A stretch of DNA of 64,000 nt, taken from IMG/VR virus record IMGVR_UViG_3300047440_000139, positions 624 to 64,623 of that record. One strand, 5' to 3'. The position numbers were made by a program, and so were the translations under genes. Origin of the DNA: a virus. Its lineage: Duplodnaviria > Caudoviricetes. A model generated the notes under the pieces. It made no database searches and was not told the origin of the DNA. It worked only from the letters and a program-made list of their open reading frames with translations. Shown here piece after piece: positions 1-64,000 of the stretch (position 1 is the first letter of the stretch; each line of letters begins with the position of its first letter).

Positions 1-188
1 TTCCCCTGCAGGGTCTGGAACTTGTGCTGCCAGTCGTCGGCGGCCGGTGCGGCTGCGGGCGGCGGGTCTGCCGGGGGCTCGTTCGGAGGGGGTTGAGGTG
101 GTGTCTCCTGTCCGGCGATGATCTCGGCGTCCAGGGCTTCCACTTCCGCCGCCTGCCGCTGCACGGCCTCGGGCACTCGCGTATTCAT
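1..188 (-). CDS. Putative capsid scaffolding protein, N-terminal part (truncated by window edge)
   Basis: Manual translation MNTRVPEAVQRQAAEVEALDAEII...PPPAAAPAADDWQHKFQTLQG; GGAG RBS upstream; follows the portal gene and a small ORF in the head module. Confidence 0.65.
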   Translation of the reverse strand, partial: MNTRVPEAVQRQAAEVEALDAEIIAGQETPPQPPPNEPPADPPPAAAPAADDWQHKFQTLQG

Positions 189-242
189 TCACGTCTCCAG
201 CTGCAACTCGGGGTCGGCGGGGGCCGGTATCCCTATGGTCAG

Positions 243-494
243 CTACGTCAGCGGGACCTTGTGGCCCTGCTTCTGCAGCACGTCCCGTGCGGTTAGCACG
301 GTTCGGTGCAGTTCCCGGAGAGTAGCGAGGCGGCCTCTAAGCTCGTGGGCGTCTGCGTCGATACGCGCGCCGAGGAGCCTAAGGGTGACGGCCTCGATCT
401 CCGTCTTGAACATCTCGTCCACGTCGCGCCATCTCGGGGTCTCCTGCAGCTGGGCTAGGCCAGTGAGGGCGGCCGTCGTGGGCGTCGTAAGCAT
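243..494 (-). CDS. Hypothetical protein (head module)
   Basis: 83-aa helical ORF between portal and scaffold genes, same strand. Confidence 0.6.
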   Translation of the reverse strand: MLTTPTTAALTGLAQLQETPRWRDVDEMFKTEIEAVTLRLLGARIDADAHELRGRLATLRELHRTVLTARDVLQKQGHKVPLT

Positions 495-536
495 CTGGCC
501 GGACGCTGATCGCGCGACCGTCTTTTGTCAATACGA

Positions 537-2804
537 TCAGCGCATGTCGCCCTGCACCGGCGCTCCGTTCTCCAGCTGCTGGGCGTTGCCCTGGGTGGCC
601 CCCGGCCCCGGCGGCGTGCCGCCCTGCATGCCGCCCTCGGCCGGGCTGCCGCCCGCCGCCGGGGCCCCCGGCTGGGCCTGGGCGGTGAGCGCCGCCTGGG
701 CCTGCATCCTCTGGCGCAGGGTGTCGAGGTCGGGCACCACCTTGTCGGTGTCCATCTGCAGGGTCTTGGCGGTCTCGCGGAGCACGGCGGCCCGGCCCTC
801 GACGCCCATGATCTGCATGTCGACCGGGTTGGCGGTGGTGGCCAGGAACTCGGTGCGCCGCACCTGGGCGGCCTCGCGGGACACGAGGTTGCTCGCGCCA
901 CGCGCCACGATGTTCACGTCGCCCTTGAGCTCCTGATCGGTCTCGTAGCGCATGTTGAAGTAGTAGAGGCGCTCCAGCAGCGGCTCCATGACGTTGATGT
1001 CGATGTTCTTGATCACGCTGGTGATCATCTTCCCGGCGTTGGACATCAGCATGCTGAGCCCGCTGGCGGTGCGCCCCGCGCCAGCGGCCCGGCTGTCGCC
1101 GGTCATGTAGCGGGGGATGCCGCTGTACTCGTCGGCCATGGTGGTGAACTTGTCGAACAGCGCCATCAGGTCCGGCAGGGTCGACTGCGGCTGGAAGAAC
1201 CGGATCGGCGGGTCGGCGCTCGCCCCGCCCATCGGGTCGCTGTTCAGCTGCCAGATGCGCCACGGCTTCAACTGGGTGATCTGCTCCCCGGGCGCGATGC
1301 GGTCGGTGAGGATGCCCACCTGGGGACCGGAAGCGAGGGCGGCGTTGTTGATCATGGCGCGGCTGGCCGCGTTGACGATGTCCTGCGGGTCCTTCACGAG
1401 GTCGGCTACGCTGTTGCCCCAGAAGTTGCCGGGCACGCGTTCGTAGGACGTGGCGTAGTACGGCCGCCGGTTCAGCGGGTCGGGGTTGAGCGTCGCCTTG
1501 ATGACGTAGGGCCCGATCAGCCACGCCTCGACCTGATACTCCTTGGTCGCCTCGGGGACCTGGGCCTTGGTCATCCCCCAGTCCAGCAGCATCTGGCCGT
1601 TCACCGAGCCCCAATACTGCAGCCCGTCGATGATGCCGTCGGGGTTGGACGCGAGGCTGGTGCTGGGCCGCCCGGCCGCCTCCTCCTCGTCGATCTCGTC
1701 GTACAGCCACATGCGCATGCCGCTGCCGCCGTAGTTCTCCAGCACCGCCCGGATCGCCCCGTCGTCGTAGCCGGGGACACCGAGCATCTCCTGCAGGTCC
1801 TGGCGCGACAGCGGGTGGCGCTCGATGAAGTCGCCGTCCTCCGGCGAGGTGGCGCTCGGGCTCGGGTAGACCTTGAACGGGTCGACCCGCTCCCACTCCT
1901 TGCAGAGCTTGACCTGCACCACCGCCTCGCCCTGCGGACCCCAGGTCAGGTACGGCTTCATCCTGATCACCGGCCCCTTGATGACGGCGGTGGGGAAGGT
2001 GGTCAGGTCGTTGATGAACTCGTCGAGGGCCTGCATGAACCCGCCTTCGAGCAGCTGGTCCTCCATCTTGTCGGCCATGCGCGCGACGCGCTTCTCGGCG
2101 ATCTCGCGGACCGCCCCGAGGGCTTGGTCCTTCATCATCGAGATCATCTTGACCGTCGCCATCGGGTCGGGCGGCTCGCCCTGGCCCTGGGCGGCGGCCA
2201 TCATCTGGTCCTTGAGCGGGCCGGTCGCGGCCGCCACGATCAGGTCGTTCACCTCCGGCGGGAGCTCGGCGATCGGGGTGGGCGTGATGGACCACGGGCG
2301 TTCCTCGCCCGTCGTCATCATCACGTCCCTGATCCACGCGGCGGCCGCCCGGCACTTGTGCCCGGTCAGCCCGGCGTACACCTCGCTGCCGCCCTCCTGC
2401 TGGATGGCGGCCAGCTTCTGCGGGGTGTAGGTGGCCCGGCGGGCGCGCATGTTGTCGAGCATGCGCTGCTCGATGCTGCCGAACCGCCGCGCGTCGCGCG
2501 CCAGGGTGAACTTGTGCTTGATGTGCCCGGCCAGCCCGGTGATCAGCGGGGCCGCTTGCCGCTGCTCGGCGGCGGCGCGGTCGTCGGCGTCCCGCTGCTG
2601 CAGCGCGCCGAGGCTCATGGCCCGCATGCCGGAGTTCTGCAGCACCACGACATTGGAGCCGCCGCTGTTGGCCGGACCGGCGGGCGTGGTCACCGCGCCG
2701 GGGATGGCGGTCGACCCTGCGACAGGCGGCGCATAGCCGCCGCTGCTCCCGAAGGGGCTGGGGCTTGGGGGGATGCCGCCCCCGCCGGGCGTCATGACGG
2801 CCAT
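537..2804 (-). CDS. Portal protein
   Basis: 755 aa directly after TerL; motifs ERVDPFKVYPSP, SYERVPGNFWG, NAASRAMINNAALASGPQ, RTASGLSMLM typical of podovirus-type portals. Confidence 0.85.
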   Translation of the reverse strand: MAVMTPGGGGIPPSPSPFGSSGGYAPPVAGSTAIPGAVTTPAGPANSGGSNVVVLQNSGMRAMSLGALQQRDADDRAAAEQRQAAPLITGLAGHIKHKFTLARDARRFGSIEQRMLDNMRARRATYTPQKLAAIQQEGGSEVYAGLTGHKCRAAAAWIRDVMMTTGEERPWSITPTPIAELPPEVNDLIVAAATGPLKDQMMAAAQGQGEPPDPMATVKMISMMKDQALGAVREIAEKRVARMADKMEDQLLEGGFMQALDEFINDLTTFPTAVIKGPVIRMKPYLTWGPQGEAVVQVKLCKEWERVDPFKVYPSPSATSPEDGDFIERHPLSRQDLQEMLGVPGYDDGAIRAVLENYGGSGMRMWLYDEIDEEEAAGRPSTSLASNPDGIIDGLQYWGSVNGQMLLDWGMTKAQVPEATKEYQVEAWLIGPYVIKATLNPDPLNRRPYYATSYERVPGNFWGNSVADLVKDPQDIVNAASRAMINNAALASGPQVGILTDRIAPGEQITQLKPWRIWQLNSDPMGGASADPPIRFFQPQSTLPDLMALFDKFTTMADEYSGIPRYMTGDSRAAGAGRTASGLSMLMSNAGKMITSVIKNIDINVMEPLLERLYYFNMRYETDQELKGDVNIVARGASNLVSREAAQVRRTEFLATTANPVDMQIMGVEGRAAVLRETAKTLQMDTDKVVPDLDTLRQRMQAQAALTAQAQPGAPAAGGSPAEGGMQGGTPPGPGATQGNAQQLENGAPVQGDMR

Positions 2805-2815
2805 GTCCTACCCTC

Positions 2816-4228
2816 TCACGTCCAGCCCATCGCCGACACCCTCTGCACCGGCCGCGCCATCTGCCGCTGGTTCACCGCCCCGCCCTGATCAGCATCTGCG
2901 TGCAGGCAGGCGTACTGGTCGGCGTCGGCGATGTGGCTGTGGATGTTCTTCTCCGGCTGATCCTCGCTCTCGCCGGATTTCTTGAGCTTGTAGCGGTAGC
3001 CCCCCCGCAGGGCGGTGATCAAGGGGCGAGCGCCTTCCGGGCACAGGAGCCGCCCCGGGCCGCCGTCGATCTGCCGGTTGAGGAACTTCTCTACCGCGCC
3101 GACGCGCGCCGCCGTCACATTGGTGCGGGCCGGGATGGACTTGAGCCCGGAGCGCTGCACCATCTCGAAGCAGGTGCGCTCGTCGGTCTGCGCCCGCGCC
3201 TGCCCCGCCGGATCACCCACGACCAGGGCCGGGAAGCCCGGAAACTTGGACGCCAGCAGCGGCTTGAGCTTGGTGTTGAGGAACCGCTCGATGCCCATGT
3301 TGTCCGAGGTGAGGGCGTCATAGGTCAGGAACCTCCCGCGCAGGTCCAGCTGGCTGATGGTGGCGCTGGGGTTGAGCCCGAAGTCCATGCCGATGATCAG
3401 CGGCCGCTCGACCAGCCGGATGGGATTGAGCCGCTGCTTGGCGATGTGGAAGTCGGAGCGGAACGTCCGGTACACGGGCAGGCCAGCGAGCGACTTCCCG
3501 AACTTGGCGTGGACGTAGACGTCTATCCAGTCCTGGCCCTTCCCCTGCATCAGGTTGGGGTAGTAGTCCTGGGGCAGGTAGTCGAGCCAGTCGGCCTCGG
3601 CGGACATGCCTGACGGCTGGATGTACACCCCGCAGTTGGGCGGCGGGTCGTTGAGCAGGAGCTCCCAGCTGGTGTCCATGTCGGGCGGGTTCGACGCGCC
3701 CCAGATGTGCTTGTTCTCGGTGCCGTCGTCCTTCACGCAGCCGACGCCGTTGTCCAGCTTCGACGGGTAGCGGCCGACCCGGCCCTGCAGGGCGTCGAAC
3801 ACCGCGCCGCTGATCTCGCGGAATTCGTCGATGATGCCGAAACTGGTCTGGAGCGACAGCAGGCGGCGCACGTCGTTCTGGTCGTCGAGGCCCCTGAACA
3901 GCACCTCGCACTCGACGTTGCCGAACCGCAGCATGAACTTGAGGTCGGTGCGCAGGAAGTTCCCGGCCAGCCCGTCAGGGAACCAGCGCAGGAAGTCCGG
4001 GATGGATGTGTCTTTCAGCTGCTCGCGGGTGTTGCGCACCCACACCGCCTTGGAGCGCCGGATGCCGTCGCGACAGGGGGCCATCTGGGCGGCGTGGTAG
4101 GCGATCTTCATGATCGCGGCGGTGGTCTTGGTGCTGCCCACCGGCCCGACGATGAGCTCGATGAACTTCTCCCCCAGGAAGAAGGGAGTGACCGATCCTA
4201 CTGGAGTGTATTGAAGTGTTTCAGTCAA
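2816..4228 (-). CDS. terL: Terminase large subunit
   Basis: Walker A-like GPVGSTKT, VRNT motif, Walker B IIDEFRE, GASNPP coupling motif, RNase H-like GMDFG, GDPAG and HSHIADA. Confidence 0.92.
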   Translation of the reverse strand: MTETLQYTPVGSVTPFFLGEKFIELIVGPVGSTKTTAAIMKIAYHAAQMAPCRDGIRRSKAVWVRNTREQLKDTSIPDFLRWFPDGLAGNFLRTDLKFMLRFGNVECEVLFRGLDDQNDVRRLLSLQTSFGIIDEFREISGAVFDALQGRVGRYPSKLDNGVGCVKDDGTENKHIWGASNPPDMDTSWELLLNDPPPNCGVYIQPSGMSAEADWLDYLPQDYYPNLMQGKGQDWIDVYVHAKFGKSLAGLPVYRTFRSDFHIAKQRLNPIRLVERPLIIGMDFGLNPSATISQLDLRGRFLTYDALTSDNMGIERFLNTKLKPLLASKFPGFPALVVGDPAGQARAQTDERTCFEMVQRSGLKSIPARTNVTAARVGAVEKFLNRQIDGGPGRLLCPEGARPLITALRGGYRYKLKKSGESEDQPEKNIHSHIADADQYACLHADADQGGAVNQRQMARPVQRVSAMGWT

Positions 4229-4244
4229 CGCTGTAACCTAGGCC

Positions 4245-4694
4245 ATGACCGGCCCTCGACCTAACAACCGCCCGATGCTCGTCCATCGAAACACCACGCA
4301 TGGCCTGTCCAAGCACAAGGCTTACCGCGTCTGGTGTACGATGCGAAGTCGCTGCACCCACCCGTCGCAGAAGCAGTTCAAGGATTGGGGCGGCCGGGGG
4401 ATCAAGGTCTGCGACCGCTGGCAGGCGTTCGAGAACTTCTGGGAGGACATGGGCTTAGGGTGGGCCGAGGGCCTGATGATCGAGCGGATCGACAACGATC
4501 TCGACTACCAGCCCGGCAACTGCCGGTGGGCAACCCGCATCGAGCAGGCGAACAACAAGCGCCACACCGTCTGGCTCGACACGCCGAGGGGCCGCATGTC
4601 GATGGCGAACGCCGCCAGGGCTTACGGCATTCCCCGGGCGAAGATCAGGAGCCGCTACTACCGGAGCAAGCCCATGGACGACCTCTGGGTCTGA
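4245..4694 (+). CDS. HNH homing endonuclease (antisense to the packaging operon)
   Basis: THGLS, W..MRSRC, WGGRGIKVCDRW..FENFWEDMG, IERIDND..YQPGNCRWAT..EQANNKR. Confidence 0.88.
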   Translation: MTGPRPNNRPMLVHRNTTHGLSKHKAYRVWCTMRSRCTHPSQKQFKDWGGRGIKVCDRWQAFENFWEDMGLGWAEGLMIERIDNDLDYQPGNCRWATRIEQANNKRHTVWLDTPRGRMSMANAARAYGIPRAKIRSRYYRSKPMDDLWV

Positions 4695-4707
4695 GTTATC
4701 CACAGGT

Positions 4708-4748
4708 CTTCAAACAACGCCACCCGCACGCTTGCGCGTGCGGGTGGC
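4708..4748 (-). terminator. Hairpin, possible intrinsic terminator
   Basis: 13-bp perfect stem GCCACCCGCACGC/GCGTGCGGGTGGC (4719-4748); on the minus strand the loop is GCAA and GUUGUUUG follows. Confidence 0.5.
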
Positions 4749-4830
4749 CCTGGAAGCCAGGGTGGTCATTCTCCGGGCCGCGGTGAAAGCCGTCGGGCCA
4801 GCCGTGGGTTCGACCCGGAGGGGCAGGGTC

Positions 4831-5172
4831 CTAGCTTTGCAGGAAGCGGGTCCACGTCCCCTCCAGGGACGAGACGTAGAGAGCGCCCAGCCCATTGCCG
4901 TGGGCCAGGGACGCACCGCCGTTGATCGACGCACCTCCGTAGCCCCAGACCGTCATCGACGCGGCCCCCTGGTTCTGGATGAAGATCGTGTCCCCTCCCA
5001 TGGTGAACGGCAGGGTGATGCTGTCGGCGGCCGTGGCGACGGCGGTGACCTTCACGTAGGGCGCGGTGACCAGGGTATCCCCGGCGGCGACCGCACCGCC
5101 GCCGGGCTTGGCTGCGGCGATGATCTGCTTGGGGCCGGGAGGCGGCAGCTGGGAGGCGAGGGCGGCGACCAT
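4831..5172 (-). CDS. Hypothetical protein, possible small virion or decoration protein
   Basis: GGAG RBS before MVAALASQ; 113 aa, G/A/T-rich and beta-type in composition. Confidence 0.55.
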   Translation of the reverse strand: MVAALASQLPPPGPKQIIAAAKPGGGAVAAGDTLVTAPYVKVTAVATAADSITLPFTMGGDTIFIQNQGAASMTVWGYGGASINGGASLAHGNGLGALYVSSLEGTWTRFLQS

Positions 5173-5248
5173 GGGGTTTGTCTCCTGGGGTCCAGGGGCG
5201 TGACGTCCCTGGTAGAGGCGGGGGCCGAAGTGGCTAGGAGAGCGGACG

Positions 5249-6022
5249 CTACGCCGGTTTGACGGGGAGGCCAAGGCTGGACGGCGGCGACAGGCTGCCC
5301 GTGCCCCCGCCGAACGCGGCCGCCGCGCCGGGCCCTGCGTTCGGGACGTAGGCGGGCCTGCCGATCTGGCCAGGGTGACGCACGTCGAAGTCAGGCACCC
5401 TGAGGTTGGAGATGGTGGTGGGCGGCGCGGGGGGTGCGAAGTCCAGGGCCATGGTGGGCGGGGCCAAGGTCGCCCTGGCCGGGGCTGGGATAGGCTCGGC
5501 CAGGGCGTCCCCGCCGCCCGGCTCCCGCGTCTGCGCGGATGGGGGAGCCAGTGGGGGTGATTGCGCCGGGGACGGCGCAGGAACGAGGGCGGGGCCGGAG
5601 TGGATGACGTCCGACCCGTTGACCTGAATGTTGATCTGGAACCCGTTGCCCGCCGCGCCCGGCTGGGTGGAGAGGGGCTGCGGCTTCAAGCGCCCGATGT
5701 CGGTCAGCTGCTTGGCCACCTCCACGGTCAGCGGCGGCGGGATGGCCCCGGCCATGCTCTGCTGGAATAGGCGGGTCAGCAGCGCCTCGGCCATCATCCC
5801 GGCCTTGGCCACGAACAGCATGCCCTGGTCGTGGAACTCGTGTCTTTTTTGCGCGACGAGACGACCGAACCATTCCTGGGACGCGAGGAGCTCGTAGTCC
5901 GTGGGGTCGACGCCGTATCGCTCGGCGATCTCGTGCGGATGCTCCGCGCCCATGGCCAGTTCGGCCACCATTTCAGGGCTGTAGTGGAGGATCAGCGAGA
6001 AGCCGGAGGCGTCGTCTGGCAT
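5249..6022 (-). CDS. Putative terminase small subunit
   Basis: N-terminal HTH-like HEIAERYGV, helical core, GFQINIQV strand and Pro-rich tail; upstream of TerL. Confidence 0.55.
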   Translation of the reverse strand: MPDDASGFSLILHYSPEMVAELAMGAEHPHEIAERYGVDPTDYELLASQEWFGRLVAQKRHEFHDQGMLFVAKAGMMAEALLTRLFQQSMAGAIPPPLTVEVAKQLTDIGRLKPQPLSTQPGAAGNGFQINIQVNGSDVIHSGPALVPAPSPAQSPPLAPPSAQTREPGGGDALAEPIPAPARATLAPPTMALDFAPPAPPTTISNLRVPDFDVRHPGQIGRPAYVPNAGPGAAAAFGGGTGSLSPPSSLGLPVKPA

Positions 6023-6144
6023 GGCATGAGTGTAGGGGAAGGCCCGGAGCGGGGCCAGCCCGGGGAGGCTGGCCCCTGGGTCCCGCCGGAGAAGTTCCTT
6101 GGGGGGGCTGTTCAGTGTGACGTGACCGTGCCGGGAATATAAGC

Positions 6145-6306
6145 TTAGGCTTCGTCCTCGACAAGGGCAGCGCTGGCGATGCGCGTCGCGCGGCGGCGGT
6201 AGTCGTCCTTGAAGTCCTCCGGCTGCTCCTCCCAGAGATCGAACAGGGTCGACTTGAACGTCTCGTCGAACAGCGCCTTGGCGGCGCGTTCTGGGTCGAT
6301 GTGCAT
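6145..6306 (-). CDS. Small hypothetical protein (53 aa)
   Basis: Manual translation MHIDPERAAKALFDETFKSTLFDLWEEQPEDFKDDYRRRATRIASAALVEDEA; GC-rich third codon positions; below ORF-track cutoff. Confidence 0.6.
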   Translation of the reverse strand: MHIDPERAAKALFDETFKSTLFDLWEEQPEDFKDDYRRRATRIASAALVEDEA

Positions 6307-6520
6307 GGTGTGGGTTCCCAAGGTTCGATGCCCCTCGGACGGAGAGAGTGCGGGGATTTGGGGTGGGAAACAAGGGGGAACGTGAGTGTGTGCTCAGTAG
6401 ACACCCCAAGGATTTTTGGGTTGTGGGCTGAGACGAACGGTTAATGGACCGGGCACCCCCACCCCCCTCGGTCCCATACCCCCCCGTCCCCCCCGCCTCA
6501 CGTCTGGAACGGTGTCGGAT

Positions 6521-6549
6521 TTGACTTCGCCGTCTATTTGATAGACATT
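6521..6549 (+). promoter_or_regulatory. Possible sigma70-type promoter of the early arm
   Basis: TTGACT at 6521, weak -10 (GACATT at 17-nt spacing), at the strand-divergence point. Confidence 0.4.
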
Positions 6550-6698
6550 CTTGGGGCGGGGCGAAGCGCGTCTCGCATGCGGTCATGAAGACCAGTGATC
6601 TTTGAAATCGTGAAACGAGGCGATACCCGAACGCATAGCGCGTTGGGTTCCCCGCCGCTTGGCCGCCCGTTCAAGGGATCGGTCGAGCTAGCCCTAGG
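6550..6698 (+). ncRNA. Putative structured RNA or leader (RNA-1) containing a boxA-like motif
   Basis: Stems GCGGGG/CCCCGC (6556-61/6650-55), CGTCTCG/CGAGGCG (6569-75/6616-22), ACCCGAACGC/GCGTTGGGT, GCTTGGCCG/CGGTCGAGC with G-U pairs; TGATCTTTGAAAT at 6596-6608. Confidence 0.5.
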
Positions 6699-6699
6699 G

Positions 6700-6717
6700 G
6701 TTTACCCCGGGGTAAAC
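6700..6717. repeat. 18-bp palindrome copy 1
   Basis: GTTTACCCCGGGGTAAAC exact; 24 nt before ATG 6742. Confidence 0.97.
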
Positions 6718-6741
6718 ATTCACATATCAAGGATACTTGAA

Positions 6742-7518
6742 ATGACCAAAGCTACCCTTAAGACCATCTCCGCCGCGAACGTGTCCAAGGTTGTTGACGG
6801 CCTCGTTGCCGTTGCCGTCGAAGACGCAAAGGCCGGTGTGTCGCGCCTCTCGCAAGTCGCGGCCATCGTGCGTTCGCTAGGACGCCCGATCACCGGGGCG
6901 GAATGGGACAGTCTCGTGAAGCCCGGTCTAGTCGCCGGGCTGGAGAAGTCGAAGATCAAGAACCCGGGCGTCATGGCGTCGAAGTTCAAGACCGCCGGTC
7001 TTGGTCTCGCCTCCGGCCTCCCTCAGTTCAAGGCCAACGGCCGAACCCTGCGAGACTATCTCGCCGAGTGCGCCGCGCCGATCCGCGAAGCCGTCCTTAA
7101 GGACGGGCGTGCGATCGTGGACACGGCCAAGAACGGAGGGCGGAAGCCTACCACGGCGAAGGCCAAAGCCGCCGCGAAGGCCGCGAAGGCCACGGCCAAG
7201 GCGACCGAAACCCTTAGCGCGTCCAAGTCGGATGACGCGGGGCATGACGTGTCGCGCTATCACGCGCTCGCCGTGTCCCTGATGGGTTCCGAGGCCGCCG
7301 GGACGATGCTGCTGGCGATCCTTAAGGATCACCGCGCGGCGTTCGATCTGTGGGCCAAGGACCAACTGGCGAAAGCCGTGGACACGTCCAAGCCCGCGAA
7401 GGCCGCGAAGCCCGCGCCGGAACCGTCCAAGGACGACAAGGCCATTGCCGCGCAACTGCTGGCCATGGCCAACGCGTCCAAGGCGCGTGCCGACAAGGTG
7501 AACGGCAAGGCCAACTAA
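6742..7518 (+). CDS. Lys/Ala-rich hypothetical protein (first gene of the early arm)
   Basis: AAGGA RBS; 258 aa with AKAKAAAKAAKATAKA and KPAKAAKPA tracts; followed by a terminator. Confidence 0.8.
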   Translation: MTKATLKTISAANVSKVVDGLVAVAVEDAKAGVSRLSQVAAIVRSLGRPITGAEWDSLVKPGLVAGLEKSKIKNPGVMASKFKTAGLGLASGLPQFKANGRTLRDYLAECAAPIREAVLKDGRAIVDTAKNGGRKPTTAKAKAAAKAAKATAKATETLSASKSDDAGHDVSRYHALAVSLMGSEAAGTMLLAILKDHRAAFDLWAKDQLAKAVDTSKPAKAAKPAPEPSKDDKAIAAQLLAMANASKARADKVNGKAN

Positions 7519-7533
7519 CCCGAACGTCAACCT

Positions 7534-7566
7534 AACCCCGCGCCCATTGGGCGCGGGGTTTTTTTT
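7534..7566 (+). terminator. Intrinsic terminator
   Basis: AACCCCGCGCCC-ATT-GGGCGCGGGGTT followed by a T run. Confidence 0.9.
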
Positions 7567-7575
7567 GTGCCTTGC

Positions 7576-7593
7576 GTTTACCCCGGGGTAAAC
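7576..7593. repeat. 18-bp palindrome copy 2
   Basis: Exact (extends to 20 bp); immediately after the terminator. Confidence 0.97.
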
Positions 7594-7627
7594 GTCCCAC
7601 CCGTCTCACACTTGCGTCAACCCAGAC

Positions 7628-7659
7628 ACGCATGCGTCATTAGACGCATGCGTTTTTTT
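7628..7659 (+). terminator. Second intrinsic terminator
   Basis: ACGCATGCGTC-ATTA-GACGCATGCGT followed by a T run. Confidence 0.75.
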
Positions 7660-7669
7660 GTGCGTTGTC

Positions 7670-8000
7670 AAGGGGTTACCAGGCCACGTGAGGATGCGTC
7701 GCAGACATGGGCTGCAAAATCGGGGGCTCAGGGCTACCATTTGGTATCGTTGGTAATGTCCAAAATCGGGACGTTACCACGAGGATGCCAGGCCAACTCG
7801 CTGAAATTCCTCATTTAATTTATATAACTATATAGTTATCTGTATATTAGGACCAATAATCCGGCTCAAAATTGGACAGCCCCCCCACGCGCGCCCGGGC
7901 GCATGGATTTCGGGCGGCTGCGTCAGCCCCCAACCCTCCCAGCATTTGTCTTCCCAACCCAAAACCCCGGATTATTGTGAGACACCTGATTATTCCTTCA
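7670..8000. other. AT-rich non-coding region, candidate replication origin
   Basis: AT tract 7813-7860 containing the 16-bp palindrome ATAACTATATAGTTAT (7824-7839); CAAAATCGGG twice; inverted pair AATAATCCGG/CCGGATTATT. Confidence 0.45.
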
Positions 8001-8079
8001 AAATCAAATACTTCCACAACACTTGCCTCTCCCCCTGTATCGCGATACGTTGGACATCACCTCAAAAAAGGATGCTAAA

Positions 8080-8535
8080 ATGCCTCGACCGAGCAAGTTC
8101 TTCCCTGCGAATGGCCGTCTCAGCGTGGTGCTGACGCCTGAGCAGTTCTCCATGCTCGACGCATTGGCCATGTACTGGCGCATCACGCGCACCGCCGCAG
8201 TCATCCATCTGATCGAGCGCGCGGCCGAACTCAAAATCCCGTTCGACGTCACCGAGCAGAGCAGGATGTCCATCCGCTCACCGGACGCTCCTAACGACAA
8301 CGTCCATCTCCGATACGTTTCCATCCCTGGCGAGTACGGTGGTCCGTTGCATGTGTGGTGCTTCGATCCCGACGTGGATGGGAAGGTGAAGTTGGCCGAG
8401 CCGCAGTTCATCATCGGCAAGATCGACGACGTGGCCGCACTCAAAATTCCCAGGACCACGGTGGCCAAGGCTTTGACCTGGGCGGCGACGCACGCCTACC
8501 GTCCGCCGGGCTGGCCGCATCTGCCGCGCCCCTGA
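8080..8535 (+). CDS. Putative ribbon-helix-helix DNA-binding protein
   Basis: N-terminal RLSVVLTPEQFSMLDALAMYWRITRTAAVIHLIERA fits the CopG/Arc-like strand-helix-helix pattern; AAGGA RBS. Confidence 0.55.
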   Translation: MPRPSKFFPANGRLSVVLTPEQFSMLDALAMYWRITRTAAVIHLIERAAELKIPFDVTEQSRMSIRSPDAPNDNVHLRYVSIPGEYGGPLHVWCFDPDVDGKVKLAEPQFIIGKIDDVAALKIPRTTVAKALTWAATHAYRPPGWPHLPRP

Positions 8536-8547
8536 CCACAGAAAAAT

Positions 8548-8565
8548 GTTTACCCCGGGGTAAAC
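8548..8565. repeat. 18-bp palindrome copy 3
   Basis: Exact; 20 nt before ATG 8586. Confidence 0.97.
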
Positions 8566-8585
8566 GCTACGCTTAAGGTGGCCTC

Positions 8586-8894
8586 ATGAATGTCGAGCAG
8601 TCCTTCTATTCCAGGCCCGGACAACGCCAGGGCTCGCCGGGCATCCGCGTGGCCAGCCGGATCGAGAACCAGCTGACCGAGCTATACGTCACCGAGGAGA
8701 CGTTCAACCGGGCGGCGCATCTGGTCGACAGGCTGCAGCGGCGCGTTATCAGCCGCCGCCACTACCGCATCCTCGTGGCCATCATGATCGAGAACAGCCT
8801 CAGGACCGGGCAGGTGGAGGAGACAGAGCAGGTCATGCTCGTGCTGGCCAAGCTCTGGCGCAGCTGCCCGCAGCGGTACCTGACGTGGTGGTGA
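8586..8894 (+). CDS. Hypothetical protein
   Basis: 102-aa ORF, AAGGTG RBS, start of a run of overlapping ORFs. Confidence 0.65.
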   Translation: MNVEQSFYSRPGQRQGSPGIRVASRIENQLTELYVTEETFNRAAHLVDRLQRRVISRRHYRILVAIMIENSLRTGQVEETEQVMLVLAKLWRSCPQRYLTWW

Positions 8895-9115
8895 TCGACG
8901 ACTACCGGACGGCGGTCCAGCGCATCGTCCGCATCCTCCAGGCCGATCCCTCCGAGCGGTTCCCGGGTGACATCGAGGGCCAGCGTCACATCGCCAAGTC
9001 CGTCGACGCCTACCGCGCAGCGGTCACCGAACTGGTGCTGGCGGGGAACCTGAACATGGACCAGGGAGCCGAACTGATGGCCATGGTGGATCGCATTGTC
9101 GAGGAGATGAGATGA
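8885..9115 (+). CDS. Hypothetical protein (paralog of next ORF)
   Basis: Overlaps neighbours; shares DAYRA...QG..L...D.IV with 9112-9327. Confidence 0.7.
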   Translation: MVVIDDYRTAVQRIVRILQADPSERFPGDIEGQRHIAKSVDAYRAAVTELVLAGNLNMDQGAELMAMVDRIVEEMR

Positions 9116-9327
9116 CCGTCCCCATGATCCTCTCCACCGACATCCTGCACTCCACGAAGTTTCACGGTCGGGGATCCTCGGCGGTCTATCGCGCCCGCGT
9201 GGCCGCCAACCCCGACGCCTACCGCGCCGAGGTGGTCAGGGTGGTGATGGAGGGCGCGTTCACCACCGAGCAAGGCCAGCGCCTGCACGACATCATCGAC
9301 GCCATCGTGGCCGGAGGAGAACCCTGA
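9112..9327 (+). CDS. Hypothetical protein (paralog of previous ORF)
   Basis: ATGA overlap, GGAG RBS, shared motif. Confidence 0.7.
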   Translation: MTVPMILSTDILHSTKFHGRGSSAVYRARVAANPDAYRAEVVRVVMEGAFTTEQGQRLHDIIDAIVAGGEP

Positions 9328-9581
9328 TGCCTGGAGCCGTCATCGTCATCATCGCCGACGTGCCTGACCCCCTGGCGGGCCAGCGCGAACTGGTCGAGGA
9401 GTTCGAGAGCCTGCTGCTGGCCCTCGACGTCCACGCCATCACGCGGCCGGGCTGGGATCGCTTCAAGTCGATCCTGGCCATGGCCACCATCGAGGCGGGC
9501 AACGCCGAGGCAGGCCAGCAGGGCTACGAGAAGGCCCTGGCCCAGTGGAAGGTGAGCCGCTGGTACGACGGGGATGACTGA
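9327..9581 (+). CDS. Hypothetical protein
   Basis: TGATG coupling at both ends, GGAGGAG RBS. Confidence 0.7.
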   Translation: MPGAVIVIIADVPDPLAGQRELVEEFESLLLALDVHAITRPGWDRFKSILAMATIEAGNAEAGQQGYEKALAQWKVSRWYDGDD

Positions 9582-9829
9582 TGTCCGTGCCCGAGGAACT
9601 CTGGAACCAGATCGCCTACCAGCACCGCATCAGCACGCTGGCCAACCGCGTGCGCATGCCCTGGCCGCTGACCTGCGCCCTGGACGACGTGATCGAGTAC
9701 CGGGCCCACCTCGTGCTGTTCCGGCTGCACAACGAGATCGCCGAGTTCATGTTCGACGAGGGCATGGCCTGGGCGGCCGCGATGGAGGAGCGCATCGCAT
9801 TACGCCACCGGGGCAGGCTATTCGCCTAG
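9581..9829 (+). CDS. Hypothetical protein
   Basis: TGATG coupling; LDDVIEYRAHLVLFRL motif similar to ORFs at 26.9-27.4 kb. Confidence 0.7.
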   Translation: MSVPEELWNQIAYQHRISTLANRVRMPWPLTCALDDVIEYRAHLVLFRLHNEIAEFMFDEGMAWAAAMEERIALRHRGRLFA

Positions 9830-9912
9830 GGTATAGCCCTACCCAGCGGCTACACCGTGGACAGGCGTCCCACGGTTACGCTAAACGGTGAAGCCTGAAA
9901 GGACCAAAGCCC

Positions 9913-10140
9913 ATGACAGCCACCTCCAAGATCACCGGCAAGCCCAAGGCCCGGCGCGGCTTCGCAGCCATGGACCCCGAGAAGCGCCGCGAGATCGCGC
10001 GCAAGGGCGGCGCGGCCACCCGGCCCGAGAACCGATCGTTCGCGAAGAACCGGGAACTGGCTGCGGAAGCAGGCAGAAAAGGGGGAGAAGCCTCGCGCGG
10101 CGGCGGCCGCAGCCGGAAGTACAAGCCGGAGCGCGACTGA
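9913..10140 (+). CDS. KGG-repeat general stress protein
   Basis: RGFAAMDPEKRREIARKGG...FAKNRELAAEAGRKGGEAS; AAGGA RBS. Confidence 0.88.
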   Translation: MTATSKITGKPKARRGFAAMDPEKRREIARKGGAATRPENRSFAKNRELAAEAGRKGGEASRGGGRSRKYKPERD

Positions 10141-10439
10141 TGGCCACCATTCCTGACCTGCGCAAGCGCCTGCTGGCGGTGGCCGACCGGCTGCCGTTCG
10201 CGGGCCTGCCCGAGCGCGTCGCCCTGGCCAAGGAACTGCGCGACATCGAGGCGCAGATGTACCGGCGGCCCTACGTCCGCAAGGCCCCGGCGTCCGCCAA
10301 CCACATGACCCCGGCCCTGGAGAAGCGCATCCGCCGCTACGCCTGGGTCCACCCCGACATGACCTATCAGGAGATCGGCACCCACTTCGGCGTCAACTCG
10401 GGACGCGTGTCCGAGGTGCTGGCAGGAAAGCGCGCGTGA
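10140..10439 (+). CDS. HTH domain protein
   Basis: C-terminal PDMTYQEIGTHFGVNSGRVSEVLAGK; TGATG coupling. Confidence 0.75.
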   Translation: MATIPDLRKRLLAVADRLPFAGLPERVALAKELRDIEAQMYRRPYVRKAPASANHMTPALEKRIRRYAWVHPDMTYQEIGTHFGVNSGRVSEVLAGKRA

Positions 10440-10684
10440 TGACCGACCTGAACACCCCCCTGCCCAGCATCCTCGATCACATCGAGGACGAGGTGATGAA
10501 GCTGGTCGAGTTCGAGGCATCGCCCGCCTTCATCGAGAGCCCAACCCCGCCGGACAGCCTGATCATGCTGTCCATCTGCGTCAGCCTGCGACGCATCGCC
10601 GACGCCTTGGGCGGCAACGACGAGGAGTACGGCATCCAGCAGATGCTGGCCGACTACTGGGCAGATCGAGAGGCCAAGTCATGA
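10436..10684 (+). CDS. Hypothetical acidic protein
   Basis: Overlapping start and stop with both neighbours. Confidence 0.65.
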   Translation: MMTDLNTPLPSILDHIEDEVMKLVEFEASPAFIESPTPPDSLIMLSICVSLRRIADALGGNDEEYGIQQMLADYWADREAKS

Positions 10685-10968
10685 TCACCCACGCCATCCC
10701 CGACATGCTGTGCCCGGCCTGCGGCCACCACTTCACCCACGCCGCCCCGGCCGACGACAGCACCACCGCCCCGGAGCCGGGCGACATCACCGTCTGCATC
10801 CGCTGCGCCAGCCTGATGGTGTTCGGTGACGACATGCGCCTGCGTCTGCCGACGCCTGCCGAGGACGCCGAGTGCAGGGCCATGAGCGACGTCATGGAGG
10901 CGACGCAGGCCATCCGCGACCTGAACGCCGAGCACACGCCGCCGGAGGGCAAGGTTGGCCACGTCTAG
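10681..10968 (+). CDS. Zinc-ribbon hypothetical protein
   Basis: CPAC...PEPGDITVCIRC; ATGA overlap. Confidence 0.7.
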   Translation: MITHAIPDMLCPACGHHFTHAAPADDSTTAPEPGDITVCIRCASLMVFGDDMRLRLPTPAEDAECRAMSDVMEATQAIRDLNAEHTPPEGKVGHV

Positions 10969-11335
10969 GACGACCATCAACGCCGACCTGAGCGAGATGC
11001 TGGAGATGCTGGTGCGCATCTCCATGCCCGAGGCCCTGCGATCCATGTGGGAGGGCCGCGAGGGCGCCCAGGACCACGTCGACGCCCTGCGCGCCGAGAC
11101 CATCCGGCTGCGCCTCACCGGCGAGCTTCCCGAGCACCTGTGCGTCAAGGTGCTGGACCGCTGCGACCAGCGTGAAGCTGTCTTGCAAGCGTCACCGACC
11201 CAGGCCACAACTTCACTGTTCAAACCCACTGGAGACCTGAGCGATGTCCGAGACCGATACGCCCGCCACCGAGACCCCCGCCACCGAGACCCCCGCCACC
11301 GAGACCCCCGTCACGATCCCCGATCCCGCGCCTGA
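10955..11335 (+). CDS. Hypothetical protein (3' part overlaps the acidic peptide ORF)
   Basis: Typical codon usage in the 5' part only; end uncertain. Confidence 0.5.
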   Translation: MATSRTTINADLSEMLEMLVRISMPEALRSMWEGREGAQDHVDALRAETIRLRLTGELPEHLCVKVLDRCDQREAVLQASPTQATTSLFKPTGDLSDVRDRYARHRDPRHRDPRHRDPRHDPRSRA

Positions 11336-11381
11336 GGCCGACGCTCCCGGGTCCGATGACCCGGAGCCCGACGCCGCCTGA
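11244..11381 (+). CDS. 45-aa acidic Pro/Thr-rich peptide
   Basis: GGAG RBS; MSETDTPATETPATETPATETPVTIPDPAPEADAPGSDDPEPDAA; stop codon overlaps palindrome copy 4. Confidence 0.6.
   Translation: MSETDTPATETPATETPATETPVTIPDPAPEADAPGSDDPEPDAA
11262..11309 (+). repeat. 15-bp tandem repeat, three units
   Basis: CCCGCCACCGAGACC repeated three times. Confidence 0.9.
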
Positions 11382-11397
11382 TTACCCCGGGGTAAAC
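11380..11397. repeat. 18-bp palindrome copy 4 (one mismatch)
   Basis: GATTACCCCGGGGTAAAC; abuts another inverted repeat ACGTGAGCCCGGCG/CGCCGGGCTCACGT (11396-11425). Confidence 0.92.
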
Positions 11398-11499
11398 GTG
11401 AGCCCGGCGGTCGCCGGGCTCACGTCGCCCGAAAATGGCCATTGTAAGGCTTCCGTGGCCCTGCTACGGTTAAGTCTTATCCAACCAGAGGGGCTACTC

Positions 11500-12177
11500 A
11501 TGCGACTTCTCAAGACCCTGGCGTTCGCCGCCGCCGCGCTCAGCGTGGCGTTCTCGGCCCACGCCGTGACCTTCTCCTTCGCCCCGGGCTCCGACACCCC
11601 CGGCTCCGGCTATTCCCCGACCACCGGCTTCGTGGTCATCGACGACTTCAACCAGCTGTCCGACCTGAGCCCGTTCAGCGGCTCCGGCTTTGGCCTGCTC
11701 GGCCCCGGCAGCGACCCCTCTGGCGCGGACCCGGCCTTCCCGACCACCAACAACACCACCTATCTCTCGGTGCTCGGCGGCGGCTCGGCCACGGCCAACT
11801 TCGTGAACCCCTACAGCGGGTCGTTCCAGTTCGACTGGGGGTCGATCGACACCTACAACACCCTGACCATCCACCGCACCTCGGGCATCGACTTCGTGAT
11901 CAACGGCGGTCTGTTCCCCCCGGCGAACGGTGACCAGGGCGCCAGCGCCACCAACGGCGTGTTCACCGTCAACGCGGCGGGCGACTTCCTGACCGGCTTC
12001 ACCCTGACGTCGGGCCAGAACTCGTTCGAGATCGACAACTTCGCGGTGCGCGGCGGCATCAACCCGCTGACCGGCGGCGGCGTGCCGGAACCGGCGACCT
12101 GGGCGTTCATGATCATGGGCTTCGGTGGGGCGGGCTCCGTGCTCCGTCGCCGCCGCTCGGTGCTCGCCGCCATCTGA
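11500..12177 (+). CDS. PEP-CTERM (PEPxxWA-CTERM) exosortase-sorted surface protein
   Basis: Signal peptide ending SAHA; FDWGSIDTYN and SFEIDNFAV beta domain; C-terminal VPEPATWAFMIMGFGGAGSVLRRRR. Confidence 0.92.
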   Translation: MRLLKTLAFAAAALSVAFSAHAVTFSFAPGSDTPGSGYSPTTGFVVIDDFNQLSDLSPFSGSGFGLLGPGSDPSGADPAFPTTNNTTYLSVLGGGSATANFVNPYSGSFQFDWGSIDTYNTLTIHRTSGIDFVINGGLFPPANGDQGASATNGVFTVNAAGDFLTGFTLTSGQNSFEIDNFAVRGGINPLTGGGVPEPATWAFMIMGFGGAGSVLRRRRSVLAAI

Positions 12178-12209
12178 GGACTTACCCACCTCGGACCGGC
12201 GACCATCGG

Positions 12210-12241
12210 AAGCCCGCCAGCCCACATCTGGCGGGCTTTTC
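12210..12241. terminator. Terminator between convergent genes
   Basis: AAGCCCGCCAG-CCCACAT-CTGGCGGGCTT followed by TT. Confidence 0.75.
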
Positions 12242-12246
12242 GATGC

Positions 12247-12366
12247 CTACTTCTTCCCGAACGGGTTCTGCTTGCGGTCGGCCGCCTTGTCCTTGGCCGA
12301 CCCCTCCTTCATCCCCTTGTCCTTGTCCGCGCCGGACTTCTCGAACGGCTTGAAGGGCTTCTTCAT
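12247..12366 (-). CDS. 39-aa Lys-rich peptide
   Basis: MKKPFKPFEKSGADKDKGMKEGSAKDKAADRKQNPFGKK; TGATG-coupled to the upstream ORF. Confidence 0.65.
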   Translation of the reverse strand: MKKPFKPFEKSGADKDKGMKEGSAKDKAADRKQNPFGKK

Positions 12367-12536
12367 CAGGCAACTCCGAGGCGCTGGATCACGAGGATCA
12401 GGACGACGACGAGGGCGGCCACCGGGATGGCCCACTTGAGCCACGCGAAGGGCGGCGCGGCCGGGATGTAGTAGGCGATGCCGACGGCGATGCCGACAAT
12501 GACCATCATCACGATGGCGAACACCAGCAGGGACAT
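12366..12536 (-). CDS. 56-aa two-transmembrane protein
   Basis: AGGAGG RBS; MSLLVFAIVMMVIVGIAVGIAYYIPAAPPFAWLKWAIPVAALVVVLILVIQRLGVA. Confidence 0.75.
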   Translation of the reverse strand: MSLLVFAIVMMVIVGIAVGIAYYIPAAPPFAWLKWAIPVAALVVVLILVIQRLGVA

Positions 12537-12602
12537 GGGCGGGTCCTCCTGGCGGGCACCCTACGCCTGCACACGTCCCTGGCAAAGCTTCACAGTTACC
12601 GC

Positions 12603-12632
12603 TTGACGAGCCCCCGCGCGATGGGTACCCAT
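12603..12632 (+). promoter_or_regulatory. Possible promoter for RNA-2
   Basis: TTGACG-17 nt-TACCCA; the -10 lies in the 12-bp palindrome ATGGGTACCCAT. Confidence 0.4.
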
Positions 12633-12945
12633 GGTGAAGCCATGAGGCGCTTGCGCCGACGGTTCGGGGTGGTGGCCGTGATTAGCCCTCGCGGTCGCCA
12701 CCCCGTCGAGCTTAGCGACCCTGCCCGCGCTGGGGAGAGCGTGCGAGGGGTCGAACGAAGGACGTGACCACGGCCCCGACCGAAGGGACACGCGACCCTC
12801 GAACTTCCCCCGGTGGATGGTTGGACACGCCGCCGGGGGTTTTGGGTAGACCGCTGCGGAGCCACGCCCTCTGCACCCCCCGGTCTCGCGGGGGCGTTGG
12901 ACGGACTGGCCAAACAGTCCCGTTCGCAGCGGTCTTCCCAAGACC
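12630..12945 (+). ncRNA. Putative multi-stem non-coding RNA (RNA-2, about 320 nt)
   Basis: 17-bp stem 12665-81/12689-705 with 3 G-U pairs; stem 12716-53; stem 12807-16/12830-39; long stem 12840-58/12925-43 enclosing two hairpins; no credible ORF. Confidence 0.7.
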
Positions 12946-12946
12946 A

Positions 12947-12964
12947 GTTTACCCCGGGGTAAAC
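12947..12964. repeat. 18-bp palindrome copy 5
   Basis: Exact; directly after RNA-2, 22 nt before ATG 12987. Confidence 0.97.
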
Positions 12965-12986
12965 CCCCATATGCAGGACGCCTCTG

Positions 12987-13193
12987 ATGCGCGTTGAGAC
13001 CGTCACCCACCGCCGCATCGGCGCTATGGGCTACCCGACCGCCGTGTGGATGGTGTGGGAGGCCGTGCCGGGCACCACGCCCTTCGCCGTGGCCTTCTAC
13101 GAGCGCGAGCGCGCCGCCGCCTGGGCAGCCGCCGCCCCGCACCGGCACCTCAAGGCCGCCCCCACCCAGATCAAGGACGCGTGCGCATCATGA
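12987..13193 (+). CDS. Hypothetical protein
   Basis: AGGA RBS; ATGA overlap with the next ORF. Confidence 0.65.
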   Translation: MRVETVTHRRIGAMGYPTAVWMVWEAVPGTTPFAVAFYERERAAAWAAAAPHRHLKAAPTQIKDACAS

Positions 13194-13396
13194 GCGTGGT
13201 CACCGAGGCCCTGGTGGCCGAGTACATCCGCAAGCGCAACCAGATGGACGGCGCGTCCAAGCGGCTGGTCTACGCCCAGTCCCAGATGGCGCTGGAGGGC
13301 AAGCTGCTGGCCGAGTACCGCGCCGACGTGAACCTGCTGGCCGAGGCCATCACCCAGAGCGGCGGGACCATCCCGCCCGAGGAGCCGGAAACCTGA
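13190..13396 (+). CDS. Hypothetical protein
   Basis: MSVVTEALVAEYIRK..., ATGA overlap. Confidence 0.65.
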   Translation: MSVVTEALVAEYIRKRNQMDGASKRLVYAQSQMALEGKLLAEYRADVNLLAEAITQSGGTIPPEEPET

Positions 13397-13397
13397 C

Positions 13398-13550
13398 ATG
13401 GAAGAAACCGCTGAGATCAGGCTGGAGCAGTTCGCCGCCGCCATGGAGGCCGAGAGCGCGGAGATGATCCCGCCCTCGTACCAGACGCCACAGGCCACGC
13501 AGTTCATCGCCGACATCCGAGAGGTGCTGGCCAAGCTGGCCGCGACCTGA
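13398..13550 (+). CDS. Small hypothetical protein (50 aa)
   Basis: Manual translation MEETAEIRLEQFAAAMEAES...; GGAG RBS; TGATG coupling. Confidence 0.6.
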   Translation: MEETAEIRLEQFAAAMEAESAEMIPPSYQTPQATQFIADIREVLAKLAAT

Positions 13551-13816
13551 TGGCCCGCACGCTCGACCTGAGCCTGAGCGCCCGGCGCATCGAGCAGGGA
13601 AAATATTGGCTCTGGGACATGGAGTGCCCGACCGAGGTGATGGCCGCCTTCGAGCGGTCCCTGGCGCGGCGCGGCCACATGCTCCAGCGTGACGGCGACC
13701 TGCTGGTCGGCTGGGTCATCGAGCAGTCGCTGGTGAGGGGCGACTTCGGGATGGTCAGCCAGATGCGGGTCGCGCTGGAGGAACTCGGGTGGCATCCGTC
13801 GACCGACACACCCTGA
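13550..13816 (+). CDS. Hypothetical protein
   Basis: Translationally coupled 88-aa ORF. Confidence 0.65.
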   Translation: MARTLDLSLSARRIEQGKYWLWDMECPTEVMAAFERSLARRGHMLQRDGDLLVGWVIEQSLVRGDFGMVSQMRVALEELGWHPSTDTP

Positions 13817-14010
13817 CCCCTCGCACCCCGCCCGGCCAGCCCGTGGCCTTCGTCGCGAACCTGCCGCTGGACTGGATGGAGGCGATGGCCTGGAGCGACG
13901 CCGAGGCCAAGGTCGCGGGACATGCGCAGCTGGAACTGCTGCGGGCGTGGAAGGTGAAGATGGCCCTGATCCACGGGTCCTGGGTGATGGACGAACTCCC
14001 CGACTTCTAA
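13789..14010 (+). CDS. Hypothetical protein
   Basis: 73-aa ORF with GGAGG upstream; ends before the promoter. Confidence 0.6.
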   Translation: MASVDRHTLTPRTPPGQPVAFVANLPLDWMEAMAWSDAEAKVAGHAQLELLRAWKVKMALIHGSWVMDELPDF

Positions 14011-14032
14011 ACTGGTGACGCGTTCTTTGGAC

Positions 14033-14074
14033 TTGACATGCCGATAACAAAGTCGTATACTTGGTATACAGTTA
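14033..14074 (+). promoter_or_regulatory. Sigma70-type promoter P1
   Basis: TTGACA-17 nt-TATACT, followed by ACAGTT shared with P2 and P3. Confidence 0.85.
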
Positions 14075-14103
14075 GGGATTGTCCCTGAACTGGCCCCGGG
14101 ACC

Positions 14104-14121
14104 GTTTACCCCGGGGTAAAC
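14104..14121. repeat. 18-bp palindrome copy 6
   Basis: Exact; 22 nt before ATG 14144. Confidence 0.97.
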
Positions 14122-14143
14122 CCACCAAGGAGCCTTGAGCCAC

Positions 14144-14287
14144 ATGGCCAAGCACAGCGACTACCCGAAGGGCAAGACCACCCACCGCGACCCGCAGCCC
14201 GCCCCCAAGGCGGACTGGAAGCGCGACCGCTGGGAACAGCGCAACGCCAAGACCATCGCCCGCCGCAACGTGACGGGGGGGTTCTGA
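14144..14287 (+). CDS. Small basic protein (47 aa)
   Basis: AAGGAG RBS; MAKHSDYPKGKTTHRDPQPAPKADWKRDRWEQRNAKTIARRNVTGGF. Confidence 0.7.
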   Translation: MAKHSDYPKGKTTHRDPQPAPKADWKRDRWEQRNAKTIARRNVTGGF

Positions 14288-14496
14288 TGTCCCTCGCCTA
14301 CAGAAGCCTCGGCCACCAGCTGCAAGGCCGCTGGGTGAGCGCGCCGCTCGACGTGGACGTGATCCACACCGTGTACGAGCCCGGCGTGTTCGCCTACCTC
14401 GCCCTGGCCGACGGCAAGCCCGACGCCCACTGGCGTGCCCATCTGCTGTTCAAGCGGCAGGACGAGATCACCCAGGCCCGCCGGGAGGTGCGCTGA
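14287..14496 (+). CDS. Hypothetical protein
   Basis: TGATG coupling at both ends. Confidence 0.65.
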   Translation: MSLAYRSLGHQLQGRWVSAPLDVDVIHTVYEPGVFAYLALADGKPDAHWRAHLLFKRQDEITQARREVR

Positions 14497-14570
14497 TGCG
14501 AACCTGGGCCATCATCATCGGCTTCTGGCTGATCTGCTTCCTGATCGTCTTCGCGTCGAAGGGAGCTTGA
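14496..14570 (+). CDS. 24-aa single-TM peptide
   Basis: GGAGG RBS; MRTWAIIIGFWLICFLIVFASKGA. Confidence 0.5.
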   Translation: MRTWAIIIGFWLICFLIVFASKGA

Positions 14571-14572
14571 CC

Positions 14573-15171
<599 letters not shown>

Positions 15172-15172
<1 letters not shown>

Positions 15173-15504
15173 TGAACATCCAAGACATCCGAGCCCTGGC
15201 GGGCTGCATCTACCGCAACAGTCCCGGCGGCCATGAGCCGCCGGGGAGGATCGAGGCGTGGGTCTCGTTCGTCGAGGAACTGGCCGACGAGATCGGCCGC
15301 CGCAACCGGGGCTGGCAGCCTGACGCGAGCCGTGACGACTACATGGTGACGGATCACAGGTTCAACGCCGAGGTGTTCGCCGGGGCGTGCGAGGGCCGGG
15401 GCAGCTACAGCCTGTCCGACCCCGAGGAGAACACCGAAAGCTGGGAGAACGAGGTGCTCGACCCGATCTTCACCAGCCCGGTCGTGCTCGGGAGCGACGT
15501 CTGA
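15172..15504 (+). CDS. Hypothetical protein
   Basis: MNIQDIRALAG..., TGATG coupling. Confidence 0.65.
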
Positions 15505-15587
15505 TGTTCGACTACGCCGGACCCTACCTCATCATCGGCCTGATCACCCTGGTGGTGCTGGCCAAGCTCGCGGAGATTTTCCAGTGA
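15504..15587 (+). CDS. 27-aa single-TM peptide
   Basis: MFDYAGPYLIIGLITLVVLAKLAEIFQ; coupled on both sides. Confidence 0.5.
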   Translation: MFDYAGPYLIIGLITLVVLAKLAEIFQ

Positions 15588-15826
15588 CCCACGACGAGAT
15601 CATGCAGATGCAGGCCGCGCCCACCCGCGACCTGTCCGTCCACGAACAGTGGGCCCGACGACAGGCGTGGCGGGACGTCGAGGACCCGCACGACGTCGAG
15701 GCGTGGGGCGTGGCCTATGAGAAGTACGTCGAGATCGCCCGCAGCCCGGCCTCTCCGTCGCTGCGGCGCGACTGGAAGGAACGGCTGGGTGATTTCCTGG
15801 GCTCGATGACCGATGGTGACGCATGA
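15584..15826 (+). CDS. Hypothetical protein
   Basis: GTGA and ATGA overlaps. Confidence 0.65.
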   Translation: MTHDEIMQMQAAPTRDLSVHEQWARRQAWRDVEDPHDVEAWGVAYEKYVEIARSPASPSLRRDWKERLGDFLGSMTDGDA

Positions 15827-16146
15827 CCGAGATCACCAAACCGTTCCTGCCGGTGGTCAACGAGCCCGCCGTCAAGCGCAACCCCGAGCACTGGCCTGCG
15901 ATGGTCAGCGGGTTCCTCGCCTGCGGCTACGGCGGCGAGAAGACCCGCATCGAGGAGGAGCGCAAGCGCGATCCCTCGGGGCAGGAGCACGCCCCGCCGC
16001 ACTACTGCTACCAGCTGGCGGTGGCGTGGTGCGGCAAGATCGACGACCACGAGAGCGCCTACTTCCTGATGCCGCGAGGCTCGTTCAGGGACAGCGCGCT
16101 CGACCGGTCGGCCAAGGGGCTTGCCCCGAAGGGAGGTGCAGCGTGA
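15823..16146 (+). CDS. Hypothetical protein
   Basis: 107 aa, overlaps both neighbours. Confidence 0.65.
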   Translation: MTEITKPFLPVVNEPAVKRNPEHWPAMVSGFLACGYGGEKTRIEEERKRDPSGQEHAPPHYCYQLAVAWCGKIDDHESAYFLMPRGSFRDSALDRSAKGLAPKGGAA

Positions 16147-16568
16147 GCGTAGCGGAGAGGTTCTGGTCGAAGGTCGACGTGCGTGGGCCTGACGAGTGCT
16201 GGCCGTGGATGGGACGCACGGACGACGGCGGCTATGGTCGCTTCACCGTGGGCCGTGGGAACGTCGTGGCTTCCAGGGTTGCGTGGGAGCTTCACAATGG
16301 ACGGTCGCTGCCGGAAGGCCAGAAAGCCCTGCACTCCTGCGACAACCCGCCCTGCATGAACCCCGCTCACCTCTGGGCTGGGACGCAGGCCGAGAACGTC
16401 GCTGACGCCGTGTCCAAAGGGCGAGCGCCTCAGTTCGTCAGGCGGTCGCATTGTAAGCGTGGCCACGAGAGAACCGAGGCCAACATCTACGTCACACCTA
16501 ACGGCAAGCGACAATGTCGTGCCTGCCAGTGCTTGGCGCGGACCCAGTATAACAACCGTAACCGTTAA
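16143..16568 (+). CDS. HNH homing endonuclease
   Basis: RFWSKVD...ECWPW...GYG...RVAWEL...LHSCDNPPCMNPAHLWAGTQAENVAD plus HCKRGH...RQCRAC. Confidence 0.9.
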   Translation: MSVAERFWSKVDVRGPDECWPWMGRTDDGGYGRFTVGRGNVVASRVAWELHNGRSLPEGQKALHSCDNPPCMNPAHLWAGTQAENVADAVSKGRAPQFVRRSHCKRGHERTEANIYVTPNGKRQCRACQCLARTQYNNRNR

Positions 16569-16578
16569 TCGATCAGCC

Positions 16579-16596
16579 GTTTACCCCGGGGTAAAC
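16579..16596. repeat. 18-bp palindrome copy 8
   Basis: Exact; 22 nt before ATG 16619. Confidence 0.97.
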
Positions 16597-16618
16597 GAAA
16601 CCAGCGAAGGGACTATCA

Positions 16619-18322
16619 ATGGTAAATTATTGGGTCATCGCGACCAGCCTTCTAGGCAACGATCGGGGCATCCGGCAGCAGCTGTTCGCCACCCCGTTCC
16701 AGGCCAACAGCTTCCTCAACTCGGTGGGCGGCTACACCAACAGCGTCTACACCTACGAGGTGCGGCCCGCGACGTGGCGGGAACGGGAGCAACTCATGTT
16801 CGTGCCGGACCCGGCGACGGGCGAGGCCGTCTACACCCATGCGGTGTGGACGACCGAACAGTGGTGGAAGAACGTCGCCAGCAAGTTCAGGAACCACTTC
16901 CTGCACGTCTCGGTGCTCGACCCGACCGCCGTGGCCTTCACCGAGGACGAGGCCAAGGGCGAGGCCGACCGGCAGACCTACATGAGGCCGGGCAAGTACC
17001 TGCAGAAGTTCCTGGGGGCGGGCCCGACCGGGGTGATCGAGCACGGTCCGCTCAAGGGCTGGGCTCCGCAGGTCACCAAGATGCAGATCGCATTCTATGC
17101 GGCGTGGCACATGACCGGGTCGCGGCCGATCAGCGATGACGTGCTGGCCTTCGCCGAGACCGAGGAGGAGATGGTCCTGGTCTACGAGGAGGGGCCGGAC
17201 AGCTGCATGATGGGCAAGGGGTGGGAGTTCAGCCGCCACCCGGTCAGGGTCTACGCCGGGGGTGCGCTCAGGATGGCGTACCTGACCAGCGTGTCCGGGG
17301 ATGTGGTGGCCAGGGCCATCTGCTGGCCCGACAAGGAGTGCTTCAACCGGGTGTACCCGACGCCCAACAGCGACGCCCAGCGGGAGAAGTACGACGAGTT
17401 GATGATGCGCCTCAAGGCGCTCGGCTGGACGTCGATCACCGAGGACAACGAGTGCTTCGAGGGGGCGCTGCTGCAACGCATCGAGCGTGGCCGCTACGGC
17501 GGCTGGCTGATGCCCTACCTTGACCATGAGTACGGGGTAGAGGAGACGCAACGTGACGGCAAGCGGTGGTGGCGCATGACCCACGAGGCCGACCATCAGG
17601 ACAGCGTCGACGGGGAATACAGCCAGGGCGAGGACAGGTTCACCTGCGATTGCTGCGAAGACACGTTCCCCGACAACGGGGACTATAGCTACACCGTCTA
17701 CACGTCGTGGCGCAGGTCGGGTTCGACCGGCGGCAACGGCTGGGGCGTCGGCGAGTGCAGCTGGTGCGAAAGCTGCCGGGACAACAACGCCTTCTGGTGC
17801 GAAGGCAGCGACGAGCATTACGACCACGACCGGGCCAGCTACGTCGAGGTGAGCGGCGCGACCTACGAGCGGAACTGGTTCCTCGCCAACGACGGGTGGG
17901 AGTGCTCGATCTCCGAGCGCTACTACTTCCGGGGTGACAACGATCCGGTGGTGCTGGCCGACGGGTCGCTGATCCACGAGAGCGAGGTGGAGGACGGGAC
18001 GTTCGTCTGCTTCTACACCGGCCTGCGCTGGCCGAGCATGATGGAGGACGACCATGTGCCCGGCTACCACATCGGGTTCAGAGGGTGGCAGGTCCACCCC
18101 GTCGAGTACGAGTGCGTGGTCCCCGCCATGCCCGACGACCCGGCGGACGTGGAGGCGTGGGCTGCGGCCCACCCCCTGCCTGACGTCGGCATCGCCTACC
18201 TGCCGCCGCCGATCAGCGACCTGCAGTTCGAGCCCAGCCTCACCAAGATGCTGGCCCAACTTCGGCCGGTGCTGAGCTTCGTCACGCCCAGGTCCTGGGC
18301 CGACATCAACGTCAACTCCTGA
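16619..18322 (+). CDS. Hypothetical protein with acidic Cys-rich repeats
   Basis: RPGKYLQKF, GPDSCM, VARAICW, RVYP motifs followed by CDCC and CESC repeats; adjacent to the peptidase gene. Confidence 0.75.
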   Translation: MVNYWVIATSLLGNDRGIRQQLFATPFQANSFLNSVGGYTNSVYTYEVRPATWREREQLMFVPDPATGEAVYTHAVWTTEQWWKNVASKFRNHFLHVSVLDPTAVAFTEDEAKGEADRQTYMRPGKYLQKFLGAGPTGVIEHGPLKGWAPQVTKMQIAFYAAWHMTGSRPISDDVLAFAETEEEMVLVYEEGPDSCMMGKGWEFSRHPVRVYAGGALRMAYLTSVSGDVVARAICWPDKECFNRVYPTPNSDAQREKYDELMMRLKALGWTSITEDNECFEGALLQRIERGRYGGWLMPYLDHEYGVEETQRDGKRWWRMTHEADHQDSVDGEYSQGEDRFTCDCCEDTFPDNGDYSYTVYTSWRRSGSTGGNGWGVGECSWCESCRDNNAFWCEGSDEHYDHDRASYVEVSGATYERNWFLANDGWECSISERYYFRGDNDPVVLADGSLIHESEVEDGTFVCFYTGLRWPSMMEDDHVPGYHIGFRGWQVHPVEYECVVPAMPDDPADVEAWAAAHPLPDVGIAYLPPPISDLQFEPSLTKMLAQLRPVLSFVTPRSWADINVNS

Positions 18323-18336
18323 GCGAAGGAACACCT

Positions 18337-19599
18337 ATGTCCAAGAACCCGGAAGCCGACAAGATCGTGGCCGAGATGGTGGCCACCGCCAACGAACGCC
18401 GCACCGAGATCGTCCGCGTCAACGTGGCGACCAACGTGGAGGAGGAACGCTACGTCGCGGTCACCGACGACGTCACCTACGTCAGGACGTCGAGGCCGAT
18501 CTACAAGTTCGACGGCCCGATGCCGATGAACGAGCGGCAGCGCGACAACATGACCCTGCTCTGCCGCACCGAGAGCGCCATGCCTACCGGCTACGACTAC
18601 CGGCCCAGCGAGGCGCTGCGTGAGGACCCGTCCATCCACAAGCTGCTGGACATGCTGGAGACGTGTCGCCCGGGAGGGTCGGTCGAGGAGGAGGCGTTCA
18701 TCCAGACCTACCTCATGCCGCACGACCCCTACGTGGACGGCTACGGCAACCACATCATCACGGTGGACGGGCCGGAGGCGTACCCCAACATCCTGTGGTC
18801 CTGCCACACCGACACCGTCCACCGGCACGGCGGCGCGCAGAAGGTGGAGGTGACCAGCGGCGTGGCCTGGACCAGCGACGGGTCCTGCCTGGGTTCCGAC
18901 GACACGGTCGGCATCTGGCTGGCGCTGGAGATGATCGTGGCCAAGGTGCCGGGGACCTACGTCTTCCACCGGGAGGAGGAGAGCGGAGGAGGAGGCTCGC
19001 TGTGGCTGGCCGCCAACGGGTCGGACTACATCGGCCAGTTCGATGCGGCCATCGCCCTGGACCGGGCGGGCTACGCCGACGTCATCACCTACCAGGGTGG
19101 CCAGCGGTGCTGCTCGGACGAGTTCGCCCGGAGCGTGGCCGCCCTGCTCGGCGGCAGGTTCAAGCCGTGCGACGGGGGCGTGTTCACCGACACGGCCAAC
19201 TACGTCGACCTGATCGGCGAATGCACAAACTTGAGTGTAGGGTACTTCAAGCAGCACGGCCCGATGGAGCACACCAACCTGAGCTTCGCCGCCAACCTGC
19301 GCGACGCGCTGATCGCCGCCGACTGGACCAAGCTGGTGCTCAAGCGCCAGCCCGGCGAGGTGGAGGAGACCGACCGCTGGGGCTGGTTCGACAACAGCCG
19401 CTCCTATGGCCAGCTGCCCAAGCGGGACCGGGGTGCGCCCGCCTACGGCGGTCAGGCCGAGGCGATCGACGACATGGAGAAGTTCGTCAGCGAGTACCCC
19501 TGGGTGGTGGCCCAGTACCTCGTGGAGTTGGGCGTCAGCATCGACGATCTCGACCTGTACGAGCCGGGCGACGCGACCATCGGGGGGAAGGAGTGGTGA
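18337..19599 (+). CDS. M20/M28-family zinc peptidase-like protein
   Basis: Metal-ligand motifs CHTDTVH, LGSDDTVG, HREEESG, ALDR, NLSVGYFKQH. Confidence 0.85.
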   Translation: MSKNPEADKIVAEMVATANERRTEIVRVNVATNVEEERYVAVTDDVTYVRTSRPIYKFDGPMPMNERQRDNMTLLCRTESAMPTGYDYRPSEALREDPSIHKLLDMLETCRPGGSVEEEAFIQTYLMPHDPYVDGYGNHIITVDGPEAYPNILWSCHTDTVHRHGGAQKVEVTSGVAWTSDGSCLGSDDTVGIWLALEMIVAKVPGTYVFHREEESGGGGSLWLAANGSDYIGQFDAAIALDRAGYADVITYQGGQRCCSDEFARSVAALLGGRFKPCDGGVFTDTANYVDLIGECTNLSVGYFKQHGPMEHTNLSFAANLRDALIAADWTKLVLKRQPGEVEETDRWGWFDNSRSYGQLPKRDRGAPAYGGQAEAIDDMEKFVSEYPWVVAQYLVELGVSIDDLDLYEPGDATIGGKEW

Positions 19600-19952
19600 G
19601 CGGCTACAGTCCCGAGACCAAGGACCTGCTGTGGCCACCTGCTTTCGAGCAGGTGGCGGCGGCCGAAGGCTGGCAGCTGCGCGGCATCCACGGCGACGTC
19701 GAGGTGGACTACGACCCGATCCCCGACAACATGGGCGGCAGCCCGTACCGCGTGCTGATCGCCTGGATCATCCTCAACGCCTACGTCCTCGGCAGCCCGG
19801 CGCACCTCACCGCCTGGGAGTTCGAGTACGCCGCCAACAAGGAAATCTACGACGACGGACAGGTGCCCGGCGACAGCATGTACCGGGTCTACAACGACGC
19901 CACTGGCGAGGTGTCGTGGGTTGCGGACGACGGCCATGAGTGGCGGCGATGA
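19596..19952 (+). CDS. Hypothetical protein
   Basis: GTGA overlap, AAGGAG RBS. Confidence 0.65.
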   Translation: MSGYSPETKDLLWPPAFEQVAAAEGWQLRGIHGDVEVDYDPIPDNMGGSPYRVLIAWIILNAYVLGSPAHLTAWEFEYAANKEIYDDGQVPGDSMYRVYNDATGEVSWVADDGHEWRR

Positions 19953-20311
19953 GGGGCCGCGCCATCAAGGAGACCCGGCGCTTCTGCAACCCGAAGGTCA
20001 CGCAGTTCGGCCGCATCGGGCACCCCGCACCGCTCGACCGCAAGATGGTGAGGTGTGCAGGCGTGACGTTCGAGGACCGGCAGGAGGGCACGAAGTGGAC
20101 GCTCCGCAAGTACGACCCCTACCCGCCGGACTGGCCAGCGATGGACGTGTGGACGATGCAGCAGCTGATCCCCGTCGAGCAGCAGTCCAAGCGGGGCGTC
20201 GGCTACAGCAACCAGCGCCCGGTGCCGGAGGAGTTCGTGCCCGACGACGTGAAGGAGTTCGGTATCGCACAGCTTGTTCGGATGCGGCTCAACGGACAGG
20301 TGCGGGGATGA
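19949..20311 (+). CDS. Hypothetical protein
   Basis: ATGA overlaps at both ends. Confidence 0.6.
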   Translation: MRGRAIKETRRFCNPKVTQFGRIGHPAPLDRKMVRCAGVTFEDRQEGTKWTLRKYDPYPPDWPAMDVWTMQQLIPVEQQSKRGVGYSNQRPVPEEFVPDDVKEFGIAQLVRMRLNGQVRG

Positions 20312-20493
20312 GGGGGAAGATCGCTGCCGTCCTGGCCGTCTACTTCGTGAGCCTGTTCGTCGGCTGGTATGTGCTCTGGCCTCGGGACTGCGAGACCGAC
20401 ACCGAGTGCTTCGTCACCCCGCCCTGCGTCCTCACCCCCGGGTGTGACGGCGGGCCGGACCCGGCGCACCAGCCGTGGGCGTGGCTGCCATGA
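20308..20493 (+). CDS. Small membrane protein with four Cys
   Basis: N-terminal TM segment then DCETDTEC...PC...GCDGGP. Confidence 0.65.
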   Translation: MRGKIAAVLAVYFVSLFVGWYVLWPRDCETDTECFVTPPCVLTPGCDGGPDPAHQPWAWLP

Positions 20494-20726
20494 CGTGGTC
20501 CATCGACGAGGCGGTGCTGATCGCCCTGGCCACGCAGCAGGGCCACGACCTGCAACCCTGGAAGCCGTTCGCTACGTCGGCGGGCCGCGCCCAGTGCGTG
20601 TTCTGCGAGCGGCTCTACAGCATCAGCCGCCGGGCGCTGGCCGCTCGGGGGGTGGTGGAGTGGGATCAGGAGGGGACGGCCAACCGTCCTGACCAGTTCG
20701 CCCGCTGTCGGGGGAAGCCCGGATGA
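20490..20726 (+). CDS. Small Zn-finger-like protein (paralog A)
   Basis: MTWS...GH...CxxC...RRA...C. Confidence 0.65.
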   Translation: MTWSIDEAVLIALATQQGHDLQPWKPFATSAGRAQCVFCERLYSISRRALAARGVVEWDQEGTANRPDQFARCRGKPG

Positions 20727-20947
20727 CGTGGTCCTTCCGTGAGCAGGTACTGCTGGCGGGCATCCGCAAGGCTGGTCACCAGCCGGAGGACGACCGCGAC
20801 GAGGGATGGGCGGTGTGCGCCCGCTGCGGGGTGGCGTGGTTCGTCAAGCGCAGGGCGCACCTCGCCGACCTGAGCCGTGAGAACCGGGTGCTGATTGACG
20901 GCATCCACTGGGACAACCCGACCGACTTCGGCAAGTGCCAGCCCTGA
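20723..20947 (+). CDS. Small Zn-finger-like protein (paralog B)
   Basis: MTWS...GH...CxxC...RRA...C. Confidence 0.65.
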   Translation: MTWSFREQVLLAGIRKAGHQPEDDRDEGWAVCARCGVAWFVKRRAHLADLSRENRVLIDGIHWDNPTDFGKCQP

Positions 20948-20967
20948 ACCCAGGACGTGTCCCCCTC

Positions 20968-21009
20968 TTGACATGCCCATAACAATAGTGTAGACTAGAA
21001 TACAGTTGG
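20968..21009 (+). promoter_or_regulatory. Sigma70-type promoter P2
   Basis: TTGACA-17 nt-TAGACT then ACAGTT; spacer resembles P1 (TGCCnATAACAA). Confidence 0.85.
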
Positions 21010-21040
21010 AGATCGGCTCCAGCTGCACCCCACCCCCGGC

Positions 21041-21058
21041 GTTTACCCCGGGGTAAAC
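21041..21058. repeat. 18-bp palindrome copy 9
   Basis: Exact; 17 nt before ATG 21076. Confidence 0.97.
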
Positions 21059-21075
21059 CAGACGAAGGACACCAC

Positions 21076-22107
21076 ATGAACCCCAAGCTTTTCATCGAGA
21101 CCGCCGTGGCCCGCATGGACCACCAGCGCACCACCGGCAGGATCATGTCGCCGCTGCTCCTGCTGGCCCAGCCGGGCGTCGGCAAGACCAAGTGCGTGGA
21201 GCAGGCGGCGGCCAAGGCAGGCGTCGGCTACATCCACATCCACGGACCGGCCATGCCCGCCGAGGACTTCGGCGTCCCCGTCCCCGTGCCTGAGAACGGC
21301 TCGCTGGAGTTCTTCATCCCGCTCGGGAAGTTCCCGTTCGAGGGCGACGACACGCACCCCGAGTTCGGGATCATCAACATCGACGAACTCGCTGGCATGA
21401 ACAACGACCAGCAGAAGGTCGTGGCCAACATGATGCAGGAGCGGGAACTGCACGGCCGCAAGCTCAAGCCCGGCTGGCTGTTCATCTGCACCGGCAACCG
21501 CCAGGAGGACCGGGCCGGGGCCAACCGCATCCTGTCGCACCTCAACGACCGCTACATCACCATCCACTTCGAGACCAAGACCGACGACACCATCGAGTGG
21601 ATGCTGCAGAACGGCGTCCGGCCGGAGGTGATCGCCTTCCTGCAATGGCGATCCGACCTGATCGCCCCGCCCTTCGACCCGAACATCGAGAAGAACCCGA
21701 CGCCTCGGGGCTGGGCCGAGCGGGTCAGCCCTGAGATCGCATGCAACCCGAAGGCGGCGCTGTTCGAGGTGATCAAGGGCGCGGTCGGCGAGGGCGCGGC
21801 GGTCGAGTTCATGGCCTTCAACGACACCTTCATGTCGCTGCCCGATCCCGATCTGGTGCTGGCCAAGCCGGACACCTTCCACGTCCCCGACGAGGCTCAC
21901 ATCCTGTACGCCCTGATCGGTGCGCTGATCGCTCGGGTGAAGGCCGACACGTTCCCGGCGTTCATCACCTACGTCAGCCGGATGCCGCCCGAGTTCATGG
22001 TCATGGCCATGCGGAACGCCATCACCGCCCACGGCCAGCTGACCCAGACCAAGGCGTTCACGTCCTGGGCCGGGACCGCTGGGGCCAAGGCCCTGTTCAG
22101 CCGCTGA
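21076..22107 (+). CDS. MoxR-like AAA+ ATPase
   Basis: Walker A QPGVGKT, Walker B INIDEL, TGNRQED sensor, LNDR, PTPRGW. Confidence 0.88.
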   Translation: MNPKLFIETAVARMDHQRTTGRIMSPLLLLAQPGVGKTKCVEQAAAKAGVGYIHIHGPAMPAEDFGVPVPVPENGSLEFFIPLGKFPFEGDDTHPEFGIINIDELAGMNNDQQKVVANMMQERELHGRKLKPGWLFICTGNRQEDRAGANRILSHLNDRYITIHFETKTDDTIEWMLQNGVRPEVIAFLQWRSDLIAPPFDPNIEKNPTPRGWAERVSPEIACNPKAALFEVIKGAVGEGAAVEFMAFNDTFMSLPDPDLVLAKPDTFHVPDEAHILYALIGALIARVKADTFPAFITYVSRMPPEFMVMAMRNAITAHGQLTQTKAFTSWAGTAGAKALFSR

Positions 22108-22110
22108 TCC

Positions 22111-22128
22111 GATTACCCCGGGGTAAAC
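22111..22128. repeat. 18-bp palindrome copy 10 (one mismatch)
   Basis: GATTACCCCGGGGTAAAC, followed by a core-only copy ACCCCGGGGT at 22131-22140. Confidence 0.92.
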
Positions 22129-22165
22129 CCACCCCGGGGTCCACCCAACAGAAGGAACCTACACC

Positions 22166-23035
22166 ATGAGCCTCTCCGAACGAGCCATCCTCACCACCCT
22201 GAACGTCAGCCAGTGGACCGCCCGCAAGCTCGACAACGACGAGACCCTGGCCGTCAACCGCAAGCACGGGCTGGCCATCCAGGCGGCGCGCGTGAACAAG
22301 AACCTGCTGCCGACCAAGAACAACGAACTGCAGGTCCTGCAGCAGGTGACGGGCATGATCCGCAAGGACTTCGACAAGCACACCCTGCCCTGGTCGGTCG
22401 ACGGCATGCGCATCCTCAAGAGCGAGGCGTACATGGACTTCTCGAAGGAGGTGCGCGGCTGGCAGGACAGCTGGGAGCATGCCCGGGACACGTTCATCCG
22501 GGCCTACCCGCTGCTCAAGGCGGAAGCCTGCACGGCGCTGGGCTCGATGTACGACGACAGCGACTACCCGTCGTCCGACGACCTGTACCACCGCTTCCGG
22601 TTCGACGTTCGCTTCATGCCGATCGCCGACGACCGCGACTGGCGCATCGACGTGGGCGACGACGTGAAGGCGCAGCTGCAAGCGGACATCCGTGCCCAGC
22701 TTGAGGAGGTGGAAGCGGCCGCCATGGGTGAGGCGTGGTCCCGGGTGAGCGACGTGCTGGAGAAGACCGTCGAGCGGCTGGCCAATCCAGGGGCCATCTT
22801 CCGGGACAGCCTCGTCGACAACGCCATCGAGCTCTGCGCCATCATGCCCTCGCTCAACATCTCCAACGACCCGGACATGGAGGACGTGCGCCGGACCATC
22901 GAGCGCACCCTGGCCAAGTTCAGCGGCAACGTCGACGCCCTGCGCCACGACCCCATCGAGCGCGAGGATGCCGCCCACGCCCTGGCCGACGTGATGCGGA
23001 AGATGGCAGGCTACATGCCCCAGCGAGCGGCTTGA
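22166..23035 (+). CDS. Conserved helical phage protein (DUF3150-like)
   Basis: SQWTARKLD, TLPW..DG.RIL, DYPS...L..RF, FRDSLVDN, LNI.NDP; positioned between MoxR and VWA genes. Confidence 0.65.
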   Translation: MSLSERAILTTLNVSQWTARKLDNDETLAVNRKHGLAIQAARVNKNLLPTKNNELQVLQQVTGMIRKDFDKHTLPWSVDGMRILKSEAYMDFSKEVRGWQDSWEHARDTFIRAYPLLKAEACTALGSMYDDSDYPSSDDLYHRFRFDVRFMPIADDRDWRIDVGDDVKAQLQADIRAQLEEVEAAAMGEAWSRVSDVLEKTVERLANPGAIFRDSLVDNAIELCAIMPSLNISNDPDMEDVRRTIERTLAKFSGNVDALRHDPIEREDAAHALADVMRKMAGYMPQRAA

Positions 23036-23037
23036 CC

Positions 23038-23295
23038 ATGAGCGACGACACCTACACTGTATATGGCCGGGTGAAGACCGGGCTGAGCCAGCGCGGGGAG
23101 GTGGAGATCAAGGGTCTCCACCTCGAACGAGCGCCCAGCCTGGAGATGGCCAACTCGTTCATCGAGGACGCCATCACCCGGTACAAGGAGCCCGCCGTGG
23201 AAGCTGTGATCGTGCAGCTGATCGGCGGCCGCGACAGCTACGGCTCCCGGCGGGTGATCCGCCGGGTGTCCGGCGGCCGCGCTTGGTTCGAGTAA
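23038..23295 (+). CDS. Hypothetical protein
   Basis: 85-aa ORF filling the gap up to the palindrome. Confidence 0.6.
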   Translation: MSDDTYTVYGRVKTGLSQRGEVEIKGLHLERAPSLEMANSFIEDAITRYKEPAVEAVIVQLIGGRDSYGSRRVIRRVSGGRAWFE

Positions 23296-23297
23296 CC

Positions 23298-23315
23298 GTT
23301 TACCCCGGGGTAAAC
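23298..23315. repeat. 18-bp palindrome copy 11
   Basis: Exact; 20 nt before ATG 23336. Confidence 0.97.
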
Positions 23316-23335
23316 CCCAACCAGAAGGACAACCC

Positions 23336-24484
23336 ATGACCACCGATATCCTCAAGCAGAAGCTGTCGTCGGCGAAGACCGCGCTCGTCGTCGACAACGC
23401 CTTCATCGCCAGCCTGCTGTGCAGCCTGCGCGTGACCTGGGACGACAAGCTGGAGCCGCCGACCATGGTGACCGACGGCCACATGCTGACCGTCTGCCCC
23501 GCTCACATCGAGAAGCTATCAGCCCAGGAGCTACGCTTCGCCCTGGCCAACATCACCATGCGTCTGGTGTTCAACTGCCACCTCCGCAGCCGGGTCGGCC
23601 AGCGGAACCCGGTCAAGTGGGACGTGGCCTGTGACGTGGTGATCAACGCCATGCTGGAGCACGAGAAGCGCGACGGCCGCTCGACCGTTGGCCAGCGGTG
23701 GGACGACGCCATCCGCGAGCCGCACCTGTACGAGAAGGCGGGCAAGACCATCGAGGGCGTCTATGCCCTGCTGCCTGACCCGACCCCCGAGCAGGAGGGG
23801 AACCGCCAGGGCGTCCAGATTTTCGACGGCAGCGAGAGCGAGATGTCGGAGGCCGAGGCCCGGATGCACGTCCGTGTGGCCCAGGCCCGCGACGTGGCCC
23901 GCATGGCGGGGAACCTGTCCGAGAACATGGCCCGCTACGTCGGCGAGGAACTGACGCCCCGCATCCGCTGGCAGGATGTGCTGCGGGACTTCTTCACTCG
24001 CCGCATGGCCACCGAGATGTCGTGGGCCCGGCCCTCCCGCCGTGGTCTGGCGCAGGGCATCCTGCGTCCCGGCAAGGACGGCACCGGCATGGAGGAGATC
24101 GCCATCGCCGTGGACCTGTCGGGGTCGGTGAGCCCGTCCGAACTGCAGGAGTTCCTGACCGAGCTCCGGGCCATCAAGGTGGACTGCCAGCCGTTCCTGA
24201 CCCACGTCCTCTACTTCGCCTCCAGCGTGACGAAGTACGAGGTGTTCGGGCAGGACGACGAGTTGGACCTGCGGCCCAACGGCAGCGGCGGCACGGCGTT
24301 CTCGCCGATCTTCCGCTACCTGCGGGACCACGACATCGTCCCGGCCGCCACGGTGGTGCTGACCGACCTGTACTGCGCCGACTACGGGTCCACCCCGGAG
24401 TACCCGGTGCTGTGGGTGTCGACCGGCGCGGCTGGCCCGACCCCGTTCGGCCGGGTGACCATGCTGCGGGAGCAGTCCTTGTGA
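23336..24484 (+). CDS. DUF2201-like VWA protein with a degenerate metallopeptidase-like N-domain
   Basis: TMVTDG, WDVACDVVIN, SWARPSRR, MIDAS VDLSGS, GGT, LTD; the expected HExxH reads NITMR. Confidence 0.85.
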   Translation: MTTDILKQKLSSAKTALVVDNAFIASLLCSLRVTWDDKLEPPTMVTDGHMLTVCPAHIEKLSAQELRFALANITMRLVFNCHLRSRVGQRNPVKWDVACDVVINAMLEHEKRDGRSTVGQRWDDAIREPHLYEKAGKTIEGVYALLPDPTPEQEGNRQGVQIFDGSESEMSEAEARMHVRVAQARDVARMAGNLSENMARYVGEELTPRIRWQDVLRDFFTRRMATEMSWARPSRRGLAQGILRPGKDGTGMEEIAIAVDLSGSVSPSELQEFLTELRAIKVDCQPFLTHVLYFASSVTKYEVFGQDDELDLRPNGSGGTAFSPIFRYLRDHDIVPAATVVLTDLYCADYGSTPEYPVLWVSTGAAGPTPFGRVTMLREQSL

Positions 24485-25731
24485 CCCGGCACTCCGACTT
24501 TAAGATGGAGAGCCGTCCCTACGGCGGCAGCCGCACCAACTTCGTGCAGATCGTCTGCGGCTGGTGCGGCTACGAGGCATGGTTCCCGGCCAAGAACGGC
24601 GGCTGGGCCATGCGCATCTTCCGGGCGCACGGCTGGAAGGTCGGCTCGAAGGACGCGCAGCACCGCTGCCCGAAGTGTTTCGGCAGGGCGATCGCCGGTG
24701 GCCGTCGCAGCCCTGACAACCCGGTCATCCCGAAGGAACTCGGGACGGCCCTCAAGACCGCAATGAAGGAGACCCATGTGAGAGACGCCCTGCTGGGGAC
24801 ATCGTCCCTGAACACCATGCCCGAGGCGCTGCCGCCGCCCGGCCTGGAGTTGAGCGACAAGGCCAAGGCCATGCTGCGAGAGAAGCCCGCCAAGGACCCG
24901 CTGTACGTGGCGGACCTGATCGTACCGGCGACAGCGGAGGAGCCGCCAGCGCCCGTCCCTGAGCCCGCCAGCGGCTATCTCAAGCCGGTGCGAGGCCAGC
25001 AGTCGGTGCCGGGGCGGACGGTGTGGCCGCACCGGCCCAACGCGGCGTCGTCCGGGGTGCGCCAGACCCGCAGCGTTGACGGGCTGGGGTTCTTCACCGT
25101 CCCCGCCCCCGGCGGGTGGACGTGGAAGAAAGCCCCCGACGTCACGCCGGAGGAGAAGGCCGCGTGGCTGGAGAGCCGTCACTACGGCCCCCGCCCGTCG
25201 CAGCGCGCCGACGGGTCGAAGCCCGACATGGGGGCGACGATCACCGCCCAGGTGCCCCGGCCGGACGGCACCATCAGCATCGTCACCGTCCCGCTCAGGG
25301 ACGCCGTGAACATCACCGAGGAGGAACCGCCGATGACCACCGTCACCCCCATCCGAAAGGACGTCATGCCCACCCAGGCCGCCCCCACCCCGACCGTCGA
25401 CGCGCCCCGCAGCCCCACCCGGGACGAGCGCGCCCTCATCCACGACGCCCTAACCACGGGGTACGACAGCGTCGATCAGCGCTACCTCAAGGACGGCAGC
25501 GACAAGGCGCTGGCCGCCAAGCTGGACGTGCCCCGCGCCTGGGTCACCGACATCCGGGTGGCGTTCTTCGGCGACTACGACCGCAACGCCGAGAGCGAGA
25601 AGCAGAAGCTCAAGCTGGACGACGCCATCACCCTGGCCAAGGCCGCGACCACCCGCCTGCTTGAGATGGCGGGCGAGGCCGAGACCCTTGAGCAGCGGCT
25701 GGTGGCCGCCCGCAAGCTGCTGGAGGACTGA
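24481..25731 (+). CDS. Hypothetical protein with N-terminal Zn finger
   Basis: CGWC...GW...CPKC; C-terminal SDKALAAKLDVPRAWV HTH-like segment and coiled coil. Confidence 0.7.
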   Translation: MTRHSDFKMESRPYGGSRTNFVQIVCGWCGYEAWFPAKNGGWAMRIFRAHGWKVGSKDAQHRCPKCFGRAIAGGRRSPDNPVIPKELGTALKTAMKETHVRDALLGTSSLNTMPEALPPPGLELSDKAKAMLREKPAKDPLYVADLIVPATAEEPPAPVPEPASGYLKPVRGQQSVPGRTVWPHRPNAASSGVRQTRSVDGLGFFTVPAPGGWTWKKAPDVTPEEKAAWLESRHYGPRPSQRADGSKPDMGATITAQVPRPDGTISIVTVPLRDAVNITEEEPPMTTVTPIRKDVMPTQAAPTPTVDAPRSPTRDERALIHDALTTGYDSVDQRYLKDGSDKALAAKLDVPRAWVTDIRVAFFGDYDRNAESEKQKLKLDDAITLAKAATTRLLEMAGEAETLEQRLVAARKLLED

Positions 25732-25964
25732 TGCCCACCGTGGACCTGTCGCCGGAGGAGGCCCGGCATATCCTCAAGCGCCGTCGGTCGGCCAAGCGGG
25801 ACGCGTACTTCCGCGAGGGGCTGGTGGCGGCGGCCAATCACCTGATGCTGTGGGACGGGGCGACCGACACGCAGAAGCAGATGGTGGCCGACCAGATCAT
25901 GCGGCTCCGCAGGCCGCGCAACATCAGGCCCCGGGTGCCGGGCGCGAACCAGAAGGAGGACTAG
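25731..25964 (+). CDS. Hypothetical protein
   Basis: TGATG coupling, GGAGG RBS. Confidence 0.65.
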   Translation: MPTVDLSPEEARHILKRRRSAKRDAYFREGLVAAANHLMLWDGATDTQKQMVADQIMRLRRPRNIRPRVPGANQKED

Positions 25965-26468
25965 ATGGGAGCCGACATTCACATGGTGCTGGAGCGCCGC
26001 TGGACACCGAGCGAGGACGGCGTCCTCAACATCCATAAGACGACGCGGTGGGTGGGCGTCAACCCCTTCCCCTATGCGAAGGCCACCGTCTGGGGGCCGG
26101 ATAACAGGATCGAGGGCCACGTCAGCTGGCCGGTGAACCAGCGCAACTACGCCCTGTTCGCTGCGCTGGGCGGGGTGCGGGGTTCGGGGCCTGCGCCCAA
26201 GGGCGTGCCGATGGACGCGTCCGACTTGGCGCTGATGGAGATCGAGGCGTGGGGCGAGGACGGCCACAGCCACACATGGATGTTGCTCCCCGAGGCGCTG
26301 CCGCTGTTCGTCGAGCACCAGCAGTTGGGCAAGGCCGAGGAGGCGGTGCTTGCGGCGTTCAAGCACGGCACGGCGGCGGCGATCGAGGGCTACGCCGACT
26401 ACTTCTACCCGCTGCACGGCGACACCCAGCTGGACGAGTACCGGCTCATCATGTGGTTCGACAACTGA
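25965..26468 (+). CDS. Conserved phage hypothetical protein
   Basis: MGADIH...RNYALFAALGGVR..PKGVP.D.S...HSHTW...RLIMWFDN pattern. Confidence 0.8.
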   Translation: MGADIHMVLERRWTPSEDGVLNIHKTTRWVGVNPFPYAKATVWGPDNRIEGHVSWPVNQRNYALFAALGGVRGSGPAPKGVPMDASDLALMEIEAWGEDGHSHTWMLLPEALPLFVEHQQLGKAEEAVLAAFKHGTAAAIEGYADYFYPLHGDTQLDEYRLIMWFDN

Positions 26469-26749
26469 TGTTCTTCGTCACCCTGCACAAGCCCTACCGT
26501 GGGCAGGTCGACACCTTCCTGATCAGGGCCGACCTGATCCTTGAGGTGAGCACGCGTCGCCACACCAAGAAGGCCGCCGAGTACCACCCGGAGGAGACCG
26601 TCGAGCAAGGCGCGATCACCGGCTGCTGGATACTGGTCGACCGCATCGGCTGGTCGCCCTGCTGCGAGACGCCGGAGGAAGTCGAGCACGCCGTGGCCAC
26701 AGCCGAGGCCGCGCACCTGCGCCGCCTTGCCGAGGCCAGGGGCACATAG
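26468..26749 (+). CDS. Hypothetical protein
   Basis: TGATG coupling; ETPEEV motif. Confidence 0.65.
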   Translation: MFFVTLHKPYRGQVDTFLIRADLILEVSTRRHTKKAAEYHPEETVEQGAITGCWILVDRIGWSPCCETPEEVEHAVATAEAAHLRRLAEARGT

Positions 26750-26754
26750 GACAA

Positions 26755-26912
26755 TGCGTCATCCCGTGGGTGGGATGCGCCCGGGGCTTCGGTCCCGGCG
26801 GTAAGCGGTCAGAGCCGTAATCATCGGCCGCAGCTGGTCACTGTCGCCCTTCGCCCGTGCTTGCACGGTCAGACGGGGGGCCAGCCGCCCGGGGGGAGCG
26901 TCATCCCCCCAT
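26755..26912 (+). ncRNA. Putative structured RNA (RNA-3)
   Basis: Intergenic; CATCCC/GGGATG, CCGGGGC-UUCG-GTCCCGG, GCGGTC/GGCCGC, GCTGGTC/GGCCAGC enclosing CCGTGC/GCACGG, GGGGGGA/TCCCCCC. Confidence 0.55.
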
Positions 26913-26932
26913 CGTTTTCACCGGGGGCAGCC

Positions 26933-27193
26933 ATGACCGACACCATGATCCAGCACTACCTCGACCAGATGGAGGAGGAGGCCGACGACCGCATCCACCT
27001 CAAGGTCGGAGCGATGGACGAGGCTGCCGTGACCGCGTTCGCCCACCATGTGGACGGGGTGGCCACGCTCGCCGACCTGTGCGCCTACCGCGCCTGGATC
27101 GCGCGCCACCGGCTGGAGGGTGTGAGCGAGCACGAACTGCGCACGTCGGTTGCGGTGGCCGACGACATGGCCAAGAGCCTGGGTGTCGCGTGA
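26933..27193 (+). CDS. Hypothetical protein
   Basis: TLADLCAYRAWIARHRL motif. Confidence 0.65.
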   Translation: MTDTMIQHYLDQMEEEADDRIHLKVGAMDEAAVTAFAHHVDGVATLADLCAYRAWIARHRLEGVSEHELRTSVAVADDMAKSLGVA

Positions 27194-27420
27194 GCAGCAT
27201 CTCCCATCCCCCTCGGGGCCGTCCCTTCCCGCCCGAGCACATCGCTGCGCCCGCGACGCGCGCCGCGTTCGCCTTCGCGGCCGGGAAGGGGACCGTGGAG
27301 GACGTGGCCGCCTACCGGGCGTGGATCACATGGTGGCGACTGAGCGGCGACACCGATGAGAACCTGCAAGGGCCGATCCAACGTGCCAACATCTGGGCCG
27401 CCAAGCTGGGTGTGGAATGA
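27190..27420 (+). CDS. Hypothetical protein (paralog of previous ORF)
   Basis: TVEDVAAYRAWITWWRL; GTGA and ATGA overlaps. Confidence 0.65.
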   Translation: MSSISHPPRGRPFPPEHIAAPATRAAFAFAAGKGTVEDVAAYRAWITWWRLSGDTDENLQGPIQRANIWAAKLGVE

Positions 27421-29312
27421 TCAACCCCTACGACATCACCGCCTTCGACGTGGAGACCTGGGGCCGCGAGGAGCACTACGCCCTGCAGCCCTTCCGCATG
27501 CGCACCGGCCACGCGTGGCTGACGTGCTGCGCCATCGCCTCGTTCAAGAACGGCAGGCTGGTGGCCAGCAGCAACCGCCTGCCCACCGCGCCGCAGCTGG
27601 CCGCGTGGCTGGATACCGTGGCCGGGCGCTACGTGGTCTGCTGGAACGCGCCGTTCGACATCGCGTGGCTGCTGGTGCTCGACGAACTGCATCCCCGCCT
27701 GGGCATCCGGGACAAGGTGTTCGCGGTCAACTGGCTGGACGGCATGCTGCTGTACCGGCACGCCATCAACGCGCCGCGCTACAAGGAGGAGGGGCGCATG
27801 TCCCTCTCGCTCAAGGAGGCGGTGAAGGAGTTCTTCCCGAGCGAGGCCGGGTATCAGGAGGGCGTGGCCTTCAACCCCGAGAACGAAGTCCAGTGGGCGC
27901 AGCTGCGCTACTACAACAAGGACGACGCCAAGTTCACCCTGCGCATCACGGTGCTGCTGCTCCAGACCCTGCCCGCCAAGATCAAGCGCAACGCCTTCAT
28001 CGAGGCGCGCTGCCTGCCGCTGGTCGCCGACACCAAGGTCAGCGGCCTGCGCATCAACGCCGAGAAGGCCAGGGTCCTGAGCCATGACCTGGGCGAGAAG
28101 CGCGACAGCGCCCTGGTGCAGTTGGCGTTCAGCGAGGGCATGCTGGACTGGGAGAAGATCATCGCCTCGCCCAAGCAGCTGCGCGAACTGCTGTACGACC
28201 AATGGCTGCTGCCCATCCCGCACCTGACCGACACCGGCCAGCCCTCCACCGACAAGGAGGCGCTGGCTATCCTTGGCCTGCTCGATGACCGGGCCAACCT
28301 GATCTACGAGGTGCGCGAGAACACCACGCGCCGGACCAAGTTCGCCGAGGGCGCGCTGAACAGCATCGCCTACAACGGCGACGGCCACACGCGGCCGGAC
28401 TTCCGCACCTTCGGCACCTACACCGGGCGCGGCACCTACTCGTCCAAGCAGGGGCGCGGCAAGACCGAGGTGCCGACCGGCGTGGCCATCCACCAGTGGG
28501 TGAACGACGCCGACTACCGGGCGCTGATCGAGGTGGACGAGGACAGCGTGCTGATCGAGGCCGACTTCGCCGGGCAGGAGTACCGCTGGATGGCGGTCGA
28601 GAGCGACGACCCCACCATGCTGGAGATGTGTGCCCCAGGTGAGGACGCGCACTCGTTCATGGCCAGCCAGATCAGGCCCGAGCTCAGCTACGACTGGATC
28701 AGGGCGAACCGCGAGGAGGACCCGGTCGCCAAGAAGATCAGGAAGCTGGGCAAGGTGGGCAACCTGTCGTGCCAGTTCCGCACCGGCTGGCGCACGCTGA
28801 TGAAGGTGGCCGCCGTGCAGCATCAGGTGAAGCTGAGCCCTGCCGAGAGCGAGGACATCACCGCCACCTACAAGCGGACCTACCGCAAGGTGCCGCGCTA
28901 CTGGTCCCGGCAAATCCAGTTCGCCAAGCAGAACGGCTACGTCGAGACCATCGGTGGCAGGCGTGTCCAGCTTGGGGAGTTCCAGAACTGGGGCGAGCAG
29001 AAGTGGAACCACGAGAGCACGAGCATCAACTTCCCCATCCAGGGGGCGGGCGCGGACCAGAAGTACCTCGCCCTGCTGGTGGCCCGGAACTACCTGCCCC
29101 GCGTCGGCGGCCGCTTCCTGATGGAGTTGCACGATGGCATGTTCTTCCGGGTGCCGAAGGCTCAGGGAGAACGGGCCGCCCGCGATCTCAGGCACCTGCT
29201 CAGCAACCTGCCCTATCGCAAGGCGTGGGGGCTGGACTACGACCTGCCGGTGAAGTTCCCGGTCGACGTGAAACGAGGCCCCCACTGGGGCGCATTGAAG
29301 GAGTTGCACTAG
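27417..29312 (+). CDS. DNA polymerase family A with 3'-5' exonuclease domain
   Basis: Exo I FDVET, Exo II WNAPFD, Exo III YNKDD; TGRGT; motif A ADFAGQEYR; motif B RKLGKVGNL; NFPIQGAGAD; motif C LHDG. Confidence 0.93.
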   Translation: MINPYDITAFDVETWGREEHYALQPFRMRTGHAWLTCCAIASFKNGRLVASSNRLPTAPQLAAWLDTVAGRYVVCWNAPFDIAWLLVLDELHPRLGIRDKVFAVNWLDGMLLYRHAINAPRYKEEGRMSLSLKEAVKEFFPSEAGYQEGVAFNPENEVQWAQLRYYNKDDAKFTLRITVLLLQTLPAKIKRNAFIEARCLPLVADTKVSGLRINAEKARVLSHDLGEKRDSALVQLAFSEGMLDWEKIIASPKQLRELLYDQWLLPIPHLTDTGQPSTDKEALAILGLLDDRANLIYEVRENTTRRTKFAEGALNSIAYNGDGHTRPDFRTFGTYTGRGTYSSKQGRGKTEVPTGVAIHQWVNDADYRALIEVDEDSVLIEADFAGQEYRWMAVESDDPTMLEMCAPGEDAHSFMASQIRPELSYDWIRANREEDPVAKKIRKLGKVGNLSCQFRTGWRTLMKVAAVQHQVKLSPAESEDITATYKRTYRKVPRYWSRQIQFAKQNGYVETIGGRRVQLGEFQNWGEQKWNHESTSINFPIQGAGADQKYLALLVARNYLPRVGGRFLMELHDGMFFRVPKAQGERAARDLRHLLSNLPYRKAWGLDYDLPVKFPVDVKRGPHWGALKELH

Positions 29313-29313
29313 G

Positions 29314-29496
29314 ATGGTGACGTTGATCACGAGGCCCCGGCCCATGCCTGTTTTCCAGGGCGCGACGGGTGCGGAGCGCACGGCCAAGCGGCTGGCGTGG
29401 CAGGCCAAGGAGCGGGGCGATCCGCCGCCGACCAAGGAGACCCGGCAGAACTACCGCGCCGCCCTGCGCAAGGCCCTCAAGGGGATGAAGCGTTGA
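29314..29496 (+). CDS. Small basic hypothetical protein
   Basis: 60 aa; AAGGAG upstream; ETRQNYRA. Confidence 0.55.
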   Translation: MVTLITRPRPMPVFQGATGAERTAKRLAWQAKERGDPPPTKETRQNYRAALRKALKGMKR

Positions 29497-29978
29497 CCGT
29501 CATCGCCTACGACGGGCTGTACGTCGCCGCCGACCGCATGATCTCCAACGACAGCGGGCTGCATGGGATCAGCCGCAAGCTGGACGTCTGGGAAAAGCAG
29601 GTGCTGGTCAGCACCGGCGCGGCCGACCACGGCGAAGCCCTGGCCATCTGGTTCAAGGACGGCAAGAACCCCGCCGCCTTCCCGCACGCGGTGGCCGACG
29701 GGTCTGGCAAGAACGCCTACCTCTACGTGTTCCAGAAGGGCATGCCGGTCATGTGCTTCCAGACGTGGCCCGCGCCGATCCTGTTCCCGATGACCGAGTT
29801 CGCCGCCGGGTGCGGGGGCGATATCGCCCGCACCGCCATGCACCTGGGGCGCGACGCGCGGGAGGCGGCCAAGGTCGCCTGCGAACTGAACGTCTACTGC
29901 GGCAACGGTGTCGACTACGTGGACCTGAGCGAGCTCGCGACGACCGGGACGGCTGTCGTGCGTTCATACCCAAGCTGA
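29493..29978 (+). CDS. HslV/proteasome-like Ntn-hydrolase
   Basis: N-terminal (M)TVIAYDG..AAD, K, AAGCGGDIA..AM..G..A.EA...AC.L.VYCG. Confidence 0.75.
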   Translation: MTVIAYDGLYVAADRMISNDSGLHGISRKLDVWEKQVLVSTGAADHGEALAIWFKDGKNPAAFPHAVADGSGKNAYLYVFQKGMPVMCFQTWPAPILFPMTEFAAGCGGDIARTAMHLGRDAREAAKVACELNVYCGNGVDYVDLSELATTGTAVVRSYPS

Positions 29979-29993
29979 TGTATAACCGTAACC

Positions 29994-30533
29994 ATGAACA
30001 AGGAGACCACGCCCGTGGCCAGTGATCGCGTGACCGAAGCGGTCAACTACCTGATCGACGCCCCCGACTACAGCGCGAGGGCGCAGGAGATGACGCGCTC
30101 CATCGAGACCCCCAAGGACAGGGTCGACTACACCGGCAGCCTCGCCTGCCTGAACGCCTTGCTCGACCTGGGCGTGGCTAACCGCGACGCATTCGAGCGT
30201 ATCCTCAAGCTCATCGAGGGGAAGCGCAGGGAGAACCCGAGCGTGGCGAAGCGGGACTACCAGCGCGACATCATGCGCGACCGGCGCAAGCGCATGGCCA
30301 AGGCCCTGCTCCTGCACGAGGCCCGCCAGGGTCCGTTGAAGGGCGACACGAGGGCCACGGAGATGGCCGCAATTCGGGCGCGCTGGGACCGGGCCAAGGC
30401 CGAGTACCTCGTGAAGGAGGAGACCGCGAGCGGCACCGATCGGCTGGAAGCCATCCGCAATTTCTGGGCTATGGTCGACCGCCAGCTGGACGCCAATATC
30501 GCGAACCTGCACAAGACGTCAGCTGTGGCATAG
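29994..30533 (+). CDS. Hypothetical protein
   Basis: 179-aa helical ORF, KRDYQRDIMRDRRKR. Confidence 0.75.
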   Translation: MNKETTPVASDRVTEAVNYLIDAPDYSARAQEMTRSIETPKDRVDYTGSLACLNALLDLGVANRDAFERILKLIEGKRRENPSVAKRDYQRDIMRDRRKRMAKALLLHEARQGPLKGDTRATEMAAIRARWDRAKAEYLVKEETASGTDRLEAIRNFWAMVDRQLDANIANLHKTSAVA

Positions 30534-30544
30534 GGGGAGTTATC

Positions 30545-30712
30545 ATGGCCGTCTGGGTCCTCATCTTCTACATCTCCGGCGGACCGCTGGTGATCGACAA
30601 CATCCGCACGCAGCCCGCCTGCGAGGCGGCGGCGGCCACCATCATCGCCGACGTCTTCGCGCTGAACGGCACCCTGCCGCCGCACCGCTGCATCTCGGTG
30701 CTCAAGCGGTGA
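30545..30712 (+). CDS. Small hypothetical protein (55 aa)
   Basis: GGGGAG RBS; MAVWVLIFYISGGPLVIDNIRTQPACEAAA...C. Confidence 0.6.
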   Translation: MAVWVLIFYISGGPLVIDNIRTQPACEAAAATIIADVFALNGTLPPHRCISVLKR

Positions 30713-30714
30713 TC

Positions 30715-30891
30715 ATGGTGCCCTCCGACGAGGAGCTTGCCGTCACCATGCGGCGAGCCTTCAACGATCACATCGAGCCGGGGTCCACCCTGATCCCGTG
30801 GGAGTTCGCGGCCGACGACCGCAAGCAGGCGTGGCTGGTTTGCGCCCGCGCCGCCCTGTCCCTCATCTTCTGCATGGAGCCACCTCGATGA
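30715..30891 (+). CDS. Small hypothetical protein
   Basis: PWE....RKQAWLVCARAAL; ATGA overlap with the next gene. Confidence 0.55.
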   Translation: MVPSDEELAVTMRRAFNDHIEPGSTLIPWEFAADDRKQAWLVCARAALSLIFCMEPPR

Positions 30892-31562
30892 TCGCTTGGT
30901 CCCACTCCGTGCTGGAGAGCTTCGAGACCTGTCCCTGGCGGCACAACCTCACCAAGGTCACCAAGGAGGTGGTCGACCCACCGGGCACGGAGATGCACCG
31001 TGGCCGCGCCGTCCACAAGTCGATGGAGAACCGGGTCAAGAACCACACGCCCCTGCCCCCGGAGCTCAAGAAGCACGAGCCCCTGGTCAAGCGGCTGGAG
31101 ACGCTGGCCGTCGGCGGCAAGATCGAGGCCGAGACCCAGATGGCCCTCGACCAGAACTACCGGACCACGACGTGGTTCTCCAAGCAGACCTGGGTGCGAG
31201 CGGTCACGGACGTATCTGTCTTCAAGGGTACGAAGGCGTTCGTGGGGGACTGGAAGACAGGCAAGCGCAAGGAGGCCAGCAGTCAGCTGAAACTCTCGGC
31301 GGCTGTCCTGTTCTCGGTTCACCCCTGGCTGGAAGAAATCAGGAACAGCTTCATCTGGCTCGACGAACCGAACCCGGCGATGCGCCTGACGCCCCTGACC
31401 TACCACCGCGAGGAGCTTCCGGCCATGTGGCGGGAGTTCCTCCCCCGGGTGGCGCGGCTGGAGGCGGCGCACGCCAACAACCAGTGGCCGAAGCGGCCGT
31501 CTGGTCTCTGCAAACGTCATTGCCCGGTGCCCCGGGCGAAGTGCGAACACTCAGGAGCTTAA
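30888..31562 (+). CDS. PD-(D/E)XK (Cas4/RecB-like) exonuclease
   Basis: WSHS.L..F..CP, G...H..E, D...DWKTGK, QL, C..CP...C. Confidence 0.85.
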   Translation: MIAWSHSVLESFETCPWRHNLTKVTKEVVDPPGTEMHRGRAVHKSMENRVKNHTPLPPELKKHEPLVKRLETLAVGGKIEAETQMALDQNYRTTTWFSKQTWVRAVTDVSVFKGTKAFVGDWKTGKRKEASSQLKLSAAVLFSVHPWLEEIRNSFIWLDEPNPAMRLTPLTYHREELPAMWREFLPRVARLEAAHANNQWPKRPSGLCKRHCPVPRAKCEHSGA

Positions 31563-31564
31563 CC

Positions 31565-32173
31565 TTGCACGTCATGATCGACCTTGAGACGCTGGGCCTC
31601 GACCCGGTGAAGGCCCCCATCATCCAGATCGCGGCCGAGCCCTTCCGCCTGCATCAGGATGGCCCGGCCACCGACGCCCAGCCATTCCAGACCTTCGTCA
31701 CGGCGGGCTCCTGCGTGCGGCCGCCGTTCAACCGCAGCATCGAGCCCAGCACGGTGGCGTGGTGGGCCAGGACCGATGCTGCCCTGCTGGCCGAGATCAT
31801 GGAGGGCCGGGGCCTGAGCCTGTCGTCGGCGCTGGCCGGGCTGACCGTGTGGATGGGCGGCCTGCCCGAGATCATCGACGGGGTGTGGGCCAACGGGGCC
31901 ACCTTCGACATCACCATGCTGGAGATGGCCTACCAGCAGGAGGGCATGCGGGTGCCGTGGCACTTCCGCGTGATCCGCGACGTGCGCACCATGGCCATGA
32001 TCGCGGGCGACGACGACCTGTGCTGGAGCGGCGGCACCAAGACGGACATCGAGCGCGAGGGCAAGGCGCACAACGCCACGGTCGACTGCCTGCGGCAGCT
32101 GCGCATGGTGCAGCAGACGTGGCAGCGGCGGGTCCTGCACGACGCGCCCGAGACCACGGCGGTGGTGGCCTGA
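31565..32173 (+). CDS. DEDDh 3'-5' exonuclease (phage RNase T-like)
   Basis: HVMIDLETLG, WANGATFD, PW....RDVRT, HNATVDC. Confidence 0.88.
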   Translation: MHVMIDLETLGLDPVKAPIIQIAAEPFRLHQDGPATDAQPFQTFVTAGSCVRPPFNRSIEPSTVAWWARTDAALLAEIMEGRGLSLSSALAGLTVWMGGLPEIIDGVWANGATFDITMLEMAYQQEGMRVPWHFRVIRDVRTMAMIAGDDDLCWSGGTKTDIEREGKAHNATVDCLRQLRMVQQTWQRRVLHDAPETTAVVA

Positions 32174-32307
32174 TGGGCGAGGTGACCGAGATGATCTTGG
32201 ACGGCCTGCTCTGCGAGCGGTGCGGGACCGTGGTCGACGGCCAGGAGGCGGGCTTCCCGCGCCTGTGCGAGGACTGCGAGAAGGAGCCCGACGATGAAGA
32301 CGCCTGA
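32173..32307 (+). CDS. 44-aa zinc-finger peptide
   Basis: MGEVTEMILDGLLCERCG...GFPRLCEDC. Confidence 0.65.
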   Translation: MGEVTEMILDGLLCERCGTVVDGQEAGFPRLCEDCEKEPDDEDA

Positions 32308-32629
32308 GGCCCGGGTGAAGGACGAGATCAAGGCGTGGCTGCGGGCGCAGGCCAACTGCTGGTTCTTCATGCCCGCCGCCCACGGCTACGGGGTGAACGG
32401 CATCCCCGACATCGTGGGCTGCTACCGGGGGACGTGCTTCGCCGTCGAGGTGAAGGCCCCCGGCAAGCTCAAGCAGGTGACGCCTCTCCAGCAGATGCAG
32501 ATCAACGAGATCAACAACGCCCACGGCTGGGCCTGCGCGGCGGACGGGCTGCCGCGCGTGGTCGAGATGTTCCGCCTGATCGACATCTCGCTGGGCTACC
32601 CCGTCGCGCCGAAGGAGGCCAGGGCATGA
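32294..32629 (+). CDS. VRR-NUC domain nuclease
   Basis: TPE..VK, GIPDI, AVEVKAPG, T.LQ. Confidence 0.88.
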   Translation: MKTPEARVKDEIKAWLRAQANCWFFMPAAHGYGVNGIPDIVGCYRGTCFAVEVKAPGKLKQVTPLQQMQINEINNAHGWACAADGLPRVVEMFRLIDISLGYPVAPKEARA

Positions 32630-32808
32630 AGACCACCGACCTGATGGTAACGCGTGGCCGGGATCAGGGCAGCGTCGTCGTGGTCAACTTCTTCCGGCTG
32701 GGCACGGGGTTCTTCCCCTGCCTGATCGCCAAGAAGGTGGCCCGCAACGACGACTACCTGCGGTCCATCGTCAGCTTCATGCAGAACAAGGTGCCCGTCG
32801 TCAGATGA
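32626..32808 (+). CDS. Hypothetical protein
   Basis: ATGA overlaps at both ends, AAGGAGG RBS. Confidence 0.6.
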   Translation: MKTTDLMVTRGRDQGSVVVVNFFRLGTGFFPCLIAKKVARNDDYLRSIVSFMQNKVPVVR

Positions 32809-34406
32809 TCGTCTCCACCAACAAGCGCGCCATCGTGCTGAACCTGCGCAACCCGGGGCGGGTGACCCACGTCATCCCCTCGGCCCGCAGGTTCCTGTTC
32901 CGTGGCCGCGAACTGGTGGCCGTGCCGCACCGGCTGGACGAGGTGCGGGTGCTGCGGAACCTGGGCATCACCGCGCCCTCGCCGATCCTGCACCACTACC
33001 GCTGGCCCGGCCGCCACGACCCCTTCTACGCCCAGCGGATGACCGGCCAGTTCCTGACGCTGCACAACCGCTGCTTCGTGTTCAACGACATGGGCACCGG
33101 CAAGACGCTGGCCGCGCTGTGGGCGTTCGACTACCTGCGCAAGCTAAAGCGCGTGCGCAAGATGCTGGTGATCGCCCCGCTCTCCACGCTGGAGCGGACC
33201 TGGGCCGACGAGGTGTTCGAGAACTTCCCCTCCCTGCGGGTGGCGATCGTGCATGGGGACAAGGCGCGGCGGCTCAAGCTGCTGGCCGACGACGGCTACG
33301 ACATCTACGTCATCAACCATCACGGCATCGGCGTGGTGGAGGAGGCGCTCAAGGCCAAGCGGTTCGACGTGGTGGTCGTCGACGAGGGGGCCATCTTCCG
33401 CAACAGCCAGACCAAGCTGTGGAAAACGCTCGACCGTGTTGTGCGTGGAATTGGGCGTATCTGGTGGATGACCGGCACGCCGACGCCCAACGCGCCGACC
33501 GACATCTGGGCTCAGTGCCGCATCGTCTGCCCGGAACGCGTGCCCAAGTTCTTCGGCAAGTTCCGCGACATGGTGATGAAGGCGCAGGGTCCGTTCCGCT
33601 GGCTGCCCCGGAGCAACGCCACCGAGACCGTGGTCGACGCCGCCCAGCCCGCCATCCGCTTCACGCGGGACGAGTGCGTGGACCTGCCGCCGACCATGTA
33701 CGTCACCCGCGAGGTGCCGATGACGCCGGAGCAGACCACCGCCTACCGGCAGATGATCGCCCAGCTGCACATGGAGTACCAGGGCGGGCAGGTCACGGCG
33801 GTGAACGAGGCGGTGAAGATGAGCAAGCTCATCCAGATCGCCTGCGGCGTGGTCTACGGCAAGGGTGGCCAGGAGATCGTGCTGCCCAACGCGCCGCGCG
33901 TGAACGAGGTGCTGCGCATCATCGAGGAGGCGCACACCAAGACCATCGTGTTCGTCCCCTATAAGGCGGTGCTGCGCTACGTGGCCGAGGAGTTGAGCAA
34001 GGCGCTCGACCCGGTCGGCACGGTCAACGCCGCGCTGACCCGGGCGTCGTGGACCAGCCCGCGCATCGGCATGATCAGCGGCGACGTGTCGGCCAACGAG
34101 CGGGCGCGCATCTTCTCGGCGTTCCAGAAGGGGGAGATCGAGGTGCTGGTCGCGCAGCCCGACGCCATGTCTCATGGGTTGACGCTGACGGCGGCCAACA
34201 CCATCGTCTGGTACGGCCCGACGCTGCGCAACGAGACCTACCAACAGGCCAACGCGCGCATCATCAGGCCGGGTCAGAAGCACAGCCAGTTCATCATCAA
34301 CATCGAGAGCTCGGCGGTGGAGCGCGGGGCGTTCAAGCGCCTGAACAACCGCCAGAAGATGCAGGGGCTGTTCCTCGAAACCGTACAAGCGGAGACGGGC
34401 GTGTAG
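32805..34406 (+). CDS. SNF2-family DNA helicase
   Basis: DMGTGKT, VVVDEG, MTGTP, HGLTLT, QANARIIRPGQ. Confidence 0.92.
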   Translation: MIVSTNKRAIVLNLRNPGRVTHVIPSARRFLFRGRELVAVPHRLDEVRVLRNLGITAPSPILHHYRWPGRHDPFYAQRMTGQFLTLHNRCFVFNDMGTGKTLAALWAFDYLRKLKRVRKMLVIAPLSTLERTWADEVFENFPSLRVAIVHGDKARRLKLLADDGYDIYVINHHGIGVVEEALKAKRFDVVVVDEGAIFRNSQTKLWKTLDRVVRGIGRIWWMTGTPTPNAPTDIWAQCRIVCPERVPKFFGKFRDMVMKAQGPFRWLPRSNATETVVDAAQPAIRFTRDECVDLPPTMYVTREVPMTPEQTTAYRQMIAQLHMEYQGGQVTAVNEAVKMSKLIQIACGVVYGKGGQEIVLPNAPRVNEVLRIIEEAHTKTIVFVPYKAVLRYVAEELSKALDPVGTVNAALTRASWTSPRIGMISGDVSANERARIFSAFQKGEIEVLVAQPDAMSHGLTLTAANTIVWYGPTLRNETYQQANARIIRPGQKHSQFIINIESSAVERGAFKRLNNRQKMQGLFLETVQAETGV

Positions 34407-34407
34407 C

Positions 34408-34449
34408 TTGACTTGCCTCCCGGAATATCGTATACTAATAGACAGTTGG
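34408..34449 (+). promoter_or_regulatory. Sigma70-type promoter P3
   Basis: TTGACT-17 nt-TATACT then ACAGTT. Confidence 0.85.
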
Positions 34450-34471
34450 AACTGAACAGAAGGACCTACCC

Positions 34472-34864
34472 ATGGCAGCCGTGAACATCACCAATCTGGT
34501 GACCCAATACATCGCCGCCCGCGACCTAAAGTCCAAGCTCGACGCGGCGCACAAGACCAAGCTCGAACCGCTGGTCGCCGCGATGGACAAGACCGAGGCG
34601 GCGATCCTCGACTTCTTCAACAAGCACGGCATGGACAGCGCCAAGTGCGACGCTGGCACCGCGTACAAGGCCAGCCGCACCTCGGCCACGGTCAACGACA
34701 TGGACGCCTTCCTCGGCTTCGTGAAGGAGAACGAGGCGTGGCACATGCTGGAGCGTCGCGTCGCCAAGACGTCGATCGACGAGTACGTGACCGAGCACAA
34801 GGACCTGCCCCCGGGCATCAGCTACACCAAGATGGCGGCCATCAACGTCCGCCGCGCGTCGTAA
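34472..34864 (+). CDS. Conserved phage hypothetical protein (replication module)
   Basis: AAGGA RBS; coiled coil, GTAY, LERRV, PPG. Confidence 0.75.
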   Translation: MAAVNITNLVTQYIAARDLKSKLDAAHKTKLEPLVAAMDKTEAAILDFFNKHGMDSAKCDAGTAYKASRTSATVNDMDAFLGFVKENEAWHMLERRVAKTSIDEYVTEHKDLPPGISYTKMAAINVRRAS

Positions 34865-34873
34865 GGAGACCGC

Positions 34874-35965
34874 ATGCCTAACGCACTGACCACTCCCATG
34901 GGCGGGGCTGTCCCCGCTCACATCCAGAAGGCGTTCGCCGCCCAGCAGGGCAACGCCGCCCTCGCCCAAGGCGTGAGCGCGGGCTACCCGATCATCTCCT
35001 ACAAGGGGAAGGTCTGGCACATCGTCGAGGGTGGCGAGCGCACGCTCATCACCATCGGCGAGGGCCGCAACGCCAACGATCCGGCCGCCTCCCTGGAGGC
35101 CGTCATCCTGCTGGCCAACCCGGCGCTCAACAAGGTCTACTACCCGGACGGCTACGAGGAAGGCTCGACCGAGCGGCCGCTCTGCCACTCGGATGACGGC
35201 GTCGTGCCCGCTGCCGACGCGCAGGAGAAGCAGTCGAAGTCCTGCGGGGTGTGCCCCTACAACGAGTGGGGGTCCAAGATCAGCGACACCGGCTCGCGCG
35301 GTAAGGCGTGCGCAGACAGCCGCCGCATGGCCATCGCCTCGCCGGACGATCTCGACACGCCGATGCTGCTGCGCTGCCCGGCCGCCTCGCTCAAGACGCT
35401 GCTCTCCTACGGGCAGCAGCTGGACAAGCGCGGCTGGCCGTACTTCGCCCTGGTCACCCGCATCGGGTTCGACAGCAGCCTCGCTTACCCGGCGCTGACG
35501 TTCACCCCGGAGCGCTGGCTGGACGAGGACGAACTGGCCGCTGTGATGGCCAAGCAGAAGGACGATCTCGTCCTCAACATCACGGCCATGCAGCCGTCCA
35601 AGACCGCCGCCCCGGCCCCGGCCGCCGAGCCCGAGGACGATGCGTTCGCCCGCATGGAGGCGGGGATGGCCAAGTCCGACGCCGCCGCTCCGGCCCCGGC
35701 CGCCGCGCCCCCCAAGCGCCCCCGGAAGCCGCGCGCCGCCGCGACCACCGCCGAGGTGGCCGCCGCCCTGCAGCCCGAGCCCCAGCCGGAACCGCAGGCC
35801 GAGCCGCCCGCCGCCCGCAAGGGCTTCGGCGCGAAGCGCACGGCCCCGGCCGCCGCGCCGGTGCAGGCCGCCCCGCCGCCCGAGGATGACGAACTCGGCG
35901 ACGAGGCGCTGTCCGAACTGGAAGGCGTGCTCGCGGGCTTCGACGACGAGGAAGGCGAGGAATAG
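34874..35965 (+). CDS. Putative single-stranded DNA-binding or annealing protein
   Basis: KVYY, P.CHS.DG, C..CP.N.WGS, GKAC..SRR, PAASLK; acidic C-terminus. Confidence 0.6.
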   Translation: MPNALTTPMGGAVPAHIQKAFAAQQGNAALAQGVSAGYPIISYKGKVWHIVEGGERTLITIGEGRNANDPAASLEAVILLANPALNKVYYPDGYEEGSTERPLCHSDDGVVPAADAQEKQSKSCGVCPYNEWGSKISDTGSRGKACADSRRMAIASPDDLDTPMLLRCPAASLKTLLSYGQQLDKRGWPYFALVTRIGFDSSLAYPALTFTPERWLDEDELAAVMAKQKDDLVLNITAMQPSKTAAPAPAAEPEDDAFARMEAGMAKSDAAAPAPAAAPPKRPRKPRAAATTAEVAAALQPEPQPEPQAEPPAARKGFGAKRTAPAAAPVQAAPPPEDDELGDEALSELEGVLAGFDDEEGEE

Positions 35966-35976
35966 TCCCCTGACCT

Positions 35977-36019
35977 GGGCCGGGCGTTTACCCCGGGGTA
36001 AACGCCCGGCCCCTTTTTT
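35977..36019 (+). terminator. 36-bp perfect palindrome plus T run (terminator-like) containing palindrome copy 12
   Basis: GGGCCGGGCGTTTACCCCGGGGTAAACGCCCGGCCC then CTTTTTT; 18-mer at 35986-36003. Confidence 0.85.
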
Positions 36020-36039
36020 CCTCAAGCCGGAGCACACCC

Positions 36040-36312
36040 ATGGACCCTATCGACTTTCAGCCCGTCCACGACGCCGATCTCAAGCCCTCCGATCTGGCCA
36101 TGCTGGTGGGGGTGGGACGCGTGTCCTGCTCGTACTGGCTCAACGGCCACAAGCAGCCCCACTACCTGCACCATGACAAGGTGCGGGGCATCGTTGACGC
36201 CATCCGCCGCGCCAACCAGAGTGGCCTGCTTCCGGTGCCGATGAGCACCATGCGCCGGGAGCGCGCTCACTACATCCGTCAGGCCCTGGTCAAGTCCAGC
36301 GCCTCGAAGTGA
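36040..36312 (+). CDS. Cro/XRE-like HTH protein
   Basis: LKPSDLAMLVGVGRVSCSYWLNGHKQP; GGAG RBS. Confidence 0.75.
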   Translation: MDPIDFQPVHDADLKPSDLAMLVGVGRVSCSYWLNGHKQPHYLHHDKVRGIVDAIRRANQSGLLPVPMSTMRRERAHYIRQALVKSSASK

Positions 36313-39239
36313 CGACTGAACTCCCCGAGGGCTACGTGGACGACATCGCTTTCTTTGACACCATCCTTCCCTCTACCGGGCTGCGCTGCGTGGCCTACCT
36401 GCTGCCCTCTCGGAAGTGGGCTCACATCTGGGGACCTGACAACGCGTGGCTGGTCCAGGCCAGCCAGTACATCGACACGACGCGCAACACGGATGTCTAC
36501 TACGGGTGCTCATCCTTCGCCCCGCAGGCACAAGATAAGGACCCCGCCGTCGGCGGCCGCAAGCAGGCCAACGTGGCCTTGGTCCGGTCCTTCTGGGTCG
36601 ACCTAGACGTCGGGCCGCCGGAGGACGGCAAGCCCCCGAAGTACGCCACCCAGAAGCTGGCCGCCGAGGCCATCTGCCGGTTCGCCATCAAGCACGGCAT
36701 GCCCCTGCCGGGTCTGGCCAACTCGGGCTGGGGCGCTCACGCCTACTGGCCGATGGACGCCGACATGACGGTGGACCAGTGGAAGCCCGTTGCGGAGGCC
36801 CTCAAGCGGGCGCTGAGGGCCGATGGCGTTCTGTTCGACCCATCGCGCACGGCCGACGAAGCGAGCGTCCTGCGGCCTCCTGGCACGCACAACCACAAGC
36901 ACGGCCAGTCCAAGCTGGTGAAGGTGGTGCGCGAGCCCACGCCCTGGACCCTGACCGGGATGATGACGGCCCTGCTGCCGTGGGCTCAGCCCGCCGCCGC
37001 GCCGTCGATCGCCACAGCCAAGCTGTCGGCCGAGAACGCTGCGCTCGGCGGCGGCATGGGGCCCGACCCGTCGTCGGCCTACATGATCGCCGACCAGTGC
37101 GCGGTCATCGGGATGATGCGCGACACGGGTGGCAAGGTCGACCAGCCGACGTGGTACTACAGCCTGGGTGTGCTGCTGCACACGGACGAGGCCCCGGCCA
37201 TCTGCCACGAGTGGAGCAAGGGCGACGCCCGCTACACCAAGGCCGAGACCGACGGCAACCTCGCCCGGCTGGCCACGCATGGCGCGACCACCTGCGCCAA
37301 GCTGTCGGAGTTCCAGCCCGCCGCCTGCGCCGCCTGCCCTCACTTCGGCCAGATCAAGAGCCCTGTGCAGCTTGGCCGACCCCGGGCGCAGAAGGCCACC
37401 GTCGAGACGGTAGAGCAGGTGGTCGACAAGAAGGGCTTCGCCACGGAGGTGAAGGCCACCCACACCCTGCCCTGGGGCTACGGCATCGAACACCGTAGCG
37501 GCCGCCGGGCGCTGACGTTCACCTTCCCCGCCAGCGAGGACAAGCCCGCCAAGACCGAGGTGGTCTGCGACAGCTTCCTCGTCGCCACCACCCGTCTCTG
37601 GTTTGAGGGCGTCGCCCACACCGAGTGGGAGATGGACACCCGCGAGGGGCCGCGCCGCTTCATCACCCCCAACGGCACGATCAGCAAGGGCGGGGCCGAG
37701 GTGGCCGCCGCCCTGGGGAGCAACGAGATTTACGCCCGACCCGGCAAGGAGCGCCTCTTGTCCAGCTACCTCACGAACTGGATGCAGCAGTTGAAGGACA
37801 ACGCCGACAAGGTGGTGGCCCACAAGAGCTTCGGCTGGGTCGAGGACGTCTTCGTCCTGGGCGACACGTCGATCCGGCCCGACGGCACCGAAGTCCGCTC
37901 GATCATGCGCGGCATCGCCGAGGGAAAGCAGGACGCCGTGTCCCGCAGGGGCAGCCTCGCCACCTGGGTGAAGCTGGTCGACCGCGCCTACAACGCGCCG
38001 GGCCAGGAGGCATTCCAGTTCCAGATGGGCTGCGCGTTCGGCGCTCCGCTGCTCAGCCTGATGCAGCAGGTGAACGGCGTCACCGTCTACTCCCACTCCG
38101 ACGGGTCCGGGGTCGGCAAGTCCACGGTGCAGCAGGTCGGGCTGTCGGCCTGGGGCGACTGGCGGGCGATGATGCTGGCCCAGAACAAGGCCACCGCCTC
38201 CATGCTGTGGGGCTACCTCGGGGCCTACAACTCCCTGCCCATCGTCTACGACGAGCTCACCAATATCCCGATCGCCGAGGTGTCGGACTTGGTGTTCTCG
38301 GTGTCGAGCGGCCGCGCCAAGGAGCGCATGACCCCGACCGGCGAGGCGCGCAGCAACAACTCCAACTGGTCGACCATCCTCCTGGCCAGCGGCAACACCC
38401 TGCTCTCCGAGAAGCTGGCCCAGCACCGGGCCAACAGCGAGGCCGAGATCAGCCGCCTGTTCGAGTTCACCCTGACCGCCACGCCGCACCTCAGCGTGGT
38501 CGAGGCCAACGCCCTGTTCCCGCAGTTCCTTGAGAACTACGGCCACGCCGGGCACAAGTTCGCCCGCGCCGTGGCGCAGAACCGGGAGAAGATCGCCGAC
38601 GCCCTGGTCAAGATGCAGGCCAAGCTGGTCGCCGAGTTCCAGATGACCCAGGTCGAGCGGCACTGGTCGGCGCTGTTCGCCTGCGTGATCGTGGCCCTGC
38701 TCATCTGCCGGGACTTGAAGCTGCTGGCGTTTGAAGTCGAGCCGATCAAGGCGTGGATGCAGGACCGGCTGGCCGAGAACCGTGGCCAGCGCAGCGAGGC
38801 CGTCACCGACTACCGCGACCTGATCAGCCAGATGATCGACGAACTGTGGGCCGACGTGCTGGTGACGCAGGGGGTGGGCGACCTGCGCGCCAACCCGCCG
38901 GTCCCGGTCAACATCATCAAGCACCCGCGCACCGGCAGCCTCGTCGGCCGCGCCGTGCGCCCCACCACTCTGGACAACGCCGACCTGCTGATCAGCCGCA
39001 ACGCCATCCAGAAGTGGTGCGCCAAGCGGCTGGCCTCGCCGAAGCAGATGCGCGAGGCGGGCATCGCCGCCGGGGTGGTGCATCGGGACATCAAGCGCCA
39101 CTGTCTGGGGCGCGGCACCCGCGACTACCAGACCAGCGACAACGTCTTCTGCTGGCGCTTCTTCCCCGACGTGCTGGCCGACAGCATGTCGACCAACGTG
39201 GCGCAGCACCTGTCCCTGGTGGGGAGCGGCAAGCCCTAG
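36309..39239 (+). CDS. Primase-helicase (RepB/AEP-like primase, PriCT-like, DUF927 ATPase)
   Basis: WVDLD, NSGWGAHAYW, LRPPGTHN; EWS..D.RY; C..CPH; SGVGKST, YDELT, SGRAKER, NYGHAG. Confidence 0.88.
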   Translation: MTTELPEGYVDDIAFFDTILPSTGLRCVAYLLPSRKWAHIWGPDNAWLVQASQYIDTTRNTDVYYGCSSFAPQAQDKDPAVGGRKQANVALVRSFWVDLDVGPPEDGKPPKYATQKLAAEAICRFAIKHGMPLPGLANSGWGAHAYWPMDADMTVDQWKPVAEALKRALRADGVLFDPSRTADEASVLRPPGTHNHKHGQSKLVKVVREPTPWTLTGMMTALLPWAQPAAAPSIATAKLSAENAALGGGMGPDPSSAYMIADQCAVIGMMRDTGGKVDQPTWYYSLGVLLHTDEAPAICHEWSKGDARYTKAETDGNLARLATHGATTCAKLSEFQPAACAACPHFGQIKSPVQLGRPRAQKATVETVEQVVDKKGFATEVKATHTLPWGYGIEHRSGRRALTFTFPASEDKPAKTEVVCDSFLVATTRLWFEGVAHTEWEMDTREGPRRFITPNGTISKGGAEVAAALGSNEIYARPGKERLLSSYLTNWMQQLKDNADKVVAHKSFGWVEDVFVLGDTSIRPDGTEVRSIMRGIAEGKQDAVSRRGSLATWVKLVDRAYNAPGQEAFQFQMGCAFGAPLLSLMQQVNGVTVYSHSDGSGVGKSTVQQVGLSAWGDWRAMMLAQNKATASMLWGYLGAYNSLPIVYDELTNIPIAEVSDLVFSVSSGRAKERMTPTGEARSNNSNWSTILLASGNTLLSEKLAQHRANSEAEISRLFEFTLTATPHLSVVEANALFPQFLENYGHAGHKFARAVAQNREKIADALVKMQAKLVAEFQMTQVERHWSALFACVIVALLICRDLKLLAFEVEPIKAWMQDRLAENRGQRSEAVTDYRDLISQMIDELWADVLVTQGVGDLRANPPVPVNIIKHPRTGSLVGRAVRPTTLDNADLLISRNAIQKWCAKRLASPKQMREAGIAAGVVHRDIKRHCLGRGTRDYQTSDNVFCWRFFPDVLADSMSTNVAQHLSLVGSGKP

Positions 39240-42200
39240 TCCTCGGCCGCCATCAGCTGCCGGGCTTCGGCGATGTCGTCGGCGAACATGGCGTCCATCA
39301 GCAGCTGGCGGTTGGCCGGGGTCATCTCCACCCCGCCGATCGTGTTCCGCTCACGCTTAAGCTGCTTGCCGGGGGACTGCAGCAGGGTGCCCAAGGGGGC
39401 GGGCTTGACCCCGTCCCGCTTCTTGGCCGCCTGCAGCGCGACGAACTCCTTGCGCGCCTTGGCTATGCCCGCCGCGTCGCGGTCCTTAACAGCCGCCGTA
39501 TAGTGGCGTTTGATGGTAGCCGTCTCGCTGTCGTAGTAGGCGTCGGTCTTGTAGTCGAGGCTGCGCCGGTCGCCCTGGTTGGCCAGTTCGCGCGGGCGCA
39601 CACCGATGGCCGTCAGCACCTGCGGCAGGCCCTGCAGGTACTCGGGCTTCAACAGCACGTCGCCCTTCTTGTCGGTCAGGCCCTCGCGTCCAATCCGCTC
39701 GGCCTTCATCAGGTTGGCGAAGCCGGTCGGCGCGATGGTCTCTACCGCCCGTACCCAGTCGTGGTCGGTCACGCCGAAGCCCCACCCGTCGATGGCCTTG
39801 GAGATCAGGCCACCCGACGGACCCAGCGCCGCCTTGGCCAGTTCGGCGTAGAACTCCTCCTTGCTGGTGGCGCTGCTGATGTCGGGGGCCAGCGCGGCGA
39901 CGTTGCCCAGGCCCATCCTGTCGCTGGTGTCAGCGCCCAGCGCGTAGGGTGCGCCCTTGAACAGGAAGTCGGACCACCAGTTCTGCTTGCCGCCCTCGCC
40001 GCCCTCGCCCAGCGCCGCCCGCAGGTCTTCCTTCCAGTCCGAGTAGTCCTTGTCGTCGTCGTCATCGAACAGGTTCATGATCGCGGCGACGGCCGGGCCC
40101 AGCAGGGATGCGGCGGGCATGCCGAGGATGCCGCCGACCGCCAGCATGTGGCCGCTCAGGAAGGCCAGCGCCTTCATCCCCTCGGCGCGCTCCTCAGGCG
40201 ACACGCCCTTCTTGAAGAAGGCCCGGTGGAACTCCTTGCCCAGCAGCGAGCCCATGATGAACTGGAACTTCTTGAACTGCAGCAGCACCTTGCCCGCGTT
40301 GCCCAGCTGGTGGAACGGGGTCGGAGCGTTGAACCCGCTGTAGTCGCCGTGGGTGTCGTAGATCAGCTTCGAGGCCGCCTCCATCGCCTCGGTCTTGGAC
40401 TTGCCGTCGGCCAGCGCGGCGCGGTAGGCGGCCGACCCGGTGGCCACGCGGTTGGCCACCTCGACGCGCTGCGGGAACATGCGGAAGAAGCGGGTGGCCA
40501 GCCGCTGGGCGTCGGGGATCAGGCCGTCGCCGTTGATCTCCCACTTGCCCAGGTCCATGGCGAAGCCCGCATCGAGGCGGCCGCGCTTGGCCAGGAAGTC
40601 GACCAGTTCCTTGATGTCGTCGGGGGCCTTGGAGAAGTCGACCCGCTCGAACAGGCTGGTGCCCTTGGTCATGGCGAAGAAGTCTTTGTACCCCCGCGCC
40701 ATCATGCCGATGGCCTTGGGGTAGCCGTACTGCGAGGCCAGGACCGGCAGGGTGATGAGGATCGCCTGACTGGCGTTCTGCAGGTAGTAGAAGGGCGACG
40801 TCAGCAGGGTCCACGCCGAGATCGTCGACACCACCTTGTCGACCGTGCGGCTGGGCTGGACCCCGGCGTTGGCCGTGTAGCGGTACATCACCTCGTTGAC
40901 GATGCGCTGGGCGTCGGTGCGCGCCGCGCCGCGCAGGTCGGCGGCCTGGGCGTGCATGTCGCGCAGGGCCTTGTGCATCACCGGGCCGTTGTGCATCGAG
41001 GCGATCAGGCTGGCCTGCGCTTTGGCCCGGCTAACGAAGGCCATCATCATGTTGATGCCCTCGCCGGTCACCGGGTCGGTGGCGGGGACCTTGTTACGGC
41101 CAAGCTCTGCCTTCCGGCCTGAGGTTTCCGACAGGGTGTGCAGGTACATGTCGGTGATCAGCCGGTTCAGCCGCTTGGCGACCTCAGACCCCTTCTCGGT
41201 GCTACCTGCAGCGGACGTGCGCAGCTGGTCCAGCGCCAGGAAGATGGCGTCGCGGTGGATCGCCCCCTCCGGCACCTTGCTGCGCTCGAAGCGATCGACG
41301 CCGCCGGGGAACGCGGTCTCGACGTGGGAGGCCAGCGCCTCGGCCTCATGCACGGTGTCGCGGAAGTCGACGAAGTGGTGCTTCGGGTCGGAGATCATCT
41401 TCTGGATGGCCTCCTTGTCGTTGGCCTTCTCGGCGGCGCGGAAGGCCGGGCTCTTGGCGACCACGACCCACGACCCCGACCGCTTGAGCGGCATGTAGGG
41501 CAGGCCCTCCTGGGTGTCGAAGGCGCGCGACAGGTGGCGCACGGCGCGGTCCTTGCGCGCGGCGATGGCGTCCTTCGCTTTCTGCGACGCGCCGCTGGCC
41601 TCGGCCGCATCCATCTCGGCCTTGTAGTCGGCGTTGATCTGGGTGGACGCCTCGGCCTTCATGGCGTTGTTGATGTCATAGTTGAGCTTGAACGCCTCGC
41701 GCATGACCTGCTGCGCCTCGGCCGACATGACCTTGAACTGGTCGTTCAGCTTCTTGGAGATCACCACCTTGGCGCGGACGGACGCCGGTAGGTGCGTCGG
41801 CTCGAACGCCCACTCGTCGCTCTCGGTGCTGTCCTGCATCAGCCGGTTCACCGACCCCGGCTTCACCCCCTTCTCCTTGGACGACAGGCGCTCGTACTTC
41901 TCCTTGGTCTTGAGCGCCCGCTCCTCGAACGCACGGCCCTCGGCGTGGCCAGCGGAGTGCGCCTCGATCACCCGCCGCCCGGCGTCAACACCCATGCTGC
42001 GCAGGATGTTGGCGAGGTCTTCGGTCATCGTCAGGTAGACGTGGCCGCTCTTGCCGAGGTTGTCGGCGACGGCGTGCAGCGCGGTGGCCGACTTCTTCAC
42101 GGCGGTGCGCTTGGCGTAGGGGCCGGGGTCGGTGCGGCGGGACTTGAACCCGGGTCCGTTGTCCCGCTGCGGGACCGATGAGCCGATGGCCGCTGTGCGC

Positions 42201-45200
42201 GCCTTCGACCCGACTTCGCCACTGTCGATGGCCCGGACTATGTCGTCGACCGTCTTGTACTCCGAGCCCTGGCCCAGCGCCCATCTGCCGAATTGGGCCA
42301 GGGCGGCGAACGCCTGCTTGACCCGCGAGATGATGCCTCTCGTCTCGGCATCCATCGTGATCGAGCCGGGATTGTTGATCATCCTGGCCACGAACTCGGC
42401 CACCGCCTCGCCGTTCTGCTCCCTTCGCGGGCGATCGCTGTAGGGCTTGAGGAACTCCCTGATCTCGGGGCTCGACATGGCGGCCTTCAACAGCTTCGCG
42501 AAGTCGTTCTTCCTGAGGACCCCCATGTCCTCCAGCGCGTGGACCATCTCGTGGTCCAGGCTAAGGTCCGCGTTCTCCCCATCCAGGGCCACTTGGATGA
42601 CGCGCTTGAGGCGGTCCCTGGTGATGCCGAACCGACCCTGGTCACCGCCCAGCGCCACCCGATCCGTCGTCTCCAGCATGACGTCGGACAGGCCCCGCCG
42701 GTCCAGCGCGGCGCGCAGCCTGCGGTCCAGCTTGGCCGCCGTCGATATCTCACTCGCCCCGATGAGGCGGTCGGTCGCGGCCGTGGAGAGGCGAGGCCGC
42801 GTCGCGATGGTCGGCTCGCCGCGCTTGGCCAAGTCCTGGGCCACCTGGGCCTTGGCCTCATCGTTGGCCCGCAGCACCTCCATGTACTCGTCGGTGTTCT
42901 GCTCCCCGTTGCGGTTCATTCGGCTGAGCTCGCGCTGCGTGGCCACGACCCGCGCGCCCGGCTCCTCCGGCCACTTCGACGCGGGCTCGGAGAACCCTGG
43001 CTGGAGCTCCGGCAGCGGGGCCTTGTCGCCCAGGCGCTGGGCCATCTCCCGGTCGATGCGTGCCCGGTTGGCCGCCATGTCGAACGGGGTCGGGCTGCCG
43101 CGTCCTTCACGCCTGCGGCCGCCGCGCCGCCGCCCTGCCTGGATGGCGATGCGCGTGCGATCAGGGGGCAGGGTGGGCTGATCGACCGGCGCGTCGTCCT
43201 GCCGCGTCGGGACTTCCTTCACCAGTTTCTGCGTGGTCGGGAACAGCGCGGCGGTGGCGGCCACATTGTCGGGCAGCACGAACACCAGCCCGTTCTTGAA
43301 GTCCTCCTTGTGGGGGACGATGTACTTCGTGAAGAACGCCTCCGTCGTGTTGATGCAGCCGGAGCTGATCTTGTCGTCGGCGGTCGTCTTGCTCTCCAGC
43401 CGCGCGACCCGGTTCTCCTCGGGGTGCCGCAGGTAGACCGAGTGCATGGCCACGCCGTACAGGCTCTCGCCGGTCTTCACGTCCTGCAGGTCCAGCACCC
43501 CGCCGCCGGTGTAGAGCGGCGTAGGCCACCAGTTGACCTTGTAGGTCCCGGCCGGGGTGACCCGCTGGCTCTGCGGCAGCGCGCCAGGATCGGCGTTCTT
43601 GCGCGCCTCGGTCAGGATGTCACCCGCCTGCGCGCCGTACAGCGACTTCGACGAGGTGATGTAGCCGCCCTTCTTGTCGAAGGCGTGCAGCATGCCGTTG
43701 GGCTTGTCGGCGATGAAGAACCCAGAGCCCTGCTTCTTGGCGGTCTCAGCCATCGCCTCGTAGACCGCGATGGCGCGTGGCGACATCTGGGCGCGGGCGG
43801 ACGCGGGCACCTCGGTCTTGATGTCGACCATCCGCTCGACCACCGGTGCGGCGGGCATCGTGGGATGGAGAGCGGTCTGCAGGCCCGCCGGGTTGAAGAC
43901 GATCATCAGCGCCAGGGCGCTCGCCTGCACTCGCTGGGCGACGATCTGCACCGCCTTGGCGATGCCTTCCCGCACGCCGCTGACGTACTTCGCGAAGTCC
44001 TCGGCGAACTTCGCAAGGGTCTCGTCCTTGAACCACGCGTGGCCGTAGGCGCGGGACAGGCGGCGCTTCTCGTCCAGCGTGAGCAGCTTGCTCAGCTGGT
44101 CGGTCGTCACCGTCAGCGGCGGCGCTTCGCCCACCGTGACGCCCGGCACCGGCTTGGCTGGCGGGACGACGTTGGCCTTGGACTGCGGCGTGGCGGCTAC
44201 GGCGGCGTCGGCCGCCTCCGCGCCCCCCTTGGCCCGCGCCAGCATGTCGGAGATCGTGTCGCCCTTGCCTAGCTGGGCGTCATTGATCCGCTTGAAGCGC
44301 GCCACCTCGCCATCGAACAGCGCCTCGGCCGCCTCGACGCTCACGGTGTCGGCCACCTTGTCGAGGTTCTGCCGCTGGAACGCGGAGATGTCGCCCTTGT
44401 CGGCGGCCCGTTCGGTCTTCACCTCGAACGCCGCGACGTCGTCCTTGCGCTTCTTCTCGGCGGCGCGCTCGGCTTCCTCGGCCACCTCCTTGGGGGTGGG
44501 CTCGGCCTTGGGCACGACGCTCAGCTTCGGCGCTTTCAGCATTGCGTCGAGGCCGGAGGCGAGGTCCTTCTCCTCCTCCTTCACGTACTTATCGAGCACC
44601 TGCTTGGCCTGCAGCGCACCGTCCGACGTGCCCTTGCTCAGCTTGGTGGCCACGTCGTTCATGATGCGGTCGTAGGTGGCAAGGTTCTGCTGGGTGGCGA
44701 TCTCGGCGTCGGTCACCGCAGGCTTCGCATCCAGCCGCTTGCGGGCCTTGGCGATCTTGTCTTTCAGCTTGCCCAGCCGAGCCATCACGGTGTCGATGGA
44801 CTTCAAGGCATCGTGGGCCTGAGCCCCCCTGGCCTCGTCAGCTTCGGTCCGGTCCTCGGCCTGCTCGCGTTGCGCCAAGTTCTGGGTGATGTCGGTGACG
44901 GTGGCCGTGGCCTTCTTCGACGCCGTCCGTTTCTTCGACGTCTCCTTGATCTCCTCGGCCTTCGCCGGTGCCTTCTTCCTGGCGCGGGTCTTCTTGGCAG
45001 GCGGCGTCTTGTCGGCCTCGGCCTCTACGGCACGGCGCGCGGCTTTCTCGACGCGCGCCGTCTCCTTGTCGGCGTCCTCCTTCGCCTTCCGCTCCGCATT
45101 GGCCTGCTGAACCCGGGCGCGGGTCTGCTCGACGGTCTCCGGGGCGGCCTTCACGTTGTCGGGCTTGGGCTTTGGCGCGCTCTCGCGATCGGCGGCGGCC

Positions 45201-47839
45201 TCGGCGGCGGCCTCCGACACGGGCTGAGGCTTCGGTGCCTTCGTAGGCGCGGGCTCGGCGGCGGCCGTAGACGTGCCGCCCAGTTCCTCGTCCTGCTTGG
45301 CGGCGAACTCGCGGCCCATGTTGAACCACGTCTCCCGGTCGGACCCTGGAGGTGGCGGCTCGGCCTTGGTCTTCTTCCCGAAGTAGTCGTCGACGCCCTG
45401 CCAGAAGCCCGTCTTCTGGCTGCTGCCCAGAGCCGCCGCCCGGCCTGTCGCGCGCTCCCTGATCTGCGCCTCGCGCGGGTTCGCCGGGGCGGCTGGCTCC
45501 GGCGCGATGGGCTCGGGCGTCGGCGTGGTCTCGGCGGCGGCTCCCGGCTGGGCGGCCTCCTTGGCGGCGGCCTTCACCTGTTCGCCCAGCGCGCCGAAGC
45601 GTTGCAGGTGCTCGGCGACCTTGAGCGCGTTGGTCTCCGTCTGGGTCAGCGGCTCGATGCCCGGCACGGCCGACCGCAGCTGCTCGAAAGCTGCGACCTT
45701 GTCGGGCAGGGCTTGGTTCTTGCCGATCTCGCTCAGCGCCTGGGACCGGGTGGCCGCCTGCAGCTTGGCCGACGCCTCGTCCAGCGGCTGGGCCTGCGGC
45801 TGCTCGGCCGCGACCTGCCGGTCGAGCGCGCCGTCCTTGACCAGCTGCTCGCCCGCATTAGCCATCACCTCCTGCGGCACGGCCTCCGGCTGAGCCGCCT
45901 GGGCTTGCCCTGCGGGTGGCGCAAAGTCCGGCTGCGGGCCTGCCTTCCGACGAATGTCAGCCATCTCGGCCGCCGCCGCCTCGGCCGCCGCGATGATGCG
46001 ATCGTACCTGTCAGCCTTGTTCCTCGCGCGCAGGGCCTGGGGCGACTGGTCGGCGTCGTTCAGCTTGGAGAGCATCGCCTCCAGTTCCTGCCGCGCTGTC
46101 GAGACAGCATCGGTCGCCTGCTCGTCACCATTCGCGATAGCCGTGGCCAGCTTGGTCGCGACCTTCTTGTCGTCGCCGGTGGTCTTGGTGCCGGACATCT
46201 CCTCGATGCGCCGCAGCATCTCCTCGGGGGATGTCGCAGCGGGGCCCGCCGGGTCCGCGCCCGCCGCTACCTGCGCACCGACACCGCCGCCACCCTTCAG
46301 CGCCGCGACGAACCGGCGGACGTACTCCGGGGCGTCGATGTTGCCGTCGTTCGCGCCGCGCGCCCGGGCCTTGGCCAGGGGCTGGCCGGTGAACCACACG
46401 CTCGCCGCGTCTTCGACGTTGCCGCCCTGCTCCCGCAGGATGACGCCGAAGCGGTGGTTGAAGATGGTGTCTTGGATTTCGGGGCTGGCAAGGAACTGCT
46501 CCAGCGACACGTCGCCGAGGCCCGCCGCCTGCGCCCACGGCCCGATGTTGTCGGGCATGATGCCGTAGCGGCCCGCCGCCTGCTGGCCCTTGTACTGGCC
46601 CTTCCTGACGGTCGGGCCACGGGTCTGGTAGCCGCCACCCTTCCGGCCGCCGGTCTCGTTGCTGGCGATGGCCTCGCGGAACGCATCGCTCGGGCTGCGA
46701 GGGGCGGACAGCTGCTGCGGCTGATCGCCACTGGGCTGGTTGTACCTGTCCACGCTAGGCGCGGGGAGCGCACGCTGCCCAGGCATCGCCAGGATATCTA
46801 CCGGCTCAGGATGCGGCTCGCCTGGGATCACCGCCGGAAGACCGCCGCCGGTGATCACCGCAGGCAGGTTCTTCGAGCCGGACGTGACGGTCATCTTGTC
46901 CAGGGTCGGGTCGGGCTCGCCTTCCTCCGGCCGGTTCTGGGACTTGTCCTTCGGCGTCGCGACCACACCACCGACGCCGCCCATAGCGCCGCCCAGGCCA
47001 GCCGCGTTCACCCCTGCGCTGAGATACTCCTGACCCGCCTCGCGATTTGACAGGGACAAACCTGCAGCGGCGCGCTCGAACACCTGCTGCGGGATTTCCG
47101 ACAGGGGTTCCTCGACCGAACCCAGCACGGCCCCTTGCGCCATGCGCGACAGGACGCCGCCCTTCAAGGCGATGCCGGGACCCGGCAGCACCTTGCCGAT
47201 GCCGGGCAGAACCTTCTCGCCGAGGTAGTCGAGCGCGCCCTGTACCGGCGCGAAGGCGACCGACTTGAGCGCCTGATCCTGCAGCAGGTCCTTCTGGCCA
47301 CCCTCCGTGGCCCGCGCCACGTTGGAGCCTATGAAGAATGGGGTGCCACCCAACGCACCCCCGGCGATACCGGCGAGGCCGCCCAGGATCGTGCCGCCGC
47401 CCGGCTCGGCGACAGTACCGGCCAGCGCGCCAGCCGCCATGCCGGACACCATCTGCGGGGCAGAGACGCCAAGCTGCTCGTTCAGAAACTGGCCGACGTC
47501 CCCGAAGCTGCGGATCGACCGGATGTCCTTGGCCCCGCCGGGCAGTAGTCGGTCCTGCTCGGCCTGTGCCTCCTGCTGCCGCCGCCGGTACTCGGCCGCC
47601 TTCAAGGGCGTCATCGTGCCCATGAGGGTTTCGGCGGCCTGAGGGATGCCCGTGAAAATCTGGCTCTCGGCTCCTGCCAGCCCTGCCTTCCACGGGTGTC
47701 GACCCTCGGGTTCTACCGGCGCGGCCGCGTCCTCCGGCAGATCGCTCGGCATCAGCGGCGCACTGGTCACGCCAGCGGGGTCGACCAGCGTAGAGCCGTA
47801 GGGGGCTTGGTATGTCCGCTTGCGCGGGGTCTGGGCCAT
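39236..47839 (-). CDS. Large polyvalent virion/ejection protein
   Basis: 2867 aa; SLT-like AIASNETGG..AAGRYGIMP; L,D-transpeptidase-like AMH...SSGCIN; LDHEMVH; YMPLKRSG (PLxRFG-like); hydrophobic C-terminal region. Confidence 0.85.
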   Translation of the reverse strand: MAQTPRKRTYQAPYGSTLVDPAGVTSAPLMPSDLPEDAAAPVEPEGRHPWKAGLAGAESQIFTGIPQAAETLMGTMTPLKAAEYRRRQQEAQAEQDRLLPGGAKDIRSIRSFGDVGQFLNEQLGVSAPQMVSGMAAGALAGTVAEPGGGTILGGLAGIAGGALGGTPFFIGSNVARATEGGQKDLLQDQALKSVAFAPVQGALDYLGEKVLPGIGKVLPGPGIALKGGVLSRMAQGAVLGSVEEPLSEIPQQVFERAAAGLSLSNREAGQEYLSAGVNAAGLGGAMGGVGGVVATPKDKSQNRPEEGEPDPTLDKMTVTSGSKNLPAVITGGGLPAVIPGEPHPEPVDILAMPGQRALPAPSVDRYNQPSGDQPQQLSAPRSPSDAFREAIASNETGGRKGGGYQTRGPTVRKGQYKGQQAAGRYGIMPDNIGPWAQAAGLGDVSLEQFLASPEIQDTIFNHRFGVILREQGGNVEDAASVWFTGQPLAKARARGANDGNIDAPEYVRRFVAALKGGGGVGAQVAAGADPAGPAATSPEEMLRRIEEMSGTKTTGDDKKVATKLATAIANGDEQATDAVSTARQELEAMLSKLNDADQSPQALRARNKADRYDRIIAAAEAAAAEMADIRRKAGPQPDFAPPAGQAQAAQPEAVPQEVMANAGEQLVKDGALDRQVAAEQPQAQPLDEASAKLQAATRSQALSEIGKNQALPDKVAAFEQLRSAVPGIEPLTQTETNALKVAEHLQRFGALGEQVKAAAKEAAQPGAAAETTPTPEPIAPEPAAPANPREAQIRERATGRAAALGSSQKTGFWQGVDDYFGKKTKAEPPPPGSDRETWFNMGREFAAKQDEELGGTSTAAAEPAPTKAPKPQPVSEAAAEAAADRESAPKPKPDNVKAAPETVEQTRARVQQANAERKAKEDADKETARVEKAARRAVEAEADKTPPAKKTRARKKAPAKAEEIKETSKKRTASKKATATVTDITQNLAQREQAEDRTEADEARGAQAHDALKSIDTVMARLGKLKDKIAKARKRLDAKPAVTDAEIATQQNLATYDRIMNDVATKLSKGTSDGALQAKQVLDKYVKEEEKDLASGLDAMLKAPKLSVVPKAEPTPKEVAEEAERAAEKKRKDDVAAFEVKTERAADKGDISAFQRQNLDKVADTVSVEAAEALFDGEVARFKRINDAQLGKGDTISDMLARAKGGAEAADAAVAATPQSKANVVPPAKPVPGVTVGEAPPLTVTTDQLSKLLTLDEKRRLSRAYGHAWFKDETLAKFAEDFAKYVSGVREGIAKAVQIVAQRVQASALALMIVFNPAGLQTALHPTMPAAPVVERMVDIKTEVPASARAQMSPRAIAVYEAMAETAKKQGSGFFIADKPNGMLHAFDKKGGYITSSKSLYGAQAGDILTEARKNADPGALPQSQRVTPAGTYKVNWWPTPLYTGGGVLDLQDVKTGESLYGVAMHSVYLRHPEENRVARLESKTTADDKISSGCINTTEAFFTKYIVPHKEDFKNGLVFVLPDNVAATAALFPTTQKLVKEVPTRQDDAPVDQPTLPPDRTRIAIQAGRRRGGRRREGRGSPTPFDMAANRARIDREMAQRLGDKAPLPELQPGFSEPASKWPEEPGARVVATQRELSRMNRNGEQNTDEYMEVLRANDEAKAQVAQDLAKRGEPTIATRPRLSTAATDRLIGASEISTAAKLDRRLRAALDRRGLSDVMLETTDRVALGGDQGRFGITRDRLKRVIQVALDGENADLSLDHEMVHALEDMGVLRKNDFAKLLKAAMSSPEIREFLKPYSDRPRREQNGEAVAEFVARMINNPGSITMDAETRGIISRVKQAFAALAQFGRWALGQGSEYKTVDDIVRAIDSGEVGSKARTAAIGSSVPQRDNGPGFKSRRTDPGPYAKRTAVKKSATALHAVADNLGKSGHVYLTMTEDLANILRSMGVDAGRRVIEAHSAGHAEGRAFEERALKTKEKYERLSSKEKGVKPGSVNRLMQDSTESDEWAFEPTHLPASVRAKVVISKKLNDQFKVMSAEAQQVMREAFKLNYDINNAMKAEASTQINADYKAEMDAAEASGASQKAKDAIAARKDRAVRHLSRAFDTQEGLPYMPLKRSGSWVVVAKSPAFRAAEKANDKEAIQKMISDPKHHFVDFRDTVHEAEALASHVETAFPGGVDRFERSKVPEGAIHRDAIFLALDQLRTSAAGSTEKGSEVAKRLNRLITDMYLHTLSETSGRKAELGRNKVPATDPVTGEGINMMMAFVSRAKAQASLIASMHNGPVMHKALRDMHAQAADLRGAARTDAQRIVNEVMYRYTANAGVQPSRTVDKVVSTISAWTLLTSPFYYLQNASQAILITLPVLASQYGYPKAIGMMARGYKDFFAMTKGTSLFERVDFSKAPDDIKELVDFLAKRGRLDAGFAMDLGKWEINGDGLIPDAQRLATRFFRMFPQRVEVANRVATGSAAYRAALADGKSKTEAMEAASKLIYDTHGDYSGFNAPTPFHQLGNAGKVLLQFKKFQFIMGSLLGKEFHRAFFKKGVSPEERAEGMKALAFLSGHMLAVGGILGMPAASLLGPAVAAIMNLFDDDDDKDYSDWKEDLRAALGEGGEGGKQNWWSDFLFKGAPYALGADTSDRMGLGNVAALAPDISSATSKEEFYAELAKAALGPSGGLISKAIDGWGFGVTDHDWVRAVETIAPTGFANLMKAERIGREGLTDKKGDVLLKPEYLQGLPQVLTAIGVRPRELANQGDRRSLDYKTDAYYDSETATIKRHYTAAVKDRDAAGIAKARKEFVALQAAKKRDGVKPAPLGTLLQSPGKQLKRERNTIGGVEMTPANRQLLMDAMFADDIAEARQLMAAED

Positions 47840-49882
47840 CTACATCGACATCCCGATGTCGGACAGCCCGACACCCGGCATGCTCTTGGACCGGCGCGCA
47901 CGCTGCGCAGCCTCCAGTTCTCGGATGCGCTTGGACGTCGCGTCCATCAGCCCGCGCATCTTGTTCCGCTCGTCGATGTCCCCGGAGGCCAGTCGCCGCT
48001 TGTCGTACTCGAACCGCTCAGCTTTCAGGTCCGCGATATCAGAGGCTGTCTGTGCGTCCGCCTTGTCGTCCGCCGCCTTAGCCGCCGCCGCCTTTTCCTT
48101 CTGCCCTTTGGCACCCTCCTGCGCCGCAGCGATCTGAGCGGCGGCCTTTTGCTTTGGCGTGAGCGGGGCTGTAGGCAGGCCGGGCTTCGGGCCGCCGGGC
48201 TTCGGGCCGCCGGGCGCGGCCGCAGCTGCGGGCTTCGGGCCGCCGGGCGCGGCTGCAGGCTTCTGACCTGCGGCAGGCGCGGCTGCGGGCTTCTGCCCCG
48301 CCATCCCGGCCCTGATCTTCGCGGCAGCGACGGTCGGGTCCTTCCCGTACTTGTCGAACGCGTGCTGGTAGGCAGCGACAGGGGTCTCGAAGACCGCTGT
48401 CTGACCGTTCGGCTCGCGCATGTACTGGCCGTCAGGGCCGAGCACCGCGAAGCCGTAGGCGTTGCCGCTCTGCACCCGCTGCACGACACCCTGGCCACCC
48501 GGCAGGGTCTTGTCGGGCTTCGACCAGCCGTTGGTTTGCCAGTCGTGCGTCTCCTTGTCGATCTTCTCCTGGGCTGGATTATAGGGCGTCTTGACGACCG
48601 CTCCGCTTGCGGGGTCCACGGTCTCCTTCATCTTGATGTTCGCCGGGTCGGCGGCCTGCCGTGCCGCCCGCACCGGGTCGGCCACCGAACTGCCGGGGAT
48701 GGCGAGCCACTTGTCGTCGGCCATGTCCGCGAGCTTGATCTCCCGGTCGCCCGCCGCGAACTTCGTCCCCTGCGTGGTAGCCGCCGCAGTCGCCTTGAGA
48801 GCAGCCGCCTGCGCGTCCCTCAGCCCCGCCTCGCTGCGACCTGTCAGGATCGCTTGGAAATTGTGGTCGCTGTCGGTGGCCAGCTGCGCCCGCAGGGTAG
48901 GGTCCAGGCCGAGCTCATTGGCGAACATCGCTTGGACGTGACCGATGGTCTCGTTCCGCATCATGACCTGGGGGTTCTTCGGGTCGGTCACGTCGGTCAG
49001 GGTGTAGCGGCCGTCGTCGGATTGGGAGGCGACGATGTTGCGCTTCTGGTCCGGTGTTGAGAGGGTCTTGCTGATCGCGGTGCTGAGTTCGGGCATCGTC
49101 ATGTACGGCACGTTCCCGACGGTCTTCTGGGCGACCATCTGGGTGTACTTGTCGTTTGCCTCGTTGCTCTCCTTCCACTTCCCGACATGCGCCAAGTCGA
49201 CCGCCAGCTGGAACTGCTTGTCGATCGGCGTGGCGTCGCGCATGTCGCCCGGCTGACCAGCCCGGTCCGGCACCTTCGTCGGGTGCTGGTAGCCCTGCGG
49301 AGCCGGGTCTTCCTTGATGGGCTCAGGTGACAGCAGCACCTCGGCCGCCACCTGCTTCGGAGCTCCCGTCACGGCGGGCGCGGCGGCGGGCGCGGCGGCG
49401 GGGTTCAGCCCCAGGCCCGGCGCGTTCACGTTGGAGCCGATGTCGTAGTTCGCCGGACCCGGACGCGGTGCAGCCACCATGTCGGGCGCGGTCGCGGGCG
49501 CGGCGGCCGGAGCGGGCGCACCACTCGGCGACCCGGGGGGGCCCGGCATGTCCACGCCCAGCGTCGGCATCGGCCTCACGCCTGCGATTTGGGCCGTCGT
49601 ATCGACGTCCTTCTTGCCGAACAGCTTGGCCAGCGCACCGGCCGCATTGGAGATGTCGCCCTGCAGGGTCGGCTTCTCATGTACCGGCGGCTCGTAGGTC
49701 GTCCCCCGGCGTATGGCGGTGGCCTTTGCCGCCTCGATGTCCTGGGAGGCGAGGCGTTCCTTCTCCTCGCGCTCCTGCTTGGCGGCCTTGGCCTGCTCGC
49801 GACGGGCACGGTCGACGGCTTCCTGGGAGATGCCCTTCGACACACCCCCGGCGAACTGGCCCAGTTCGGAGAGGAACCCCAT
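47840..49882 (-). CDS. Putative internal virion (ejection) protein
   Basis: MGFLSELGQFAGGVSKG start, TGATG-coupled; A/P/K-rich; between ejection genes. Confidence 0.65.
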   Translation of the reverse strand: MGFLSELGQFAGGVSKGISQEAVDRARREQAKAAKQEREEKERLASQDIEAAKATAIRRGTTYEPPVHEKPTLQGDISNAAGALAKLFGKKDVDTTAQIAGVRPMPTLGVDMPGPPGSPSGAPAPAAAPATAPDMVAAPRPGPANYDIGSNVNAPGLGLNPAAAPAAAPAVTGAPKQVAAEVLLSPEPIKEDPAPQGYQHPTKVPDRAGQPGDMRDATPIDKQFQLAVDLAHVGKWKESNEANDKYTQMVAQKTVGNVPYMTMPELSTAISKTLSTPDQKRNIVASQSDDGRYTLTDVTDPKNPQVMMRNETIGHVQAMFANELGLDPTLRAQLATDSDHNFQAILTGRSEAGLRDAQAAALKATAAATTQGTKFAAGDREIKLADMADDKWLAIPGSSVADPVRAARQAADPANIKMKETVDPASGAVVKTPYNPAQEKIDKETHDWQTNGWSKPDKTLPGGQGVVQRVQSGNAYGFAVLGPDGQYMREPNGQTAVFETPVAAYQHAFDKYGKDPTVAAAKIRAGMAGQKPAAAPAAGQKPAAAPGGPKPAAAAAPGGPKPGGPKPGLPTAPLTPKQKAAAQIAAAQEGAKGQKEKAAAAKAADDKADAQTASDIADLKAERFEYDKRRLASGDIDERNKMRGLMDATSKRIRELEAAQRARRSKSMPGVGLSDIGMSM

Positions 49883-50919
49883 CAGACGTAGACCTTGACG
49901 TAGTCGACGAACTTGAAGCCGCCGACGTCCACGCTGACCGCGTCGGGGAACACCTTCTCCACCTCGTCGGCCATGTAGCCGTAGCGCAGCGGCGCGGTGG
50001 CGGCGTCCCAGAGGTAGCGGAACGTCCACAAGCCGATGCCGTGGGCCAGTCGAGCGACCAGGGTGGTGTCCTTCTTCATTCGCCGGTCGGAGCCGTACCG
50101 GCTGATCGCCGCCGATCCCAGCTGACCGGCCAGCCCACCGAGCGCGGCCATCGGGCTGTTCGCCGCGTTGATCTGGTCGACGCTGTTGGCGCGCGAGGTG
50201 AAGGCGCTGAGGTTGTTGCCGATGGCCGACACCCCGGTGCCGAACCCGGTGTTCACGCCGCTCGCGCCGCCGGGGGCCGCGCCCGCCGCCCCGATCGCTC
50301 CGGCCGATCCTGCGCCCGCCGCGCCGCCCGCGCCGCTCGCCGCCGCCAGCACGCCGCTCGCGCCGCCGCGCCCGAAGTTAGCGGCGTCAGAGGTCAGGGA
50401 CATGCCCAGCGTCTTGGCCGCGTCGCGCGCCCGGGTCGCCGCGCCTGCCTCGGCGGCGGCGTTGCGGAAGGCCACGTCCGTCCGCGCCGACAGGGCGGCC
50501 GGGCTGGAGGGGTCGATGCCCAGGCCCGCGAACTGGCGTCCCAGCTGCTGCTGCTGGCCCTGCTGGGCTACGCGCAGGTCGCCGATCGCACGCGTGGCCT
50601 GCTTCTCCTGCTCCTCGGGAGCGGAGTAGTCGTTGACCATCTTGTAGTATTTGTCCTCGGCGGGGATGCCGAGGGTCTTGTAGCGGTCGGCGGCCGTCTT
50701 GGTCTGGTCGTATTGGATGTCGAACAGCTTGCCCTGCCGTTCGAGGTTGGTCTTGCTCTCGTCGACCAGCTGCGCCATGGCGGGCTGGACGTACTTCTCG
50801 AAGTAGTCCTTGTTCCAGGCTTCCGACCGCTCGGCCAGGGCGACGTTCGCCTGCGCGGCTGCCCCGATCTGGGGGTCGTATTTGTTCTTCGAGCCCTTAC
50901 GGAACCAGCGGTCACGCAT
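49882..50919 (-). CDS. Putative DNA ejection/pilot protein with C-terminal peptidase S74 (intramolecular chaperone) domain
   Basis: G/A-rich helical body; SDRRMKK...FRYLWD...GYMADEV...PDAV...VDY. Confidence 0.8.
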   Translation of the reverse strand: MRDRWFRKGSKNKYDPQIGAAAQANVALAERSEAWNKDYFEKYVQPAMAQLVDESKTNLERQGKLFDIQYDQTKTAADRYKTLGIPAEDKYYKMVNDYSAPEEQEKQATRAIGDLRVAQQGQQQQLGRQFAGLGIDPSSPAALSARTDVAFRNAAAEAGAATRARDAAKTLGMSLTSDAANFGRGGASGVLAAASGAGGAAGAGSAGAIGAAGAAPGGASGVNTGFGTGVSAIGNNLSAFTSRANSVDQINAANSPMAALGGLAGQLGSAAISRYGSDRRMKKDTTLVARLAHGIGLWTFRYLWDAATAPLRYGYMADEVEKVFPDAVSVDVGGFKFVDYVKVYV

Positions 50920-51328
50920 AGCGACACTCCTGCCGGAACATGCGGTAGATGATCACGTCGACACCCTCACGCCCAGCCCTGTGTAACACCGCCTCTGCGG
51001 TGAAGCCGAGGTTCGTGCAGAAGCACCGGCTCTCGTGGTTGCTGGCCTCGACCCAGGTGCTCATACGCTGGCATCCCATGGTGACGAAGGGGTACTTGAA
51101 CGTCTCGTGCAGGAAGTGCCGCGTCAACCACTTGCCGCTGCCGTCCGAGGCGACGTGGCCGAACACGTTGTAGCCGTTGAAGCGGTCGTAGCCCGCCGCC
51201 GCGATCACCTCCCCGGCGCGCAGCTGGACGATCCCCTTGAAGTCGTCGTCGTGGTTCAGGGGGTAGTGGCTGTCGATGAAGGCGTAGGCCGCGACGGGGT
51301 CGGCGACGACCTTGTACTCGACCGTCAT
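50912..51328 (-). CDS. GNAT-fold acetyltransferase-like protein
   Basis: F.YPF...GC.R...V..SN..S..F...LGF..E..L. Confidence 0.75.
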   Translation of the reverse strand: MTVEYKVVADPVAAYAFIDSHYPLNHDDDFKGIVQLRAGEVIAAAGYDRFNGYNVFGHVASDGSGKWLTRHFLHETFKYPFVTMGCQRMSTWVEASNHESRCFCTNLGFTAEAVLHRAGREGVDVIIYRMFRQECRYA

Positions 51329-51513
51329 TCGGGTGGCTCCCGTGCCTCCGCTGCCAGCCGCTGCAGCCTGTCGATCTCGTCGTTGGCGTCGCGCAGCCGC
51401 ATCGTCAAGTCGATCACCTGACAGGTCAGCGCGCCGACCTGGGCCTCGATGGCCTGCTGGACCTGCTGCCGGACATCAGGGCGGGATGGAGGCGACGAGC
51501 GCGCTGTTGACAT
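51325..51513 (-). CDS. Small coiled-coil protein
   Basis: Heptad pattern; ATGA overlap with the GNAT gene; start uncertain. Confidence 0.5.
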   Translation of the reverse strand: MSTARSSPPSRPDVRQQVQQAIEAQVGALTCQVIDLTMRLRDANDEIDRLQRLAAEAREPPE

Positions 51514-53386
51514 AGAACTGGTACTTCTGGGTGACGATGTTGAAGGCGATATAGTTGCCCGAGCCGGAGCCGAATGACAGCGCTCCCTGGAACTGCGGGC
51601 TGATCGACGACGCGTCGGTGATCAGGTCGCGCGCCGCGTGGATGTCGCGGCCGCCGAGGATGTCGACGTTGACCGAGAAGGACGCGTTACGCAGCCGGAT
51701 GCGGCCGGTGTCGACCAGGGTCTCCCACAGCGGGCCGTTGCCGTCGCTGCCACCCCGGCTCCAGATCGAGCCCAGCTGGTTGCCGAACGGCACGCCGAAC
51801 ACCTGCAGCGGGTCTGACCCACGCCCGGCCGTGTTCTCGCTGCCGTCCCAGTTGATGCCCTGGCCAGCCTTCATGATGACGGCCGCGCCCCCGCCGTCGA
51901 TGTCGACGATGCTGTCCACCGGATAGGTGATCGGCAGGGCCGGGGTAACGCTGACCGTGTTGCCTGCCACGGCGCTGACGGTGCCGAAGTAGGGCGTGGT
52001 CGCGTGCTGGATGCTGATGGGCACGCCCACCCGCGCCCCGGAGGACCACTTCATCTGCAGGGTCGCGCCGCTGGCCGCCGCCGTTAGGTAGGAGCCCTCG
52101 TTGAGGAACCCCCCTGTGGTGTCCAGGCCGCGCCGCCAGGGGCCTCTCAGGACGTAGGCGGCGTCTGCGGGTCGCGGGCCGCTCGACTGCCGCGTGGTGC
52201 CTATCCAGACGCGGCCGCCGCCGTCCGCCCGGTCGTTGCCCCGCGAGAAGCTGTCGACCTGGGCGTAGACCGCCACGTCCGGCGCAGGCGACGCGCCCTG
52301 GGCGATGGCGTTGAACTGGCTCTCCCAGCCGGTGGTCATCATGCCGCCGGTGCCGGGCTGGAAGTCGGCCGACCCGCCCATCTGGCCACCCGTCCCGGAG
52401 TTGAAGACGTGCCCGAGCTCCCAGGGCTTGGGCTGGTACTCGATCTGCATCCGCACGATGCGGCCGTAGGTGTCGCCACCGGCCCGCGCCCGGACGCGCA
52501 GGTAGTCGAAGCCGCCCCAGGTCCGGTTGGACAGCGAGAGGTTCGGCGCTTTCCCGGCGGTAGGGGTCCACGTCATGTTGGCGGTGTGGGCGGTGGTGAA
52601 GGTGACCACGTTCCCGGCCACCGAGGCGATGGTCAGCGGGACGTGCGGGTCGGCGGTCGTCCCGGCGTGGGTGTCGCTGATCACCGACCCGCCGAAGCTG
52701 TCCTTGATGTACGCCTTCTGGTTCACCCAGCTGGGGTCGGTGCCGGTGCTCAGCGTGATGGTCAGGCCAGGGGTCACGCCGCCGGTGGCGTAGCCGACGA
52801 TGCCGCCGCTGCCGCTCTCGACGTCCCACCACGCGTGGTGCGGGATGACCGCGCTCTCGAAGTAGCGGGCGTCCGGCTGGAAGCCGCGCACGTTCGGCCC
52901 GAGGGTCTTCCACTCGTTGTCGGTGAACGACTGGTCACCCGCGAACCACCCGAGCTCCCCCTGGATGGGCGACACGGCAGGCAGCACCGAGAGGTAGCCG
53001 AGGTTCGCGGGCGCGGTGTACCCGGCGTTGACGAACTGGCCTCGGCCACGGTGACGCTTGGTGAAGAACGACCGGGTCTTGGTGGTCGAGTATTCGCCCG
53101 CCCGGATGTAGATGTCCTTGACGTCGACGTCGGCCTTGTAGGCGTCCAGCTGCGCGTCGCTGCTGACGCTGATGTTGTTGGTCGCGCCGTAGTCCAGCAC
53201 GAAGCTGAGCGGGTCGCGGTCGCCGCTGCCCGTCTCGCCGCCACCACCGCCAAGGCCCAGCATGTCCTCGGCGTCGGCGATGGCGTTGGTGTTGGCCACC
53301 ACCTGCCGCCGCAGCGCCTGGAGGAGTTCGTAGAGCCCGGGGTTGTCGACGGCCGGGACGTCGGGCAGCGACGTGCGCAGGCTCAT
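51476..53386 (-). CDS. Tail fibre or tailspike
   Basis: MSLRTSLPDVP start (ATGA overlap); DYGA...IYIRAGEY spike-type N-motif; G/T-rich beta body. Confidence 0.7.
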   Translation of the reverse strand: MSLRTSLPDVPAVDNPGLYELLQALRRQVVANTNAIADAEDMLGLGGGGGETGSGDRDPLSFVLDYGATNNISVSSDAQLDAYKADVDVKDIYIRAGEYSTTKTRSFFTKRHRGRGQFVNAGYTAPANLGYLSVLPAVSPIQGELGWFAGDQSFTDNEWKTLGPNVRGFQPDARYFESAVIPHHAWWDVESGSGGIVGYATGGVTPGLTITLSTGTDPSWVNQKAYIKDSFGGSVISDTHAGTTADPHVPLTIASVAGNVVTFTTAHTANMTWTPTAGKAPNLSLSNRTWGGFDYLRVRARAGGDTYGRIVRMQIEYQPKPWELGHVFNSGTGGQMGGSADFQPGTGGMMTTGWESQFNAIAQGASPAPDVAVYAQVDSFSRGNDRADGGGRVWIGTTRQSSGPRPADAAYVLRGPWRRGLDTTGGFLNEGSYLTAAASGATLQMKWSSGARVGVPISIQHATTPYFGTVSAVAGNTVSVTPALPITYPVDSIVDIDGGGAAVIMKAGQGINWDGSENTAGRGSDPLQVFGVPFGNQLGSIWSRGGSDGNGPLWETLVDTGRIRLRNASFSVNVDILGGRDIHAARDLITDASSISPQFQGALSFGSGSGNYIAFNIVTQKYQFYVNSALVASIPP

Positions 53387-55218
53387 GACGCGTGAAGCTC
53401 CTCCATCGTCGTCGCGAGATGGAGGCTCCTGACGTCGACGTTGCCGAGTATCTCGAAGGCGAGCTCCCGGCACTTGAAGGCGGTCACCCGGATGGGGTCG
53501 AGGCTGGTCGGATACAGGCTGGCCCGCAGCAGTTCGCCGTCGCCGTAGATGTTGACCTGCACGCTGCGCGCCCCGGACGCGTGCGGCAGGTTCTGCAGCA
53601 GCGAGCCGTTGATGTCGAAGCGGTTGATCTCCGCGCCGTTGATCGCCCCCATCAGGTCGGGGTTGTTGTCCCAGATCAGCTGGTTCGCCAGCAGGGCCGC
53701 AGCGCGGGCGGCCTCGTAGGCGGCCTGATCCAGCACCTGGGCGTAGTCGGCGTCGAGGCGCAGCAGGCTGAACGTCACCGCCCGGTCGTTGAACCACCGC
53801 TTCGACATCCAGCGGTAGCGCAGCGGCGTCAGCGGGTCGTCGTCCAGCTGGTAGATGTGGCTGTCGGTGTCGTGGACGTAGAACAGGAACCCGTTCCTGG
53901 CGTCGACGTGCATGGCGCTGGCCGGGAGTTCCAAGAACGACAGCGCGGGAGGCTCGGTGCGGCTCAGCACCAGCGCACGCGACGGAATTTCATTGGGAAA
54001 TAGCCCGATGTACCGCCCCTCCAGCACCACCGCCTTCATGGTGGCGGGGTTCAGCGGCTGCCACTCGTCGACCGTGAACAGGTCGCGGGTGACCACGGCC
54101 CGGGTGTCCGACGACAGCAGCACCAGCCCGTTGGGACTGGCGTAGATCACCCCGTCGTTGTCGGAGGCGATGGTCCCCTTGGCGAGGCACGGCTCGTAGA
54201 GCGGCACCCGCTCCGTGTACATCTCCCCGGGGAAGCCGCCGTGGATGAAGATCGGCGAGATGTCGGTCATCACCACCACCGACGAGCCGATCACCCCCAG
54301 GCCGATGATGCGCAGCACCGGCAGGGTGATGGCGTAGGCCAGTGGCCACGCGTGCGGGTAGTAGGGCACCGAGAAGTAGACGGTGTTGCCGACGAACCCG
54401 ACCAGCGAACCGCCCGGCAGGGCGACCAGTCCCTGCAGGTCGGCGGGCGGCGGTATCCAGCCGCCGGTCTGCAGCACCTCGCCCAGCTGGGCGACCGTCT
54501 TCTTGTCGAGGTAGCTGACGTCGGCGACCGGGATTTCCGCGACGAACTGGAAGCTCTCCGTCGTGGCCCCGATCACCGTGCGGTAGATGCGGCGGTGGGT
54601 GACGTTCTGGTCGCCGACCGGGGCGTAGACCGGCAAGGTCACGGTCACCTCCGAGCCGACGCTGGGCACGTCGAGGTGGAGATCAGGCAGCGGCCCCGGC
54701 GGCGACGGCGCGCTCTCGGCCTTCACCGCGCCGAACGTCGAGACGTTGGTGTAGACGTAGGCACGCGTCTCCAGGGTGCCGGTGCCGACGGTGGTGACGG
54801 TCGCGCCGGGGGCGACCGCCGGGCCGACCACGCCCATGTCCATGAAGTCCGTCGGGTAGGGCTGCGCGCCGCTGGTGGCCATCGCCCAATTGGTCTTCTT
54901 CGGCGCACCGTCGCCCGTGTAGTAGATGCGGCTCTCGATGGTGTCGGCCACCGGGCTGGGCACCACGTCCACCTCGGTTTCCCACAACAGGAAGATGCTC
55001 TCGCCCGACGACCGGAACAGGCGGTAGAGCGTCTTGTAGGAGCCGACGGCAGGCGGCGGCTGCATCGCGGCGTCGAGCAGCCGGGGGCCTTTCCAGAAGC
55101 GGAGCTCCTTGGAGTACAGCTTCACGTTCGACGCAATCTGAGCGAAGCCGTCGCCCAGCAGCGTGGACGACAGCTTCGGGATCAGACCGTCGAAGGCCAG
55201 GACCCGGATCGCCGCCAT
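53383..55218 (-). CDS. Tail tubular/nozzle (stabilization) protein
   Basis: 611 aa; F.G.IP.L, YYTGDGAPK, YVYT.V...E..PS, FSVPYYPHAWP, YASPNGLV, W.SK. Confidence 0.7.
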   Translation of the reverse strand: MAAIRVLAFDGLIPKLSSTLLGDGFAQIASNVKLYSKELRFWKGPRLLDAAMQPPPAVGSYKTLYRLFRSSGESIFLLWETEVDVVPSPVADTIESRIYYTGDGAPKKTNWAMATSGAQPYPTDFMDMGVVGPAVAPGATVTTVGTGTLETRAYVYTNVSTFGAVKAESAPSPPGPLPDLHLDVPSVGSEVTVTLPVYAPVGDQNVTHRRIYRTVIGATTESFQFVAEIPVADVSYLDKKTVAQLGEVLQTGGWIPPPADLQGLVALPGGSLVGFVGNTVYFSVPYYPHAWPLAYAITLPVLRIIGLGVIGSSVVVMTDISPIFIHGGFPGEMYTERVPLYEPCLAKGTIASDNDGVIYASPNGLVLLSSDTRAVVTRDLFTVDEWQPLNPATMKAVVLEGRYIGLFPNEIPSRALVLSRTEPPALSFLELPASAMHVDARNGFLFYVHDTDSHIYQLDDDPLTPLRYRWMSKRWFNDRAVTFSLLRLDADYAQVLDQAAYEAARAAALLANQLIWDNNPDLMGAINGAEINRFDINGSLLQNLPHASGARSVQVNIYGDGELLRASLYPTSLDPIRVTAFKCRELAFEILGNVDVRSLHLATTMEELHAS

Positions 55219-55224
55219 GTGACC

Positions 55225-55524
55225 CTACTTCTTGGACTTCGGCTCTGCCGGGGGAGGCGGGGTCATCTGGTCCTCGGTCTCGACGCTGTCCTCGACCTTG
55301 AGGTCGTGGGTCTTCGGCTCGGGCGGCTTGATCGGCGCGTCGGGGTCTACCGGCACGCTGGGGTCCAGCCCGAGGATCAGCTTGGCCTCGACGGTGTCCT
55401 CGGCGATGAACAGCCCCTGGACGTTCTTGCCCACGAGGACGTTGACGCCCTGGTGGTTGACGATCAGCTGACCGCCGACGCTGTCCGCGCCTTCGATCGA
55501 CTTGAGGGCATCTTGGAAGTTCAT
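55225..55524 (-). CDS. Hypothetical protein
   Basis: AGGAG RBS, 99 aa. Confidence 0.7.
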   Translation of the reverse strand: MNFQDALKSIEGADSVGGQLIVNHQGVNVLVGKNVQGLFIAEDTVEAKLILGLDPSVPVDPDAPIKPPEPKTHDLKVEDSVETEDQMTPPPPAEPKSKK

Positions 55525-55536
55525 GGTGGTCTCCTG

Positions 55537-55881
55537 CTAGTTGCCGTCGATGGTCACTTGGCCGACCGCTGTCAGGCCATCGGCGTCCGTGATGGTACAC
55601 TGGTTCACGCTGTGCAGCGGCACGTCACCGTAGAGGTAAAACTGCACGACCTGGGCGGTTGCACTCGGGGTGATGCCGATGACGTCGCCGGACACATGGA
55701 GCCACTGGTAGGTGTAGGGCGCTCGGCCTCCTGTCGGAACCGCGAAGATGTTCGGGGTGTAGGCGTCGCCGTTGAACGGCCAGAAGACGTGGACCGCGTC
55801 GGGCGCGCACTCGGCAGAGAACAGCTGCGGCGGCGGGCCGCTGCCGAGGCACCCGGCGACAGCCACCATGATCCCGGTCAC
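55537..55881 (-). CDS. Putative tail fibre tip partner (Ig-like)
   Basis: GTGA overlap; GGRAPYTYQW...CTITDADG motif. Confidence 0.6.
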   Translation of the reverse strand: MTGIMVAVAGCLGSGPPPQLFSAECAPDAVHVFWPFNGDAYTPNIFAVPTGGRAPYTYQWLHVSGDVIGITPSATAQVVQFYLYGDVPLHSVNQCTITDADGLTAVGQVTIDGN

Positions 55882-56825
55882 GACAGGCCCATCCCGTAGA
55901 CCCACCACTCGGTGCCATCCATCTTCTCCAGCACGCAGGTGCCGGGGGCCGCCAGGGTCCGAGCGCCGACCGCGTTGCTGGGCAGCCAGCGCAGCACCAC
56001 TCCGGCCGGGGGCGAGATGACCACCGAGCCGCCCCGGTTCACCACCTTGATCAGGCCGCCGATCAGGATGTGGACCGCCGCGTCGGTGGGGATGCTGTAG
56101 ACGTTGTTGCCCGCCGTGTGCAGCACCTGCCTGCCGTTGTCGACGAAGCCGAAGGTGTAGTCGGAGTTCTGGACGTTGGTCGGCAGCGCGCGGTAGCCAC
56201 CCGAGTTCACGGTGCCGTCGTGGACTTCGTAGAGCACGTTGCCCTTGACGGCCCCGTCGATCGCCAGCTGCAGCTTGGTCGTGGCGTTCAGCCATTCGAG
56301 GCTGACGACGTAGGCCCCCATCTGCTTGACCGGGGTGAAGCCCAGGTTCGCGGCGGCCGCGCCGATGTCGAGGAAGCTCTCGTGGATGAACCGGCCCTGG
56401 AACAGCTGGTTGCCGCCGACCGCGCCGTTGGCGATCTTGCCGGTGGTGATCGCGCCCGCAGCGATCATCGCCCCGGTGATGATGCCCGGCGCGGTCGGGA
56501 ACCGAGCGGCCGTGAGCGGCGCAGAGGAGATGGAGTTGATGGCCCCGGCGGTGAGCCGGTGCTCAGCCTTCTCCCCGGCGGCGAGCGCCCGCGCCGTGGT
56601 CCCCTCCTGGCCGCGCACCACCGTCAGGGTGTCGCCGGTCTTGGCCGTACACCAGACGACCTCGATCTCGTTGGCAGGGTTGACCACGGTGACCGGGAAG
56701 AACTCGCCTGCCAGCGGCGATGGGAACTTGTCCCCCTGCCCACCGGACAGTGTCAGCGCCGTCGCGTCCGGTGTGTAGGACGCGGCGAGGGTGCCGACCG
56801 CATTGTTGGTGAAGATCGGCGTCAT
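55878..56825 (-). CDS. Tail fibre protein
   Basis: FTNNA..TLA, EVV.CTA..GDTLTVVRGQEGTTARA...E.RLTAG anchor; AITT.KIA repeats; C-terminal WWVYG domain. Confidence 0.8.
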   Translation of the reverse strand: MTPIFTNNAVGTLAASYTPDATALTLSGGQGDKFPSPLAGEFFPVTVVNPANEIEVVWCTAKTGDTLTVVRGQEGTTARALAAGEKAEHRLTAGAINSISSAPLTAARFPTAPGIITGAMIAAGAITTGKIANGAVGGNQLFQGRFIHESFLDIGAAAANLGFTPVKQMGAYVVSLEWLNATTKLQLAIDGAVKGNVLYEVHDGTVNSGGYRALPTNVQNSDYTFGFVDNGRQVLHTAGNNVYSIPTDAAVHILIGGLIKVVNRGGSVVISPPAGVVLRWLPSNAVGARTLAAPGTCVLEKMDGTEWWVYGMGLS

Positions 56826-56829
56826 GGCC

Positions 56830-57276
56830 TTACCCGACCGTGACGGTCCACGTCACGTTGAGCGTGTCACCGGGGGCCTTGTTGACGACGGCGTAGGTGG
56901 TGCGGGCCAGCATGTTGCCCGCCGCTGCGGCGCTGAACAGGCCAGCCTCGACCAGGGCTCCGGTGCCCACCCCCGGCGCGAAGCTGGCGGTGTAGGTGAT
57001 CACCGCGCCGACGACGGTGGTCGCGGTGAAGGCGACGCGCGACCCGGCCACCTCCGCGCCCAGGGTGGTGTCGCCGAGCGCCGGGGCGACGGCGCTGGTG
57101 CCGAGCGCCATGTGGCTCATGGGCGGAAGGGTCGGGGCCGCCTTCATGCGGTCGGCGATGACGCCCTTGCCGACCAAGGTGACGAGGTTGTCGACCTCCC
57201 AGACGAGCTCGCTGCCGTCCTCGCGGAGCAGCTGGAACTGCAACCGGCCCTTCATCTCGATGAGATCGTCGAACAT
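56830..57276 (-). CDS. Tail-associated structural protein
   Basis: NLVT..GK, MALGT, EAGLF, VNK..GDTL.VTW. Confidence 0.75.
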   Translation of the reverse strand: MFDDLIEMKGRLQFQLLREDGSELVWEVDNLVTLVGKGVIADRMKAAPTLPPMSHMALGTSAVAPALGDTTLGAEVAGSRVAFTATTVVGAVITYTASFAPGVGTGALVEAGLFSAAAAGNMLARTTYAVVNKAPGDTLNVTWTVTVG

Positions 57277-57330
57277 GGTTGGCTCCTGTGCGAGCGTCCG
57301 CCGGACGCTAACTGTTGAGGGTGTCGCTGA

Positions 57331-58587
57331 CTAGGCATCGCGCAACTCGAAGCCGGAGTTGGCCGCCAAGCCGCCGGTCATCGTCGAGACACCCGCCACC
57401 GCTCCGGTCAGCCGGTCGTGGATGTTGAGGAAGAAAATCCCATCGCTGACGGCCATGCGATCCGCGAACCCCGCCGCCGGTCCGACGTAGGACCCCGCCT
57501 GCGCGTGCATGAACATCATCTGCGCGCGGGCCTTCGGGTCTGGCGTCGGCCACGTCACCGACATGGGAGGTGTGGTCGTGCCGTCGACGATGCCGAAGTA
57601 GACCCGGGCGGCGACCTTGGGTCCCCGGTAGATCGCGTACATGAAGCTTTGGCTGAACCCCGATACGGTGATGTTGGTGAGGTTGTCGAGCACCTTCCAG
57701 CTGTAGGAGGCTGCGTAACCATAGTTGAAGTTCACGGTCGTCCAACCGGCCCCACTCGGTGTCCCCGCTCCGTAGTGGCAGTAGACGAGGACTAGGTCGC
57801 CGACTTGCGCCCCGTTACTCGAAACCGGGATTACACCTGACGTATCGCCCACCGCGATGGGCCTGACCGGGGGCGAGCCGCTGCTGCTCGGGAACTCGGC
57901 GGTCGGAGGGGCGAAGTTGGCGGTGTAGCGCGCGACGCCCCGAGTGATCCTCAGGTCGTCCAGCGACCCCGTGAATTTGCCAGACCCGCCGCCGTTAAAC
58001 GACCCGATCAGGAGCGTGTTATTGGTGTCGCTGAACAGCGACCCAGACACCGCCTGCGACGCGCCCGCGACCCCGTTGGTGTAGACCTTGATTGTGCTCC
58101 CTGAGCGGACCGCAGCAACGTGGTTCCACTGGTTCAGCGTCAAGACCGGACCTGTTGCGGTGATCGCAGCATTGCCGTCTACCGACACGCCGAACACCGG
58201 GGTCAGGGTGTCGACGTAGAGGATGAACTGGTTCGCGTTCGGCAAGCCCGACGACGCCCACCGGCTGATGACGGTGAAGGGACCTACCCCGCCGTTGGTG
58301 GGGTAGACCCACGCCTCGACCGTGAAGTCCCCGGCTCCGAAATAGTCGAGCAGGTCGTTGGGGGAGCTTATCGACCCCGTGGTGTTGAAGTTGAGTGCCG
58401 CCGTGCCGAACTTCTTGTTTCCCGTGGTGAGCAGCGGCGGCGAGCCGACGACGCTGAACGCGCGATTGTAGGGGCCGCTGTCGGTGTAGGTCTGCGCGCC
58501 GTTCGCCCCGTCGCAATGCATCAGCAGGGTCACGTTCGCCCAGGCCGGATCGGTCACGCTGAAGCTGTTGATGCCGATCGGCCTCAT
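57331..58587 (-). CDS. LamG/concanavalin A-like lectin tail protein
   Basis: DP.WANVTLLMHCDG, GDFTVEAWVYP, WNHVAAVR, LDDLRITRGVARYTANF. Confidence 0.85.
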   Translation of the reverse strand: MRPIGINSFSVTDPAWANVTLLMHCDGANGAQTYTDSGPYNRAFSVVGSPPLLTTGNKKFGTAALNFNTTGSISSPNDLLDYFGAGDFTVEAWVYPTNGGVGPFTVISRWASSGLPNANQFILYVDTLTPVFGVSVDGNAAITATGPVLTLNQWNHVAAVRSGSTIKVYTNGVAGASQAVSGSLFSDTNNTLLIGSFNGGGSGKFTGSLDDLRITRGVARYTANFAPPTAEFPSSSGSPPVRPIAVGDTSGVIPVSSNGAQVGDLVLVYCHYGAGTPSGAGWTTVNFNYGYAASYSWKVLDNLTNITVSGFSQSFMYAIYRGPKVAARVYFGIVDGTTTPPMSVTWPTPDPKARAQMMFMHAQAGSYVGPAAGFADRMAVSDGIFFLNIHDRLTGAVAGVSTMTGGLAANSGFELRDA

Positions 58588-60131
58588 GCGATCAGGTCCC
58601 CGACCAGCCACCAGTCGTCCGGGTTGATCTGGACCAGCGAAGCGCCAGCGGCGATCTCCTTGATCTTCCGCTTACCGCCAGCGCTGGTCAGGCTGACGCC
58701 CGCCCCAGGCGCGAATGTCACCGTTCCTCCCGCCCATTGCACGAAGTCGATCCGTGCGTCAGTTCCCCACGCGCCAGCGGACTGCGGCGGGATGGTGATA
58801 ATCGCTGGAGCAGCGTTCACCATCACGACCAGCGCGCCCTGATCCACCGCCGGTGACAGCGTGTAGTTGCCGCTCGGCGCGGGCCTGTTCCAGTACCGGC
58901 CCCGAGGCTCGGGCTTGTCGTTGTTGGCGCCGAAGGTGAAGTCCTGGGCGAAGGCGAAGCGGTAGGCTCCATCGCCAACGACTTGGATCAGTTTGGTAGT
59001 GCTATCCGCGAAGCCGATAAAACCCGCGCGTGTAGCTGCGGCGTCAAAGAAATCAATGTATCCAGTGTTCGATACTCCGCCCGGGCTAAGACCGGCATAG
59101 CCGATACCTGCGGTGGCGCTTTTTGCGAATACTCTTGCGGTCGTAACAGCCCCATCAACGTTGAGGCTCTGACCGACCGGATTGAAGGTCGCGACGTGCG
59201 TGCCGCCGAGGATCAGGTCGAGGCTGTTTCCGGGGAACTGGTAGACCCACGCCCCCAGCTTTCCGGGCGTGATGCTGTCGAAGTAGTGAACCGAGTTGAC
59301 CCCGGCCTGCCCGCCGAGCGCGACCATACCGCTCGGGCCAGCGCCGACGGAGAGGGCTCTAACCGCGCTGGAGAACGTGCCGTTGGTGGCCGTCAGGCCG
59401 CCGAGCAGGTCCATATTCCCGGTCGGCGCAAGCTGCATGACCAGCGTCGGGCCGATGTAGTAGGTCAGGTACTTCGACGCGGTGTCGTAGTTGAGGTAGG
59501 TCGGGTTCGTGCTGTCGAACGTCAGCCGCCCGAACCCGGCGGCGCTCGAAAACGCAGCGCCTGCCCCGGTCTGAGAGATGAAGGCGGGGGCGTACATTGC
59601 CGCCGCCGACTGGATCGTCCCACCCGCAACAATGTTGCCGCTCGTGGTGATGTGGCCTGCCGCCCCGTCGATGAACACCTGCGCAGCAGGACCGAAAAAC
59701 TGGAACTGCTTCGCGGCCTTATCCCAGAGGATCGCGGCGTTCGCGGCACCCTGCTCGAAGTAGAGGATCGAGTTCGCGGCGCCAGAGGTCAGCAACATCG
59801 CCCCGCCAGCACCAGCAGACACCGGTCCGGTGAACACGCCCGCGCCCGAGTAGACGCTGGCGAAGCGGAGGGTCGGGGAGCCGATATTCTGGGTGCCGTC
59901 CGCAGAGGGTAGAAGGTGCCCAGGGTCGCTGACCAAGAGCGTCGAGTTCTGGATCACCTTCCCGGTCGCCGTGTCGAAGCGCGCGATGGCGTTGTCGGTC
60001 GCCCCGGCCGGACCAACCACGTCACCTACGGGGGTCGCCGCGATCCCGGCGTTGAGGTTGGTGAAGTTGGCGTCCAACTCGGCGTTGGTGAGCGGGCTGC
60101 CCTTCCCGGCACGGGTGACGATCGCAACCAT
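58584..60131 (-). CDS. Tail fibre protein
   Basis: R.GKGSPLTNAELDANFTNLN, GPAGATDNAIARFD..TGK.IQNS, C-terminal WWLVGDL. Confidence 0.85.
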   Translation of the reverse strand: MVAIVTRAGKGSPLTNAELDANFTNLNAGIAATPVGDVVGPAGATDNAIARFDTATGKVIQNSTLLVSDPGHLLPSADGTQNIGSPTLRFASVYSGAGVFTGPVSAGAGGAMLLTSGAANSILYFEQGAANAAILWDKAAKQFQFFGPAAQVFIDGAAGHITTSGNIVAGGTIQSAAAMYAPAFISQTGAGAAFSSAAGFGRLTFDSTNPTYLNYDTASKYLTYYIGPTLVMQLAPTGNMDLLGGLTATNGTFSSAVRALSVGAGPSGMVALGGQAGVNSVHYFDSITPGKLGAWVYQFPGNSLDLILGGTHVATFNPVGQSLNVDGAVTTARVFAKSATAGIGYAGLSPGGVSNTGYIDFFDAAATRAGFIGFADSTTKLIQVVGDGAYRFAFAQDFTFGANNDKPEPRGRYWNRPAPSGNYTLSPAVDQGALVVMVNAAPAIITIPPQSAGAWGTDARIDFVQWAGGTVTFAPGAGVSLTSAGGKRKIKEIAAGASLVQINPDDWWLVGDLIA

Positions 60132-60652
60132 CAGAAGACCCTCGTCTCGCCGACGTAGTCCGTCGGGGTCAGGAAGTAGTCGGGCGCGGCATAGTCGTAC
60201 CGGCTGAGGAAGCCTGCGTCACTCGCGGTCACGTCGTCGCTGAACCCGATCTCGTCGCCCCGCTTCATCGAGAGCGCATCGCCCATCGTCACGCTGTCGG
60301 CCAGAGGCAGGGCGATGACGCGGTCCAGCACATAGGATAGATTGTCGGTGACGGTGACGCCGTCCGCGAGTGTCCTCTCGAAGATCGACACCCGGGTGGC
60401 CGCGTCGTCCATGACCACGCTGTCGGCGACGAAGCGGTTGTACTCCTGGGTGTAGCTGAACCCGCCGTCGTCCACCGTCACCACATCGGCGAACGCCCTG
60501 GCGTAGATCATCTCCAGGGTCACCTCGTCGGTGACCACCACCTCGTCGCGGTAGCGCGGGTCGGCGAAGTAGTCGACGAACACGCTCGCGCCGTACTCAA
60601 GGTCGACGGCCTGCAGGATGGCGATGATCTTGCGGCCGCCGCCGTCAGCCAT
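60131..60652 (-). CDS. Structural protein with xxDxVTxxD repeats
   Basis: Repeated ADSV/DGVT units; DYF..DYVG end. Confidence 0.7.
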   Translation of the reverse strand: MADGGGRKIIAILQAVDLEYGASVFVDYFADPRYRDEVVVTDEVTLEMIYARAFADVVTVDDGGFSYTQEYNRFVADSVVMDDAATRVSIFERTLADGVTVTDNLSYVLDRVIALPLADSVTMGDALSMKRGDEIGFSDDVTASDAGFLSRYDYAAPDYFLTPTDYVGETRVF

Positions 60653-61028
60653 CGAAGTCCTCCCGCAGCACGAACTGCAGGCGGGTGAAGACGGTGAAGG
60701 CGTTGCCAGGGCCGGAGGCGACTTCTATCTCACCCAGGTAGCGGCCGGGCGAGAGGTTCAGGTTGCCTTGCAGGAACCCGAACCTCACCCGACCCCCGCT
60801 CCCGGGGGTCGGGTACTGGCTGATGTCGGCATGGATCAGGTCGGCCTGCAGGGTGCCCGGCAGCAATTCGCCCGGCAGCACGAACAGCACCTCGTCGCGG
60901 TCCCACGGCTTGAACAGCAGCCGCACCGTCGCCAGCGAGATGTCCAGCAGGTCGTCCGGCTGGCGCAGCTGCACGTAGATGACGGGCCGGGTGTCGCCGA
61001 CCACGAGGTGGATGCGACCCGTGCTCAC
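60645..61028 (-). CDS. BppU-N-like tail or baseplate adaptor
   Basis: I.LVVGDTRP...G.Y.GEIEV....TV...L.F.LREDF; GTGA overlap. Confidence 0.7.
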   Translation of the reverse strand: MSTGRIHLVVGDTRPVIYVQLRQPDDLLDISLATVRLLFKPWDRDEVLFVLPGELLPGTLQADLIHADISQYPTPGSGGRVRFGFLQGNLNLSPGRYLGEIEVASGPGNAFTVFTRLQFVLREDFDG

Positions 61029-61678
61029 ACCCACCTCCGCATCTGCACGCTCTGGACCGCCCGGGTGTGGTCGCGCATCCGCCGGGCCTTGGCCTCGCTC
61101 ACCCCGCCGTAGAAGCGGTTCCACAGCAGCGGCGCGCTGGACGGGTCGTAGTAGGGCTGGCCCGCCGTCTCCACCAGCCGCGCCCGCGCGCCGTAGGCCA
61201 GGGGCTCGGCGTAGTAGTTGAAGACGCTGTCGTCGATCTCGACGGCGTCGGGGGTGGGCTGCACGGCGCAGAGGATGAGCATCTTGCCGAAGGCGGCGAT
61301 CGCGTTCGCGTCCGGCCCGTCGATCAGGCAGATGTCGAGCGCGCTCAGCTGGGTGTAGTAGCGCGGGGACCCGATCCGGGTGGTCCAGAGGCTGCCCCAC
61401 ATCTGGTCGGCGCGGTCCTTGGTGATCGGCTCAAGGAGGCCATGCCGGTTCTCGATCTCCACCCGCATGACCGTGGCAGGCACGGTGTCGGGCGGCACCT
61501 CCAGTTCGTAGATCGACTGGTTCTCGATCAGGGTGACCGGCTCCAGCATCTCCTGCTGCCAGAGCGTCAGCTTGTAGAACTCGATGGCGGCGAAGCGCGC
61601 GGCCACGACCGCCGCCGGGGCGCTGCAGTCCCGGACGAACGGCAGGATCAGCGGGGTGAGCTCGAAGATCGCGGTCAT
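61025..61678 (-). CDS. Head-tail adaptor or tail tubular A-like protein
   Basis: P.V.DC..P, AAIEF...T..W, GARARL...GQPY; position after the head genes. Confidence 0.65.
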   Translation of the reverse strand: MTAIFELTPLILPFVRDCSAPAAVVAARFAAIEFYKLTLWQQEMLEPVTLIENQSIYELEVPPDTVPATVMRVEIENRHGLLEPITKDRADQMWGSLWTTRIGSPRYYTQLSALDICLIDGPDANAIAAFGKMLILCAVQPTPDAVEIDDSVFNYYAEPLAYGARARLVETAGQPYYDPSSAPLLWNRFYGGVSEAKARRMRDHTRAVQSVQMRRWV

Positions 61679-62361
61679 GCGGCTGCACCCTTGTCGGTGA
61701 GATCAGGCGGGCCCAGCTGCTTGTTCGGGCTCTGCTCCAGTTCGGCGGCTTGGTGGCCGGTGATGAACATCTGGAACAGGCCGAGATACGCCTGGGCCTT
61801 GTCGTTGCCCGCTGCGTAGTCGGTGTCCTTCTGGTGCGCCCGGAACATCACGTAGTCGAACAGCGCCGTCTGGTAGAGGTCCTCGACCGTCATCAGGCTG
61901 GTCATCGAGGTGAAGTCCGGCGGGCTCACGGCCCGGCTCACCTCGATGAAACTGGACCCGGTCGACGGCGGGTAGACGTAGTACACGCGTGGCTGCTTTG
62001 GGTCGTAGGTGTAGTGCAGCACCGTGTCGCTGCGGCGTGACGCGTGCCAGTTCGGGTCCACCCGGTCGAGGTTCTCCCGGCTGACCACCGTCACCACCCT
62101 CCCCGGCGTCTGGCCGTCGGTTCCCATGTTCCGCTTGATGTCGAGCAGCAGGAATGATCCGGCCGGGAGTGACTGCTTGGTGCCCTCCACGAGGGCCAGG
62201 GGGTCGGTCACGTCCCCGAGCGAGGGGTCCATGGCCACAATGGTCCGCTGGCCGTCAGAGAGCCACCGCAGGAGCTCCTCGTCGCTCCACCGCTGGGTGG
62301 CCAACTCGTCGATCAGCTGCGTGCGAACGCGGGTCAGGATGGTCTGTGCCGTGACGGGCAT
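61675..62361 (-). CDS. Head-tail adaptor (DUF6682-like)
   Basis: L.D....RWS..ELL.WL.DGQ, GTKQ.LP, YVYPP, DY..FRA..KD. Confidence 0.75.
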   Translation of the reverse strand: MPVTAQTILTRVRTQLIDELATQRWSDEELLRWLSDGQRTIVAMDPSLGDVTDPLALVEGTKQSLPAGSFLLLDIKRNMGTDGQTPGRVVTVVSRENLDRVDPNWHASRRSDTVLHYTYDPKQPRVYYVYPPSTGSSFIEVSRAVSPPDFTSMTSLMTVEDLYQTALFDYVMFRAHQKDTDYAAGNDKAQAYLGLFQMFITGHQAAELEQSPNKQLGPPDLTDKGAAA

Positions 62362-62367
62362 CAGCAG

Positions 62368-62826
62368 TCACCCCATGTCGGGCCAGTGGCGGTTACGCTT
62401 CCGACGATTGTCGCTTGAGGGCACGATTGCGAGGTTCGCCTCGACGTGCAGGCCGCAGACGAGATCGTGCTTGAGGGGGACGATGTGGTCGACGTGGACA
62501 TCCTCGCCTCCTGCGTTTCGCTGCCCGGCCTCCACGTAGATCGCCTTGATCTTGGCAGGGTCGGCCCACGCGACGTTAGCACTGTACTCGTCGGCGCGCT
62601 TCTTAGCGCGAGAGCAGCTGCTGTACGCCTTCCGCAGGGCGGGGTTGGCTGCCAGCCACTTCGCCACCGACGCATCCTGTCGAGCCCTCGTTTCTGGCTG
62701 CGACATGCGCGTCCGGTTGTAGCTGTTCCAGCACTCCTTGCAGTACAGCTGTCGACCGGACGCCTTGGTGCGGTTGTTGTGAAAGGCATCGAGCGGCTTG
62801 TCAGTTCTACACCGGGGACATCTCAT
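62368..62826 (-). CDS. HNH homing endonuclease
   Basis: CPRC..KP..F...CKEC zinc finger; HVDHIVPL...VCGLHVEANL......N..K.N. Confidence 0.9.
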   Translation of the reverse strand: MRCPRCRTDKPLDAFHNNRTKASGRQLYCKECWNSYNRTRMSQPETRARQDASVAKWLAANPALRKAYSSCSRAKKRADEYSANVAWADPAKIKAIYVEAGQRNAGGEDVHVDHIVPLKHDLVCGLHVEANLAIVPSSDNRRKRNRHWPDMG

Positions 62827-62850
62827 GTCCCCGGTGTATTACTTATCCAC

Positions 62851-63813
62851 TCACTTGTCGACGAGGGCGATGGTCCAGGCTTCCGGCTTGAGCATCTTCT
62901 TGCCGAAGACGTTCAGGCCGCGCACCAGCTGCCCGAAGTCGTTCGGGTTCTGCAGGCTCTCGGTCTTGGTGATCTGGGCGGCGAAGCTCAGGGCCGAGGA
63001 GTGGCCAGCGATCAGCACCCGGCGCTTGAGCGCGCCCGCGTTGGGCGTCCCGTCGGGGTTGAACCCGGCGGCGGCCTTCGGCAGCTGGTTCGACAGGTAG
63101 ATCGTGAACCGGTCGATCATGCCCAGCTTGCCGTTGCGCAGGATGCTCTTGTCGTCGCCGGTCAGGTAAGCCTGCTGCAGCGGCGACTGCATCAGGCGCA
63201 GCCGGGTGGCCGGGTCGATGACGATCCAGCGGTCGGTGTCGGGCACGTTCTGCTCGTCGAGCACCGAGGCCATGCCCAGGATGACGTCGAGGATTTTCGA
63301 CGGCGCGGTGGACAGGTCGACCGGCGCGGTGTCGGAGCCGAGGACGATGGCGCTGGAGATCACGCCAGCGGTGTTGCCCTTATTGGCGGCGGCGCCGTTG
63401 TTGTATTCCTCCAGCAGGATCAGGCGGTCGATCGAGATCGCCATCTGCTTGGTGGCGTCGTCGGTGAACATGCCCATCAGGTTGGGCTTGGCCTGATACT
63501 CCAGCACGTCGCTGACGTTGATGCCGAAATACTTCGCGCGGTCGATGGTCAGTTCGACCGTGTTCGGCACCGGCACCTGATAGTTCAGGTTCTGGCCGAT
63601 CGTGTAGTCCGAGATCGAGATCGACGGGATGTTGTTGATGATGATGCTGTCGCCCATCCCCTTGATCTCGCCCTCGTAGGAGGTGTTGGCGATCTCACCG
63701 AAGATGGTCGTCAGGTAGAACTTGACGTTCAGCTTGCCGGACCACAGCTGCGGAATGAACGTCCGCGAATAGGCCGGGGTCGTAGCGAACGGAGGTTGGA
63801 CGGGCACGGGCAT
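62851..63813 (-). CDS. Major capsid protein
   Basis: FIPQLWSGKL, N..YEGEI...GD, LTIDRAKYF, NVP..DRW.V..P, RGLNVFG; follows the scaffold gene. Confidence 0.88.
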   Translation of the reverse strand: MPVPVQPPFATTPAYSRTFIPQLWSGKLNVKFYLTTIFGEIANTSYEGEIKGMGDSIIINNIPSISISDYTIGQNLNYQVPVPNTVELTIDRAKYFGINVSDVLEYQAKPNLMGMFTDDATKQMAISIDRLILLEEYNNGAAANKGNTAGVISSAIVLGSDTAPVDLSTAPSKILDVILGMASVLDEQNVPDTDRWIVIDPATRLRLMQSPLQQAYLTGDDKSILRNGKLGMIDRFTIYLSNQLPKAAAGFNPDGTPNAGALKRRVLIAGHSSALSFAAQITKTESLQNPNDFGQLVRGLNVFGKKMLKPEAWTIALVDK

Positions 63814-63826
63814 GGGGGTCGCTCAC

Positions 63827-63857
63827 GCTGGAGGGGGGTGAAGCTCCCCCCTCCAGC
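63827..63857 (-). promoter_or_regulatory. 12-bp hairpin upstream of the capsid gene
   Basis: GCTGGAGGGGGG-TGAAGCT-CCCCCCTCCAGC, 13 nt from the ATG. Confidence 0.55.
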
Positions 63858-63863
63858 CGCCCG

Positions 63864-64000
63864 CTAACGGACGCGACCTTCGGCGAGAGCCTTGTCGATG
63901 TCGGCTTCGATGCGCGCGACGTCCTCCTTGCGACCCCGGTAGTCCCCTCGGGCGACGTCCTTGTATAAGGTGTCCATCTCGGCGATGGACCAGACCTTCT
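63864..64000 (-). CDS. Putative scaffolding protein, C-terminal part (truncated)
   Basis: Manual translation KVWSIAEMDTLYKDVARGDYRGRKEDVARIEADIDKALAEGRVR-stop, directly upstream of the MCP gene. Confidence 0.7.
   Translation of the reverse strand, partial: KVWSIAEMDTLYKDVARGDYRGRKEDVARIEADIDKALAEGRVR

Follow-up and report, generated by a model that had tools for sequence, protein, structure and literature searches.

Two groups of actinobacteriophages carry dispersed short repeats that are the closest described parallels to the elements analysed here. The Microbacterium phages of Cluster EG (Hyperion, Squash and OneinaGillian), siphoviruses without a repressor or integrase, contain 8-10 copies of an 18-bp inverted repeat with the consensus GATCAACCNNGGTTGATC, which lie in short intergenic spaces among the non-structural genes, as a rule 14-22 bp ahead of a start codon, and whose function is given as unknown in the part of that report drawn on here (PMC7302621). 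The mycobacteriophages of Cluster O, which are not obviously temperate, carry 17-bp repeats, TGTTCGGNNNCCGAACA, of which Corndog has 34, and in the portion of the paper used here the authors read them as sites of a DNA-binding dimer whose role is not the control of initiation (PMC4351075). The genome studied here (G000) belongs to a podovirus-like, uncultured soil phage from IMG/VR (64.6 kb; record of 64,623 bp), whose nearest named relatives are Rhizobium and HMO-2011-type podoviruses and in which 12 copies of an 18-bp palindrome, GTTTACCCCGGGGTAAAC, punctuate the early/replication arm. Positions are numbered from the first letter of the 64,000-nt window, the whole stretch of DNA that was analysed.

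Results

The first-pass annotation had listed 12 palindrome copies, and a motif scan returned exactly these, with 12 matches at up to 3 mismatches where 0.01 were expected and at least 12 matches in 0 of 100 shuffles. Ten copies are exact and two, at 11380 and 22111, carry a T-to-A change at position 2 (the GATTAC variant); the centre, which had been described as invariant, is CCGG in 12 of 12. Scanning the full 64,623-bp record gave the identical 12 copies and none beyond, and no degenerate copies were found: besides register echoes there were 3 matches at 3 mismatches, against 2-4 in Markov controls. All 12 lie on the plus strand in the early/replication arm, where 11 of the 18 intergenic gaps of at least 25 nt hold a copy, and the minus-strand virion arms have none (0 of 7 such gaps; Fisher p = 0.0078), as the annotation had remarked. 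A scan of candidate hosts, proposed at that stage, shows that the palindrome is not a host repeat: across 185,579 bacterial species, each represented by one genome (596 Gb in all), the exact 18-mer gave 7 single matches, a chance level, which is unlike a REP/RAYT-type repeat abundant in host chromosomes. Exact matches in the metagenome_contigs set (11, all single) were likewise at chance level, and the viral_contigs set held none.

Nine of the 12 copies end 17-37 nt ahead of a start codon, immediately 5' of the Shine-Dalgarno (SD) sequence; seven of them do so at 17-24 nt, the distances of 24, 20, 22, 22, 22, 17 and 20 nt reported earlier being correct, and two more, at 22111 and 35986, at 37 and 36 nt. 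Copy 1 (6700-6717) stands 24 nt before the first early gene (6742-7518, plus strand), which is hypervariable and encodes an Ala/Lys-rich protein of 258 aa. Copy 3 (8548-8565) follows the stop of gene 8080-8535 by 12 nt and precedes the ATG at 8586 by 20 nt; copy 5 (12947-12964) occupies the 3' end of a gap of 450 nt, with the ATG at 12987 22 nt on; and copy 8 (16579-16596), which has syntenic counterparts in the relatives G001, G002 and G003, lies 10 nt after the stop of an HNH ORF (16149-16568) and 22 nt before the ATG (16619) of a 567-aa gene. The GATTAC-variant copy 10 (22111-22128) begins 3 nt past the ATPase stop codon, beside a second core, ACCCCGGGGT, at 22131-22140, and the ATG at 22166 follows after 37 nt, while copy 11 (23298-23315) has a stop 2 nt before it and the ATG at 23336 20 nt after it. 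Four copies (8548, 16579, 22111 and 23298) therefore start 2-12 nt past the previous stop, in agreement with the earlier remark that several begin within about 12 nt of one.

Copies 6 (14104-14121) and 9 (21041-21058) occupy the leaders of two plus-strand sigma70-like promoters, TTGACA-17-TATACT at 14033-14061 and TTGACA-17-TAGACT at 20968-20996, each leader consisting of a 5' hairpin and then the palindrome, followed by the ATG at 14144 (22 nt on) or that of the AAA ATPase gene at 21076 (17 nt on). The 5' hairpin of the second leader (~21003-21025) shows compensatory changes in relatives, and copy 9 has syntenic counterparts in G001-G004. From the ends of the -10 boxes (14061 and 20996) it is 42-44 nt to the first bases of the palindromes (14104 and 21041), which confirms for both promoters the first impression that the palindromes are clear of the -35/-10 boxes. 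A third sigma70-like promoter (34408-34436, plus strand) has a short leader without a palindrome. Copy 12 (35986-36003) forms the apex of a hairpin with a 16-bp stem (35977-36012) that is followed by CTTTTTT, and the ATG at 36040 lies 36 nt on.

The remaining three copies have no start association. Copy 2 (7576-7593) is flanked by two plus-strand intrinsic terminators, one after the first early gene (7534-7570, a 12-bp stem with a T-run) and a second at 7628-7663, and lies beside an origin-like region; the GATTAC-variant copy 4 (11380-11397) has its first two bases within the TGA of a small ORF (11244-11381) and is followed by a second hairpin and then, ~100 nt away, by the next start at 11500; and copy 7 (14846-14863) lies within gene 14573-15172, where it is read as VYPGVN. 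Start proximity recurs in G001, in which 9 of 11 copies, as 9 of 12 in the study genome, stop 15-43 nt short of a start, on the 5' side of the SD in every case and with none nearer than 15 nt. Four large gaps (420, 450, 133 and 128 nt), two of which also contain a promoter and 5' hairpin, all have their copy 17-24 nt before the start, an outcome with a probability of ~2e-4 under uniform placement. Inspection of all 12 contexts revealed nothing in common between the flanks beyond the SD.

At syntenic sites the relatives carry palindromes of other types, GATTGCA-CSG-TGCAATC, AATTGCC-N4-GGCAATT, AATTGCT-N4-AGCAATT and GGTTAAACGTTTAACC, with 11 copies each in G001 and G003, 6 in G002, 4 in G007 and 3 each in G011 and G004. 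In the motif of the Rhizobium phage the mismatches comprise 20 G.T and 20 A.C, without RNA-type asymmetry, and the 3' arm often overlaps the SD, as it does in the G004 palindromes. Copies are near-identical within one genome, and types differ even between phages with 93-97% identical terminases, namely G000 and G007 (terminase 93%, portal 91%) and G003 and G011 (terminase 97%, portal 92%); palindrome type is not congruent with the genome phylogeny. In the leader of the orthologous ATPase gene the promoter, 5' hairpin and SD align across relatives and the palindrome alone is swapped. The arms of G004 equal those of the study genome (GTTTACC), and from lineage to lineage like arms enclose spacers of either 3 or 4 nt. 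In G000 and G007 the dyad continues through the palindrome centre, in G001 the central base is the sole freely varying position (G in 7 copies, C in 4, never A or T), and in G003 (11 of 11), G002 (6 of 6) and G004 (3 of 3) the spacer is constant in length, with a variable and non-palindromic sequence. Among 50 listed copies, none has a G-U-type or compensated variant in the 7-bp arms, and in 8 the flanks prolong the dyad by at least 3 bp, against 2.6% expected. G001 and G007 have two post-terminator copies each. That equivalent places hold different palindromes points to a phage regulator that evolves rapidly and to the sites it recognises. Confinement to the early arm, the chance level in bacteria and the concerted switching at syntenic sites support the initial proposal of genome-wide punctuation through a trans-acting factor; the mechanisms proposed with it stand only in part.

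Across eight lineages, palindrome-arm identity follows the identity of the first early protein (exact Mantel r = 0.693, a value reached in 156 of 40,320 permutations, p = 0.0039; 0.004 to 0.012 when single lineages are left out), a correlation drawn from few, related lineages in which part of the signal could be linkage, as the gene adjoins 2-3 sites. Seven control proteins gave r of -0.06 to -0.26: the terminase, the portal and the products of 5249, 4831, 8586, 9327 and 9913. Of these genes, 8586, 9327 and 9913 follow the first early gene at a distance of 1-3 kb. Restricting the comparison to the six ATTGC-type lineages weakens the correlation (r = 0.58, p = 0.078). Between G003 and G011 the 9913 product is 90% identical and the first early protein only 32%, and between G000 and G007 the first early protein is only 21% identical despite 93% identity of the terminase. 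No homologue of the first early protein was detectable in G004, although its arms are those of the study genome.

The first early protein is predicted to form a symmetric homodimer (score 0.80, against 0.00 for the best of 3 controls), with runs that share at least 37% of contacts and a partner pLDDT of at least 67; the mark used for this call separates 20 of 30 pair-solved proteins from 1 of 23 single-chain ones, a calibration that is only roughly valid here, with our own alignment used. Its AF2 model is helical (pLDDT 66.7). Searches of Pfam and PHROGs yielded no family match, a PDB profile search nothing below E = 0.86, and Foldseek of the model against PDB and BFVD no match at E <= 0.001.

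Three other proteins had been put forward initially as possible binders of the palindrome, and none of them fits well. The product of 8080-8535 (plus strand), a weakly called RHH-like candidate DNA binder, occurs only in part of the clade and is missing from G001 and G003, each with 11 palindromes. The small protein of 10140-10439 (plus strand) has a C-terminal sigma70-region-4-like HTH, below the Pfam cut-off, with a recognition helix conserved across palindrome types, and the XRE-like HTH protein of 36040-36312 (plus strand; read by eye) has an identical recognition helix in G000 and G002, which have different palindromes. A six-frame search found no ParB_N domain (control positive in 11 of 14 genomes). 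No Phage_integrase was found either (control positive in 14 of 14 genomes), so silencing in lysogeny cannot be the rationale of the sites.

Discussion

Our preferred reading, to which we give somewhat less than an even chance, is that the palindromes are binding sites of a dimeric immediate-early protein, the product of 6742-7518, and together form a global operator array for a phage that looks lytic. Synthesis of the protein would come first, from the leftmost early transcription unit, itself closed by strong terminators, and the protein would then occupy the dozen sites in early-arm leaders and intercistronic spacers as double-stranded DNA rather than RNA. Occupancy of this global operator or roadblock array may modulate the passage of host RNA polymerase along the early/replication arm or its output there, and the protein might also regulate its own gene. 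Each lineage would have its own specificity because protein and sites would evolve as a cognate pair.

Several features of the sites suit this proposal. Near-identical copies, with no degenerate ones and a chance level elsewhere, argue for a trans-acting, phage-specific factor, and the dyad through the centre, the S-only centre of G001, the fixed spacer length and the absence of G-U variants suggest a symmetry of DNA type. We also count in its favour the 3 of 12 copies outside 5' leaders, including one in a coding sequence and one past a terminator near the origin-like region, and the weakness of the RNA hairpin. To these we add the palindromes of other types at syntenic sites in relatives, the co-variation with the first early protein, its predicted homodimer and the Cluster O authors' reading of their comparable repeats as sites of dimeric proteins (PMC4351075). 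The many near-identical, dispersed and element-specific sites that mark an operator array are present. Counted against it are the start association, which a plain operator or roadblock model would not predict, the lack of a recognised DNA-binding fold or family in the candidate, and the location of the sites clear of strong promoters. Like arms with 3- or 4-nt spacers would suit a hairpin better than a rigid dimer, and G000 and G004 have arms in common without a candidate homologue in G004; the flank-extended dyads, the weaker correlation among ATTGC-type lineages and the negative integrase search count on the same side. Among the three mechanisms first suggested, a dimeric phage DNA-binding protein fits best, with the 6742-7518 product co-varying in place of the three proteins then named.

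The start association is more readily accommodated if the sites work as RNA, the main rival reading, which we regard as possible though on the unlikely side and in which short 5'-leader or spacer hairpins outside the ribosome footprint would be read by a lineage-specific phage partner, possibly the first early protein, for lambda N/nut-like terminator resistance, translation control or the definition of processed mRNA ends. Eleven of the 12 palindromes are non-coding, on the strand that is transcribed in the early arm; they keep to the region 5' of the SD both here and in G001 and to the start-proximal end of large gaps, and two lie within promoter leaders and not over the promoters. N proteins are small and Arg-rich, boxA stands beside boxB, and the lambda order is pL-nutL-N-tL1; the succession of promoter region, site, first gene and strong terminators resembles this order. 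Before 36040 flank-extended stems with compensatory changes occur in four genomes, G004 having a plain hairpin there, and this points, from comparison of the genomes, to a hairpin at least at that site. Spacer length that varies between like-armed lineages, and a 3' arm that covers part of the SD in G004, as it often does in the Rhizobium phage, also accord with an RNA element. Self-complementarity, however, reaches into the would-be loop (CCGG; C-S-G), where a hairpin has no need of it, and in G002 and G003 the loop sequence is unconstrained though its length is constant within a genome. Other folds win in 3 of 8 contexts, fold z-scores run from +0.98 to -1.31 in 5 of 8, some palindromes lie just past strong terminators and one inside a coding sequence, the Lys/Ala-rich, 258-aa predicted dimer is unlike the small Arg-rich N proteins, and the mismatches of the Rhizobium phage motif are even. 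A 7-bp stem of ~-7 kcal/mol that gives the minimum-energy fold in just 5 of 8 contexts makes T7-like RNase III sites, the form in which RNA processing was first suggested, unlikely.

A recombination joint, the last of the mechanisms initially offered, is an improbable account, on which the palindromes would mark the 5' edges of cassettes as joints, or as a small element (PeSL-, REP- or attC-like) that is mobile or spread by gene conversion, and would owe their within-genome identity to copying and not to a binding partner. Cassettes do change directly upstream of the sites: the unit of palindrome, SD and gene is retained while upstream content varies, the 567-aa gene has four different upstream neighbours in G000-G003, the HNH ORF stops 10 nt short of copy 8, and in G002, G003 and G004 an extra gene separates the ATPase gene from a 289-aa gene, the palindrome following it, preceding it or being absent. 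The G/C flip of the G001 centre base likewise looks as if copies fit either orientation. Copying nevertheless leaves unexplained the concerted change of type between lineages in conserved replication genes and the tracking of type with one protein; 18 bp is very short for homologous exchange, the flanks have nothing in common beyond the SD, and no recombinase or transposase was found in a search that included tyrosine integrases. Contig joints, on weak data, do not coincide with sites, and the Cluster O authors describe few rearrangements at their repeats in the part of their account used here (PMC4351075).

We give little credence to binding by a host regulator or nucleoid protein, with palindrome types differing because hosts differ. 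It would fit the lack of a phage DNA-binding fold linked to the sites and the like arms of G000 and the distant G004, which do not have the candidate protein in common, but G000 and G007, and G003 and G011, probably share hosts and yet have different palindromes, and the exact 18-mer is at chance level in the 185,579 species sampled. Hairpin promoters of an N4-like phage RNA polymerase are barely credible: the layout, with a giant gene where the two arms meet, the stem-loop size and the position of sites 17-24 nt before starts are N4-like, but the giant 2867-aa protein matches only PLxRFG/DarB-like virion proteins, a PF00940 search run without a positive control gave no RNA polymerase family match, and strong sigma70-type promoters stand ahead of two copies.

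Comparison with known systems

The palindromes can be set beside several described systems. They share with the Cluster EG repeats the 18-bp inverted-repeat form, the start-proximal position among non-structural genes (here in 12 copies) and a genome without repressor or integrase. They differ in sequence, phages and hosts, all unrelated, the study genome being a high-GC podovirus-like one with Rhizobium and HMO-2011-type relatives, in the lineage-own sequences of its clade, and in having a candidate partner, for which no counterpart is named in the part of the Cluster EG paper drawn on here (PMC7302621). With Cluster O they have in common, as far as the portion of that paper used here describes its repeats, invariant 7-bp arms, a variable centre without orientation bias, many intergenic copies and a sequence not found in host genomes; the Cluster O repeats, in contrast, are genome-wide, about one third intragenic and not closely start-linked, and lineage-specific switching is not reported for them in that portion (PMC4351075). 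The Rhizobium phage motif resembles the Cluster O pattern more than the study genome does. The motif differs from both GATCAACCNNGGTTGATC and TGTTCGGNNNCCGAACA, and its copy number and start proximity, which match those of the Cluster EG type, make it the same kind of element and not the same family.

The phiC31 CIRs, the P1 C1 operators and the L5 stoperators are operator arrays of global regulators, and the KorB OB palindrome, with a count of 12, is TTTAGCSGCTAAA. In the parts of the accounts used here, the OB operators of RK2 form the global-regulator array of a mobile element (PMC11790492) and stoperators are asymmetric (PMC4351075). Like these arrays, the study genome has about a dozen or more near-identical, dispersed, short and element-specific sites, many of them distant from promoters, and the centre base of the KorB operator is S, as in the G001 palindrome. 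The known arrays are each bound by one element-encoded protein, for which the putative counterpart here is the candidate 6742-7518 product. They differ in that the study genome lacks ParB_N, a recognised repressor fold and lysogeny genes and has its sites start-proximal and in one arm; the stoperators are, in addition, oriented, unlike palindromes.

With lambda N/nut the resemblance lies in a hypervariable first early gene behind a site and before terminators, in what would be lineage-specific protein-hairpin pairs and, for copies 1, 6 and 9 only, in would-be hairpins within untranslated RNA downstream of early promoters and upstream of terminators. Copy 2 after a terminator and copy 7 in a coding sequence are unlike it, and there are 12 sites instead of two, no boxA was seen, and perfect DNA palindromes accompany a large, Lys/Ala-rich predicted dimer. 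T7 RNase III sites are long, irregular hairpins that are cut by a host enzyme and are not sequence-identical, and the PeSLs of T4-type phages carry an early promoter. Both are, as here, stem-loops that recur between early genes and keep their positions in relatives. The study genome departs from the former with identical copies and 7-bp stems, only copy 12 lying in a 16-bp stem, and from the latter in that only 2 of 12 copies are near a promoter.

In a wider interpretation, which we offer with more doubt than confidence, a lytic podovirus clade would possess a new type of specificity module, in which a fast-evolving, novel-fold, homodimeric immediate-early protein reads a dozen start-proximal palindromes, as DNA or as RNA hairpins, and gates expression of the early/replication arm, protein and sites switching together between near-identical phages. 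If true, lytic phages would fall into orthogonal 'regulatory types' analogous to the immunity groups of temperate phages, and the same principle could also explain the orphan repeats of the Cluster O and Cluster EG actinobacteriophages.

Number, specificity and placement of the palindromes

Our rescan of the window for GTTTACCCCGGGGTAAAC at up to three mismatches recovered 12 matches against an expectation of 0.01, precisely the 12 copies listed in the first-pass annotation (starting at 6700, 7576, 8548, 11380, 12947, 14104, 14846, 16579, 21041, 22111, 23298 and 35986), and the entire 64,623-bp record holds no 13th. Ten copies are exact, those at 11380 and 22111 share one T2>A change, and the central CCGG is invariant in all 12, as had been claimed. 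A looser scan (arms with up to three mismatches, spacers of 2-5 nt) added, besides register echoes, three hits with three mismatches, and Markov controls gave 2-4; because degenerate copies stay at this control level, the family is all-or-none. The exact 18-mer occurs in no other viral contig, as seven single hits among 185,579 species represented by one genome apiece (about nine are expected from length alone by our own arithmetic) and as 11 single hits in metagenome contigs; in none of these three collections is it a multi-copy element, and the arms-only pattern gave single chance hits among the matches listed in viral contigs. The palindrome set is real and highly non-random, and the 18-mer is neither a common repeat nor a host repeat, an outcome that the first-pass annotation had named as refuting its reading.

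The window spans bases 624-64623 of the record, which CheckV rates as 100% complete; GC content is 67%. A GC3-based gene call places + strand genes at 6.7-39.2 kb, whose products include an AAA ATPase, a DUF2201/VWA protein, DNA polymerase, exonucleases, VRR-NUC, helicase and primase, and - strand genes at 0.2-6.3 kb and 39.2-64 kb, among them those for portal, terminase, capsid and a PLxRFG/DarB-like protein of 2867 aa (39236-47839, - strand). In its last ~800 residues this product matches giant virion proteins of the PLxRFG/DarB-like kind from podoviruses (Bcep22-like, Klebsiella and Pseudomonas), and its counterpart in the related genome G001 measures 2292 aa. Among named phages, Rhizobium phage RHph_TM3_14A (portal 40% identical) and podoviruses of the HMO-2011 type come closest, and the searched phage collection contains no close relative at the DNA level. 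The window is represented in metagenomes from soil and rhizosphere. Neither a tyrosine integrase nor a ParB_N domain was found in the genome search, and Pfam and PHROGs searches of ~50 products returned no further DNA- or RNA-binding family. A + strand gene of the early arm at 11500-12177 (refined start) encodes a secreted protein that begins with a signal peptide and carries PEP-CTERM (Pfam E 1.8e-6) at its C-terminus; the gene is moron-like and gives a hint that the host is Gram-negative and possesses an exosortase. Two + strand genes resemble HNH homing endonucleases: one at 4245-4694 (PHROG HNH E 5e-45), with weak tblastn matches in G003 and G005 (39-40% identity) and none in the other relatives compared, and one at 16149-16568 (Pfam HNH_3 E 4e-9), which ends 10 nt upstream of the palindrome at 16579 and whose locus holds other genes in G001-G003.

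All 12 palindromes lie in the + strand early arm. They occupy 11 of 18 intergenic gaps of at least 25 nt there versus none of seven in the virion arms (Fisher p=0.0078), which bears out the observation that the virion arm lacks them. Nine of the 12 are followed by a start codon at 17-37 nt (24, 20, 22, 22, 22, 17, 37, 20, 36), across an interval that contains a Shine-Dalgarno (SD) sequence of GAAGGA type besides a CA-rich spacer, and several follow the previous stop by 2-12 nt; both the start proximity and the stop proximity noted at first reading thus hold. The four large gaps of 420, 450, 133 and 128 nt all carry their copy at the start-proximal end, for which uniform placement gives a probability of ~2e-4, with the caveat that two of these gaps also contain a promoter and a 5' hairpin. 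The copies at 14104 and 21041 each sit in the leader of a strong sigma70-like promoter (+ strand; 14033, TTGACA-17-TATACT, and 20968, TTGACA-17-TAGACT), behind a 5' hairpin and 42-44 nt beyond the -10 box, in agreement with the claim that -35/-10 boxes are not overlapped. A third sigma70-like promoter, at 34408, is without a palindrome. All three promoters share ACAGTT right behind the -10 box (14033-14100, 20968-21030, 34408-34445), and two of the three are followed by a 5' hairpin whose pairing is kept by compensatory changes in G001-G003. Other copies have individual settings: the second (7576) lies between two intrinsic terminators downstream of the first early gene, next to non-coding, AT-rich sequence containing iteron-like repeats; that at 11380 overlaps a stop codon; that at 14846 is intragenic; and that at 35986 forms the apex of a hairpin with a 16-bp stem, followed by a T-run. 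Additional copies of the palindrome core are ACCCCGGGGT at 22131-22140 (2 nt downstream of the copy at 22111) and CCCCGGG at 14090-14097 (7 nt upstream of that at 14104); in RNA folds these cores compete against the hairpin of the full palindrome.

Concerted replacement of the palindrome among relatives

We drew 64 related loci from a terminase alignment and then compared whole or partial genomes. The window's motif is absent from the relatives, both in a scan of G001 and in the viral-contig search with the exact 18-mer, and most relatives have a palindrome of their own: GATTGCA-CSG-TGCAATC in G001 (11 copies) and L028; AATTGCC-N4-GGCAATT in G003 (11 copies); AATTGCT-N4-AGCAATT in G002 (6 copies) and L010; GATTGCG-CYAG-CGCAATC in the partial contig G011 (3 copies); AATTGCC-N3-GGCAATT in L016-L018; GGTTAAACGTTTAACC in the partial contigs G007 and G008 (4 and 3 copies); and GTTTACC-N4-GGTAAA(C/T) in G004 (3 copies). 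More distant relatives (terminase 56-63% identical) show no palindrome in the stretches compared. The sites occur at syntenic positions, namely upstream of the first early gene, behind its terminator, in the two promoter leaders, ahead of the 567-aa gene, on both sides of the ATPase gene and inside a long hairpin ahead of the helix-turn-helix (HTH) gene 36040. Across four genomes the promoter, 5' hairpin, SD sequence and start of the ATPase leader align and the palindrome alone is swapped; the hairpin there has nine pairs, three of them with changes on both sides. Palindrome replacement is concerted and lineage-specific, which calls for a sequence-specific, phage-encoded partner and not merely a structure. 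Palindrome type is also uncoupled from genome phylogeny, and at the site before gene 9913 the flanks of G003 and G011 align while the palindrome differs.

Two further repeats were observed. RHph_TM3_14A (L006 and L096, MN988472.1) carries GTTACCT-N3-5-AGGTAAC, with arms similar to the window's GTTTACC, 59 times at up to two mismatches (Markov controls 0-1); it lies on both arms, with 33 copies inside annotated genes, while of the intergenic ones 15 precede a start by no more than 40 nt and 11 are placed elsewhere; the 3' arm of start-proximal copies often doubles as the SD sequence, and its mismatches have no RNA-like asymmetry (20 G.T, 20 A.C). A (T)GATCAC-N2-4-GTGATC(A) inverted repeat is found as a single copy in each of L009-L011, L013-L015, L017, L020, L023-L025, L028 and L029, always in a conserved position to the structural side of terminase.

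The first early gene as candidate partner

One gene combines a conserved position with exceptional sequence divergence: the first early gene (6742-7518, + strand, 258 aa), flanked by the palindromes at 6700 and 7576. Homologues of its product were found in 14 records or loci (E<=1e-3), with pairwise identities of 16-53% among the eight lineages retained after lineage duplicates (L023, equal to G011; L025 and L026, to G003; L017 and L018, to L016; G008, to G007) and the weak hit L040 were left out. Across these lineages, which are few and related, its identity tracks that of the 7-nt palindrome arms (exact Mantel r=0.693, 156 of 40,320 permutations, p=0.0039; r=0.672 with spacer length added; leave-one-out p 0.004-0.012), and the six ATTGC types alone give r=0.58 (p=0.078). 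Control proteins gave r of -0.06 to -0.26 (terminase, portal and the products of 5249, 4831, 8586, 9327 and 9913, the last three being early genes 1-3 kb downstream of the candidate). G003 and G011, with different palindromes, share 97% identity in terminase, 92% in portal and 90% in the 9913 product, and 32% in the candidate protein; G000, the window's own genome, and G007 are 93% identical in terminase and 21% in the candidate. Against the candidate, G004 has arms as in G000 but no detectable homologue of it.

Sequence searches of Pfam, PHROGs and PDB gave no match for the product, and an Atlas search none carrying a family. AF2 with an 8-row alignment (mean pLDDT 66.7) models a helical N-terminal domain at ~10-125 (pLDDT 76-92), a disordered Lys/Ala-rich linker and C-terminal helices, for which Foldseek returned nothing at E<=0.001 in PDB or BFVD; that these searches recognise no binding fold counts against the candidate. 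A two-copy prediction scored 0.80 (best of three controls 0.00), on a tool whose mark is reached by 20 of 30 one-chain pairs and 1 of 23 single chains, a calibration that is approximate since our own alignment was used; contact agreement between runs was at least 37% and partner pLDDT at least 67. The modelling thus supports a symmetric homodimer.

Other candidate partners were rejected. The first-pass annotation had proposed the products of 8080, 10140 and 36040 as binders, and none fits: in the HTH products of 36040 and 10140 the recognition helix stays conserved whatever the palindrome type (that of 36040 is identical in G000 and G002), and the family of 8080 is patchy, being confined to G000, G002, G007 and L010 and absent from G001 and G003. 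The ribbon-helix-helix-like nature of the 8080 product was read by eye and from Atlas neighbours; at 0.85-0.86 these neighbours count as leads and no more. Neither the 8586 family nor the 24481 product, with its C-terminal HTH-like region, has a type-specific pattern. Among alignment columns in which G000 equals G004 and differs from G001-G003, the top share is 6 of 90, too few to use, in the VRR-NUC-like nuclease (32294-32629, + strand; 60% identical to distant G004, 61-66% to G001-G003).

Recognition on DNA or RNA, and other readings

The mechanism to which we tentatively give the most weight is a cognate pair in which a dimeric immediate-early protein would act on its sites in DNA. The dimeric DNA-binding protein of the first-pass annotation is thereby carried forward on the strength of co-variation and the predicted homodimer, with the first early gene in place of the three products once proposed. 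We weigh recognition of DNA above that of RNA because the dyad passes through the centre (CCGG in 12/12 in G000; also in G007), because G001 varies freely only at the central base (G in seven copies, C in four, A or T never), and because spacer length is fixed per genome (G002 6/6, G003 11/11, G004 3/3) while its sequence is variable and non-palindromic. The arms of 50 copies, moreover, contain no G-U-type or compensated variant. An RNA-level version of the cognate pair is the main rival, one to which we give somewhat less weight: the RNA hairpin reaches just ~-7 kcal/mol and prevails as minimum-energy fold in five of eight contexts, adjacent CCCCGGG-like runs pairing with half of the palindrome in the other three (6700, 14104, 22111), and copies stand right behind strong terminators (G000, G001, G007) and one inside a coding sequence. 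Action on RNA would nevertheless suit the association of sites with starts at distances never below 15 nt, their placement within leaders and not over promoters, the occurrence of like arms with 3- or 4-nt spacers in different lineages, and the extension of the dyad by at least 3 bp of flanking sequence in 8 of 50 copies versus 2.6% expected. It would suit above all the 36040 site, where four genomes hold a 13-16-bp stem by compensatory changes and G004 a plain hairpin.

The product of 6742-7518 could instead be an origin protein, because its gene is linked to two or three sites and to an equally lineage-specific origin-like region. This non-coding, locally AT-rich stretch (7660-8079), which follows the two terminators and looks like a replication origin, carries iteron-like repeats of CAAAATCGGG type and of GTTACCA..GAGGATGC type; its G001 counterpart (~12530-13050) has TTGGAACAAT-type repeats, with a matching stretch also in L007, and between G003 and G011 the region and the first early gene have been replaced together.

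Another reading, also raised at first pass, makes the palindromes recombination joints or mobile elements. It draws on the retention of the palindrome-SD-gene unit among relatives whose upstream cassettes vary, but an 18-bp repeat is short, the searches turned up no recombinase, and copying leaves the tie to one protein unexplained. DNA contigs from four soil or rhizosphere runs offered fragmentary pieces and short-sided joints, none at the sites, which weigh neither for nor against this reading. Given that near-identical phages have different palindrome types, binding by a host factor is unlikely. Hairpin promoters of the N4 type are very improbable: no virion RNA polymerase was found, and the N4-like reading of the giant gene was rejected.

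Relation to known phage repeats

The closest published descriptions are the 18-bp inverted repeats of lytic Microbacterium Cluster EG phages, present in 8-10 copies 14-22 bp before starts (PMC7302621), and the 17-bp repeats of Cluster O mycobacteriophages, present in 34 copies and read by their authors as sites for dimeric DNA-binding proteins with an action other than on initiation (PMC4351075). In several lytic phages, identical short inverted repeats ahead of non-structural genes have been described but not explained (PMC4351075, PMC7302621). The palindrome set is a variant of this known, unexplained kind of phage repeat; new here are the phage group, on whose repeats our literature search found no paper, the wholesale exchange of palindromes from lineage to lineage at syntenic sites, and a candidate partner picked out by co-variation. 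The clade adds a series of relatives whose repeat sequence has been exchanged throughout, position for position, and a palindrome type that is decoupled from genome phylogeny and tracked by a single hypervariable gene, turning a descriptive puzzle into a directly testable one of one protein and one 18-mer, in cognate versus non-cognate pairs. If the pairing is true, lytic phages would possess global regulation of a type-specific form, which could restrict or steer recombination among relatives that co-infect a cell, and compact orthogonal protein/site pairs would become available for high-GC hosts. Judged by how it would work, the palindrome set comes closest to the operator array of a global regulator, as with KorB on RK2 (PMC11790492). 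Other arrays of this type are the phiC31 CIRs, the P1 C1 operators and the L5 stoperators, and the likeness to all of them is one of working principle, not of recognised protein-family membership.

Follow-up and report, generated by a model that had tools for sequence, protein, structure and literature searches.

A conserved structured RNA, possibly a cis-acting leader, upstream of early genes in related uncultured soil phages

Organisation of the locus

The window, by which we mean the whole 64-kb stretch of phage DNA that was analysed, carries a conserved structured RNA of ~280 nt located between genes on the plus strand (12666-12945). In the window the module upstream of this RNA is inverted. 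The co-oriented gene on that side has been lost, and between the RNA and the next gene there is a palindrome. The features of the locus are as follows.

12247-12366, minus strand: gene for a 39-aa Lys-rich protein, the coupled partner of the 56-aa TM gene
12366-12536, minus strand: gene for a 56-aa protein with two TM segments, upstream of the RNA and translationally coupled to the 39-aa gene
12603..12665, plus strand: phage-specific 5' hairpins and TTGACG-17-TACCCA, between the minus-strand gene start (12536) and H1
12666-12681/12689-12704, plus strand: H1, 16 bp including 3 G-U, with the C-rich loop UUAGCCC
12716-12753, plus strand: H2, a covarying outer stem with a purine-rich apical loop
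12754..12797, plus strand: conserved core segment, reading junction GA, Pb, CCA, Pc, AAGG and then CGC
12763-66/12789-92, plus strand: Pb, a short irregular helix enclosing Pc, supported by covariation
12771-73/12780-82, plus strand: Pc, a hairpin inside Pb, supported by covariation
12807-12816/12830-12839, with UUUU to 12843, plus strand: H3, 10 bp, GC-rich, with a 13-nt loop
12838..12945, plus strand: H4, whose basal stem (12838-46/12937-45 plus 12848-60/12923-35, 22 bp) closes a three-way junction
12862-12900, plus strand: H4a, a hairpin in the H4 junction that carries the conserved CUGCACCCCCC
12903-12920, plus strand: H4b, the second hairpin of the H4 junction
12947-12964, no strand assigned: palindrome copy 5, GTTTACCCCGGGGTAAAC, 18 bp, adjoining the RNA and outside the RNA family
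12987..13193, plus strand: gene for a 68-aa protein with the motif RIGxMGxP..VW, the first downstream gene

The stems proposed in an initial annotation of this DNA were all confirmed, none lying more than 1-2 nt from its stated place, with H1 measuring 16 bp. The extent of ~320 nt given there has to be shortened to 12666-12945, as the first ~60 nt (12603-12665) are phage-specific: they have no counterpart in G003, G006, G008, L096 or L098 and lie outside the conserved RNA. The promoter-like TTGACG-17-TACCCA with which the RNA was said to begin is present at 12603-12631, but a sigma-70 scan returned 0 sites and the sequence occurs in no homologue. Likewise, the palindrome taken as the other boundary does follow the RNA but is absent from every homologue locus fetched.

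Folding and coding potential

The plus strand of the element folds at -196.5 kcal/mol, compared with -165.3 +/- 6.4 kcal/mol for 100 dinucleotide shuffles (z -4.89, 0/100 as good), so in the folding check suggested at the outset it does better than chance; the minus strand of the same region gave z -2.41. Strong folding is seen in homologous regions too (G006, z -5.06; G008, z -4.77). With folding energy regressed on GC, the element ranked 6th among 704 same-length windows from both strands of its own genome, and since 6/704 are as extreme it is unusual, not unique, within the 64-kb window.

The interval had been described as poor in ORFs, and no ORF with the GC3 signature of the genome was found between 12536 and 12987. 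A small-ORF reading was rejected on this ground and on the 1- and 2-nt indels that separate the window from G003 in the most conserved part. In the contigs of four DNA sequencing runs, X4 and X2 contain pieces identical to the window, with X4 spanning 12523-12863. X5 shows a variant at low depth. It differs at a few positions, all of them either outside H1, H2 and the interior of H4 or in stretches covered too poorly to judge, and is too thin for covariation. A look-up of sequencing runs listed no RNA run with the locus, a result that carries no information on expression.

Homologues in related phages

A covariance model built from the window sequence alone (R1) scored 63.1 bits at G003, 55.6 at L081, 42 at G006, 37 at L096, 33.7 at G008 and 32.4 at L098. 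The covariance model R2 found exactly one copy, at 89-123.5 bits, in each of 6 related IMG/VR podophage records, of 34 searched, and one metagenome contig (L081) also carries the RNA. The comparison set comprised seven sequences from about five lineages. The six carrier phages are related, uncultured and from soil. When the region was searched by blastn against the records of 23 relatives only G003 was reached, so a covariance model was needed for the remaining homologues. Neither blastn of the region nor tblastn of the conserved neighbour protein gave a match in 50,697 phage records, and no cultured phage was found with the locus. A search of viral contigs with a 567-aa protein as anchor recovered no relative, and a specific RNA pattern had 0 matches in genome contigs. 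Some weak candidates were discarded: a two-block pattern match in L092, a 73-kb phage, was matched by neither model and was put down to chance, and G021 (15.1 bits) and G023 (13.5 bits) aligned poorly, with many broken pairs, and are not members.

No match to Rfam 15 (4227 models) was found in the whole 64-kb window at gathering thresholds, and the seven sub-threshold matches at 12300-13200 scored at most 18.7 bits (E at least 0.93). Rfam also returned nothing at the RNA loci of G003 and L081, and ARAGORN detected 0 tRNA/tmRNA genes in the 64-kb window, which agrees with the initial annotation, where the RNA was not recognised as tRNA, tmRNA, SRP, 6S or RNase P RNA. A full-text literature search, of a kind that cannot find a sequence, names no such RNA. 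On the basis of Rfam 15 and this text search the RNA is previously uncatalogued.

An identical 20-nt stretch, including the Pc hairpin and AAGGGAC, is shared with the conserved 5' leader of an Actinomycetota histidine-kinase gene. However, the match covers 19-20 nt only, scores 14.8 bits locally (E about 0.3) and includes no H2, Pb or H3. In 6/17 genome hits the same 20-mer stands in unrelated contexts, either coding sequence or ribosome-binding sites, and the resemblance probably reflects chance or an SD-like hairpin reached by convergence. Neither the Actinomycetota 'group 2' leaders nor the remaining genome hits of the 20-mer were counted as family members, since they match locally only.

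Covariation in the conserved core

The conserved module is ~130 nt long and consists of H2, the irregular Pb/Pc helix, a linker and the GC-rich H3 with its short U-rich tail. Across H2, Pb/Pc and H3, 94.8% of cells pair and both sides have changed in 21 of the 31 pairs, counts which lean towards the model because the alignment was fitted to it before pairs were counted. This level of pairing was reached by 0/500 shuffles, and slid controls were 35-47% paired. Covariation among IMG/VR homologues, which had been put forward as a check on the element, is thus present in the core, as it is in H4 (below).

Both sides have changed in 8/8 pairs of the H2 outer helix, in which 94.5% of cells pair. The H2 apical loop is conserved and purine-rich, reading CUGGGGAG, or UUGGGAGA in L081 and G006. 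The initial annotation had a bulged stem near 12756-801; there is a helix at this place, but covariation supports the irregular Pb/Pc arrangement instead, with 2/4 pairs covarying in Pb and 3/3 in Pc, where 100% of cells pair. The same Pb/Pc helices are obtained by RNAalifold on a structure-blind MAFFT alignment. Moreover, the unpaired GA, CCA and AAGG are invariant across members, and ~38 nt of 12754..12797 are identical between the window and G003. By eye the RNA has many GGA motifs, as a CsrA sponge would; a single GGA is invariant across members, and this candidate was set aside.

In H3, 100% of 70 cells pair, with double changes in 5 of 10 pairs, nine G-U cells and no mismatch. Across the six phages its loop measures 13-19 nt and its tail has 3-5 U in 8 nt. 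H3 looks like a terminator or attenuator. A terminator scan flagged it in 1/5 regions, namely the G006 copy; the window H3 went unflagged as its loop is longer than the limit of the scan. In G003 the tail after H3 is weak (UCCUUCGG). The simplest layout is that of the clade lacking H4 (G008, L096, L098), where the 8 nt after H3 form a U-rich tail with 4 U, and GGAGG or GGGAG and ATG follow within ~20 nt. In these same three phages the H2 loop is complementary to the H3 loop over 8 bp. In the window and G006 the complementarity of the H2 loop is to the H4 3' strand, over 8 bp (by eye) and 11 bp respectively, and in G003 it amounts to 4-5 bp (by eye) with a CU-rich segment.

Accessory domains

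H1 at the 5' side and H4 at the 3' side are accessory domains. The window, G003, L081 and G006 have H4, and G008, L096 and L098 lack it; in three lineages it forms a domain of 108-140 nt between H3 and the gene. Its 5' strand begins inside the U-rich tail that follows H3. In a MAFFT alignment made blind to structure and folded with RNAalifold, 97.4% of H4 cells pair and both sides have changed in 14/30 pairs, with 0/500 shuffles as good and slid controls 43-50% paired. The basal duplex of 22 bp is near-perfect, its pairing kept by nine double changes. At the place of H1, a long hairpin with a C-rich loop is found in G003, G008, L096 and L098 and is absent from G006. The G003 version differs from that of the window on both arms of the stem while the loop is kept.

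Long duplexes of this kind invite comparison with T7 early mRNA, in which RNase III-type sites separate cistrons. By analogy, the H4 duplex, and perhaps the 16-bp H1, might be cleaved in a similar fashion, making the RNA a processing or stability element. The shared features are the long intercistronic duplexes, above all the near-perfect H4 stem with its double changes, and a location between cistrons of a probable polycistronic transcript in an early region. However, the best-conserved part is the H2-Pb/Pc-H3 core with its unpaired bases, which is no simple duplex, and H4 and H1 are dispensable in some members (missing in 3/6 and 1/6 phages respectively). We regard cleavage-site function as quite improbable.

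RNA or DNA

Whether the helices act in RNA or in DNA was judged from the distribution of G-U pairs. The initial annotation had pointed to selection at the level of a plus-strand RNA, and this is borne out by the nine G-U cells without mismatch in H3 and by H4, which has eight G-U cells and 0 A-C cells; G-U (G-T) tolerance is limited to one strand in both helices. Strand-neutral tests were equivocal: per-sequence MFE prefers the plus strand in 2/6 only, and on the MAFFT alignment the two strands come out with similar RNAalifold energies. As complementarity alone cannot separate RNA from single-stranded DNA hairpins, a DNA-level element (a replication origin, a single-strand initiation signal or a recombination site) was considered, together with a chance GC-rich fold, given that five other genome windows fold equally well for their GC content. 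That the element is conserved in six genomes, with compensatory changes, excludes a chance fold. Against a DNA element are the one-strand G-U tolerance, the fixed position relative to a gene start and the lack of iterons and AT-rich stretches, and the DNA-level and chance readings together are highly improbable. We conclude with high confidence that 12666-12945 is a real, conserved plus-strand RNA.

Gene neighbourhood

In each of the six phages the 68-aa gene block directly follows the RNA, which has the orientation of the early genes around it. A homologue of the 68-aa protein is the conserved downstream neighbour in every phage (the G008, L096 and L098 copies were identified by eye), and the protein has no Pfam or PHROG match. 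In 5/6 phages the interval from the RNA to this gene block holds an ORF of 25-35 aa encoding a TM segment. On the upstream side the homologous RNAs start from a few to ~60 nt past the stop codon of a co-oriented gene (5 nt in G006).

The 56-aa and 39-aa genes are upstream neighbours of the RNA in the window phage only. Homologues of the TM protein are found ~1.6-1.7 kb from the RNA in G006 (plus strand; L089 1410-1586) and L098 (minus strand; 9-242). The initial annotation listed an antitoxin among possible roles, and a type I antitoxin antisense RNA would be expected beside its small hydrophobic target. The TM gene adjoins the RNA in the window only, lying ~1.6 kb upstream on the same strand in G006 and ~1.7 kb away in L098, and as the adjacency is not conserved this role was rejected.

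A sigma-70-like promoter was found ahead of the RNA in none of the five regions scanned; the promoters of the host may differ from that consensus. No clear terminator was seen 3' of H4. The palindrome occurs in 12 copies in the 64-kb window against 0 expected, all 15-45 nt upstream of plus-strand start codons. It had no match in 114 of 123 fetched loci, the nine matching loci all being from the window's own genome, and the 18-mer was found 0 times in viral contigs. In the window it is possibly a regulatory site or promoter. Intrinsic terminators exist within the rightward region, e.g. at 12205-12240 and before the palindrome at 7577, and the former ends in a UUUUCG tail like that of H3. The proteins scanned included no recognisable phage RNA polymerase, so the long operons probably rely on the host enzyme.

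These last observations bear on whether the RNA could be a processive antiterminator. Both put of phage HK022 and EAR of Bacillus are processive antiterminators, the put elements being small two-hairpin RNAs. By functional analogy only, the nascent phage RNA might stay on the host polymerase and allow read-through along the ~26-kb rightward operon. As with put and EAR, it is a structured RNA encoded in cis, within a long operon or at its head, close to or at the beginning of a long plus-strand gene run; the host polymerase is apparently used, terminators lie inside the rightward region and the terminator-like H3 follows at once. Unlike them, however, it is larger (130-280 nt, with 3-5 helices) and of another architecture, it has a single copy per genome with none in the leftward late operon, and no promoter was detected just upstream. 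Read-through of this type appears improbable.

Discussion

Gene context leans somewhat towards a cis-acting leader. Judging from sequence and position, we infer that the RNA controls the downstream early genes by attenuation or antitermination, a reading to which we give a probability of roughly 0.4. The host RNA polymerase would transcribe the RNA within the rightward early transcript, either as its leader or as an intergenic part, and H2-Pb/Pc would sense or bind a protein, a metabolite or the polymerase itself. Depending on its state, transcription would stop at H3 and its U-rich tail, or the next ribosome-binding site would be used, and this decision would gate the conserved early-gene block. 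The candidate switch is a long-range pairing of the H2 loop with a CU-rich segment, which the phages lacking H4 carry in the H3 loop and which the window and G006 carry in the 3' strand of H4. Consistent with such a leader are the fixed place upstream of the 68-aa block, the lack of a sigma-70-like promoter ahead of the RNA in 5/5 regions, the order of H3, tail and ribosome-binding site in the minimal form, the complementarity of the H2 loop and the UUUUCG tail of the 12205-12240 terminator. On the other side, H3 departs from a canonical terminator, with loops of 13-19 nt and 3-5 U in 8, and G003 has both a weak tail and a complementarity of 4-5 bp. In the window, moreover, the palindrome lies between RNA and gene and the upstream module is inverted, so a leader there needs an unproven promoter in 12537-12665.

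With riboswitch and attenuator 5' leaders this RNA shares a conserved, folded, sensor-like module in which certain unpaired nucleotides never vary. After it come a GC-rich hairpin and a U-rich tail, and then the ribosome-binding site of a same-strand gene that is itself conserved. The phage RNA differs from such leaders in having no Rfam 15 match, in the unusually large and conserved loop of H3, in its weak U tract and, in three lineages, in having H4 between H3 and the gene. The sequence marks of a riboswitch are present, i.e. covarying helices, conserved unpaired and loop bases and a fixed place upstream of the 68-aa gene block. More speculatively, and in our view unlikely, H2-Pb/Pc-H3 might be a new phage riboswitch-like or polymerase-binding switch that senses a host metabolite or protein early, the contact of H2 loop and CU-rich segment setting the fate of the rightward early-middle transcript and H4 being an add-on regulatory or oligomerising domain; an equally bold proposal would be a stable anti-defence decoy RNA.

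Nearly as likely as the cis-acting leader, if somewhat doubtful when taken alone, is a stable trans-acting phage ncRNA. Such an RNA might arise by processing of the early transcript, or might end at H3, and might bind a host or phage factor as a decoy or sponge, an anti-defence RNA or an RNP scaffold. The ornate multi-domain fold and invariant unpaired nucleotides would suit this, H1 and H4 exceed what a simple attenuator needs, there is one copy per genome, and H3 with its U-rich tail could form the 3' end of an RNA of ~130-180 nt. Furthermore, the window RNA is intact despite the lost upstream co-oriented gene and the intervening palindrome, which suggests that it can work as its own unit. 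However, no conserved promoter lies ahead of it, there is no clear terminator after H4, and its position before the downstream block is fixed in 6/6 phages, which a free-standing gene would not need.

To our knowledge, few structured phage RNAs have a known role and almost none of these come from uncultured soil phages. GOLLD and ROOL (PMC12286853) are large 'ornate' phage-associated RNAs that form Rfam families. The present RNA resembles them as a multi-domain structured phage RNA of unknown function. It differs in having no Rfam 15 match to them, in being much smaller (130-280 nt), in lacking a tRNA neighbourhood and in belonging to another phage group.

The covariation reported here is unusually clean for so few sequences, and the build is modular, with a conserved core and optional domains. 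Because of its fixed site before early genes of unknown function the RNA is a tractable candidate, whether for a new cis-regulatory switch, for a modifier of the polymerase or for a trans-acting RNA of host takeover. With the model R2, soil metagenomes and metatranscriptomes can be searched for further members and for evidence of their expression.

A structured interval ahead of a block of early genes

The source virus record (64,623 bp, of which the window is bases 624-64623) is rated 100% complete, and the window has a GC content of ~67%. The portal protein shares 40% identity with that of Rhizobium phage RHph_TM3_14A and 27-29% with portals of HMO-2011-type marine podophages. Other products include a family-A DNA polymerase, a DUF927 primase/helicase-like protein and an SNF2 helicase; none of the window proteins scanned was recognised as an RNA polymerase. 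Early and middle genes run rightward (~6.3-39.2 kb) and structural genes leftward. The 2,867-aa product of the minus-strand ORF at 39236-47839 is DarB-like: its C-terminal third hits DarB-like antirestriction PHROGs (E 1.6e-35), and it is probably a virion protein that is injected. At 11356-12177 (plus strand) lies a gene for a 273-aa secreted protein whose PEP-CTERM sorting motif (Pfam PF07589, E 1.8e-6) suggests a Gram-negative host with exosortase; on the 3′ side of this gene there is a bidirectional terminator at 12205-12240. A low-complexity coding run of a repeated TPATE/ETPAT unit lies at ~11244-11335 in an ORF at 11213-11381, and the ORF at 14435-15172 carries a run of approximately ten Asp residues.

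Between 12537 and 12986 there is no ORF with the strong GC3 signature of this genome, and none in the RNA interval passes the GC3 filter. The region is arranged as follows.

12366-12536, minus strand: gene for a two-TM protein (56 aa), left of the RNA
Within 12247-12536, minus strand: gene for a Lys-rich protein (39 aa), translationally coupled with the 56-aa gene, the two forming a module that spans 12247-12536
12666-12945, plus strand: the RNA, with H1 (12666-12704), H2 (12716-12753), Pb and Pc (within 12754-12797), H3 (12807-12839, plus a U-rich tail) and H4 (12838-12945)
12947-12964: copy 5 of 12 of an 18-bp palindrome, between the RNA and the ATG at 12987
From 12987 (first ATG), plus strand: genes right of the RNA

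The initial annotation had described 12603-12964 as a novel, highly structured phage RNA, and every stem it listed is found in the sequence. The plus strand of this interval folds to -196.5 kcal/mol (z = -4.89, with no fold as good among 100 dinucleotide shuffles), in agreement with that description; the minus strand gives z = -2.41. As a genome control, both strands of 352 overlapping 362-nt windows taken from the whole 64 kb were folded and energy was regressed on GC. The plus strand of the RNA locus falls 2.5 sd below the regression line, with 6 of 704 windows as extreme. The region is among the ~1% most structured of the genome; folding energy by itself is not decisive. Windows that equal or exceed it in distance below the GC trend lie at 62627-63900 (+), 7422-7780 (+), 35658-36020 (-) and 60455-60816 (-), the first being a stretch of lower GC antisense to a leftward gene.

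A family found in one clade of podophages

Rfam 15 yielded no match to any part of the window at gathering thresholds, and a sensitive scan restricted to 12300-13200 brought up noise alone (≤18.7 bits, E ≥0.93). ARAGORN found no tRNA or tmRNA in the window. No blastn match to the RNA region was found in cultured phages. A portal protein search returned 64 related IMG/VR loci (35-89% identity), and when the RNA region was compared by blastn with 23 portal-related records it matched only G003 (73% identity across the middle of the region), the downstream genes of which are syntenic with the window. By eye, the stems of the two phages differ in both arms, with no difference in several loops and in a ~38-nt core. 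The core 20-mer retrieved one further phage-like contig from JGI metagenomes, L081, which is close to G003. A conserved neighbour protein (13550-13813) located the same gene block in the records G006 and G008, and its four-sequence alignment led to two more, L096 (G049) and L098 (G050).

A covariance model built from the window sequence alone, with the structure set by hand (R1), scored significantly in all of these: G003 (63.1 bits), L081 (55.6), G006 (42), L096 (37), G008 (33.7) and L098 (32.4). Rebuilt from seven sequences (R2), the model found exactly one copy per record in six of the 34 records searched (89-123.5 bits) and no other credible match among them; pattern scans of IMG/VR and 185,579 species genomes added no member. 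As far as the searched collections show, the family is limited to one clade of uncultured soil-type podophages. At the start of the 73-kb record G051 (L092, 33-95), CUGGGGAGAG and CCACGGGCCCCGAAGGG-like blocks fit a two-block pattern, probably by chance; neither covariance model matches there.

A conserved Actinomycetota leader likewise carries the core 20-mer: it accounts for eight metagenome contigs and for 11 of the 17 genome hits, and its 20-mer is placed ~10 nt ahead of the GTG of a gene, divergent from dnaK, for a soluble NarL-type histidine kinase. The remaining six genome hits are in unrelated coding or ribosome-binding-site contexts. Leaders and other hits alike were rejected as family members: R1 and R2 match them only locally (19-21 nt, 14-15 bits, E 0.1-0.3). 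By our estimate a handful of chance matches to a GC-rich 20-mer is expected in collections so large. The leader itself, conserved over ~230 nt in Actinomycetota MAGs ahead of the kinase/response regulator pair, has TTCAAGC and a tandem CCGA..AAGGGAC repeat in addition to the 20-mer. Rfam 15 has no match for it, and it is itself possibly a cis-regulatory RNA not yet described.

Actinomycetota leader: L080 2580-2820; also in L078, L079, L082-L086, L102, L103, L105, L107, L109-L114 and L117

Structure and covariation

A module of ~130 nt (12712-12845) is conserved in all members. Its first element is the hairpin H2, whose stem covaries and whose loop is purine-rich (CUGGGGAG or UUGGGAGA). Next is an irregular helix in which Pb encloses Pc, with invariant unpaired GA, CCA and AAGG; a linker then leads to H3, a GC-rich hairpin of 10 bp. 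In a model-guided alignment of seven sequences fitted to the same structure, which represent only about five lineages, 94.8% of 210 core cells hold standard pairs and 21 of 31 pairs have changed on both sides. Across 500 column shuffles not one equalled any of five measures; with the 3′ partners slid by 1-3 columns, pairing fell to 35-47% and 3-9 pairs showed double changes. As independent support, RNAalifold finds Pb and Pc again in a structure-blind MAFFT alignment.

H4, in which a 22-bp basal stem closes a three-way junction, occurs in the window, G003, L081 and G006 and is absent from G008, L096 and L098. In a plain MAFFT alignment 97.4% of its cells are paired (43-50% in slid controls) and 14 of 30 pairs have changed on both sides; no shuffle of 500 reached four of the five measures, and 27 equalled the number of further pair types. 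H1 is a long hairpin, C-rich in its loop, that five of the six phages have and G006 lacks. Covariation of the core in six phages, and of H4 where it occurs, bears out and strengthens the proposal of a structured RNA. The RNA is real and conserved, its family is absent from Rfam 15, and the alternative of a DNA-level element or chance is very improbable.

The initially drawn boundaries and promoter find no support. The first ~60 nt (12603-12665), including the proposed promoter TTGACG-17-TACCCA, have no counterpart in the homologues, and the palindrome occurs in no homologue locus. This 18-bp palindrome (GTTTACCCCGGGGTAAAC) has 12 copies in the window against 0 expected (10 exact across the 16-nt core searched, two with one mismatch), and G011 has 22-23-nt look-alikes. 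Most copies lie 15-45 nt upstream of a plus-strand start codon; the copy at 7577 comes after a terminator, and the copy at 35987 is within a hairpin that resembles a terminator and has a T6 tail. A phage regulator may use the palindromes as operators or promoter-associated sites.

Palindrome copies: 6701, 7577, 8549, 11381, 12948, 14105, 14847, 16580, 21042, 22112, 23299, 35987

Strand and gene context

The interval reads as non-coding: beyond the lack of an ORF that passes the GC3 filter, 1-nt and 2-nt indels separate the window from G003 within the best-conserved stretch. Nucleotide identity is 59-74% in the RNA and 59-77% in neighbouring genes, so the RNA is constrained about as much as coding sequence. 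The G-U pairs in H3 (nine cells of 70, no mismatches), H4 (eight, with no A-C cells) and window H1 (three) would be A-C mismatches if read on the opposite strand, and in all six phages the RNA points the same way as the early genes on either side. The evidence from strand-neutral tests is equivocal: the plus strand has the better MFE in two of six single sequences, and RNAalifold energies on the MAFFT alignment are similar for both strands. The plus strand is the likely RNA strand.

Downstream of the RNA all six phages encode the 68-aa protein or its homologue (RIGxMGxP..VW), followed by more conserved small early genes, and in five a 25-35-aa TM ORF separates the RNA from this gene. The upstream neighbour in five of six is a co-oriented gene for a secreted Ser/Thr/Gly-rich protein, with a ~50-aa TM ORF after it in the G008 clade. 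In these five the RNA starts 5 to ~60 nt past the upstream stop codon. No sigma-70-like promoter was called in any of five upstream regions scanned, so the RNA in most members is probably part of a polycistronic early transcript. Within such a transcript it could also be an RNase III-type processing element, which we consider quite improbable. The exception is the window, where the TM/Lys-rich module abuts the RNA on the minus strand (in G006 it is 1.6 kb upstream on the plus strand); with the module thus inverted, the window RNA would need a putative promoter in 12537-12665. The module shifts strand and position among relatives (window 12247-12536, minus; G006 locus L089 866-1586, plus; L098 9-242, minus).

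Proposed function

We rank a cis-acting leader first, with a probability of roughly 0.4. Minimal members run from the core through H3, a U-rich tail (four U in eight) and GGAGG or GGGAG to ATG, a layout that would suit an attenuator or riboswitch-like leader; the tail is comparable to the UUUUCG of the window terminator at 12205-12240. A put/EAR-like antiterminator, a variant of the leader that we list separately, is unlikely. In L096, L098 and G008 the purine-rich loop of H2 is complementary over 8 bp to the H3 loop (CUCUCCAG or CUCUCCGG). In the window (8 bp, judged by eye) and in G006 (11 bp) its possible partner is the CU-rich 3′ strand of H4, which normally pairs with the U-rich tail of H3; G003 fits poorly. 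Such pairings could couple the core to termination or ribosome-binding-site access, and the few sequences, which show no compensatory change, give hints of an alternative-pairing switch. The same fold could instead belong to a stable ncRNA acting in trans, which we place a close second, as a tentative reading.

Whether leader or trans-acting RNA, this is a conserved, covarying, single-copy plus-strand fold fixed ahead of a conserved block of early genes, and it would repay transcript mapping and biochemical study.
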